A stretch of DNA of 38,519 bases from Thermodesulfobacteriota bacterium. GTDB lineage: Bacteria > Desulfobacterota > Desulfobacteria > Desulfobacterales > SURF-7. The notes beneath the pieces are model-generated. The model was not told the DNA's origin and ran no database searches. It was given only the letters and a program-made list of their open reading frames with translations. The position numbers were made by a program, and so were the translations under genes. The stretch is from assembly GCA_049320885.1 (NCBI GenBank), contig JBMORA010000067.1, positions 1 to 38,519 on the forward strand, written 5' to 3'. Below, piece after piece: positions 1-38,519 of this stretch; position 1 is the stretch's first letter, and each line of letters begins with the position of its first letter.

Positions 1-1
1 C

Positions 2-370
2 GATGCGGTGGGAGGAAAAAAGTCCGGGGATCTGGGACAGATAGGCCGGGATATAGTCGATCTTGCCCTCGAAGGCCGCCTTGCGCAGGGGCTGGCTGAT
101 GAAAAACAGCTTGAGGGCGAACCGCTTCAGGAAGGCTGGCTCATGAACGAACCGGGCCAGGGCGATGGAAAGCATCTGGTACAGGGTGATGTCCTGCAGG
201 CTTTCCGTGGCCACCATGGTTTCGATCAGGTGGCGGGGCTCGCCGCATCCGGTACCGATGAAGACGCGGCTGCCCCGCTTGATTTGTGACAGGGCGGCTC
301 GGGCGCTAACGACTTTGTGCCGGTAGCAATCCTCCGTCGGCGGGGTAGTGGAGTTTGGATTGTTTGGCAT
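2..370 (-). CDS. Acetyl-CoA hydrolase/CoA-transferase family protein, N-terminal part (runs off the window start)
   Basis: Absent from the ORF track because there is no stop in the window. Manual translation from ATG 370 gives MPNNPNSTTPPTEDCYRHKVVSARAALSQIKRGSRVFIGTGCGEPRHLI...RKAAFEGKIDYIPAYLSQIPGLF, matching the family N-terminus (IxxGxRVFxGxGxxEP; R..V..G..DYIP..LS.IP). The start codon is uncertain. Confidence 0.8.
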   Translation of the reverse strand, partial: MPNNPNSTTPPTEDCYRHKVVSARAALSQIKRGSRVFIGTGCGEPRHLIETMVATESLQDITLYQMLSIALARFVHEPAFLKRFALKLFFISQPLRKAAFEGKIDYIPAYLSQIPGLFSSHRI

Positions 371-1646
371 CTTGGCGATGAATCGGTCGTTTCGTCTTCC
401 GGGCCAGCAGGATGCCGAGGATCAGCAGGCCGCCTGAAATATAGAATGCATAGTCCAGGCTGCCGGTGAGGTCCTCGATGGTTCCTCCCAATTTGGCCAT
501 GAAGAATCCGCATCCCCAGCCGATGAAAACCAGACCGTAATTTATTCCCAGGTTTTTGGAACCGTAATAATCGGCGGTGAAGGACGGCAGCAGGGAAAGG
601 CCGCCGCCGTACTGCCAGTAGGCAATGCCGACCACGAGAAACAACAAGGGTATATTTTTCATGGAAATGACCCAGGGCAGGGCAAACAGACAGGCCGCCG
701 AAACGGCGCTGTTCAGGCAATAAGCGTTCAGCCGGCCGATTTTGTCGGAATACATTCCGGTGCCGACCCGTCCGCCGGCATTGACCAGACCGCCGTAGGA
801 TACGATGATCCAGGCGTTGGCGGCCAGGAAGGCGATGCTGTTGCCTGCATCCTGAAGCAGGCCGGCCGCATTGGCGATGATCAGCAGGCCGGATTGGGTG
901 CTGATGACAAACAGCAGGAACAGGGCGTAAAACTGCCAGGTTTTAAGCATTTCCCCGGCCGTCCAATTGCGTTCGTCGGTCCTTTTTCCGCCCGGATCCA
1001 CCGGCGTCGGCGGTACATATCCTTTGGGCGGGGTGAACAGAAGCTGACTGGCGATGACCACCACCACCGCGAAACCGATGCCGAGTCCGACGAAGCTCCC
1101 GGTGATGCCGTATTGATCGATCAGGTATTGCCCCAAGGCGCCGATGTAAATGGCGGCTCCGCCGTAACCGGCCACCACGATGCCCGCCACCATACCGCGG
1201 CGTTTATGGCCGAACCATTTGAGAGCCGCGGGGGTCGGCGCGGCATATCCCAGTCCCATGCCGATGCCGCCGATGATTCCGAAACCGATGATCAGTCCGG
1301 CGTAGCTTTTCATCAGGCCCGCGATGATGCAACCCAGGGCCAGCAGCAGGCCGCCCAGGGTGGCTCCCAGGCGGGGACTGAATTTGTCCTGGATACGTCC
1401 ACCAGGCACCATCATCAGGGCAAAAATGATCACGCACAGGGAAAAGGGGGTCGAGGCCTGGGCGTTGGTGAGATAGGTCCAGCCTGCGTTGATGCCGGTC
1501 ATGGGTTGGCCTGCCATGTCAATGTTGACCAGCGCTTTTTTCCAGATGCTCCAGGCGTACAGGATGCCCAGGCAAAGATTGACGGCGGTGCCGGCGAAAG
1601 TGGTGATCCAGGCTTTCGCCGGCGCCTTGGGAATGGTTTCTGACAT
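306..1646 (-). CDS. MFS transporter, oxalate/formate antiporter (OFA) family
   Basis: 446 aa with about 12 hydrophobic segments. Motifs GILYAWS, GGRIQDKFSPR, GGIGMGLGY, GRVGTGMYSDKIGR, YGSKNLGINYG. AGGAG RBS upstream. Confidence 0.9.
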   Translation of the reverse strand: MSETIPKAPAKAWITTFAGTAVNLCLGILYAWSIWKKALVNIDMAGQPMTGINAGWTYLTNAQASTPFSLCVIIFALMMVPGGRIQDKFSPRLGATLGGLLLALGCIIAGLMKSYAGLIIGFGIIGGIGMGLGYAAPTPAALKWFGHKRRGMVAGIVVAGYGGAAIYIGALGQYLIDQYGITGSFVGLGIGFAVVVVIASQLLFTPPKGYVPPTPVDPGGKRTDERNWTAGEMLKTWQFYALFLLFVISTQSGLLIIANAAGLLQDAGNSIAFLAANAWIIVSYGGLVNAGGRVGTGMYSDKIGRLNAYCLNSAVSAACLFALPWVISMKNIPLLFLVVGIAYWQYGGGLSLLPSFTADYYGSKNLGINYGLVFIGWGCGFFMAKLGGTIEDLTGSLDYAFYISGGLLILGILLARKTKRPIHRQDAKQSKLHYPADGGLLPAQSR

Positions 1647-1737
1647 GTTTCGGCTCCTTATTATTCCTAATCGTTTATTGTTGTTTCCTGCTTTTCATCT
1701 TTGCTTTTTTCAAAGCCTCCGATGGATAAAAGAGCCG

Positions 1738-1765
1738 ATTATACGCAAAAAATTCCCGGTGTCAA
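1738..1765 (-). promoter_or_regulatory. Sigma70-type promoter for the MFS transporter
   Basis: Minus strand TTGACA (1765-1760), 16-bp spacer, TATAAT (1743-1738). Both boxes are perfect consensus, about 90 bp upstream of the ATG. Confidence 0.75.
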
Positions 1766-1778
1766 TTGGACAACGATT

Positions 1779-1806
1779 TCAGATCTCAAATGTCAAATGT
1801 CAAATC
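1779..1806. repeat. Heptamer tandem repeat TCARATS x4
   Basis: tcagatc-tcaaatg-tcaaatg-tcaaatc, lying between the CoA-transferase beta stop and the MFS promoter. Confidence 0.8.
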
Positions 1807-1818
1807 TGATCTTTTTCC

Positions 1819-2586
1819 TTATCGTCCGATCACATAGCGATAGGGATCGATTTCTTCCCGCAACAGGCGCAGCTCCTCGTCGGTGGGCGGCGGCGTCTTG
1901 GCGATGGATGCCGCCTGCAGCAGCTCGAAGGAGCAATTCTCCTGGATATCCTTGAGGGAATATCCCGGATGGATGGAGATCACCCGCATGCGTTTGGAAA
2001 CCGGCTCGAAATCCATGATGGCCATGTTGGTGATGATCTTGTATGGCCCGCTGTTCAGCGGCAGGCCGGACTTGGCTCTGGAATCACCGCCCTGCAGCCA
2101 CCCGGGGGTGGTCAGGAAATCGACTTTTTCCACAAAACGCCGACTGTCCTGGGGGGTCATGACCATCATCCGCCAGCAGAAGGAAGCGAAATCGTTGGCC
2201 CCGCCGCTGCCGGGAAACCGGACCTTGGGTTTGGCATGATCGCCGATGACGGTGGAATTCAGGTTGCCGTACATATCGATCTGGGCGCCGCCGAGAAAGG
2301 TGTAATCCACGAAGCCACGGGAGCAGGCCTCCATGATGTCGTTCATGCTGCCGGCCATGGCGGCCTTGTAGAAGGTCCGCGAGTCGCCGACGGAAATCGG
2401 CATCTCCGGAAGAATGGGACTGACGCCGCCGGCCTCAAACATGATGACCAGATCCGGTGCTGCTGTTTTCTGGGCCAGCATGGCCGCCGCGCAAGGCGCG
2501 CCGGTGCCTACACCCACGGTCGCGCCGTTTTCGAGCTCCCTGGCCGCGACGCTGATCATGAGTTCCATTGCATTGTATTCTGTCAC
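1819..2586 (-). CDS. Family I CoA-transferase beta subunit (GctB/PcaJ-like)
   Basis: VGVGTGAP; IMFEAG, whose Glu sits at the position of the GctB catalytic Glu; FLGGAQIDMYGNLNST; RFPGSGGANDFAS; FVEKVDFLTTPG. Overlaps the alpha subunit stop by 4 bp. Confidence 0.9.
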   Translation of the reverse strand: MTEYNAMELMISVAARELENGATVGVGTGAPCAAAMLAQKTAAPDLVIMFEAGGVSPILPEMPISVGDSRTFYKAAMAGSMNDIMEACSRGFVDYTFLGGAQIDMYGNLNSTVIGDHAKPKVRFPGSGGANDFASFCWRMMVMTPQDSRRFVEKVDFLTTPGWLQGGDSRAKSGLPLNSGPYKIITNMAIMDFEPVSKRMRVISIHPGYSLKDIQENCSFELLQAASIAKTPPPTDEELRLLREEIDPYRYVIGR

Positions 2587-3578
2587 GACGCTACCTCCTT
2601 GGATAAAAGCAGTTCCTTGGCCCTCAGTTCCCTCATTTTGGCCGCTCCGCCGTTTCTGGCGATGTATTCGTCATGATCGGCGCAACCGTAAATGTTTTTC
2701 TCCAGGAAGGCCTTGAATTTTTCCGGATCCTTTTCGACGGTCAGCCATTCCCGCAGGTGGGCTTCATCGGAAAAATATTCATAAGGCATGGTTCCCGGAT
2801 AGGCGCCGCCGGGGACCTCGCAGACGGCGTCCACCAGAAAATAGGGGATCCGCGTGGCTGTCGGATCCCTGCGGATTTCATCGCCCGGGATCAATCGTTC
2901 AGTGGTGATGATGAGTTTTTTCGAGGCATTGGCCAGATCCACGTCGGCCACGGCGATCCCTTTGAAACGGGCATTGCCGAAGACATCCGCTTCATGGACG
3001 TGAATGACCGAGACATCCGGATACAACGCCGGCATCAGAACGACTTTTTTCCCGGTATAGGGGCATTCAACGGTTTTGGCGGCGCTGTACGCAAGCGTGT
3101 CGGTACCCATGACATTCCGGATGGGCACGAACGGCACGCCCATGGCGGCTGCTCGCAGCCGGGCGGCCAGGCTGTAATTGGTCCATTCGGTGACCTTGAC
3201 TTTGCCGCTTTCCATGTACTTCCGGGAGCAGGTGGACAGACCGCGGGCCTCCAGGCCGATGACATAGGCCACATCGATGCGATCATACACTTCGCCGGCG
3301 CTGAGGATCTCCATGTCATGGGTGGAGGTGTGCCCGGCGAATCCCAGGTGTTTCTTTTTCTGACGGACTATTTCATGACAGGCGGCGATGGGCGTCCGGT
3401 TGGCGCCGAATCCGCCGATGGCCAGATAATCTCCGTCCTGAACGAGCTTGGCGATGGCGTCTTTCAGGTCCATCACCTTGTTGGTCAGTTTTCGATTTTT
3501 TGTCCGGAAAAATTCCCGCGCCTTGTCCGGGTCCGGGTCTAAAAACAGTTCTCCTCGGCCTTGATCGATGATATTCAA
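2583..3578 (-). CDS. Family I CoA-transferase alpha subunit (GctA/PcaI-like)
   Basis: KVMDLKDAIAKLVQDGDYLAIGGF, RLRAAAMGVPF, CPYTG, PDVSVIHVHEADVFGN, IPYFLVDAVCEVPGGAYP. Start reassigned to TTG at 3578, downstream of AAGGAGG; the ORF-track start at 3725 overlaps the upstream gene. Confidence 0.88.
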   Translation of the reverse strand: MNIIDQGRGELFLDPDPDKAREFFRTKNRKLTNKVMDLKDAIAKLVQDGDYLAIGGFGANRTPIAACHEIVRQKKKHLGFAGHTSTHDMEILSAGEVYDRIDVAYVIGLEARGLSTCSRKYMESGKVKVTEWTNYSLAARLRAAAMGVPFVPIRNVMGTDTLAYSAAKTVECPYTGKKVVLMPALYPDVSVIHVHEADVFGNARFKGIAVADVDLANASKKLIITTERLIPGDEIRRDPTATRIPYFLVDAVCEVPGGAYPGTMPYEYFSDEAHLREWLTVEKDPEKFKAFLEKNIYGCADHDEYIARNGGAAKMRELRAKELLLSKEVAS

Positions 3579-3637
3579 AGGTCTTTCCTCCTTTTGTTGC
3601 CTTGTTTCATTCCGAATCAGGGGGATCCCGCCGGGAA

Positions 3638-4498
3638 TTATCGATTCCTGATCCCCATGATTTTTCTGGCCTCGGCCGGAGTGGCCGGCGTGCGATCCAG
3701 AATTTCGGCGATGCGCACGGCCCATTCCACCAGCTCGTAGCTGCCCTTGGCCAGTTCGCCTTTGGGCGTACGCACGTTGTCTTCCAGTCCCACGCGCATG
3801 TGTCCGCCCATGATGCAGGACTGCATGATGGCCGGGAATTCATCGTTGCCGACGCCGCAGGTGGTGAAATTGCAGTTGGACGGCAGGGCGTTCACCAGGG
3901 TGGTAAAGGCTTCCGGCCGGAAACGCTGACCGCCGGCCACACCCCAGACAAAATTGAAATTGACCGGGTCGCTGAAGATCCCCTGTTTGGCGATCAACAG
4001 AAAATTGTCGAGCCCGCCGATGTCGTAGATTTCCGCCTCTGGTTTGACACCGTTTTCTTCCATGGCCTTGCCGAAATTCTGCAGCATGGTGAACGTGTTT
4101 TCAAAGATGTAATCGATCATGACCTGACCGGTTTTGCGGTCGACGATGGCGAAATTCATGGTGTTGGTATTGAGGGAGGCCATCTCGGGCTTGATTTCTA
4201 TGATCTGGGTGATCCGCTGCTCGGCGGTTTTGCCCATGCCCACCGCGGAACTCAAATTGACGATCAGTTCAGGGGTTTTGTTGCGAATGGCGTCATAGGT
4301 TTCCCGGATGCGGGCCACCTCATGGGTCGGCATGCCGTCATCCATTCTGGCATGGACATGAACCATGGCCGCGCCGGCTTTGTAGCATTTTGCGGCTTCT
4401 TCGGCAAACTCCTGGGGGGTATAGGGAACCGCCGGATTGTTGTTCTTGAAGGTTCCCGCGCCGGACAAGGCTGCTGTGATGATAACTGGGTTTGACAT
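3638..4498 (-). CDS. Beta-keto acid cleavage enzyme (BKACE/DUF849; 3-keto-5-aminohexanoate cleavage enzyme family)
   Basis: VIITAALSGA, NPAVPYTPQE, GAAMVHVHAR (Zn-binding HxH), PEMASLN, KPEAEIYD, GGHMRVGLED, ATPAEARKIMG. ATG 4498 follows GGAGG. Confidence 0.92.
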   Translation of the reverse strand: MSNPVIITAALSGAGTFKNNNPAVPYTPQEFAEEAAKCYKAGAAMVHVHARMDDGMPTHEVARIRETYDAIRNKTPELIVNLSSAVGMGKTAEQRITQIIEIKPEMASLNTNTMNFAIVDRKTGQVMIDYIFENTFTMLQNFGKAMEENGVKPEAEIYDIGGLDNFLLIAKQGIFSDPVNFNFVWGVAGGQRFRPEAFTTLVNALPSNCNFTTCGVGNDEFPAIMQSCIMGGHMRVGLEDNVRTPKGELAKGSYELVEWAVRIAEILDRTPATPAEARKIMGIRNR

Positions 4499-4645
4499 GT
4501 TGCACCTCCATTTTGGATATATGTAGCATTTTTTCATTCATGATTGCCGTCGTATTCCCGTCGGTATCATCTTCCTGCCGCCATTGCCATATGCCAACCG
4601 CCGGGCTTTTCCTGCAACATCGTCGCTGAATTGCAGATGCGAATC

Positions 4646-4674
4646 TCAATATCCGAGGAAATGAAAAATGTCAA
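4646..4674 (-). promoter_or_regulatory. Possible sigma70 promoter for the kce/CoA-transferase arm
   Basis: Minus strand TTGACA (4674-4669), 17-bp spacer, weak -10 TATTGA (4651-4646). Confidence 0.4.
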
Positions 4675-4700
4675 TATGAAAAATAACAAATTTTTTTTTG

Positions 4701-4736
4701 TGAATATAATTTTAGTACTGAATTAAATTCTTTTAG
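4701..4736. promoter_or_regulatory. Putative operator array 1 (TGAAT-N3-ATT boxes, 18-bp period)
   Basis: tgaatataatttt at 4701 and tgaattaaattct at 4719, within an AT-rich block. Confidence 0.55.
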
Positions 4737-4919
4737 CGAACATATCGAAGAGGACAACGGCGGTGGGCAGTCCGGGGATGACGTTTTCCAGGGGTGTCGG
4801 CGGGTGCCCGGCCGGGGGACCGGGGAGCACGACAAGAAAATAACTATAATAAATAATAGTATTTATTTTCATATTGGCTGGACTGGAGTGGTGGATGAAG
4901 AAAAAACTTGACTTTGTTT

Positions 4920-4948
4920 TTGAATAGAATTATTAACATGAATATAAT
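4920..4948 (+). promoter_or_regulatory. Sigma70-type promoter for the large catabolic operon
   Basis: TTGAAT (4920-4925), 17-bp spacer, TATAAT (4943-4948). An alternative -35 TTGACT lies at 4908-4913. Confidence 0.6.
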
Positions 4949-4972
4949 TTTGTTTGTGAATAAATATACGGT
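4921..4972. promoter_or_regulatory. Putative operator array 2 (three TGAAT boxes, 18-bp period)
   Basis: TGAAT at 4921, 4939 and 4957. The 4939 box is identical over 13 bp (TGAATATAATTTT) to the 4701 box. The array overlaps the predicted -35, -10 and start site. Confidence 0.6.
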
Positions 4973-5072
4973 TTCAAGTTGCGCGCCCCGGGGGTTCTGA
5001 CAAGAAATGATCTGCAATCGCCTGTGCCAAGGATATGCAATTCCTGTCTCCTTCGGTGGGGCGCAACTTGAA
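4973..5072 (+). other. ~100-nt extended hairpin in the 5' leader (possible structured RNA)
   Basis: Perfect 12-bp outer arms TTCAAGTTGCGC/GCGCAACTTGAA. Nested stems CCGGGGG/CCTTCGG (two G-U pairs), GACAAGAA/TTCCTGTC (one mismatch) and TGCA/TGCA. Confidence 0.6.
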
Positions 5073-5168
5073 TTTATCATCCGGTGAATATGCCGGGCGC
5101 TGAATGTGTCGGGACGGCGCCGATACCGGACGCAACAACGGATCGTCAATCAAGAACGGGAGAGGCCA

Positions 5169-6311
5169 ATGGATTTTGCATTTACCAAAGAACAACTGAT
5201 GTTCAAAAAAGAGGTTATCCGGTTTGCCAAGAAGGAAATCGTACCCCGGGTCCAGGAACATGATTTGAACAAGGAGTTTGATTTCGAATCGTTCCGGAAG
5301 CTCGGCGAGTTCGGAATACTGGGGTTGCATTTTCCGGAAGAACTCGGCGGGGGCGGCGCGGATGTCATCACCACCGTTCTGGCCGGTGAGGCCCTCGGTG
5401 AGGCCGGCGTGGACGGCGGCCTGACCCTGGCGCTGGGCGCCCATACCTTTCTGTGCGCGGACACGTTGTACCGGCATGCCACGGAAGAGCAGCGGAAAAA
5501 ATACATTCCCAAGCTGGCCAGCGGGGAATGGATCGGTTGCATGGGGCTTACCGAGCCGGATGCCGGCTCCGATGTGGCCTCCATGAAAACCATCGCGGAA
5601 AAAAAGGGCGATAACTATATACTGAACGGCAGCAAGATTTTTATCACCAACGGTCCCATCGCGGATGTGGCGGTGATTTATGCCAAAACCAATCCTGAAA
5701 TGAAGCATGCCGGGATTTCCGCCTTCATTGTTGAAAAAGGGACCCCGGGTTTTTCCTCCGGACCCAACATCATCAAGATGGGGGTGCGCACCTCCCAGAC
5801 CTCAGAGCTGTTTCTGAACAATTGCGAAATACCCGCCGGAAATCTGCTGGGTAAAGAAGGGGACGGCTTCAACATGTCCATGCAGACGGTGGAATGGGAC
5901 CGCAGCGCGTTGCTGGCTCCGTTCGTCGGCGCTTCCACGTTCATGCTGAAACGCTGTGCCGAATATGCCAAGGGACGGGTGCAGTTCGGCCGTTCCATCG
6001 GCCAATTCCAGGCCGTCAAGCACAAGCTGGCCAATATCCGGATATTCGCCGAGGCGGCCCGTTCGCTGGTGTACCGCATCGCCTGGTGCAAGGACCAGGG
6101 GCGGCCGCTGAACCATCTGGAGGCGGCGGTGGCCAAACTGTTCGTGGGTGACTGGAGCATGGCTCCCGCCAACGACGCCGTGGTTCTGCATGGCGGTTAC
6201 GGCTATTGCCATGAGTATGATATGGAACGGATTTTCCGTGACAGCCGCCTGGCGCCCATCGGCGGGGGAACATCCGATATTCAGAAAATGATCATCTCCA
6301 AGCTAATCTAA
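5169..6311 (+). CDS. Acyl-CoA dehydrogenase (ACAD-1)
   Basis: GCMGLTEPDAGSD, LNGSKIFITNG, KMGVRTS, RVQFGRSIGQFQAV, HGGYGY, RDSRLAPIGGGTSDIQ. ATG 5169 follows GGAGAGG. Confidence 0.93.
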   Translation: MDFAFTKEQLMFKKEVIRFAKKEIVPRVQEHDLNKEFDFESFRKLGEFGILGLHFPEELGGGGADVITTVLAGEALGEAGVDGGLTLALGAHTFLCADTLYRHATEEQRKKYIPKLASGEWIGCMGLTEPDAGSDVASMKTIAEKKGDNYILNGSKIFITNGPIADVAVIYAKTNPEMKHAGISAFIVEKGTPGFSSGPNIIKMGVRTSQTSELFLNNCEIPAGNLLGKEGDGFNMSMQTVEWDRSALLAPFVGASTFMLKRCAEYAKGRVQFGRSIGQFQAVKHKLANIRIFAEAARSLVYRIAWCKDQGRPLNHLEAAVAKLFVGDWSMAPANDAVVLHGGYGYCHEYDMERIFRDSRLAPIGGGTSDIQKMIISKLI

Positions 6312-6359
6312 CTGCGGCGGGAACAGTATTATCCGCCGGGGAGAATCAGGGGGAAACCG

Positions 6360-7499
6360 ATGAATTACGATTTCAACAATCAGGAATTACAATTGTTTGT
6401 TCAGTTGCAGGAAATGATGCAAGCCTATACGGCGGCAGCCGATCCGGAGAAAGGCGATGTCGCCGCCGTGGAGCGGACGGTTCGGGGAGCGCTGGCCCGC
6501 CTGGGGGAAACGCCCTATTTGAATCTGGGACTTCTGCCCCAGGCGGGTTATAACGGAATGCTCACACTCATGGGGGCCATGGAAGTGCTGGCCGGTTTGT
6601 CGCCCTCGCTGTTCCTTTCCGTTGAGATGAGCACCCGGGTTTTCGGGCGGATGGTCCAGGCCTGGGGGGATCCGGATCAAAAAACCAAATGGATGGCGCC
6701 GCTGACGGCCGGCCGGCTGATCGGGGCCGTGGGGCTTTCCGAGGAGGCCATGAACGTGGAGAACGAGGCTCTGAAAACAACGGGCTCCCCGGATGGCGAC
6801 GGCGTGGTGATCAACGGTCGCAAACAATATGTGATTAACGGCCCCATCGCCGACTGGTTGGCGGTGGCGGGTGTCATGGACGGCAGGAACGCCTTGTTCC
6901 TGGTGGAAAAGAACACGAAAGGACTGGTGCTGGAAGAACGGCTGGCCACCCTGGGATATGAAGGGGCCGCCATCTGCAATATCCGGCTGGAAAATTGCCG
7001 GATTCCGAAAAACCAGGTGGTGATCCCGGCCGAGGACCGCGCCGGTCTTGATCGGATCCGCCTGTGGGAAAACCAGGTCATTCTGGGGGCCAGCATCGGA
7101 CTCATGAAATCCGCTTTCGAGGCGGCCAGAAATTACGCCAAGACCCATAAAAGCGGGGGAAAGCCCGTCATCGCCTTCCAGGAAGTCGGATTCAAGCTGT
7201 CCGAGATGCTGACCCTGACGCAGACGTCGCAGCTGTTTGCCTACCGGGCGGCCTGGACCGCGGAAGACAATCCCAAAGAAGCGGAATCCATTACCCTCTG
7301 CGCCAAGGTGTTCTGCACCGAAGCGGCGGAGCAGGTGGCCGGCAATGCCCTGCAGATACTTTCCGGAGCGGGATATCTGACCGGCAATGCGGTGGAAAGG
7401 GCTTACCGGTGCGCTAAATACGGGCAGATCGCGGGCACTTCGACGGAGATCGCCCGGGTGAAAATCGGTGACGATGCGCTGGGAGCCCGGGCTGCGTGA
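6360..7499 (+). CDS. Acyl-CoA dehydrogenase-like protein, degenerate (possible partner subunit of ACAD-1)
   Basis: ACAD-like motifs in altered form: GAVGLSEE, INGRKQYVING, GKPVIAFQEV, LQILSGAGY, VERAYRCAK, GTSTEIAR. Confidence 0.85.
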   Translation: MNYDFNNQELQLFVQLQEMMQAYTAAADPEKGDVAAVERTVRGALARLGETPYLNLGLLPQAGYNGMLTLMGAMEVLAGLSPSLFLSVEMSTRVFGRMVQAWGDPDQKTKWMAPLTAGRLIGAVGLSEEAMNVENEALKTTGSPDGDGVVINGRKQYVINGPIADWLAVAGVMDGRNALFLVEKNTKGLVLEERLATLGYEGAAICNIRLENCRIPKNQVVIPAEDRAGLDRIRLWENQVILGASIGLMKSAFEAARNYAKTHKSGGKPVIAFQEVGFKLSEMLTLTQTSQLFAYRAAWTAEDNPKEAESITLCAKVFCTEAAEQVAGNALQILSGAGYLTGNAVERAYRCAKYGQIAGTSTEIARVKIGDDALGARAA

Positions 7500-8185
7500 T
7501 GCCGAAAAGCAGAGAAAAAGAGCTGGAAGAAAAAAAGGAAGTGCTTTCCAAGTCAGCGCTGCGCAGGCAGCGGGAGCGGGAGCAGCGGTACCAGAGTATC
7601 CTGAGCGCAGCGGAGACACTGTTCGCCCGGGAGGGATATCACAAGACCAGCATGGAGCGCATTGCGGACGCCGCCGAGGTATCCGTCGGTGCGGTGTACT
7701 TCTACTTCAAGAACAAAGAAGACCTGCTGGTCCAGTTGCTGGACGAAATCGGTTTTCGGCTGCGCGCCCTGCTGGGCGATGAGTTTAAAAAGTCCGGCGC
7801 TTCCCTGGCGGGCTTCCGGCAGGCGGGGCGAATGTTTTTCGAGGAGTTCTGCGCACGATATCCCGAGAAGGTCGCCATCGTCTTCCGGGAATCCGTGGGG
7901 CAGAGTCCCGTGGTGGAGGCCCGCCGCAAGGAGATTTTCGACAAACTGACCGGTGATGTCCTGAATGCCCTGCGGAAGATGAGCGGCAGCCAGGGGGCGA
8001 ATTTCCGCAGCCGGTTTTCGGCCGAGGTGATCGCCGTCAGCATCATGGGCATTTACGAGCGCGTGGCCTACGAGTATCTGTTCTGGCAGGACCGCAGCAA
8101 GGATTTCACCGCCATCGGAATGGACGCCGTGGCCTTCATCGTGGGCGGCATCAACAACCTGTTCGGGGAGACACCATGCACTTGA
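7499..8185 (+). CDS. TetR/AcrR family transcriptional regulator
   Basis: HTH ILSAAETLFAREGYHKTSMERIADAAEVSVGAVYFYFKNKEDL. TGATG overlap with the upstream gene; alternative GTG start at 7496. Confidence 0.93.
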   Translation: MPKSREKELEEKKEVLSKSALRRQREREQRYQSILSAAETLFAREGYHKTSMERIADAAEVSVGAVYFYFKNKEDLLVQLLDEIGFRLRALLGDEFKKSGASLAGFRQAGRMFFEEFCARYPEKVAIVFRESVGQSPVVEARRKEIFDKLTGDVLNALRKMSGSQGANFRSRFSAEVIAVSIMGIYERVAYEYLFWQDRSKDFTAIGMDAVAFIVGGINNLFGETPCT

Positions 8186-8739
8186 AGGGTGCCCTGCACG
8201 TGCACACCACCTGCTCGGACGGCGAGCTGACGATTGCCGAGGTGGTGCGGGTATACGAGAGTCTCGGTTTCGATTTCATCGCCCTGACCGACCATGATTA
8301 TCTCATCCGCTCCAACTGCTATGCGGCGGTTTCCACGGTGCGGACGGATATGATCATTTTTACGGGTGTCGAGATGACGGTGTTCGAAAAAGGCTATGTG
8401 CATGTCAACCGCATCGAGGGGGACCGGGAGGTGCTGCATGTCTTCAACCATCCTTCCGAACTGGACCTGCCCTTTGCCAAGGTCAAGGAGCGGATCATGG
8501 CGGTGGCGGAACGGATTCCGCTGGACGCCGTGGAAATCACTTCCAAGGGATTTCGCACCAAGGAATACGAAACACCCGAGCTTCCGTTTCACAAGGTGGC
8601 TACGGATGACGCCCATACCCGGCTGATGTGCGGCCGGGCATGGATCGAGATGGATTGCATGCGGGAAAAGGATTTGATCATCCGGGCCATCAAGGCCGGA
8701 GATTTCTGGAACTGTTTCACGGAAACGCATGGATTTTAG
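8176..8739 (+). CDS. PHP-domain metal-dependent hydrolase
   Basis: LKGALHVHTTCSDG, FIALTDHD, GVE, NHP and TDDAH metal-ligand motifs. Overlaps the TetR stop by 10 nt. Confidence 0.88.
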   Translation: MHLKGALHVHTTCSDGELTIAEVVRVYESLGFDFIALTDHDYLIRSNCYAAVSTVRTDMIIFTGVEMTVFEKGYVHVNRIEGDREVLHVFNHPSELDLPFAKVKERIMAVAERIPLDAVEITSKGFRTKEYETPELPFHKVATDDAHTRLMCGRAWIEMDCMREKDLIIRAIKAGDFWNCFTETHGF

Positions 8740-8788
8740 AGTACATGAACACTCAATTCCGCGTATGGAAACAAGGAGGATGACGACA

Positions 8789-9961
8789 ATGGCAAGACGA
8801 GTCGCAATTTGCGCCGTGGCGCAAACGAAATGGGAACGAAATAAATGGCAGGAGCGCTTCCAGGGGATGGCCATCGACGTCCTGGAATCCCTCAGGGAAC
8901 AGACCGGAGTGGACTTTGCCAGGAAACAGCTGAAGAAAAAAAAGAAGAAGCCCGGCATCAACATGACCATCAGTGTCTCCGACGATATTTTCGATGCCCG
9001 CACCATCTCCAACAATGGTATGACCGATGTGCTGGGCGGCCATTTCGGCTGCGAGGAAAAGGTGGCCCAGGAAGGGATTCAGGCGGTTTACTATGGCTTG
9101 GCGGCGATTCAGTCCGGCCACAATGATGTGGTGCTGCTGATGGGCCATTGCAAGGAATCCCAGGGCCAGAGCCGCAACATGGTGACCCATGTGGCCTTCG
9201 ATCCCTTTTTCACCCGGCCGGTGGGTCTGGATTTCTGCGCCGCCGCCGGCTTGCAGGCCCAGGCCTATATGGCCAAGGCAGGCATCACCGACGAACAGCT
9301 GGCGGATATCGTGGTCCGTTCCCGGAAATATGCGGCCAGGAATCCCGCCATCGCGGATCTTCCGCCGGTCACCCGGGAAGAGGTCATGGCTTCCGAAATG
9401 CTGGCCGATCCCATCCGGAGGCTGCACGCTTATCCGGTGTCGGACGGCGCCGTGGGCATGATTCTGGCGGCCGAGGAGGTCGCCGTCAAGCTGACGGACA
9501 AACCGGTCTGGATCGAAGGTGTCGGCAATTCCATGGATAGCTTTTTCATGGGGGACCGGGATCTGGCCTCCAATTTCGCCCTGAAAAAGGCCGCCGAGCG
9601 GGCGTATAAGCGCGCGGGAATCAAGGATCCCCGTTCCGCCTTTGATGTCCTGGAGGTCTCGGATCAGTATGCCTATCAACTGCCCATGTGGATGGAAGGC
9701 CTGGGGATTTGCGATGAGGGCAAGGGCGGCGCCTGGATCCAGGCCGGCGGCCCCGACAAGAGTCATGTCAATCTGTCCGGAGGGATGCTGGCCGGGAATC
9801 CGTTGATTCTGGGCGGTCTGGTGCGGGCCGCCGAAGCCGCCCTGCAGTTGCGGGGGGAGGCCGGCGACCGTCAGGTGGCGAATGCGAAAAGGGCGCTGGC
9901 CCATGGCGTCATGGGACCGGCCGGACAGTTTCACTCCGTAGCGATTTTGGCGCGGGATTAG
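8789..9961 (+). CDS. Non-canonical thiolase-fold protein, Ltp4-like (module 1)
   Basis: Thiolase-family motifs PVSDGA, DVLEVSD, VNLSGGMLAGNP and AALQLRGEAGDRQV, but no catalytic Cys or His motifs. SDDIFDAR and DPFFTRPVGLD..AAGLQA resemble Ltp4 as recalled. ATG 8789 follows AAGGAGG. Confidence 0.85.
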   Translation: MARRVAICAVAQTKWERNKWQERFQGMAIDVLESLREQTGVDFARKQLKKKKKKPGINMTISVSDDIFDARTISNNGMTDVLGGHFGCEEKVAQEGIQAVYYGLAAIQSGHNDVVLLMGHCKESQGQSRNMVTHVAFDPFFTRPVGLDFCAAAGLQAQAYMAKAGITDEQLADIVVRSRKYAARNPAIADLPPVTREEVMASEMLADPIRRLHAYPVSDGAVGMILAAEEVAVKLTDKPVWIEGVGNSMDSFFMGDRDLASNFALKKAAERAYKRAGIKDPRSAFDVLEVSDQYAYQLPMWMEGLGICDEGKGGAWIQAGGPDKSHVNLSGGMLAGNPLILGGLVRAAEAALQLRGEAGDRQVANAKRALAHGVMGPAGQFHSVAILARD

Positions 9962-9973
9962 GGAGGCGCGAGC

Positions 9974-11158
9974 ATGAATAAAAATAGAAATGTAGGTATC
10001 GTCGGTGTAGGACAGTCCGTTTATTCGAGCCACCGGGAGGAAGTCAACCAGCCTGAAATGATCCATGAAGCCGTGGTGGCGGCCCTGAAGCACGCCGGTA
10101 TCACCATGGACGACGTGGATTGCGTGGTTCACGGAAACATGGAATTGTTTGAGATGGTGCATCAGCCCGATCTATGGCACACCCTGGGATCCGGGGCCTT
10201 CGGCAAGGAATCCCTGCGGGTCACCACCGGAGGGACCACCGGCGCCACCCTGGTAGCGGTGGCGGATTATCTGGTGTCCTCGGGCATGCATGATATCGTC
10301 ATGGCCATCGGGTTTGAAAAACTGCAGGAGGGGCATACCACCGGCGGCATCACCAACATGGCCGATCCCCTGTGGGCGCGGCAGTTGCAGACCGGCGCCC
10401 TGACCGGCATGACCGCCGCGGACGTGATCAATGAGTTCGGCGAGGAAAGGGCCAAGAAGGCCTCCATGAAATACCGCATCATCATGGACAAGCACGCCAT
10501 GAAGAACAAACACGCCCATCGCCGCCTGGGGCTGGAATTCGACCAGGCCGACGATCTGATGAAAAGCTCCCCGGCCCTGGTGGGCGAGCTGCGCATGATT
10601 CATATGTGTTCCCAGAGCGACGGGGCCTGCGTCATGATTTTCGCCTCCGAGGAAAAAGCCAAGGCGCTCCGCAAGCAACCCGCCTGGATCAAGGACCATA
10701 TAACGGTTCACCGGGAGGAAAGCTTCTGCATTTTCGGCGATGCGCCCTACGTGACCAGCCACCGGTACGCGGCCGAGACTCTTTTCAAGCGCAACGGCAT
10801 CAAAAATCCCCGCAAGGAACTGGACATGTTCGAGATGTACGACCCTTCCAGCTGGTGGGGATTGGACTGGCTCCGGGAGTTTCTGCTGCTGGAAGGCGAC
10901 GAACATTTGAAAATGGTCGAAAGCGATGAGATCACCATCGACGGCGATTTTCCGGTCAATCCGTCCGGCGGCGTAACCGCCTCCAACCCCATCGGCGCCA
11001 CGGCCATGGTGCGCGTGGCGGAGGCGGCCCTGCAGATCATGGGAGAGGCCGGGGATCATCAGGTCAAGAAAAAGGTCAACCAGGCGCTGGCCTCCGGATT
11101 CGGCGGAACCATGTGGACGGTGCTGTTCCTGCTGACCCGGGAAGTCCCCCGTTTGTAA
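9974..11158 (+). CDS. Non-canonical thiolase-fold protein, Ltp3-like putative aldolase subunit (module 1)
   Basis: RVTTGGTTG where the nucleophile Cys normally lies; GFEK, CSQSDGAC, FEMYDPSSW, VNPSGGVTASNPIGATAMVRVAEAALQ, SGFGG. GGGAGG RBS. Confidence 0.87.
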   Translation: MNKNRNVGIVGVGQSVYSSHREEVNQPEMIHEAVVAALKHAGITMDDVDCVVHGNMELFEMVHQPDLWHTLGSGAFGKESLRVTTGGTTGATLVAVADYLVSSGMHDIVMAIGFEKLQEGHTTGGITNMADPLWARQLQTGALTGMTAADVINEFGEERAKKASMKYRIIMDKHAMKNKHAHRRLGLEFDQADDLMKSSPALVGELRMIHMCSQSDGACVMIFASEEKAKALRKQPAWIKDHITVHREESFCIFGDAPYVTSHRYAAETLFKRNGIKNPRKELDMFEMYDPSSWWGLDWLREFLLLEGDEHLKMVESDEITIDGDFPVNPSGGVTASNPIGATAMVRVAEAALQIMGEAGDHQVKKKVNQALASGFGGTMWTVLFLLTREVPRL

Positions 11159-11224
11159 GGACCCGCGGGGGAAGCATGCAGACAAACGATCTTATTCCTT
11201 ATTTATATAGCGTAGGAGGCGATA

Positions 11225-14200
11225 ATGAACCTTGGCAAATTTTTCGATGATGCCGTCAATCGATTCAAGACCGATCCATATATGACGTTTTATGAGGAAA
11301 CCCTTACTTACGGCGACCTGGGCAAACGCGTAAACCGAATGGCCAACGCGCTGAAGAAGCAGGGGTTTAAAAAAGGGGATTTCATTCATGTCTGGGTACA
11401 GAACAGCCCCCAGACCCTGGTTTCCTATTTCGCCATCATCAAGATCGGCGCGGTGGCCGGTCCCATCAACGGCTGGTGGAAGGGGGGGGAGGTGGAATAC
11501 CTGCTGAACGATTCCCGGGGTTGCGGCCTGATCGTGGAAGAGCAGTATCTGCCGATTTTCAAGGAAATCAAGGAAAAATGTCCCCATTTGAAGAAGATCA
11601 TCGAGGTCAGTCCGAAACCCATGGAAGGCCATGTGGCCTTCAGCGATCTTCTGAACCAGAGCGATGACACGGAAGTGGTTTGCGACAGCGATCCGGAAGA
11701 CAACGCCTATATTTTCTACACGTCGGGGACCACCGGCAATCCCAAGGGCGTACTGCTTTCCCATAAAAACGTCGTGGCCGATTCCAACATGATCAACGCC
11801 GCGCTGGACACTCCGGAGAAAAAGAATTTTCTCTGCTTTCTGCCGCTTTTCCATGTAAATGCCATGCTGACCTGCACCTCCAGCATGCAGAAGGGGCACC
11901 ATATCATCCTCCGAAAGCAGTTCAGCGCCAGCGAGTTCTGGGAAGTGGTGGAAAAATACAAGGTCAACTTCTGGTCGGCGGTGCCGGCGGTTTATCAGAT
12001 CCTGCTGTCCGACCCGTCCCGGCAGAAATACGATTTGAGTTCCATGGAATTCGGGATATGCGGCGCCGCGCCCCTGACCCAGGAGACCATGACCAATTTT
12101 GAAAAAACCTTCAAGATTCCCATCGTGGAAGGTTATGGGCTCACGGAGGGAACCTGCGTCAGCACCATCAATCCGCGGGTGGGGGTCCGCAAGGTCGGTT
12201 CCATCGGTCTGGCCCTGCCGGGCCAGGATGTCCGGATCGTGGATGAGGACGGAAAGGAATTGGGGGTCAACCAGCCCGGCGAGATCGTCATCAAGGGCGA
12301 CAATGTCATGAAGGGCTATTTCAACAAACCCGAGGAGACCGCCAAGACCATTATCAACGGCTATCTGCATACCGGGGACGTGGGCATCAAGGACGAGGAC
12401 GGCTATATCTTCATCGTGGACCGTAAAAAAGACATGATCATCCGCGGCGGGGAAAACATTTATCCCAAGGAAATCGACAACCTGCTGGCGACCCATCCGA
12501 AAATTTCCGAGGCCGCCACCGTGGGCGTTCCGGACAAAACCATGGGCGAAGAGGTCAAGGTCTTCGTGGTGGCGGAAGACGACAGCCTCACCGAGGAAGA
12601 GGTCATCGATTTCTGCAAACAGAAACTGGCAGCCTTCAAAGTTCCGAAATACGTGGAAATCCTGGAAGGCGATTTCCCCCGCAGCCCCATCGGCAAGGTG
12701 CTCAAGAAAACCCTGCGGGATTGGGGCCTCAAGGGCGCTCCCAAGGAAAAAGGGCCGGAGGTCACGGTGGCGGACATTTTCGGCACCATGGAATCCCGGG
12801 TCATTCCGGAAGGCGTGGCCGGCATCAAGGCCAATTACGGCTACAAGATCACGGGTACGGGCGGCGGCGACTATACGGTCTGCGTGGCGGACGGGAAGGT
12901 CCAGGTGAAGGCGGGCCTGCATGATCCCCATGTGACCACCACCATCGCGGCCAAGGACTGGATCGCCATCACCCTGGGCAAACTGGACGGCATGACGGCC
13001 TTCAGCTCCGGCAAGTTGAAAGTGGAAGGCGATCTGGGGCTGCTGACCAAGGCCACGGGCTTTTTCCGGAAATACCAGCCCCCGGCGGCAGCCCCCAAGG
13101 TCACCGTGGAAGACATTTTCGGCACCATGGAGTCCCGGGTGAACCCCGAGGGCATCAAGGGCGTTACCGCCAATTACGGGTATGTCATCACCGGCACGGG
13201 CGGCGGCGAATGGACGGTCTGCGTGGCCAACGACACGGTGAAGGTGAAAACGGGCCTGCATTCTCCCCATGTGACCACCACGGTGGCGGCCAAGGACTGG
13301 ATCGCCATCACCCTGGGCAAGCTGGACGGTATGACGGCCTTCACCTCCGGCAAATTGAAAGTGGAAGGCGACTTGGGGCTGCTCACCAAGGCCACCCAGT
13401 TTTTCAAGAAATACCAGCCGCCGGCGGCGGCCGCGGAAGTCACGGTGGAAGACATTTTCGGCACCATGGAATCCCGGGTGAATCCGGAAGGCGTTAAAGG
13501 GGTGACGGGTAACTACGGCTACAAGATTACGGGTACGGGCGGCGGCGAATGGACGGTCTGCGTGGATAACGGCAAGGTCACAGTCAAGAAGGGCATCCAC
13601 AATCCCCATGTGACCACCACCTGTTCGGCCAAGGACTGGGTCGCCATCACCCTCGGGAAACTGGACGGCATGACGGCTTTCACCTCCGGCAAGCTCAAGG
13701 TGGAAGGGGATATGGGGCTTTTGACCAAGGCCACCAAGTTCTTCAAGAAATATACGCCGCCTTCGGCCGGACAGGAAGAGGCGCGCGAGGAGCTGATCGT
13801 CAAGCGCCAGATCCTCTCCATCCCCCAGAAATTTTCCACCGGTCCGGTGATGGGGAAATTCCTCAACGCCTTCAAGGAAAAGAAGATTCTGGCGAACAAA
13901 TGTCCGGAATGCGGTCGGCTCCAGGTTCCCCCCCGGGAGGTATGCGCCGAATGCATCGTGCGCTGCGACGAGTGGGTGGAGGTCGGACCCGAAGGCGTGC
14001 TGTCCATTGCGGATATCACCTACTATGCCAGCCCCGATCCCCTCTCCGGAGAGACCCGGGAAACCCCCTACGTTTCGGCCCATTTTCTGCTCGACGGTTG
14101 CAAGGACCATGAAACCATGTGGCATGAGCTGAAGGCGTCCGATCGCGACCGCGCCAAGCGGGGCGTGCGGGTTCGTCCGGTCTGGAGCGAGAACCGGGTC

Positions 14201-14242
14201 GGCGCGATTACGGATATCGAATACTTTGAGATCATCGACTGA
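11225..14242 (+). CDS. Fusion: long-chain acyl-CoA ligase + 3x SCP2 lipid-binding domains + Zn-ribbon/OB-fold (DUF35)
   Basis: Ligase motifs YTSGTTGNPKG, EGYGLTE, LHTGD, DRKKDMIIRGGENIYP and FPRSPIGKVLK. Three repeats each containing LDGMTAFxSGKLKVEGD (SCP2 signature). C-terminal CPECGRLQVPPREVCAEC plus OB-fold. AGGAGG RBS. Confidence 0.92.
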   Translation: MNLGKFFDDAVNRFKTDPYMTFYEETLTYGDLGKRVNRMANALKKQGFKKGDFIHVWVQNSPQTLVSYFAIIKIGAVAGPINGWWKGGEVEYLLNDSRGCGLIVEEQYLPIFKEIKEKCPHLKKIIEVSPKPMEGHVAFSDLLNQSDDTEVVCDSDPEDNAYIFYTSGTTGNPKGVLLSHKNVVADSNMINAALDTPEKKNFLCFLPLFHVNAMLTCTSSMQKGHHIILRKQFSASEFWEVVEKYKVNFWSAVPAVYQILLSDPSRQKYDLSSMEFGICGAAPLTQETMTNFEKTFKIPIVEGYGLTEGTCVSTINPRVGVRKVGSIGLALPGQDVRIVDEDGKELGVNQPGEIVIKGDNVMKGYFNKPEETAKTIINGYLHTGDVGIKDEDGYIFIVDRKKDMIIRGGENIYPKEIDNLLATHPKISEAATVGVPDKTMGEEVKVFVVAEDDSLTEEEVIDFCKQKLAAFKVPKYVEILEGDFPRSPIGKVLKKTLRDWGLKGAPKEKGPEVTVADIFGTMESRVIPEGVAGIKANYGYKITGTGGGDYTVCVADGKVQVKAGLHDPHVTTTIAAKDWIAITLGKLDGMTAFSSGKLKVEGDLGLLTKATGFFRKYQPPAAAPKVTVEDIFGTMESRVNPEGIKGVTANYGYVITGTGGGEWTVCVANDTVKVKTGLHSPHVTTTVAAKDWIAITLGKLDGMTAFTSGKLKVEGDLGLLTKATQFFKKYQPPAAAAEVTVEDIFGTMESRVNPEGVKGVTGNYGYKITGTGGGEWTVCVDNGKVTVKKGIHNPHVTTTCSAKDWVAITLGKLDGMTAFTSGKLKVEGDMGLLTKATKFFKKYTPPSAGQEEAREELIVKRQILSIPQKFSTGPVMGKFLNAFKEKKILANKCPECGRLQVPPREVCAECIVRCDEWVEVGPEGVLSIADITYYASPDPLSGETRETPYVSAHFLLDGCKDHETMWHELKASDRDRAKRGVRVRPVWSENRVGAITDIEYFEIID
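12761..13762 (+). repeat. Three tandem 339-bp intragenic repeats (SCP2 domains)
   Basis: Units start at 12761, 13100 and 13439 (gtcacNgtggNNgacattttcggcaccatggaRtcccgggt). The period is exactly 339 bp, or 113 aa. Confidence 0.93.
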
Positions 14243-14266
14243 TCTGCGGATAGAAAAGGAGATGCC

Positions 14267-15166
14267 ATGAGTACTGCAAAGGATAATTGTTTCACCGTTG
14301 ACGGAAAACTTGCCCTGCCCTACCAATACTTCGCCGGCCGCACCGGGAGTCGTTTCCTGATCTCCCTGCGGGACGAGAAAAAGATCATGGGGCTGGAATG
14401 CAAGAAATGTAAAAAAGTGTTCGTGCCGCCGCGTTCCACCTGCGAGGTCTGTTTCGAGGATATTTCCCAGAACTGGGTGGAAGTCAAAAACACCGGCGTC
14501 GTCACCGGATTCACCATCATCCGTTACGAAGAGCCGCATCAACCGGTGAAGCCGCCCTACATTCTGGGCATGGTCAAACTGGACGGCGCGGATACGCCCA
14601 TGGCCCACATCATCAAGGGCGTGCCCCTCAGCAAGATGAAAGTCGGCTTGAAGGTCCAGGCGGTGTTCGCCAAAAAGACCACCGCCACCATCATGGATAT
14701 CGATCATTTCAAACCGCTTGTGGAAAAGGCGAAACTGGAGCTGGGCTATACCTATGACGAACTTGAAGTCGGCATGTCGGCCTCCTTCACCAAGACCATT
14801 TCCGAGACCGATGTCTACCTGTTCGCGGGCATCTCCGGGGACTTCAACCCCATGCATTTGAATGAGGAGTTCGCCAAACGCACGCCCTTCGGCACGCGCA
14901 TCGCCCATGGGGCCTTGCCCCAGAGCCTGATCGCGCCGGTTCTGGGAATGAAACTGCCGGGACTCGGCACCGTGGCGCTGGAAATCACCGTGCGCTTCAA
15001 GGCGCCGACCTATTTCGGCGACACCATCACGGCGGTGGGGGAAATCGTCGAGAAGCTGGAAAAGAAACGCTGGGTGAGGATGGCGCTGCGCTGGACCAAC
15101 CAGAAGGATGAACTGGTGGCGGAGGGCTCGGCGCTGGTGATGCCGCCGGCGCCGTTGCCGGAATAG
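14267..15166 (+). CDS. Fusion: Zn-ribbon/OB-fold (DUF35) + MaoC/PhaJ-like (R)-specific enoyl-CoA hydratase
   Basis: N-terminal CKKCKKVFVPPRSTCEVC and VKLDGADT. C-terminal FAGISGDFNPMHLNEEFAK (D-x4-H catalytic dyad), RIAHG, RFKAPTYFGDTI. Confidence 0.92.
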   Translation: MSTAKDNCFTVDGKLALPYQYFAGRTGSRFLISLRDEKKIMGLECKKCKKVFVPPRSTCEVCFEDISQNWVEVKNTGVVTGFTIIRYEEPHQPVKPPYILGMVKLDGADTPMAHIIKGVPLSKMKVGLKVQAVFAKKTTATIMDIDHFKPLVEKAKLELGYTYDELEVGMSASFTKTISETDVYLFAGISGDFNPMHLNEEFAKRTPFGTRIAHGALPQSLIAPVLGMKLPGLGTVALEITVRFKAPTYFGDTITAVGEIVEKLEKKRWVRMALRWTNQKDELVAEGSALVMPPAPLPE

Positions 15167-15181
15167 CGGGTTTTTGAGCAT

Positions 15182-15298
15182 TCACCCGGGATTGAACCAT
15201 TGTGCCGTTGGAATCGAAGCGGGTGAGAGGCAACCACGAAGGACACGAAGAAAGAATGGGTTTTATCCGGCGAAGCCGGCAGCTTCGTGTTCTTCGTG
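15182..15298. repeat. Intergenic REP-like element with nested inverted repeats and 9-bp periodicity
   Basis: CACGAAGGACACGAAG (15235-15250) pairs with CTTCGTGTTCTTCGTG (15283-15298) and encloses a CCGGC-GAA-GCCGG hairpin. A further TCACCCG/CGGGTGA pair lies at 15182 and 15220. Confidence 0.75.
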
Positions 15299-15349
15299 AA
15301 ATTAAGCGCAGTGGGCGGTAGTTTTCAACAAGGAAAGGACGAGAGCATA

Positions 15350-16516
15350 ATGTCTTTCGATTTCAGTACCCAAACGACCTGTCAGGAGTATTTCAGCAAA
15401 TCCCATGAAATGGTTCGCAAGGCGGTCCGGGAGTTCATCAACAAGGAAGTCAAACCCTATATCGAGGACTGGGAGGAAGCCGGAGAATTCCCCAGGGAAT
15501 TGTACCGGAAAGCAGCCGAGGTGGGCATCCTGGGAACCGGGTATCCGGAAGAATACGGGGGAACGCCGGGTGATCTTTTCTACCAGATCGCCGTCTGCGA
15601 GGAACTGATGCGATCCGGTTCCGGCGGGTTCGCCGCGGGCCTGGGTTCGCTCAACATCGCCATTCCGCCGATTCTCAAGCTGGGAACCGAGGAGCAGAAA
15701 CGGAAATTCGTGGTTCCGGTGCTTTCCGGTGAAAAAATCGCCGCCCTGGCCATCACGGAACCCGGCGGCGGATCGGATGTGGCCAATCTCAAAACCACCG
15801 CCGTGCGGGACGGCGATTATTATATCGTCAACGGCAGCAAAACCTTCATCACCAGCGGCTGCAGGGCTGATCAGATCACCTGCGCCGTTCGCACCGGCGG
15901 GGAAGGCGCCCACGGCATCAGCCTGATGGTGATCGAAACGAACACGCCGGGTTTTTCCGTTTCCAACAAGTTGAAAAAAATGGGCTGGTGGGCTTCGGAT
16001 ACGGCGGAACTTTTTTTCGACAACTGCCGGGTTCCGGCCGCCAACCTCATCGGCCAGGAAAACCAGGGATTTTACGGCATCATGATCAATTTTCAGGCCG
16101 AACGCCTTTCCCTGGCGGTAATGGCCAACATGACCGCCCGTATGGCCCTGGAAGAATCGATCAAATACGCCAGGGAACGGCAGGTTTTCGGCAAGCCCAT
16201 CCTCGGCTTTCAGGTGACGCGCCACAAACTGGTGGATATGGCCACCCTCGTGGAGGCCAGCACGGAATTCACCTATCGGGTGGCCTCCAGAATCGGGGCC
16301 GGTGTGGATCAGATCAAGGAAGTATCCATGGCCAAGAATTTCGCCTGCAGCGTCAGCGACAAGGTGACCTACGACGCCGTGCAGATTTTCGGCGGCTATG
16401 GGTTCAGCCGGGGGTATCTGGTCGAGCGTCTGTACCGGGACAATCGCATTCTGTCCATCGGCGGCGGGACCTCCGAGATCATGAAGGAAATCATCTCCAA
16501 AATGATGCTGGGATAG
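15350..16516 (+). CDS. Acyl-CoA dehydrogenase (ACAD-3, LCAD/IVD-type catalytic Glu)
   Basis: ALAITEPGGGSD, VNGSKTFITSG, KMGWWASDTAELFFD, NFQAERL, RQVFGKP, FGGYGF, RDNRILSIGGGTSEIM. Start taken at ATG 15350. Confidence 0.93.
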   Translation: MSFDFSTQTTCQEYFSKSHEMVRKAVREFINKEVKPYIEDWEEAGEFPRELYRKAAEVGILGTGYPEEYGGTPGDLFYQIAVCEELMRSGSGGFAAGLGSLNIAIPPILKLGTEEQKRKFVVPVLSGEKIAALAITEPGGGSDVANLKTTAVRDGDYYIVNGSKTFITSGCRADQITCAVRTGGEGAHGISLMVIETNTPGFSVSNKLKKMGWWASDTAELFFDNCRVPAANLIGQENQGFYGIMINFQAERLSLAVMANMTARMALEESIKYARERQVFGKPILGFQVTRHKLVDMATLVEASTEFTYRVASRIGAGVDQIKEVSMAKNFACSVSDKVTYDAVQIFGGYGFSRGYLVERLYRDNRILSIGGGTSEIMKEIISKMMLG

Positions 16517-16543
16517 GACTTTTTTCAGGGAGGGAAAACAGAC

Positions 16544-18379
16544 ATGGCGGCAGTATCTCCGAATCATAATGACCTGGTGACGTTCCGGCGTCTCTTGCCC
16601 GGCATTGCATCCAAGCTGATGCGGCTGCCGTCGGTAATCGGTGCCATCAAGTCCGCGCTGGGCGTGCGCGACGAAGACCGGCTTTCGCTGGGCTGGAAAC
16701 TGGAAGAAAACGCCGAACTGTATCCGGAAAAAACGGCGGTTCTGTGCGAAGATCAACGCCTGACCCACAGGGAATTGAACGAGGCGATCAACCGGCATTG
16801 CCACTATTTCCTTTCGAACGGAATTCGCAAAGGCGATACGGTGACGGTGATGCTGGAGAATCGTCCCGAATTTCTGATCGTTGCGGGCGCCTTCGCCAAG
16901 ATCGGGGCCATTTCTTCGTTGATTAACACCAATCAGCGGGACAAGGTGCTGATTCACAGCCTGTCGGTGGCCAAAGGCAAGGTCTATGTCATCGGCGAGG
17001 AGCTCATCGATGCGTTCGAGGCGGTAAGGCCGGAACTGGGACTGGACGGTAGTGAAGGCCTCTATTTCGTCCCGGATAAGGGCGGTCGATCCGTGCCCGA
17101 AGGGTATACGGATTTGTCGAAAATCGTTCAGGGCCAGTCCGTGGGGAATCCGCCCACCACCCGGGAGGTCAGGGCCAAGGATCCCATCTGCTACATTTTC
17201 ACTTCCGGGACCACGGGCATGCCCAAGGCGGCCATCATGGGAAACCGGCGCTGGGTCTCCGCCATGTTCGGCCTGGGACGCCTGATCATGAACATGAGCC
17301 CGGACGACGTGCTGTATTGCCCCCTGCCGCTGTTTCATACCACCGGATTCTGTGTGGGTTGGACGGTGGCCGCTTCCCGGGGCTCGGCCTTCGCCATCCG
17401 GCGGAAATTTTCGGCCACGAATTTCTGGAAGGACGCGCAGAAATTCAAGGCCACCTCCTTCGTGTATATCGGCGAGATGTGCCGGTACCTGCTGCATCAG
17501 GCCCCCAGCCCGGACGATCTGAAAAATCCCATGAAAAAATGCATCGGCAACGGGCTGCGGCCGGATATCTGGCACACATTCAAGAACCGCTTCGCCATCC
17601 GGCAGATCTCCGAACTCTATGGCGCCACGGAGTTCGGGTTCGCCTTTGTCAACATGCTCAATATCGACAACACCGTGGGCATGTGCCTGACGCCCTTCGC
17701 CATCGTGAAATACGATGTCGAGAACGAACGCCTGGTGCCGGACGAAAAGGGCTTCCTCCAGCGGGTGGCCAAAGGCGAGTCGGGGATGCTGCTGGGCGAG
17801 ATCTCCGAAAAAGTGCCTTTTCACGGGTACACGGACAAGCAGGCCTCGGAAAAGAAGATTCTGCGCAATGTGTTCAAGGAGGGTGACGTCTGGCTGAACA
17901 CCGGCGATTTTGTCCGGGATCTCGGATACCGGCATATCCAGTTCAGCGACCGATTGGGTGACACCTTCCGCTGGAAAGGGGAAAACGTTTCCACCACGGA
18001 AGTGGAACAGATCATCAACACGCTGCCCCAGGTGAACCAGGCGGCCGTCTACGGCGTCGCCATCCCTAAAACGGATGGACGGGCCGGTATGGCCGCCATT
18101 GTCCCGGCCGTTCCGCCGGATGCCTTCGACCTGAAGGCCCTGGCCGAGGCGTTGCACAAGGCGCTGCCAGCCTACGCCGTGCCGAAATTCATCCGGTTCA
18201 AGCAGGAAATCGAGGTTACCCCGACATTCAAAGTGAAAAAGGCGCTGCTCAGCAAGGAGGGGATCGATTCCGGTCCGGCCGAGGACCGCCTTTTCGCTTT
18301 GTTGCCGGGACAGAAAGAATATATTCCGTTGACGCCGGGCATTCTTGAGGAAATCGCCGACGGTCAATACAGATTTTAA
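16544..18379 (+). CDS. (Very) long-chain acyl-CoA synthetase, FATP/FadD6/AtuH-type
   Basis: YIFTSGTTGMPKAA, LPLFHT, YIGEMCRYL, GNGLRPDIW, ELYGATE, WLNTGD, and the FATP signature DRLGDTFRWKGENVSTTEVE. Confidence 0.93.
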   Translation: MAAVSPNHNDLVTFRRLLPGIASKLMRLPSVIGAIKSALGVRDEDRLSLGWKLEENAELYPEKTAVLCEDQRLTHRELNEAINRHCHYFLSNGIRKGDTVTVMLENRPEFLIVAGAFAKIGAISSLINTNQRDKVLIHSLSVAKGKVYVIGEELIDAFEAVRPELGLDGSEGLYFVPDKGGRSVPEGYTDLSKIVQGQSVGNPPTTREVRAKDPICYIFTSGTTGMPKAAIMGNRRWVSAMFGLGRLIMNMSPDDVLYCPLPLFHTTGFCVGWTVAASRGSAFAIRRKFSATNFWKDAQKFKATSFVYIGEMCRYLLHQAPSPDDLKNPMKKCIGNGLRPDIWHTFKNRFAIRQISELYGATEFGFAFVNMLNIDNTVGMCLTPFAIVKYDVENERLVPDEKGFLQRVAKGESGMLLGEISEKVPFHGYTDKQASEKKILRNVFKEGDVWLNTGDFVRDLGYRHIQFSDRLGDTFRWKGENVSTTEVEQIINTLPQVNQAAVYGVAIPKTDGRAGMAAIVPAVPPDAFDLKALAEALHKALPAYAVPKFIRFKQEIEVTPTFKVKKALLSKEGIDSGPAEDRLFALLPGQKEYIPLTPGILEEIADGQYRF

Positions 18380-18409
18380 CAGGCAGATGCAAAATACAAA
18401 GGAGACAGT

Positions 18410-19555
18410 ATGAGCCAGCGAGTTGCTGTTTGCGCTGTTGCGCAGATCAAGAACGAGGCGGACATCTGGTACCAGCGTTTCCAGGGGATGCTGTTCGACT
18501 GTGTCGAATCCATCGTCCGTCAAACCGGGGTGACCTTCGATATGGACAAGGGTATCCGCAACGTGGTCACCTGTTCCGACGATGTGTTCGACGCCCGCAC
18601 CATCTCGGACAACGGCATGACCGATGTGGTCGGCGCCCATTACCGCGGGGAGGAAAAAACCGCCCAGGACGGAATCAACGCCCTGGGATACGCCATGGCC
18701 ATGATTCTGTCCGGACATGACGATCTGGTGCTGATTACGGGACACTGCAAGGAGTCCCAGTCCGAAAGCCGCAGGATGTGCACCAATCTGGCCTTCGATC
18801 CTTTTTATACCCGGCCCCTGGGACTGGATTTCTGGAATGCCGGGGCTTTTCAAGCCAGGGCCTATATGGCCAAGGCCGGACTGACCGACGAGCACCTGGC
18901 CAGGATCGTGGTGCGGGCGAGACAAAATGGCGCGGCCAATCCCCATGCCCGGGAAAACGAACCGGTCACCCTGGAAGAGGTGATGAAAAGCCCCCTGCTG
19001 GCCGATCCCATCCGGGAGCTGCATTGTCACCCGGTGACGGATTGGGCTGTCGGCATGCTGTTATGTTGTGAAGAGCGTGCCCGGGAATTCACCGACAAGC
19101 CGGTCTGGATCACCGGATTCGGCAGCTGCATGGACAGTTATTTCCTGGGAGACCGGGATCTGGCCGCGAATTTCGCTCTGAAGAAAGCCGCTGCAAGGGC
19201 GTATCAAATGGCCGGGGTGACGGACCCGAAAACCGCCTTCGACGTCGTTGAATTGAATGACGCCTGCGCCTACCAGCTGCCCCTGTGGGCCGAAGGAACG
19301 GGGCTCGTGGAGGAAGGACAAGGCGCCTCCTGGATCGAGAAAGGCGGCATGGAGCGCCAGCATGTCAATCTCTCCGGCGGTATGCTGAACGGCAATCCCA
19401 TCATGCTGGGCGGCCTGGCCCGCGCCACGGAAGCGGTGCTGCAACTGAAGGGAGAGGCCGGCAAGCGCCAGGTGCAAGGCGCCCGGAAGGCTCTGGCCCA
19501 TGGCACCACCGGGCCGGCGGGTCAACATCATGCAGTGATAATCCTTGAAAAATAA
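18410..19555 (+). CDS. Non-canonical thiolase-fold protein, Ltp4-like (module 2; paralog of 8789-9961)
   Basis: Shares SDDxFDARTISxNGMTDV, GHCKESQ, AFDPFxTRPxGLDF, GDRDLAxNFALKKAA, VNLSGGML and GPAGQxH with the module 1 copy. Confidence 0.87.
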   Translation: MSQRVAVCAVAQIKNEADIWYQRFQGMLFDCVESIVRQTGVTFDMDKGIRNVVTCSDDVFDARTISDNGMTDVVGAHYRGEEKTAQDGINALGYAMAMILSGHDDLVLITGHCKESQSESRRMCTNLAFDPFYTRPLGLDFWNAGAFQARAYMAKAGLTDEHLARIVVRARQNGAANPHARENEPVTLEEVMKSPLLADPIRELHCHPVTDWAVGMLLCCEERAREFTDKPVWITGFGSCMDSYFLGDRDLAANFALKKAAARAYQMAGVTDPKTAFDVVELNDACAYQLPLWAEGTGLVEEGQGASWIEKGGMERQHVNLSGGMLNGNPIMLGGLARATEAVLQLKGEAGKRQVQGARKALAHGTTGPAGQHHAVIILEK

Positions 19556-19565
19556 GGGGAGATAT

Positions 19566-20777
19566 ATGGGAACCAGGAAAAAACAAAGAAATGTCGGCAT
19601 CGTGGGAATCGGTGAGACCAAGTTTTCCAGCCACCGGGAGGACGTCAACCAGCCGGAAATGATTCATGAGGCGGTGCGGCAGGCCCTGGACGACGCCGGC
19701 TTGACCATGGACGATATCGATTGCGTGGTCCACGGCAACATGGAACTGTTCGAAATGGTGCACCAGCCGGACCTGTGGCACACCCTGGGCAGCGGGGCAT
19801 ACGGCAAGACCGCCTTCCGCCTGACCACCGGCGGCACCACCGGCGGCACTCTGGTGGCGGCAGCCGACAACCTGGTGGCCTCCGGTATGTACGACACGGT
19901 GCTGGCCATCGGATTCGAAAAACTGCAGGAAGGCCATACCACCGGCGGCATCACCAACATGGCGGACCCGCTGTGGGCCCGCAAACTGCAATCCGGCGCG
20001 CTCACCGATTCGGCGGCGGTGAAGGTCATCGCGGAATTCGGTGAAGAGCGGGCCCGCAGGGCCGCCATGATGTATCGGATCATCATGGACAAACATGCCT
20101 GCCTGAATCCCAATTCCCATCGGGCCTTCGGTCTGGAATGGGATCAACTGGAAGACCTGATGAAGAACTCCCCGCCCTTGATCGGCGATCTGCGCCTGAT
20201 TCATATGTGCTCACAGTCGGACGGAGCCTGCGCCATGATATTCGCGGCGGAGGAAAAGGCCAAAAAGATCACCGGAAATCCGGTCTGGATCCGGGATCAC
20301 ATCACCGTACACCGGGAGGAGACCCTGAATCTCTGCAACAATTACTATCCGAACGAAACCACCCATCGCTTTGCAGCGGAAACCCTCTACAAACGAAACG
20401 GGATCGAAAATCCGCTGGAATATTTCGACGTATTCGAAATGTACGACCCATCCGCCTGGTGGGGTCTGGACTGGATCCGGGATTTTTTCCTGCTGGAAGG
20501 GGATGAACACTTGAAACTGGTGGAGCAGAAGGAAATCATGAAGGACGGCAGGATGCCGATCAATCCTTCCGGCGGCGTCATCGCCGCCAATCCCATCGGC
20601 GCCACGGCCATGGTGCGTGTGGCCGAAGCCGCCAAACAGGTCCGCGGCAACGCCGGGCCGCATCAGATATCTCGTCCCGTGAAGCATGCCATGGCCTCCT
20701 CCTTCGGCGGGACCATGTGGACGGTGCTGTTTCTACTGGAGAAGGATTTAAACTGGCAGGGGGGGAACCATGACTGA
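19566..20777 (+). CDS. Non-canonical thiolase-fold protein, Ltp3-like putative aldolase subunit (module 2; paralog of 9974-11158)
   Basis: Blocks identical to module 1: DCVVHGNMELFEMVHQPDLWHTLGSGA, GFEKLQEGHTTGGITNMADPLWAR, HMCSQSDGAC, FEMYDPS, FGGTMWTVLFLL. ATG 19566 follows GGGGAG. Confidence 0.87.
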   Translation: MGTRKKQRNVGIVGIGETKFSSHREDVNQPEMIHEAVRQALDDAGLTMDDIDCVVHGNMELFEMVHQPDLWHTLGSGAYGKTAFRLTTGGTTGGTLVAAADNLVASGMYDTVLAIGFEKLQEGHTTGGITNMADPLWARKLQSGALTDSAAVKVIAEFGEERARRAAMMYRIIMDKHACLNPNSHRAFGLEWDQLEDLMKNSPPLIGDLRLIHMCSQSDGACAMIFAAEEKAKKITGNPVWIRDHITVHREETLNLCNNYYPNETTHRFAAETLYKRNGIENPLEYFDVFEMYDPSAWWGLDWIRDFFLLEGDEHLKLVEQKEIMKDGRMPINPSGGVIAANPIGATAMVRVAEAAKQVRGNAGPHQISRPVKHAMASSFGGTMWTVLFLLEKDLNWQGGNHD

Positions 20778-21618
20778 ATACTTCGGAGTGAAAATTGCTG
20801 ATATCTTTGGCTCCATGGCGGATCGTTTCCGTCCGGAGGGAGCCGCGGGCGTTTCCCGGTCGTACGGCTACGACATCAAGGACCACGGGAAATGGAAACT
20901 GACCATTGCCGATGGAAAAATGGCGCTTTCGGAAACCAGCGACCTCGCGGGTTGCGACGTGATTGCCAGCATGGACGGCAAGACGTTCGTCGGACTCAAC
21001 ATCGGCAAGGTCGACGGCATGGAAGCCTTCACCTCGCGCAAATTGACGGTCAAGGGGGATTTCGCCCTGTTCGGGCAGACCAGTCGTTTTTTCCACAAAT
21101 TCGTCGTTCCGGGGCAGACGACGGTCCAGGAACAGGAACTCCTCGTCCTCAAAAAAACCATCTCCGTCAACCAGCGGTTCGCCACCGGACCGGTGATGGG
21201 TAAGTTTCTGAAGGCCCTGCGGGACAAGAAAATTCTGGCCATCAAATGCCCGGTCTGCGGCCGGCTTCAGTCCCCGCCCAGGGAAGTCTGCGCCATCTGC
21301 CGGGTCCGCAACACCGAATGGGTGGAGATCGGACCCAAGGGGGAAATGCGCATGCTGGAGTACTGCTATTACGCCAGCCCGGCCCCGCTGACGGGCGAAA
21401 CCCGGGAAACGCCTTACGGCGCCATCGGCATTCTGCTGGACGGTTGCAAGGGTGAAGAAGTTTTCTGGCATTTGCTGCGTCCCGACCAGTTGAAGAAGGT
21501 GAAAATGGGTATTGTGTTGGGCGACAAGGTCGTCCACGGAACCCGCCTGCGGCCGGTATGGTCGGAAAAGCGTACCGGCAGCATCGATGACATCAAATAT
21601 TTTGAAATCGACGAATAG
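20770..21618 (+). CDS. SCP2 + Zn-ribbon/OB-fold (DUF35) fusion
   Basis: ADIFGSM...VDGMEAFTSRKLTVKGD (SCP2), then TGPVMGKFL, CPVCGRLQSPPREVCAIC and GETRETPY. Colinear with the C-terminal part of the 1005-aa fusion. Confidence 0.9.
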   Translation: MTEYFGVKIADIFGSMADRFRPEGAAGVSRSYGYDIKDHGKWKLTIADGKMALSETSDLAGCDVIASMDGKTFVGLNIGKVDGMEAFTSRKLTVKGDFALFGQTSRFFHKFVVPGQTTVQEQELLVLKKTISVNQRFATGPVMGKFLKALRDKKILAIKCPVCGRLQSPPREVCAICRVRNTEWVEIGPKGEMRMLEYCYYASPAPLTGETRETPYGAIGILLDGCKGEEVFWHLLRPDQLKKVKMGIVLGDKVVHGTRLRPVWSEKRTGSIDDIKYFEIDE

Positions 21619-21629
21619 AGGAAACAGCC

Positions 21630-22100
21630 ATGAGAGAAAACTTTGACACCACCGATTGCTATACAATCGAAGGCAAGCTGGCGCTGCCCTATACGTATTT
21701 CGCCGGCCGGGTGGGGAGCACGTTCATCACCACCATCCGGGATCAGAAGAAAATCATGGGAGTCAAGTGCCGGCGCTGCGACAAGGTCTTCGTTCCGCCA
21801 CGCCAGACCTGCGAACGCTGCATGGAAGACATCCGCAACAACTGGGTGGATTTGAAAAACACCGGAAAGCTGGTGAATTTCACCGTGGTGCGCTATGATG
21901 ACAAACACCTGCCCCGCAAGGCACCGTTCATTCTGGGCCTGATCCTGCTGGAAGGAGCGGATACGCCCATGGTGCATGTGGTGGAAGGGATCGGTTCCGA
22001 TCAGGTGAAAATCGGCATGGGGGTGCGGGCGGTTTTCAGTGCCAAGACGACCAATACCATTCTCGATATCGATCATTTCGAGCCGGTGGGGGATAAATAG
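21630..22100 (+). CDS. Zn-ribbon/OB-fold (DUF35) protein
   Basis: GKLALPYTYFAGR, CRRCDKVFVPPRQTCERC, GADTPMVH, DIDHF. Paralog of the N-terminal half of 14267-15166. Confidence 0.9.
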   Translation: MRENFDTTDCYTIEGKLALPYTYFAGRVGSTFITTIRDQKKIMGVKCRRCDKVFVPPRQTCERCMEDIRNNWVDLKNTGKLVNFTVVRYDDKHLPRKAPFILGLILLEGADTPMVHVVEGIGSDQVKIGMGVRAVFSAKTTNTILDIDHFEPVGDK

Positions 22101-22171
22101 GACAAGCTATATAGGCTGTAAGTTATTGGCTGGTGCGGCTGACAGCCGCGCCAGCAGGAAAGGGAGGTACC

Positions 22172-22975
22172 ATGGGTCTTGTTTATGAAAAAAAGGACGG
22201 GATTGCCTATCTGACCCTCAACCGGCCGGAGGCCCACAACGCCATCGACCCGGAGACCGTGTTGGAATTGATCCGGGCCTGGGAGGACTATCGGGACGAT
22301 GACGGCATGCGCTGCGCCATCATCACCGGTTCGGGGGAGCAGACGTTCTGCTCGGGGGCCGATTTGGGGAAACTGATTCCCCTTTTTACCGGCGCGAAGA
22401 AAGCGGAAACCGAAGCGGACAAGCAGATTCAGAAGAATCCGCTGCTGGCCCAGAAGGCGCTGCTGCGCGATTTCGAGCTGTACAAGCCGGTCATTGCCGC
22501 CGTCAACGGCCATGCCATCGCCGGCGGCATGGAATTGCTGTATTCCACCGACCTGCGGGTGGCTGCCGAGGGGGCGCGTTTCGGCCTGCAGGAAGTCAAG
22601 TGGTCCATTTTCCCCATGGGCGGCTCCAGCGTCAAACTGCCCCGCCAGCTGCCCTATGCCCGGGCCATGGAGATACTGCTCACCGGCGAATTGATGACCG
22701 CGGAGGAGGCCCTGAGGCACGGTTTCGTCAACCGGGTGGTTCCCCAGGCCCAACTCATGGCGGAAGCGGAACGGTATGCCCGCCTGATCGCGGCCAACGG
22801 CCCCCTGGCGGTGACGGCCATCAAGAAGGCCGTATTGACCAATATCGGGCTGACCATCCATGACGGCCTGGCCAAGGAAATGGAAATCGCCATTCCGGTG
22901 TTTTTGAGCGAGGACGCCAAGGAGGGGCCGCGGGCCTTCAAGGAGAAACGGGCGCCGCAATTCAAGGGGAAATAG
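22172..22975 (+). CDS. Crotonase-family enoyl-CoA hydratase (EchA19-like)
   Basis: LTLNRPEAHNA, FCSGADL, KPVIAAVNGHAIAGGME, FGLQEVKWSIFPMGGS (both catalytic Glu present), VFLSEDAKEGPRAFKEKR. ATG 22172 follows GGGAGG. Confidence 0.92.
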   Translation: MGLVYEKKDGIAYLTLNRPEAHNAIDPETVLELIRAWEDYRDDDGMRCAIITGSGEQTFCSGADLGKLIPLFTGAKKAETEADKQIQKNPLLAQKALLRDFELYKPVIAAVNGHAIAGGMELLYSTDLRVAAEGARFGLQEVKWSIFPMGGSSVKLPRQLPYARAMEILLTGELMTAEEALRHGFVNRVVPQAQLMAEAERYARLIAANGPLAVTAIKKAVLTNIGLTIHDGLAKEMEIAIPVFLSEDAKEGPRAFKEKRAPQFKGK

Positions 22976-22980
22976 GCGAA

Positions 22981-23001
22981 AATTACGAATTACGAATTAG
23001 G
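22981..23001. repeat. Heptamer tandem repeat AATTACG x3
   Basis: aattacg-aattacg-aattagg immediately after the hydratase stop. Confidence 0.75.
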
Positions 23002-23060
23002 AATGGCGGTATGCTGGCAGTTGCAGGGGGTAGGCCTACTATAAAAAGGGAGGGCGGGTG

Positions 23061-24986
23061 ATGGCGACACAATACAAGGGCTATGCCGGTAAGATGCTGG
23101 ACGTGGATCTCACTTCCGGCAGGATCGGAGAATATCCGCTGTCGGATGTGGATCGGGAGCGGTTTTTGGGAGGGCGCTTTCTCAGCACCAAGATTCTCTG
23201 GGATGAACTGACCCCGGGTGTCGATCCCCTGTCGCCCGAGAATATCCTGGTGGTGATGACGTCGCCCCTCACCGGTACCGGCGCGCCATCCAGCAGCCGC
23301 TACGATATCTCCTCCCGCAGTCCGCTCACCGGCGGGATCGGGCATTCCAACAGCGGTGGCAATTTCGGGATTCATCTGAAGCGCGCCGGCTGGGACGGCA
23401 TCGTGATCCGCGGCCGGGCGGAGAAGCCGGTGTTTCTCGAAATCCGGGAAGACCAGGTTCAGATCCGCGACGCCGGCCATATCTGGGGCCTGGACACCAT
23501 GGCGGCCCAGGAGGCCATGGGCAAGGGCGGGACCATGGCCATCGGCCCGGCCGGGGAAAACCTGGTGAAATACGCCACCATCGCCTCCCAGGAACGGATG
23601 CACGGCCGAACCGGCATGGGCGCGGTCATGGGCTCCAAGAATCTCAAAGGGATGGTGGCCGGCGGCAGCAAGAAGATCGAGCTGCATGACCGAGAGAAAT
23701 TCAAGGAAGGGGTCAAGAAATGGGTGGGCATGCTGACCCGGCATCCGGCCACCGGCGAGTTCGCCCCGCGGTTCGGCACGTCCGGGTTTCTGACGTCCCT
23801 GTCGATCCACAACGCCCTGCCGACGAAAAATTTTTCCACCGGGACTTTCAAGGACGCCTACATGATCGGCGGAGAGCGCCTGGCCAACGAATTCCTGGTG
23901 AAGAACTACGGCTGCATCTCCTGCCCGATCCGCTGCGGCCGGGTGGTGAAGATCGACGGCAAGGAGGTCAAGGGCCCGGAATACGAGATTCTGTGCCTGA
24001 TGGGCTCCAACCTGATGATCAACGACATGGACGCCATCATCCGCTGGAATTACGAACTCGACCTCCTTGGGATCGACACCATCACCGTGGGGAACGTACT
24101 GGGATTCGCCGCGGAGTTGAATGAAAAGGGCTTGTGGAGAAACGGGATCGAATTCGGCAAAACGGAAAATATCTCCCAATTGCTCAGCGACATCGCCCAT
24201 CGCCGGGGGGTGGGCGATGACCTGGCCGAAGGTGTCCGCTTCCTGTCCGAAAAATATGGCGGCAAGGATTTCGCCGCCCACGTGAAGGGCCTCGAAATCG
24301 CCGCCTATGAACCGCGGGCCTGCGTGGGGCACGCCCTGGGCTATGCCACCGCCAGCCGCGGCGCCTGCCATCTGGACGGAGGGTATATGGTGTATCTGGA
24401 AGTCAGCGGACCCATGACCCTCGATCCTTTCCATTTCCGTTCAAAACCGGGCTGGGTGATTTTGGATCAGGATCTGATGGCGGCGGTGAGCGCCGGAGGC
24501 AACTGCCTGTTCACCTCCTGGACCTTCGTGCCTGGGTTCGCGTATGCGTTGCCCGGCCACCGGATTCTCTCCCTGATCGTCAGCAAGGTGCTGACCTATA
24601 CATGGCCGGTGATCGACATGCTGCTGAAGGTGCCGCCTTTTCTGATGAAATTTCACCTGCCGCTTTTGCCCCATTCCAAATTCATCAAGCTGGCCACCGG
24701 CATGAAGATGGATTACGGCCGTTTTCTGCGGGCCGGGGCCAGGGGGTATACCCTGGAGAGAATGTTCAATCTGCGGGAAGGGATCGGCAAGGAACAGGAT
24801 TCACTCGCCAGGCGCTTTACGGATGATCAGCTGATTGCCGGCAATACAAAAAGCCGTGTTCCGCTGGGGAAAATGCTGCCGAAATATTACAAACTGCGGG
24901 GCTGGGATGAAAACGGGATCCCCAGTCCCGGGACGTTGAAGCGGCTCAACCTTGATTTCGCGAATCTGGAATCGAACGGTCGATAG
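23061..24986 (+). CDS. aor: Aldehyde:ferredoxin oxidoreductase (tungstopterin AOR family)
   Basis: GYAGKMLDVDL, RSPLTGG, SNSGG, IGPAGENLV, GRTGMGAVMGSKNLK, Fe-S motif CISCPIRC, GPEYE, VKGLE..AYEPR, RGACH, GNCLF, YYKLRGWDENGIP. Alternative GTG start at 23058. Confidence 0.93.
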   Translation: MATQYKGYAGKMLDVDLTSGRIGEYPLSDVDRERFLGGRFLSTKILWDELTPGVDPLSPENILVVMTSPLTGTGAPSSSRYDISSRSPLTGGIGHSNSGGNFGIHLKRAGWDGIVIRGRAEKPVFLEIREDQVQIRDAGHIWGLDTMAAQEAMGKGGTMAIGPAGENLVKYATIASQERMHGRTGMGAVMGSKNLKGMVAGGSKKIELHDREKFKEGVKKWVGMLTRHPATGEFAPRFGTSGFLTSLSIHNALPTKNFSTGTFKDAYMIGGERLANEFLVKNYGCISCPIRCGRVVKIDGKEVKGPEYEILCLMGSNLMINDMDAIIRWNYELDLLGIDTITVGNVLGFAAELNEKGLWRNGIEFGKTENISQLLSDIAHRRGVGDDLAEGVRFLSEKYGGKDFAAHVKGLEIAAYEPRACVGHALGYATASRGACHLDGGYMVYLEVSGPMTLDPFHFRSKPGWVILDQDLMAAVSAGGNCLFTSWTFVPGFAYALPGHRILSLIVSKVLTYTWPVIDMLLKVPPFLMKFHLPLLPHSKFIKLATGMKMDYGRFLRAGARGYTLERMFNLREGIGKEQDSLARRFTDDQLIAGNTKSRVPLGKMLPKYYKLRGWDENGIPSPGTLKRLNLDFANLESNGR

Positions 24987-24998
24987 AGGAGGATGAGG

Positions 24999-25802
24999 AT
25001 GAAAAATCTGGCGAAAAAAGTCGTCGCGATCACCGGCGCCGCCGCCGGTATCGGCAAGGAAATGGCCCTGCTCTTTGCCGCGGAAAAGGCCTCGCTGGCA
25101 CTGATGGACATCAACGAGAAGCAACTGGAGGTCACGGCCGGGGAGCTTGCCGGATACGGTGTCACCGTGCGGAAATATGTCTGCAATGTGGCCGACAAGG
25201 ATAAGGTGGAGGCGGTCTGCGCGGAGATCAAGCGGGATTTCGGTTTTGTGGATGTCCTGGTCAACAACGCCGGCATCGTGGTCGGGAAATCCATTGAAGA
25301 CAGCAGTTATGAGGAGATCCGGCGCACCATCGACGTCAACCTGACCGGCCTGATCTGGCTGACCAAGCAGTTCCTGCCGGAAATGACCCGGCGGAATTCC
25401 GGCCATATCGTGAACATCGCCTCCGCCGCCGGGATGCTGGCCATCCCGCTGCTCGGAGATTACTGCGCCACGAAGTTCGCCGTGGTCGGCTTCACGGACG
25501 CGCTGCGCATGGAAATGAAGAAATTCGGCCATGCCGGCGTCAAGACTACCTGTGTCTGCCCCTCGATAATCGACACCGGCATGTTTACCGGCTTCAAACC
25601 GCCGCTCCTGAATCCCCTGCTGCAGCCGAAAGAAGTGGCCCGGCGAGTGGTGGATGCGGTGAAAATGGAAAAGACCTACGTGAAGATGCCGTTCATGGTG
25701 AATCTGATTCCCCTGTTCAAATTTCTACCGGCTCCGTTCGTCGACTGGCTGGGGGATATCCTCGGCACCACCAGGTCCATGGATCATTTCAAGGGACATT
25801 GA
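24999..25802 (+). CDS. Classical short-chain dehydrogenase/reductase (17beta-HSD11/RDH10-like), probably NAD-dependent
   Basis: TGAAAGIG, Asp at the end of beta2 (LMDIN), VLVNNAGIV, GHIVNIASAAG, YCATK, TTCVCP..IDTGMF. Alternative start at 24993. Confidence 0.9.
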   Translation: MKNLAKKVVAITGAAAGIGKEMALLFAAEKASLALMDINEKQLEVTAGELAGYGVTVRKYVCNVADKDKVEAVCAEIKRDFGFVDVLVNNAGIVVGKSIEDSSYEEIRRTIDVNLTGLIWLTKQFLPEMTRRNSGHIVNIASAAGMLAIPLLGDYCATKFAVVGFTDALRMEMKKFGHAGVKTTCVCPSIIDTGMFTGFKPPLLNPLLQPKEVARRVVDAVKMEKTYVKMPFMVNLIPLFKFLPAPFVDWLGDILGTTRSMDHFKGH

Positions 25803-25854
25803 CAGCCGCTGGTCCGCTTTACAAATCCGTCGCGAACGGATATATCTTCCCTGA

Positions 25855-25902
25855 ACCGTCCCGGGTCCGCCTCCACGGGAGGCGGCGGACCGGCGGGACG
25901 GT
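25855..25902. terminator. GC-rich hairpin at the end of the catabolic operon (possible terminator or 3' stabiliser)
   Basis: accgtcccg-ggtccgcctcc-acg-ggaggcgg-cggacc-gg-cgggacggt, with no U-tract. Confidence 0.4.
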
Positions 25903-25917
25903 CGCGGGGAAAAACGC

Positions 25918-26412
25918 ATGACTGCCGATTTCCAGAAAAATACGCGCTACACCATCGGTCTGATTTCCGATACCCACGGCCGTTTGCCTTCCGCCGCCCT
26001 TTCCGCCCTGAACAATTGTGAACTCGTCATTCACGCCGGCGATATCGATTCCCCGGAAATCCTCGATCGTCTGAAAGAAACAGCACCCACCGTGGCCGTC
26101 CGCGGGAATATGGATCAAGGGGCCTGGAGCCTGTCCCTGCCGGAATCGCGGATCGTCCGGGTGGGAGAAGTCGTTCTCCTGGTTTGTCATATTCTGGACA
26201 AGCGCAAGCCGGAAGACGGAGCCGTGACGGTCGTGGTGTACGGTCATACCCACCGGCCGGACGCCTACATGGAGAACGGCGTTCTTTTTGTGAATCCGGG
26301 GAGCGCCTCCGCGCCGCGTTACCATCATCCTCCGTCCGTCGCCAGGCTCCATGTGAACGGGAAGCATATCCGGGTGGAGCATGTGGCCCTTGACGAGGAC
26401 CGGCAGGATTGA
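25918..26412 (+). CDS. Metallophosphoesterase, YfcE/MJ0936 family
   Basis: GLISDTHG, IHAGD, VRGNMD, YGHTH, VNPGS. Confidence 0.92.
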   Translation: MTADFQKNTRYTIGLISDTHGRLPSAALSALNNCELVIHAGDIDSPEILDRLKETAPTVAVRGNMDQGAWSLSLPESRIVRVGEVVLLVCHILDKRKPEDGAVTVVVYGHTHRPDAYMENGVLFVNPGSASAPRYHHPPSVARLHVNGKHIRVEHVALDEDRQD

Positions 26413-26471
26413 TACGGTTGGAAAAGTGATGTGGAAACGATTCTGGAATGCCTAACGAGAAGAGGTTGATC

Positions 26472-26960
26472 ATGGAAAAATGCCCTTGTGGTTCGGATAA
26501 GGCCTATGCGGATTGCTGTGAACCGTTCATCACCGGGGAAGGAACCCCGCCGACCGCCGAAGCCCTGATGCGCGCCCGGTACAGCGCGTTCGTCAAATCC
26601 CGGATTGATTTTATTCTGAGCACCATCCATCCGGAAAAAAAGGAGCTTCATGACGAAAAGACGTTGAACAACTGGTCCCGGAAATCCGAATGGTTATCCC
26701 TGCAAATCCTGAATACGGCGAAAGGAGGGGAATCCGACACGGAAGGGGAGGTGGAATTCATCGCCACCTACCGCCGCAAGGGGAATAAGGAAAAACACCA
26801 TGAAATCGCGACTTTCAAAAAAGAAGACGGGAAGTGGTTCTTTCATGACGGGCAACCGCCGAAGCCCGGGCAATTCGTGCGTGAAAAGGCAAAGATCGGC
26901 CGTAACGATCCCTGCCCCTGCGGCAGCGGTAAAAAATACAAAAAATGTTGTTTCCGGTAG
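26472..26960 (+). CDS. ychJ: YchJ family protein with SEC-C motifs
   Basis: [31 protein letters not shown]...[29 protein letters not shown]. Confidence 0.92.
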
Positions 26961-27047
26961 ACAAGACGATCCTGTAAACCGTCCGCGCGGCGTTTTCAAC
27001 ACCGGGTGGAGAGGCCGTGATTTACCGGCAGAACGGGAGACGATTAC

Positions 27048-27377
27048 ATGGAGCAGGAGCATCATGATCCGTATGCGGAAAAACGGAAATACCCGCGCAA
27101 GCCATGCCTGATATCCGTGGAGTGCGGTCTGAAGGACAGCGTTTTCACCAATCACATCCAGAACATCAGCCGTGACGGGGTCTACATTGAAACCACCGCA
27201 CCGTTTTCGGTGGGGCAGGAAATCACCCTGCGCATTCTGGCGCCCTACAAACTCAACCAGATCAAAAATATCGTCGGCGAGATCGTCCGGGTGGAGCCCC
27301 TGGGGATCGCCGTGCGGTTCAAAAAGGATGACCCGGTCCAGGAGGCCCTGATCCGCGTCTTTGTCGAAAATATTTAG
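27048..27377 (+). CDS. Stand-alone PilZ-domain protein
   Basis: RxxxR motif (EKRKYPR) and D/NxSxxG motif (NISRDG); GEIVRV..GIAVRF. Confidence 0.88.
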   Translation: MEQEHHDPYAEKRKYPRKPCLISVECGLKDSVFTNHIQNISRDGVYIETTAPFSVGQEITLRILAPYKLNQIKNIVGEIVRVEPLGIAVRFKKDDPVQEALIRVFVENI

Positions 27378-27394
27378 CGCTGCGCCGGTCTTTC

Positions 27395-27429
27395 ACGCCA
27401 TTGCGGGGGGAACCCCCGCAGGCGTTTTT
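27395..27429 (+). terminator. Intrinsic terminator
   Basis: acgcc-at-tgcggggg-gaa-cccccgca-ggcgt running into a T5 tract. Confidence 0.75.
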
Positions 27430-27548
27430 AGTTCTCCCGCAGGGACGCTGGGACGCCGGGAAAAACACAGCCATACAATACCATGACGCCAGAGTCCCGG
27501 CTGGGTCGAAGGTGCATGCGATTCCCCTGCGCGGCAAGCGATATTGCC

Positions 27549-27578
27549 TTGCATGATACCCCCTCGCCGTAGTATAAT
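27549..27578 (+). promoter_or_regulatory. Sigma70-type promoter for the receiver/kinase genes
   Basis: TTGCAT (27549-27554), 18-bp spacer, TATAAT (27573-27578). Confidence 0.5.
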
Positions 27579-27655
27579 CCATCCAGTTTCATCAAGCCGT
27601 TGTCCTTACTATCCATAAGGTGCCTCCATCCGTAACCCGGCCAGGACATACTCCC

Positions 27656-28045
27656 ATGATTGAAAAAAAGATTCTTTTTGTCGATGATGAGGAATCCCAG
27701 CGGGATGTGATGGAAAGAGTCCTCAAACGCATGGGGTACCAGGTAACCCTGTCGAGCAGCGCGGAAAATGCCTTGGAAATATTGCAGAACGAATGTTTTC
27801 CGGTGATCATCACCGATTTGAACATGCCCGGCATGGATGGAAACACGTTTTGCCGACGAATCCGGGAGAAGGACACGCGGGCGTTCATATACGCCCTTTC
27901 CGGATATATCGAGGCCTATGACGATTTCAAGCTCGCGCAAATCGGTTTTAACGGCTTTCTTCGAAAACCCACCACCTACCAGATGTTGAAGCAGGCAATT
28001 GAAAAGGCCTTTGACAGGCTGGAGGGGCTCGCGGACTCTCCGTGA
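27656..28045 (+). CDS. Single-domain response regulator (CheY-like receiver)
   Basis: KILFVDDE, ITDLNMPGMDG, ALSG, FLRKP. Confidence 0.92.
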   Translation: MIEKKILFVDDEESQRDVMERVLKRMGYQVTLSSSAENALEILQNECFPVIITDLNMPGMDGNTFCRRIREKDTRAFIYALSGYIEAYDDFKLAQIGFNGFLRKPTTYQMLKQAIEKAFDRLEGLADSP

Positions 28046-28158
28046 GGCCCGTCACGAAGCGCTTTGCGGACCGTCCGGCCCCGGGAGACCGGCAAGGCTG
28101 TCCGGAACAATAGCAAACAACCTCTGTCGCCGCTCACCGGCGGGAGCAGGAGGTGCCT

Positions 28159-30159
28159 GTGGAGAAAGCCGTCATCCTGTTGATTTCGGACAGCTCCCCG
28201 GAGGCCGGTCGCTTGAAGCGACTCCTGGGTGCTGCGGGGGCCTCGATTATATCGGTGACCCTGGACCTGGGCGGCATTCCGGACAAGGCCGATCTGATCG
28301 TTGTGGACTTTCGTCCGGCGCCGTCCGCGGGGATGGCGGCGGCGCGAAAAATCCGCAGGCTGTTCGGTCCGGGGCAAAGGGTTCCGCTGCTTTTTGTGGC
28401 CCGGAGCCCCGGGGACCAGGTTCTGCCGTCAGGAATGGGCGCCCTGGAACCGGCGGATATTCTGTGGCTGCCGGCGCCGCGGGAAATCGTCCAGGGAAAG
28501 ATTCGCCTGCTGCTGGCATCCCGCCGGACGGCCGCCGCTCTGGAAGAGGCCCGGGAAGAACTGGAGCGGACCCGGACGGATCTGAAGCATGCCGTCGCCG
28601 ATCGCGAGCAGATGGCGAAGGCCCTGCGGGAAAGCAACCAGCAGTTTCAGTCGCTCTGCAACAATTCCCCCGACATCATCTACACCCTCGGTTTCAATGG
28701 CGAGTTCACCTATGTCAACCCGGCCTGGGAGAAAATCCTGGGGCATGGGCAGGAAGAGGTTTTAGGACGTTATTTCGTGGATTTCAGTTTGGAGGAGGAT
28801 GCCCGCAAATACCGGCACCTGTTCCGGCAAATCCGGGATGACAAAAAGGTTCTGCACGATATCCGCGGCAATCTGATCCACAAGGACGGCACCATGCGCC
28901 TGTTTTATCTCAGCGGGGCGCCGAACATGGACCCGGATGGCGAGGTCACCGGCATGGTCGGACTGCTCAAGGACATCACCGAGAATGAAAAATTGCAGGC
29001 CCAGTTGCTGCATGCCCAGAAAATGGAAGCCATCGGCGTGCTGGCCGGCGGCGTGGCCCACGATTTCAACAACCTGCTTCAGGCGATCAGCGGGTATGTC
29101 GACCTGCTGCTCCTGGATTTGAACGAAAAAGCGAGCGGCTATGCCGAATTGCAGGAGATCCGCCAGACCGCCAGGCGGGGTGCCGATCTGACCCGCCATC
29201 TACTGACCTTCAGCCGGAAAGTGGAAAGCAAGCTCCGTCCCATCTCCCTCAACCACGAAATCCAGCGGGTGCGCAACCTGCTGGAGCGGACCATCCCCAA
29301 GATGATCCATATTGAACTGGAGCTGGCCCCTGATCAGACCATCGTCAACGCCGACCCGGTCCAGATCGAGCAGGTGTTGATGAATTTAGGCGTGAACGCC
29401 CGGGACGCCATGCCGGAAGGGGGGACCCTCAGTATCCGGACGGATCGGGTGACATTGGACAGGAAATTCTGCGACACCCACCTCCATGTGACCCCCGGCG
29501 ACTATTATCGCATCGAGGTCGCGGATACGGGTACCGGTATGGACGGACAAACCATGGAGCATATTTACGAACCGTTCTTTACCACCAAAAAAGCCCGCAA
29601 AGGGACGGGGCTCGGTCTTTCCATCGTTTACGGCATCATCAAGAATCACGGCGGGTATATTCTATGCGACAGCCGTCTCGGCAGGGGAACGACCTTCCGG
29701 GTATACCTGCCGGTCCTGAACCAGGAAGCGGTCAGTACGGCTCCGGGAGTTGAGTTGCGGCCGACGGACCCGGCGCTCCAGGGGACGGAGACGGTGATGC
29801 TGGTCGACGATGACCCCATGGTCCGCCAGACCGGTGAAAAAATCCTGCGCAAATTCGGCTATCGGATGGTCACCGCGGCCACGGGGGAAGCGGCGCTCAA
29901 AACCTTCCGGCGCCGGCACCAGCGGATCGATCTGGTGCTGCTGGATGTCAACATGCCGGGCATGGGCGGGAAACGCTGCCTGGAGGAGATGCTGAAAATC
30001 AAGCCTGACGTCAAGGTCATCATCACCACCGGTTACCCGGTCAGCGAGCGATTCAAACGGGAGATCGCCGGCCGGATCGTCGGCTTCATCGACAAGCCCT
30101 ATGTTTCCGAGGCCCTCCTGCGCAAAACCCGGGAAGTTCTCGACGCCGGATCCGGATGA
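28159..30159 (+). CDS. PAS-domain hybrid sensor histidine kinase (degenerate REC-coiled coil-PAS-HisKA-HATPase-REC)
   Basis: PAS (NSPDIIY..YVNPAW..DIT), H-box AGGVAHDFNNLL, N-box NLGVNARDAM, DTGTGM, PFFTTK, GTGLGL, C-terminal receiver DDD..LLDVNMPGMGG..KP. GTG 28159 follows AGGAGG; alternative start at 28153. Confidence 0.93.
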   Translation: MEKAVILLISDSSPEAGRLKRLLGAAGASIISVTLDLGGIPDKADLIVVDFRPAPSAGMAAARKIRRLFGPGQRVPLLFVARSPGDQVLPSGMGALEPADILWLPAPREIVQGKIRLLLASRRTAAALEEAREELERTRTDLKHAVADREQMAKALRESNQQFQSLCNNSPDIIYTLGFNGEFTYVNPAWEKILGHGQEEVLGRYFVDFSLEEDARKYRHLFRQIRDDKKVLHDIRGNLIHKDGTMRLFYLSGAPNMDPDGEVTGMVGLLKDITENEKLQAQLLHAQKMEAIGVLAGGVAHDFNNLLQAISGYVDLLLLDLNEKASGYAELQEIRQTARRGADLTRHLLTFSRKVESKLRPISLNHEIQRVRNLLERTIPKMIHIELELAPDQTIVNADPVQIEQVLMNLGVNARDAMPEGGTLSIRTDRVTLDRKFCDTHLHVTPGDYYRIEVADTGTGMDGQTMEHIYEPFFTTKKARKGTGLGLSIVYGIIKNHGGYILCDSRLGRGTTFRVYLPVLNQEAVSTAPGVELRPTDPALQGTETVMLVDDDPMVRQTGEKILRKFGYRMVTAATGEAALKTFRRRHQRIDLVLLDVNMPGMGGKRCLEEMLKIKPDVKVIITTGYPVSERFKREIAGRIVGFIDKPYVSEALLRKTREVLDAGSG

Positions 30160-30186
30160 CGCTGTTGTCGTCCGGAAACGGCCGCA

Positions 30187-30585
30187 TCAGGGCCAGGTGT
30201 CCATGCCGCATATCGCCGTGCATTTGATTTCCACCAGGGCGTTTCTGGGCAGCCGGCTGACTTCCACCACCGCGCGTGCCGGTTTGTGATCTCCGAAAAA
30301 TTCCGCATAGATACCGTTGAATTCGGTGAATTTTTCCATGTCCGTGAGATACACGTCCACGGCGACCACCTGGTCCAGACCGCTGCCGCCGGCGGCCAAT
30401 ATCGCGCCGAGGTTCGCAAGGGCCTGACGCGCCTGCTGGCCGAATTCGGGCCCTGCCAGTTCCCCGCTGGCGGGCGCAAGCCCCAGTTGCCCGCTGACGA
30501 ACAGAAATTCCCCTGCCGCGATTCCCTGGGAATAGGGCCCGATGGCGGCGGGTGCCGATGTGGTTTGCACGATCCGTTGTTTCAT
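30187..30585 (-). CDS. ridA: RidA/YjgF family reactive-intermediate deaminase
   Basis: APAAIGPYSQG, LFVSGQL, FNGIYAEFF, PARAVVEVSRLPRNALVEI. Start trimmed to ATG 30585. Confidence 0.92.
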   Translation of the reverse strand: MKQRIVQTTSAPAAIGPYSQGIAAGEFLFVSGQLGLAPASGELAGPEFGQQARQALANLGAILAAGGSGLDQVVAVDVYLTDMEKFTEFNGIYAEFFGDHKPARAVVEVSRLPRNALVEIKCTAICGMDTWP

Positions 30586-30838
30586 ACCTGCCTCTCCTGT
30601 TGTCGGATTGATCCGTATATCCCGGACGGGCGTCCGCGGCGATCCAGGATGCCTGCGCCGGCGGATGGCCGTTTTGTTCCACGACAGCCCCATGCATACC
30701 ACAATCGCGGAGAGAAGGAAACAAACCGGTAACGTGCCGCTTGTCACCGGGATTCGGCTTGTTATATTATGGCAGACGGCCGGCGACGGGAAGAGCCCGG
30801 CAATTACAAAATGGAAACCAGGGGAAACGAAGCGCGTC

Positions 30839-31285
30839 ATGAAATCCTATTTCTTTCGCTGTTCCGGATGCGGGACCCGCAACCGCATTCCGGAGGACAG
30901 GGCGGGTCAGCCCGCCAAGTGCGGCAAATGCGGCGGGCGGATGGAAACCAGCGCCTTGAAGATTGCCCATCCGGTCATGGTGACGGATGCCAACTTCACC
31001 AGTACGGTACTGCAGTCACCCATGCCGGTGTTGCTCGACTGCTGGGCCCAGTGGTGCGGTCCCTGCCAGATCATGGGGCCGGTGATGGATGAACTTGCCG
31101 CCACCTGGCAGGGACGGATCCGCGTCGGGAAATTGAATATTGATCAGAATCCGCGGATCGCCGGGCAGTTTTTTGTGCGCAGCGTACCGACCCTGCTGGT
31201 CTTCGACCGCGGGAAATTGCTGGATACCCTGGTGGGCGCGGTTCCGAAACATCAGATCATCCAAAAAATGGCCGGTTATCTCTAA
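30839..31285 (+). CDS. trxC: Thioredoxin 2 (Zn-finger thioredoxin)
   Basis: CSGCGTRNRI...KCGKC zinc finger and WCGPC active site. Confidence 0.9.
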   Translation: MKSYFFRCSGCGTRNRIPEDRAGQPAKCGKCGGRMETSALKIAHPVMVTDANFTSTVLQSPMPVLLDCWAQWCGPCQIMGPVMDELAATWQGRIRVGKLNIDQNPRIAGQFFVRSVPTLLVFDRGKLLDTLVGAVPKHQIIQKMAGYL

Positions 31286-31310
31286 GCCGGCAAGCGCGGA
31301 ATGCGACGGA

Positions 31311-32228
31311 ATGATGGACAACCATCCCAAATGCCCTGCCGTGGCCGATGCGATTCTCCACTGGCTGGAGAACGGACTCGTGGTGGAGGAACCGGTGCGG
31401 AACTATCTGCGTTCGGTCTTCGCCGACCGGTCGCTTCCGGAATTGGCGCTCTTCCTCGAGCAGGAGGACGGTTGCGAAAGAGACAGCCTGCTGGACCTGC
31501 TGCTATTCCCGGACGAAGCCCTGAAAATCCGTCTGGAGACCGTCATGGGCAGGGAAGCCTTCGGCCCCGGGGATGAGCAGGCCGTTGTCCGGCTGCTTTC
31601 GGGCCGCCGTCCAAAGGCGTTGATCCGTTTCCGGGAGGAAGAGACGGGGCGGGCGATCCCCGTGCCTGATTATCTGGCGGAAAACCTGGTGGCCCGGCTG
31701 CGGCTTTGCCGGCCTCCCGACCCGCGCATCATTGCATCCGTTGCGGCCCATGTCCCCCCCGCGGACGTTCCTTCCGTTCTAGTGAAAATCCGTCATGCGG
31801 AGGTTCCGCCCAATCCCGCGATGATCGGCGTCCTATGCCGCTTCTTCGAGACATGCCCTTTTCGGGACAGCCGGTTTTCAGCGGATATGGCGTTTCTGCT
31901 GGCCTTCGCCGGCGAACTGGACCCTGCCGAAGCCCCGGAGCAGGCCCTTTCGGCCAAACGCCGGAAACTGGGCGATCAATTGCGCAAGGACCTGCTGTTT
32001 CTGGAGCGTCTCCGGGGGAACAACATGGAAATCATGATGCTTGCGGGGTGCAGGGCCTCCGGCCCGGGGCCGGACCGCATTCGTGAAAGCATGGACATCA
32101 TCGACCGGCTGCTGGACGTTCTCTTTCAGCGTCGGGAACAGTCCCCGGAATGCCGGGAAAGCCGCTTCCGCATCGGCGGCGAGGAACCCCGGAAGGAACT
32201 GGACGCTGTTTTCCGTCTCCTGGCATAG
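31311..32228 (+). CDS. Hypothetical protein (~305 aa, predicted helical)
   Basis: Fills the gap between trxC and lolA on the same strand with a plausible composition. No motif recognised; start uncertain. Confidence 0.65.
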   Translation: MMDNHPKCPAVADAILHWLENGLVVEEPVRNYLRSVFADRSLPELALFLEQEDGCERDSLLDLLLFPDEALKIRLETVMGREAFGPGDEQAVVRLLSGRRPKALIRFREEETGRAIPVPDYLAENLVARLRLCRPPDPRIIASVAAHVPPADVPSVLVKIRHAEVPPNPAMIGVLCRFFETCPFRDSRFSADMAFLLAFAGELDPAEAPEQALSAKRRKLGDQLRKDLLFLERLRGNNMEIMMLAGCRASGPGPDRIRESMDIIDRLLDVLFQRREQSPECRESRFRIGGEEPRKELDAVFRLLA

Positions 32229-32343
32229 GCGACGGAAATCCCTATTTACAAACCGGGACTGTTGCGATAGGTACTTGCATGCCTTGCGGCCGGCGGGAAT
32301 GGCCGCAACAACCGAATCATACCAATCACGATGGATTTCGGCC

Positions 32344-33060
32344 ATGAAAAGAAGAATCAAACAGAACCGTTGGCGCCTCATCGCCGTGATCCTGTGCCTG
32401 GTTTTCCCGGGGACGGGTTTCTGCCTGAAGGAAGCCGCGCTGGATAAAGTCAAAAAAGCCGAAGCGGCCGAGCCGGAACTGAAACTGGGCGAGCTTCTGG
32501 ATAAAATCGAGGCCGGCTACCGGACGGCGGGATTTTCAGCCGATTTCACCCAGACCTCCACCCTCAAGGCCATGGATATTACCGACGAGGCCGCCGGGCA
32601 TGCGGTGTTCAAACGCCCCGGCAAGATGCGCTGGGAGTACGAGACCCCCGAACGGCAGCAGATCATCACCGACGGCAAGAACCTGTGGATTTACCGGCTC
32701 GATGACAACCAGGTGACCGTGGGGACGTTTCCGGCTTTTTTCGGGGACGGCAAGGGCGCGAGCTTTCTTTCGGATATGCAGCTGCTGCGGAAAAAATTCC
32801 ACATCCTGCTGATGGGCAGAAACGACGGCGGCGATTATATCCTGGAACTCAAACCCATGGAGGCGAACCCGGATATCGTCCAGATACGCCTGACGGTATC
32901 CCAGAAAACCTTTTTCGTTTATCGGATCATCACGTTCAATTCCTATGGGGATGAAACGCGGATCGAGCTGACCGGCATCGAGCCCCGGGAACAGTTGGAC
33001 GACGCCATGTTCACCTTCACGGTTCCGGATCAGGCGGAAGTCGTTCAACTGAACGAATAG
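32344..33060 (+). CDS. lolA: Outer-membrane lipoprotein carrier protein LolA
   Basis: Signal peptide, FSADFTQ, FKRPGKMRWEYETPERQQIITDGKNLWIY, FTFTVP. Confidence 0.88.
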   Translation: MKRRIKQNRWRLIAVILCLVFPGTGFCLKEAALDKVKKAEAAEPELKLGELLDKIEAGYRTAGFSADFTQTSTLKAMDITDEAAGHAVFKRPGKMRWEYETPERQQIITDGKNLWIYRLDDNQVTVGTFPAFFGDGKGASFLSDMQLLRKKFHILLMGRNDGGDYILELKPMEANPDIVQIRLTVSQKTFFVYRIITFNSYGDETRIELTGIEPREQLDDAMFTFTVPDQAEVVQLNE

Positions 33061-33076
33061 ACGGCCGGGAGAAGAC

Positions 33077-33979
33077 ATGCACCGCACCATTCGACGATTG
33101 ATTCAGGAAAAAAACGCGATCCTGCTGGCCCACAATTATCAGCCGCCCGAAATCCAGGACGTGGCGGACCTCTGCGGCGATTCCCTGGAACTCAGCATCA
33201 AGGCCTCCCGGACCGATGCGGACATCATCGTTTTCTGCGGCGTGCATTTCATGGCCGAAACCGCCTCGATCCTGTCGCCCCAAAAGACCGTCCTGCTGCC
33301 CCGAACGGACGCCGGGTGCCTGATGGCGGACATGATCGATCCCGAGTCCCTGCGGTTGAAGATCAGCCAACTGCCCCCCATGCCGGTGGTGACCTATGTG
33401 AATTCCACCGCCGCGGTCAAGGCGCTTTCCACCATCTGCTGCACTTCCGCCAACGTCGTCGAGGTGGTGAACAGCCTGGACGCGCCGGAGGTGTTGATGA
33501 CCCCCGACCGGAACCTGGCCCGTTACGCGGCCCTGCACACGGACAAAAAGCTTCACATCTGGGACGGGTATTGCCCCACCCATGAATGGCTGACGCCGGA
33601 GGACGTGCGGCATGCCCGTTACGCCCATCCCGACGCGGTTTTTATCGCCCATCCGGAGTGCCGGCCCGAGGTGGTGGCCATGGCGGATGTGGTGGCCAGC
33701 ACTTCCGGCATGCTGCGGCATGCACAGCAGTCCCCGAAAACGGAATTCATCGTCGGCACGGAAAACGGGTTGCTCTATCCTCTCCGGAAAGCCAATCCGG
33801 ACAAACACTTCTACCCGGCGGCGGAAAAAATGATCTGCAAAAACATGAAGAAAATCAGCCTGGAGGATGTGGTCGCGAGTCTCAAGAACGGCACCGGCGT
33901 GGTGAAGGTGCCCGAGGGCATCCGGCTGTCGGCCCTTACGGCTGTCCAGCGCATGGTGGACCTGGCCTTGAAGAAATGA
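33077..33979 (+). CDS. nadA: Quinolinate synthase A
   Basis: ILLAHNYQ, GDSLELS, FCGVHFMAETA, AGCLMAD, YVNS, CCTSAN, GYCPTH, AHPEC, VGTE, C.NMKKI. Confidence 0.96.
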   Translation: MHRTIRRLIQEKNAILLAHNYQPPEIQDVADLCGDSLELSIKASRTDADIIVFCGVHFMAETASILSPQKTVLLPRTDAGCLMADMIDPESLRLKISQLPPMPVVTYVNSTAAVKALSTICCTSANVVEVVNSLDAPEVLMTPDRNLARYAALHTDKKLHIWDGYCPTHEWLTPEDVRHARYAHPDAVFIAHPECRPEVVAMADVVASTSGMLRHAQQSPKTEFIVGTENGLLYPLRKANPDKHFYPAAEKMICKNMKKISLEDVVASLKNGTGVVKVPEGIRLSALTAVQRMVDLALKK

Positions 33980-34065
33980 GGGTCACCGCGGCGGGAACGC
34001 CTCCAGGCCGGGCCGCCACGGTGATGCTAGGACTGTTTTGTTTGTTATGAAGCAGATGGGCGGGA

Positions 34066-34806
34066 TCAGGCGTCCACCAGCTCGTCCGGGATATCGGCGT
34101 TGGTGTACACTTTCTGGACGTCATCGCAATCATCCAGCATGTCCATCAGCCGGATCATCTGTTCGGCCTCCTTGCCCTGCAGATTGGTGGTGGATTGGGG
34201 CAGCATGGTGATTTCCGCTGTCTCAAAGGGAATGCCGGCGGCCGCTATGGCGGCCTTGACCGCCTCGAAATCGGCGGGCGCCGTGGTGACCTCGAACTGG
34301 TCGCCTTCCTCGCGGACATCCTCGGCCCCGGCTTCGATGGCGATTTCCATGAGTTTGTCCTCGCTCACGGCCTTTTTGTCCACCACCACATACCCCTTGT
34401 TGTGAAACATCCAGGCAACGCAGCCGTTTTCACCCAGGTTGCCGCCGCATTTGTTGAAGATGTGGCGGATTTCGGCCACCGCCCGGTTCTTGTTGTCGGT
34501 CAGGGATTCAATCAGCACGGCGGCACCGCCCGGTCCATAGCCTTCGTAATTGACTTCCTCGTAATTGACGCCCTCGATTTCGCCGGTGCCTTTTTTGATG
34601 GCGCGTTCCAGCTTGTCCTTGGGAAGGTTTTCGGCCTTGGCCGCCTGGACCGCCGAGCGCAAACGGGGGTTGGCGGATATGTCACCCCCGCCCATGCGGG
34701 CGGCGACGGTGATCTCTTTGATCAGCTTGGTGAAGATTTTTCCGCGTTTGGCATCGACAGCGGCTTTTTTGTGCTTGATGCTCGACCATTTGCTGTGTCC
34801 TGACAT
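34066..34806 (-). CDS. yebC: YebC/PmpR family protein
   Basis: [43 protein letters not shown]. Confidence 0.97.
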
Positions 34807-35420
34807 AACGCCTCCTGTTGTTTCCCTTTTCCGATAATATAGATTTCCTTGCTGGCCTTGCGGCAGCTCTGGGGTTTAAAAATTTTGTGGCTGTCGAAGC
34901 ATCGGCGCACCGTATCCGCGAAGGACTTGAAATCCTCCCCCTGAAAGATTTTACAGACAAATGATCCGCCCGGTCTCAGGCAGGCCCCGGCGATATCGAG
35001 GGCCGCCTGGCAAAGTTCCAGAGATCTGGTGGCGTCCACGATCCGGTTGCCGGTGGTGGCCGGGGCCATATCGCTCAACACCACATCGAAGACGCCGGCG
35101 AAAACCGCCGTAAGTTCTTCATCCGGGGCGAGGATGTCGCCAGTCCATACCCGGACATGGGGGGGGACGGGGATGGACAGGGGGGTCCTGTCGATCCCGA
35201 CCACCTGCCCGCCGGACCCCGCCTGCTCCGCGGCGAACAACAGCCAGGAACCGGGGGCGCATCCCAGATCCAGCACCTTGTCCCCCTTGCGGATCAGGTG
35301 AAATTTGGCCTGGATCTCTTCCAGCTTGTAAACCGAACGGGCCGGTTTGTTTTCCTTTCTGGCCTTGCGGGTGTAATGGTCTTCCCACTGGTTCGGTTTT
35401 GATTTTTGTCGATGATTCAT
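34722..35420 (-). CDS. rlmE: 23S rRNA Um2552 2'-O-methyltransferase
   Basis: [58 protein letters not shown]-terminal tail overlaps yebC. Confidence 0.94.
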
Positions 35421-35467
35421 ATAATGGCGCACCCTACAAGTCAAGCCGGGAAGTGCCGGCGGGAGGA

Positions 35468-36850
35468 TCAGAACAGGATTTCCATGGCCTCCGCCACGGT
35501 GCCGATCCCGATCACTTCGAGTTCGTGTCCGGCGGTCATGCGTTTCAGGTTGCCGCCGGGCACGATGCAGCGGCTGAAACCCATTTTGGCGGCTTCCTGG
35601 ACCCGCAGATCCACATGGCTGATGGCGCGGACCTCGCCGGCCAGCCCGACCTCACCCAGCACCACGGTGCCGCCGGCCAGGGGCCGGTCCAGAAAGCTGG
35701 AGGCCACGGCGGTGATGATGCCCATGTCCACGGCCGGCTCGATCACTTTGACCCCTCCGGCCACGTTCATGAAAATGTCGTGCCCCATGAGCTGCAGGCC
35801 CAGCTTTTTTTCCATGACCGCCACCAGCAGGGCCACCCGGTTCTGGTCCAGGCCCAGGATGGTGCGGCGGGGGGTTCCCAGGCTGGTGCCGCTGGCCAGG
35901 CCCTGGAGTTCGATCAGAATCGGGCGGGTGCCTTCCATGGTGGCGGTGACCACCGAGCCCGGCGAGTTTTCCGGCCGTTCGGACAAAAACACGGCCGAGG
36001 GATTGGTCACTTCCATGAGCCCGGCCGCCTTCATTTCAAACACGCCGATTTCGTTGGTGGAGCCGAAGCGGTTCTTGACGGCCCGCAGGATGCGGAACAC
36101 ATGGTTGCGATCCCCCTCGAAATACAGCACGGTGTCCACCATATGCTCCATGATCCGCGGGCCGGCGATGGCACCGTCCTTGGTTACGTGGCCCACCAGG
36201 AAGGTCGGGATCCCGGTCCGCTTGGCCATGATCATGAGCTGCATGGTGGATTCGCGCACCTGGGTGACGCTGCCGGGGGCCGAGGCCAGGTCGCCGTTGT
36301 ACATGGTCTGGATGGAATCGATCACCAGCACGTCGGGCCGGACGTCCTCCACCATGGCCATGATGATTTCCAGGCCGATTTCGGATACCACCAGCAGGTT
36401 GGGCGATATGGAGGAAAGGCGCTGGCTGCGGATTTTGAGCTGCCGCACGGATTCCTCGCCGGAAACATAGAGGACCTTGCGGCCCTGGACGGCCAGGCCG
36501 TGAAGGGCCTGGAGCATGAGGGTGGACTTGCCGATGCCGGGATCGCCGCCGATGAGGATCAGGGTGCCGGGGACCAGGCCGCCGCCCAGAACCCGGTCGA
36601 ATTCCGCGATCCGGGTGCGCATCCGTTCCTCGGCGATGAGTTCCACGGAATCGATGGGCACCGGTTCCGGACGAATCCGGCCCGCCGGTCCGTAGACCCT
36701 GGCCGGTTCCGGCGTCTGGGTTTCCTCCGCGAAACTCTGCCACTGGCCGCAGTCCGGGCATTTGCCCAGCCATTTGGGGGTCTGGTATCCGCAGGACTGG
36801 CAGGTGAAGACGGTTTTCTTTTTTTTGGTCGGGCCGGCGCTTGAATTCAT
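35468..36850 (-). CDS. radA: DNA repair protein RadA/Sms
   Basis: CQSCG..KWLGKCPDCGQW zinc finger, GGDPGIGKSTL, KNRFG, GEVGLAGEVR. Confidence 0.97.
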   Translation of the reverse strand: MNSSAGPTKKKKTVFTCQSCGYQTPKWLGKCPDCGQWQSFAEETQTPEPARVYGPAGRIRPEPVPIDSVELIAEERMRTRIAEFDRVLGGGLVPGTLILIGGDPGIGKSTLMLQALHGLAVQGRKVLYVSGEESVRQLKIRSQRLSSISPNLLVVSEIGLEIIMAMVEDVRPDVLVIDSIQTMYNGDLASAPGSVTQVRESTMQLMIMAKRTGIPTFLVGHVTKDGAIAGPRIMEHMVDTVLYFEGDRNHVFRILRAVKNRFGSTNEIGVFEMKAAGLMEVTNPSAVFLSERPENSPGSVVTATMEGTRPILIELQGLASGTSLGTPRRTILGLDQNRVALLVAVMEKKLGLQLMGHDIFMNVAGGVKVIEPAVDMGIITAVASSFLDRPLAGGTVVLGEVGLAGEVRAISHVDLRVQEAAKMGFSRCIVPGGNLKRMTAGHELEVIGIGTVAEAMEILF

Positions 36851-37093
36851 TTTCCATCCAGTGAGAGGGTCGGCATGGATCGGTCCTTATACCGGCTGTC
36901 CGGATTTGACAAGGGAAACTATACCAGGGGGCGGGGAAAGGGGCAATAATCCGCCGGTCCGCAAAAAAATGGTGAAATCTGATTGAAAATCCGATATACA
37001 CATTTTCCACGCGCCACCGCGAAACGATCCGGAATGCAACGCACCGCACCCCGGTCCGGTAGCGGAACCATCATGGAAGGAGACATTGCCTGC

Positions 37094-38014
37094 ATGTCGC
37101 AGCCTTTTGCCATAACCGGAATGCAGTTCCCGTCCCGCCTGCGCCTGGTGCTGATCGCCGCGATCATCACCTTGCTGCCGTTGAGCGCCATGACCGGAAC
37201 GGACTCACCGGCGCCGGATGCCCGGGCAACGCATTTCGATCAGCTCCAGGAACAGCTGATCCAGGACGGTTTCGACCGGATGTTCATCCGATCCCTGTAC
37301 CAGCGCCCGCCGGTGAAGCTGGAGCTGGTGGGGGTGTCGCTCTATGCCAAGCACCGGGAGGCCACCCTCAATTACGATCAATATCTGTCCCGCAAAATGA
37401 TCCGCAAGGCCAAGCGGTACCTGGAAAATTACGAGTCGGAACTGATCCGGGCGGAGAAGGATTACGGCGTGGAAAAAGAGATCATCATCGCCGTGATGCT
37501 GGTGGAAACCCGGCTGGGAACCTACACGGGCGGCCGCTCGGTGTTCAACACCCTGTCGAGCATGTCCGTGCTGGCGGAACCGGCCGTGCGCACCCTGATC
37601 TATGAGGAGATGGTGAAGGGCAGCCGGTCGAAGCTCGACTTCGACGCCTGGGCGGACCGGAAGTCCAAGTGGGCCTATAATGAACTCAAGGCCCTGCTGA
37701 CCTATACGAACAAATACGGCATCGACCCGCTGACCCTGAACGGCTCCTATGCCGGCGCCGTGGGCATTCCCCAGTTCATGCCCTCCAACATCCTGCCCTA
37801 CGGCCGGGACGGCAACGGCGACGGCCGCATCGACCTGTTCAACCACGGGGATGCCATCGCCAGCATCGCCAGTTATTTGAAACAGTTCGGCTGGAAGCCG
37901 GGCATCGACCGGGAAACGAAAATCAAGGTGCTGCTGCGTTACAATTACAGCAAGTATTATGTGGAAACCCTGCTGAAGATCGTGGAGCGGCTGAAGGCAT
38001 ACCCCCATGAATAA
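37094..38014 (+). CDS. Lytic murein transglycosylase, MltB family
   Basis: AEKDYGVEKEIIIAVMLVETRLG (catalytic Glu), GSYAGAVGIPQFMPS, EF-hand-like DGNGDGRIDL, DAIASIASYL...GW, YN.S..Y. Start uncertain (37094 chosen, after AAGGAG). Confidence 0.9.
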   Translation: MSQPFAITGMQFPSRLRLVLIAAIITLLPLSAMTGTDSPAPDARATHFDQLQEQLIQDGFDRMFIRSLYQRPPVKLELVGVSLYAKHREATLNYDQYLSRKMIRKAKRYLENYESELIRAEKDYGVEKEIIIAVMLVETRLGTYTGGRSVFNTLSSMSVLAEPAVRTLIYEEMVKGSRSKLDFDAWADRKSKWAYNELKALLTYTNKYGIDPLTLNGSYAGAVGIPQFMPSNILPYGRDGNGDGRIDLFNHGDAIASIASYLKQFGWKPGIDRETKIKVLLRYNYSKYYVETLLKIVERLKAYPHE

Positions 38015-38210
38015 ATTCGAGCTGATCATCGCCGCCGGGGCCGTATTCTACGCCCTGACCTGCCTGGCGTTCCTGGACATCGCCCGGAAGGATTTCGGCA
38101 GCCTGGCCCGGAAAGTCCTGTGGGGCATCGTGGCCTTCATCCCGTTCATCGGCGTAGTCGTTTATTTTCTGTTCGGCTACCGCCGGGGAAAGCGTCCCGG
38201 TGCGGCATAA
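38007..38210 (+). CDS. Small two-helix membrane protein (PLDc_N-like)
   Basis: 67 aa with the pattern DI....F....KVLW......PFIG...YFLFG.R. Overlaps the upstream gene by 8 nt. Confidence 0.8.
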   Translation: MNKFELIIAAGAVFYALTCLAFLDIARKDFGSLARKVLWGIVAFIPFIGVVVYFLFGYRRGKRPGAA

Positions 38211-38217
38211 AATGATG

Positions 38218-38244
38218 TTGACAACCGCGCCGCTTTTTTATACT
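38218..38244 (+). promoter_or_regulatory. Possible tRNA promoter
   Basis: TTGACA (38218-38223) and TATACT (38239-38244), but the spacer is only 15 bp. Confidence 0.4.
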
Positions 38245-38265
38245 GGTAATGGTCTCTAATCATAG

Positions 38266-38340
38266 GGTCCCATCGTCTAGTGGTTAGGACGCTGGCCTCT
38301 CACGCCGGTAACATGGGTTCGAATCCCATTGGGATCACCA
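38266..38340 (+). tRNA. tRNA-Glu (anticodon CTC)
   Basis: Acceptor stem GGTCCCA/TGGGATC followed by A-CCA. D-arm GTC-TAGTGGTTAG-GAC. Anticodon arm CTGGC-CTCTCAC-GCCGG (CTC at 38299-38301). T-arm ATGGG-TTCGAAT-CCCAT. Confidence 0.97.
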
Positions 38341-38352
38341 AATAACAAAATC

Positions 38353-38385
38353 AAGGGGTTGGATGAAAAATCCAGCCCCTTTTTT
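38353..38385 (+). terminator. Intrinsic terminator after the tRNA
   Basis: aaggggttggat-gaaaa-atccagcccctt followed by a T-run. The A-rich 5' flank suggests it may be bidirectional. Confidence 0.85.
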
Positions 38386-38519
38386 GTTAGGTCTCAACTT
38401 TCGGGATCGATTTAAGCGATCGCCAATTTGTTCTTTGACAAGCCAAGGCACTGCAACGCGGTATTTATGATGGCATCGAAGAAGGCTGCCGCTGTTTTTT
38501 CGCAAAAAACACCTAACTG

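Follow-up and report, generated by a model that had tools for sequence, protein, structure and literature searches.

A run of 17 co-directional plus-strand genes (5169-25802) in a 38,519-nucleotide stretch of DNA (hereafter the window) from a Thermodesulfobacteriota member, an anaerobic sulfate-reducing bacterium, encodes four thiolase-fold proteins which, judged from their sequences, are two A/B pairs of the Ltp4/Ltp3 type and not thiolases. In relatives, the slot of the first pair is filled by the Atu cassette, consisting of a biotin carboxylase, a hydratase and AtuA, proposed to be that pathway's lyase (PMC4847356). We put at roughly 0.6 the probability that the pairs act as lyases on β-branched 3-hydroxyacyl-CoAs, equivalent to AtuA. 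The substrates are most likely methyl-branched, isoprenoid-type acids.

Gene content of the run

The two CoA ligases, three acyl-CoA dehydrogenases (ACADs), two hydratases, four thiolase-fold proteins, AOR and SDR of the original prediction are all present (Table 1), and a domain search returned the four DUF35 units, each with two CxxC motifs, and the four SCP2 domains (3 + 1) that it had counted. The same search of the run found neither a canonical thiolase nor a 3HCDH domain, again as predicted. The description "thiolase-free" therefore holds for the operon but not for the cell, since strong Thiolase_N matches lie at five places elsewhere in the genome; 3HCDH matches lie on five contigs. ACAD1 and ACAD2 probably form a heteromeric dehydrogenase. 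The TetR and PHP genes within the run, and the BKACE and CoA-transferase pair just upstream, had been left out of the earlier inventory. Two further copies of the promoter palindrome lie at 4700 and 4718; strong copies precede ACAD1 orthologs in many relatives and weak ones occur in the window genome, where searching for the operator gave no sign that the window and contig C14 are regulated together (rank 78 of 4414).

Table 1. Features of the window, in order of position.
Feature	Position	Strand	Remarks
CoA-transferase beta subunit, glutaconate type	1819..2586	-	Pfam CoA_trans; best PDB match 1poi_B, E 4e-49
CoA-transferase alpha subunit	2583..3578	-	likely TTG start at 3578
BKACE (beta-keto acid cleavage enzyme)	3638..4498	-	PF05853, E 7.5e-94; divergent from run
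sigma70-like promoter overlapped by two degenerate TTGAAY-N3-RTTCAA palindromes	4920..4952	+	candidate TetR operator
ACAD1	5169..6311	+	Asp244 at usual LCAD-type catalytic Glu position; Asp in 55/55 homologs
ACAD2, divergent partner	6360..7499	+	Glu237, Glu in 48/49 homologs; adjoins ACAD1 in examined loci
TetR regulator	7496..8185	+	45%-identical paralog ends carboxylase operon on contig C14
Small PHP-family phosphoesterase	8176..8739	+	opening gene of swapped cassette; D39, H40, H92, D144, D145, H147 in 71/71
ThlA1, Ltp4-side thiolase-fold subunit	8789..9961	+	probably non-catalytic; tree, motifs
ThlB1, Ltp3-side subunit	9974..11158	+	probable catalytic subunit; Gly87 for Cys, Tyr289 in YDP, Asn338 for His
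Acyl-CoA ligase - SCP2 x3 - DUF35 fusion	11225..14242	+	
DUF35 - MaoC hydratase fusion	14267..15166	+	DxNPxH; MaoC half is right junction of swap
ACAD3	15350..16516	+	Glu252 intact; common to Ltp-type and Atu-type locus versions
FATP-type long-chain acyl-CoA synthetase	16544..18379	+	PRK08279 score 741 vs cutoff 625
ThlA2	18410..19555	+	61% identical to ThlA1
ThlB2	19566..20777	+	71% identical to ThlB1; Gly, Tyr, Asn kept
SCP2 - DUF35	20770..21618	+	
DUF35	21630..22100	+	half that carries BKACE in spirochaete loci
Crotonase-type enoyl-CoA hydratase, EchA19-like	22172..22975	+	both Glu residues; NCBIfam EchA19 290 vs cutoff 400
Aldehyde:ferredoxin oxidoreductase (AOR)	23061..24986	+	accessory
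SDR	24993..25802	+	accessory; best family PRK07825, below cutoff

The thiolase-fold proteins

By alignment, the nucleophilic Cys and the G-H-P His of thiolases are absent from all four proteins, as originally claimed; each has Gly at the Cys and Asn at the His position. The retro-aldolase signature, a Tyr base in a YDxx motif together with Gly for the nucleophilic Cys, was found in ThlB only. Its Tyr aligns with the YDHF position of Ltp2, and Gly87 and Tyr289 are both kept in 105/105 ThlB homologs. According to PMC12329534, a Tyr of this kind is the aldolase base, and Gly for Cys is the reason why Sal is incapable of thiolysis. In ThlA the catalytic-Tyr position is variable (Ser 69, Asn 23, Cys 8, others 4), and on these residues ThlB is probably the catalytic and ThlA the non-catalytic subunit. 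The alignment gives ThlB neither the proton donor Tyr344 of Ltp2 nor the proton donor Cys304 of Sal: Pro stands at the Cys304/His296 site and the segment holding Ltp2's second Tyr has no Tyr.

A tree, as suggested with the original prediction, groups ThlA1 and ThlA2 with Ltp4 (98/87) and ThlB1 and ThlB2 with Ltp3 (97/95) rather than with true thiolases. The A and B sides are joined at 100/99, to the exclusion of canonical thiolases, one BbsB and one Ltp2, and a FastTree tree agrees with the grouping. All four proteins stay well short of the PRK08313 and PRK07937 cutoffs (279 and 263 vs 514; 164 and 163 vs 419), which the actinobacterial Ltp3 and Ltp4 references exceed for their families; we take PRK08313 to be Ltp3 and PRK07937 to be Ltp4, a mapping also backed by gene context. 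The predicted ThlB1 model has a thiolase fold (pLDDT 91; Foldseek TM 0.87-0.88 to 6et9 and 6esq), and the structure matches include no solved Ltp3 or Ltp4. The A1-B1 complex prediction scored 0.95 vs 0.00 for the best of three controls, although it may pass the mark, reached by 116/157 solved and 2/215 mismatched pairs, through likeness to solved thiolase dimers. Contacts in this model agree to at least 94% and partner pLDDT is at least 89.

We consider it very unlikely that the proteins are unusual thiolases or hydrolases that act on 3-oxoacyl-CoAs with another nucleophile (such as ThlB Cys212 or ThlA Cys141) or water, an SDR serving as 3-hydroxyacyl-CoA dehydrogenase. Cys212 is indeed present in 105/105 ThlB and Cys141 in 98/104 ThlA proteins, and among solved structures the nearest folds are those of archaeal, SCP2-type and BbsB thiolases. 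However, Cys212 lies in a C-x-x-x-D-G segment whose Cys also occurs in Ltp2, Ltp3 and BbsB, and Cys141 gives way to other residues in Ltp4 and in most of the distant A-side proteins. Nor is the SDR conserved, and the tree sets the proteins apart from active thiolases. The original prediction had called Ltp2, Ltp3 and Ltp4 aldolases; biochemistry upholds this for Ltp2 and for Sal, whereas for Ltp3/Ltp4 the literature consulted offered genetic evidence only.

Exchange with the Atu cassette

The scaffold ACAD1-ACAD2-TetR-[X]-MaoC-ACAD3 holds the Ltp-pair cassette as X in the window and the Atu cassette in relatives. The exchange is seen most directly in two congeners, G220 with the Atu and G162 with the Ltp cassette, which differ only between TetR and MaoC and are collinear for more than 14 kb on each side, mostly at 87-95% identity. 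What has been exchanged is the entire carboxylase cassette, not AtuA alone. In G220 and G193 a stand-alone MaoC, 81-82% identical to the window MaoC half, follows the Atu cassette. Among 201 genomes, 37 have ACAD1 (12 with ThlB only, 21 with AtuA only, two with both, two with neither), and among 44 with an Atu-type carboxyltransferase ThlB occurs in 6/8 without AtuA and 3/36 with it, counts that overstate independence because the genomes are kin. Cassettes may also trade places because they answer to the same inducer, without catalysing the same reaction. The swap nevertheless points to β-branched, probably acyclic isoprenoid-type acyl-CoA substrates, which favours the isoprenoid half of the originally predicted substrates; the other half, sterol side chains, is unlikely because no KstD was found.

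Degradation of C24-alkyl sterol side chains as in actinobacteria is, in our estimate, the least probable reading. The best matches of actinobacterial Ltp3, Ltp4, the double-DUF35 protein and EchA19 do fall in the window (for a true EchA19 query, the crotonase is the best match in the genome, at 44%), and the run has four SCP2 domains. Yet in this genome, which is 98% complete, a true KstD query picks up nothing beyond short matches to the FAD motif, the remaining Nocardia steroid-cluster genes yield generic matches only, and the scaffold on either side is that of the Atu locus.

Conservation of the locus

The synteny search proposed at the outset found that related loci keep the window's gene order. 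Among the best 80 of 204 related loci, dropping those too short on the needed side, ThlB is accompanied by ThlA in 72/72, PHP in 67/68, DUF35/MaoC in 55/57, TetR in 51/65, ACAD1 in 43/58 and ACAD3 in 39/56. The arrangement is not due to chance. The core does not extend to the AOR, the SDR or the FATP-type ligase. The FATP-type synthetase was seen in the genus only, other ligases occupying its slot elsewhere; close AOR orthologs lie at the locus in G001, G002, G003, G009 and G033, and the SDR has its window position only in G001 and G002. The number of SCP2 domains and the ligase domain of the ligase-SCP2-DUF35 fusion also differ among relatives. For SDR and AOR as entry steps, as first predicted, there is slight support in G033, an AtuA-type genome without a ThlB ortholog, where both also flank ACAD1.

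The AOR and the two ligases within the run would also suit a Sal-type shortening, in which a bulky or α-branched secondary 3-hydroxyacyl-CoA is cleaved to an aldehyde, the AOR oxidises this to the acid, yielding reduced ferredoxin, and the second ligase re-activates it. Sal and the Sterolibacterium side-chain pathway operate in this way (PMC6678751). We regard this as quite unlikely here: an operon-end AOR was not seen in G013, G015, G032, G137, G074, G162 or Desulfosarcina widdelii, the AOR also accompanies the AtuA-type locus of G033, and both the complementarity with AtuA and the BKACE would be left unexplained.

BKACE, CoA-transferase and carboxylase

The CoA-transferase beta subunit has Glu51, the catalytic residue of GctB, in 13/13 homologs, and in spirochaete loci the alpha-subunit gene is co-transcribed with the aldolase modules. 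The BKACE has the zinc ligands and the catalytic Arg, Glu and Asp of an active form (H60, H62, E169, R248, E252 and D253 in 23/23 homologs), residue roles that in part follow PMC11961710. The protein scores under every substrate-specific NCBIfam cutoff. A DUF35-BKACE fusion occurs in eight loci (L083-L090), and the window-type BKACE in 6/8 two-module but 0/9 one-module genomes; in G082 and G167 it also neighbours the Atu cassette, and in G180 and on contig C11 of G001 a BKACE has a 3-hydroxyacyl-CoA dehydrogenase but no aldolase in its vicinity. The BKACE and CoA-transferase just upstream of the run suggest that one product is a free 3-oxo acid.

The original prediction of a route without a biotin carboxylase finds no support in this genome, whose contig C14 carries an MCC/GCC-class carboxylase operon with a second BKACE, a hydratase and a dehydrogenase, but without AtuA. 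The carboxylase is nearer to MCC beta (1e-194) than to GCC beta (7e-141), and the ACAD of this operon is the closest relative of ACAD3 elsewhere in the genome. Clusters orthologous to the C14 operon carry AtuA; a PF07287 search of the window genome was without match. An HMG-CoA-lyase-like gene in the genome, below its family cutoff, could serve the C14 carboxylase in place of the Ltp pairs. In the published scheme, Ltp3/Ltp4 act after C28 carboxylation (PMC6678751).

Carboxylation is not general, because some carriers of an Ltp pair lack a carboxylase; for the same reason a carboxylase-free route is possible. Here MaoC would hydrate a β-methyl enoyl-CoA and the pair would cleave it to acetyl-CoA and a methyl ketone, which would be excreted, reduced or activated by an unnamed enzyme, so that the whole carboxylase-hydratase-AtuA cassette is replaced. 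We consider this less likely than not, though realistic. It accords with the exchange of the entire cassette between G162 and G220, with the lack of an Atu-type carboxyltransferase in 8/14 ACAD1+ThlB genomes, and with the complete genome of D. widdelii PP31, which has module 1 and ACAD3 and where neither an MCC/GCC-class match nor a window-type BKACE was found. Three spirochaete MAGs with DUF35-BKACE, of completeness not given, had no PF01039 match. Moreover, DUF35-MaoC mirrors Shy and ChsH2, direct feeders of Sal and Ltp2 (PMC11321319, PMC6678751). On the other hand, 6 of the 8 genomes without an Atu-type carboxyltransferase keep a second MCC-like enzyme (36-40% identity), and no ketone sink was found in the window genome, where the acetone-carboxylase family (Hydantoinase_B) was without match and the two B12-mutase matches resemble MCM and IcmF. 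Hydantoinase_B occurs in 12/36 examined genomes, not including G074 and G162, and the DUF35-BKACE fusion would be left unexplained. Such a route for module 1 can coexist with the AtuA-equivalent reading for module 2.

Proposed pathway

In the AtuA-equivalent reading, each A/B pair would be a C-C lyase of the Ltp4/Ltp3 type, heteromeric and cysteine-free, which its DUF35 adaptors dock to lipid-binding SCP2, ligase and hydratase, as their adjacency and 4:4 count suggest. It would do the work of AtuA, cutting a tertiary 3-hydroxyacyl-CoA whose oxidation is blocked by the β-branch. A branched acid would be converted to its acyl-CoA and by ACAD1/2 and ACAD3 to the enoyl-CoA, which the C14 Atu-type carboxylase would turn into a glutaconyl-type diacid; alternatively, a diacid substrate may be activated by the CoA-transferase. 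After hydration, Tyr289 of ThlB would deprotonate the 3-hydroxyl, by analogy with Ltp2 and Sal where this is shown, and the C2-C3 bond would break with acetyl- or propionyl-CoA leaving. Cleavage of the diacid would yield acetyl-CoA and a free 3-oxo acid, the two substrates from which BKACE would form acetoacetate and an acyl-CoA of reduced length. In our view there is close to an even chance that such a glutaryl-type substrate is used, at least by module 2.

A broader reading, which we think somewhat unlikely, is that DUF35-linked cysteine-free heterodimers with exchangeable partners (ligase, SCP2, MaoC, BKACE) replace AtuA and also the entire carboxylase step with its need for ATP and biotin, are widespread in anaerobes, and remove β-branches of isoprenoid or other branched lipids without CO2 fixation. 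They would hand both cleavage products directly to a BKACE tethered to them, or set methyl ketones free. If true, the β-branch block would be passed by a route so far undescribed, which would also be a candidate biological source of the isoprenoid ketones that occur in anoxic sediments. Little is known of the enzymes with which anaerobes pass the β-branches of isoprenoid and other branched lipids. Several relatives are annotated as acetyl-CoA C-acetyltransferase, and metabolic reconstructions therefore read these genes as ordinary β-oxidation. Module 1 is present in two cultured strains, Desulfosarcina alkanivorans PL12 and D. widdelii PP31, which differ in having an Atu-type carboxylase, making the carboxylase question directly testable.

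Comparison with known systems

The actinobacterial system for C24-branched sterol side chains (Ltp3-Ltp4 with a tandem-DUF35 protein, EchA19 and FadD19) shares with the window an A-then-B pair of the same clades, the Gly for Cys, Tyr, S/A-N-P and G-G features of the B subunit, two DUF35 units per pair and, beside module 2, an EchA19-like hydratase. The window differs in its identity of 28-33%, below family cutoffs, its two modules, PHP gene and Atu-type scaffold, and its split DUF35s fused to SCP2, ligase, MaoC or, in relatives, BKACE; its host is anaerobic, no KstD was found, and the locus is not in a sterol-catabolic cluster. Ltp2-ChsH2 (6ok1) and Sal-Shy (9myr) likewise have a thiolase fold without nucleophilic Cys, a DUF35-MaoC partner and a Tyr in the HDCF-equivalent motif, but have one kind of thiolase-fold subunit; the window pairs form a separate clade, at about 20% identity. 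BbsAB, the archaeal thiolase/HMGCS/DUF35 complex and SCP2-thiolases have the same fold (TM about 0.78-0.88), the first two with Zn-finger partners as in the window pairs; the BbsB and archaeal-type thiolases in the alignment, however, keep the nucleophilic Cys and G-H-P His and branch outside the A+B clade.

HMG-CoA lyase (LiuE) followed by BKACE would give the net reaction proposed for module 2, although this lyase, a TIM barrel, belongs to a different family and is without DUF35 or SCP2 tethering. The Atu pathway (AtuD, AtuC/F geranyl-CoA carboxylase, AtuE and AtuA) shares the slot, flanking ACADs, TetR and MaoC, and with the near-complementary distribution this argues that the two cassettes probably solve the same metabolic problem. 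The exchange gives the Ltp3/Ltp4 family, for which we found only genetic evidence, a specific substrate class, and bears on the poorly defined reaction of AtuA. AtuA is of a different family, with acetate and a 3-oxoacyl-CoA as proposed products, and the AtuA-like ThnQS is reported to cleave a tertiary alcohol (PMC12016498); a thiolase-fold aldolase, unlike AtuA, would be expected to yield a free oxo compound together with acetyl-CoA.

Gene content and surroundings of the run

The genome holding this contig (5.6 Mb, 98% complete) carries in the window a co-directional run of 17 genes, which opens with ACAD1, ACAD2, TetR, PHP, ThlA1, ThlB1, ligase-SCP2x3-DUF35, DUF35-MaoC and ACAD3 and continues with a FATP-type ligase, ThlA2, ThlB2, SCP2-DUF35, DUF35, a crotonase, AOR and SDR (ACAD, acyl-CoA dehydrogenase; ThlA/ThlB, the thiolase-fold pairs of modules 1 and 2). 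Gene and domain annotation of the window bore out the gene counts of the original prediction, although TetR and PHP inside the run had been missed and the upstream region had not been considered. [quoted passage not shown] The run was also said to lack a canonical thiolase and a 3-hydroxyacyl-CoA dehydrogenase; this holds for the run but not for the cell, and the absence alone tells little because ordinary enzymes of both types are encoded elsewhere in the genome.

An IpdAB-like identity of the CoA-transferase was considered and rejected, its best PDB match being glutaconate CoA-transferase (1poi, 4e-49) by a wide margin over the remaining entries with the CoA-transferase fold. Downstream of it lies a monocarboxylate transporter which passed the SfMCT cutoff (366 vs 320) and is found at this position within the genus only. 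Searches of Atlas and PDB with PHP returned generic PHP matches only, and a terminator and promoter scan of the window gave counts close to shuffled levels, to which we gave no weight for operon structure.

Two further features of the run were observed. ACAD1 has an invariant Asp (55/55) at the catalytic-Glu position of LCAD-type enzymes, where the divergent ACAD2 has Glu in 48/49; the two, which probably form an uncharacterised heteromeric ACAD, head both Atu-type and Ltp-type loci. Phosphoesterase-type genes also recur beside the A/B pairs, with PHP ahead of modules 1 and 2, a further PHP-like gene in genome G101 and, behind a third type of module in spirochaetes, a weakly SpoIIE/PP2C-like protein. 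Their recurrence is perhaps a hint of CoA repair or of a substrate that is phosphorylated.

Coordinates of features in the window and in other loci (G000, the genome holding the window; L, loci from relatives or other contigs)
Locus	Position	Strand	Feature
Window	306-1646	-	Monocarboxylate transporter
Window	4700-4952		Palindrome region upstream of ACAD1
Window	5169-25802	+	Run of 17 genes
Window	5169-7499	+	ACAD1 and ACAD2
Window	8176-8739	+	Phosphoesterase-type gene (PHP)
L204	519-1400		Phosphoesterase-type gene
L229	15361-16014		Phosphoesterase-type gene
L161 (G000 C54)	1077-2300		Thiolase-fold protein beside Ltp2
L156 (G000 C14)	387-10659		Atu-type carboxylase operon
L029	2464-3981		GMC oxidoreductase
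L168	7086-8615		GMC oxidoreductase
L165 (G000 C28)	3493-14160		Glycyl radical enzyme, extended SDR, glutaconate-type CoA-transferase genes
L173 (G137)	5300-12787		Glycyl radical enzyme, extended SDR, glutaconate-type CoA-transferase genes
L162 (G000 C55)	4354-10532		Two SDR-domain fusion proteins

The thiolase-fold pairs resemble Ltp3 and Ltp4

ThlA1 and ThlA2 are 61% identical and ThlB1 and ThlB2 71%. As references we used actinobacterial pairs above the PRK07937 and PRK08313 cutoffs, which we take to be Ltp4 and Ltp3, respectively; the reference locus also has a ligase, a double-DUF35 protein, EchA19, a P450 and a steroid thiolase. The neighbouring locus tags ltp3, ltp4, echA19 and fadD19 fit this naming in the available text of PMC6593523. 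In an IQ-TREE analysis of 48 rows, taken from a 152-row FastTree, ThlA joined Ltp4 (98/87) and ThlB joined Ltp3 (97/95), and the A and B sides formed one clade (100/99) outside canonical thiolases, a BbsB and an Ltp2; four basal PRK06065/PRK06066-type rows were weakly placed (65-66). The tree proposed as a check on the original prediction came out in its favour, separating all four proteins from true thiolases. All four proteins fell under the Ltp family cutoffs, and the action predicted from their sequences is Ltp3/Ltp4-like, yet they are not members of those families.

In ThlB, as in Ltp3, a Gly (Gly87) stands in for the nucleophilic Cys and an Asn (Asn338) for the His, while a Tyr (Tyr289) occupies the site of the Ltp2 YDHF motif. 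Gly87 and Tyr289 occur in 105/105 distinct ThlB homologs, many of which are near-copies. The residue at the Tyr position is variable in ThlA, and therefore ThlB is likely to be the catalytic subunit. Work on Ltp2 and Sal shows that the equivalent Tyr acts as their base (PMC12329534); the proton donors of those two enzymes are absent from ThlB in the alignment, and likewise from Ltp3. A predicted model of ThlB1 has the thiolase fold. Prediction of an A1-B1 complex scored 0.95 vs 0.00 for the best control (contact agreement ≥94%, partner pLDDT ≥89), the score mark being one passed by 116/157 solved and 2/215 mismatched pairs; the high value may reflect likeness to solved dimers. Our literature search, in which few subscription journals were reachable, turned up no publication that deals with the operon or with the enzymology of Ltp3/Ltp4, and the available portion of PMC5109826 makes no mention of the operon.

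Elsewhere in the genome, contig C54 encodes a thiolase-fold protein placed beside Ltp2 in the tree (100/98), with Tyr at the aldolase position, possibly a third aldolase.

Conservation, regulation and other loci

Among the matches listed, near relatives are mostly Desulfobacterales, with spirochaetes at 70-71% identity. Across the best 80 of 204 loci the core PHP-A-B-(SCP2-DUF35)-(DUF35-MaoC) is nearly invariant, and its carriers include D. alkanivorans PL12 and D. widdelii PP31. Within the order, 17/201 genomes have a ThlB ortholog, and 8 of the 17 carry two modules. Judged on extended regions, the AOR, the SDR and the FATP-type ligase belong to the accessory genes; we relied on such regions because the counts within 10 kb flanks (AOR 1/42, SDR 0/42) are biased by genes lying beyond the flank.

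In spirochaete MAGs (L201-L206) a super-operon combines a double set of A/B modules with DUF35-BKACE, CoA-transferase, ACADs and MaoC; in three of the four genomes no biotin carboxyltransferase domain was found. The same clades are represented by an A/B/DUF35/DUF35 module, accompanied by a crotonase and ligases, on a plasmid of the betaproteobacterium Cupriavidus necator (L123), and the family is therefore not restricted to strict anaerobes.

Upstream of ACAD1 orthologs a palindrome, TTGAAY-N3-RTTCAA, is conserved, often as two copies ~80 bp apart; it also precedes the Atu-type locus of G133, and a good match lies before an IcmF-thiolase cluster on contig C42. An operator scan for possible co-regulation of the window with the C14 carboxylase placed their sites at ranks 60, 78 and 116 among 4414 genes, and unrelated genes scored higher.

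Loci with a glycyl radical enzyme of unassigned subfamily were seen in this genome and in G137, where the locus directly precedes a window-type BKACE. A second acyl-CoA cluster of unusual make-up lies on contig C55, where two long fusion proteins of 711 and 910 aa adjoin several ACADs and a thiolase-like gene of the PRK06157 type.

Exchange with the Atu cassette

Of the 201 genomes, 37 carry an ACAD1 ortholog. In relatives without ThlB, ACAD1-ACAD2 is usually followed by carboxyltransferase, biotin carboxylase, biotin carrier, hydratase and the lyase AtuA, often with ACAD3 next; in G051 and G187 the slot holds just hydratase and AtuA, and in G028, G033 and G105 it is empty. Two genomes of one genus, G220 and G162, are collinear for >14 kb either side of the slot and differ solely between the TetR end and the MaoC start, where G220 has the Atu cassette and G162 the Ltp cassette. 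Counts that are inflated by kinship, for which reason Fisher P values on them were set aside, show the same exchange: the 37 ACAD1 genomes have ThlB only (12), AtuA only (21), both (2) or neither (2), and among 44 genomes with an Atu-type carboxyltransferase ThlB occurs in 6/8 without AtuA vs 3/36 with it, those six representing three genera.

The lyase proposed to act on the tertiary alcohol in the Atu pathway is AtuA (PMC4847356 and PMC13689101), and the AtuA-like ThnQS reportedly cleave such an alcohol in naphthalene degradation (available text of a review partly citing unpublished work, PMC12016498). We take this exchange as the best independent evidence that the Ltp pairs would cleave tertiary 3-hydroxyacyl-CoAs bearing a beta-branch.

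Possible need for a carboxylase

The original prediction dispensed with a biotin carboxylase. Several observations count towards a need for one: contig C14 carries carboxyltransferase, biotin carboxylase, carrier, hydratase, BKACE, ACAD and a TetR paralog, and neither AtuA nor a ketone-activating enzyme was found in this genome. A ketone sink of the acetone- or acetophenone-carboxylase type was rejected, there being no PF02538 match in the genome. The accessible text of a review (PMC6678751) places Ltp3/Ltp4 after carboxylation and hydration, with a free carboxylate left. Cleavage of the HMG-CoA-lyase type would yield acetyl-CoA and a 3-oxo acid, the two substrates of BKACE (available parts of PMC11961710 and bioRxiv 10.1101/2023.02.15.528638). 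The window-type BKACE occurs in 15/201 genomes, in 6/8 with two modules vs 0/9 with one; in 8 loci it forms a fusion with DUF35, and it is found next to the Atu cassette as well.

Against such a need, the carboxylase too is lost in the G162/G220 swap, 8/14 genomes with ACAD1 and ThlB have no Atu-type carboxyltransferase, and D. widdelii PP31 gave no MCC/GCC-class match, unlike D. alkanivorans PL12, which has the carboxylase. Three spirochaete MAGs of unstated completeness showed no carboxyltransferase domain and keep DUF35-BKACE and the CoA-transferase, and an HMG-CoA-lyase-like gene is present in this genome and most Desulfobacterales examined. A reading that accommodates most of these observations has a lyase as the constant element, acting on a glutaryl-type substrate that comes from a carboxylase or from ready-made diacids; for limonene degradation, a glutaryl-CoA of this sort, 3-substituted, has been proposed (PMC12583861). 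A strong rival is that module 1, fed by the tethered MaoC, cleaves directly to a ketone. We regard the carboxylase-free claim as possible but less likely than not.

At the AtuA position of relatives, the C14 operon has a second BKACE type, followed by an OYE-type flavoenzyme; an OYE of similar type is also found after the Ltp operon of G013 and of G015, with a probable one in G003. In one Ltp-type and one Atu-type locus a GMC oxidoreductase, possibly an alcohol-oxidising entry enzyme, adjoins the window-type BKACE.

Substrate and comparison with known systems

With its four SCP2 domains and long-chain ligases, the run looks suited to long hydrophobic chains, and the Atu scaffold suggests methyl-branched, isoprenoid-type acids; cycloalkyl-acetates and 3-alkylglutarates are possible alternatives. 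Sterol side chains, also proposed originally, are unlikely: KstD was not found in this 98% complete genome, and other steroid-cluster genes gave generic matches only.

To conclude, the original prediction is partly supported: its reading of the run as Ltp-type non-thiolase pairs stands, and its sterol option is unlikely. We find the feature to be genuine and conserved, and its proteins not to be thiolases. It is a variant of the Ltp3/Ltp4 kind in anaerobes that probably stands in for AtuA.
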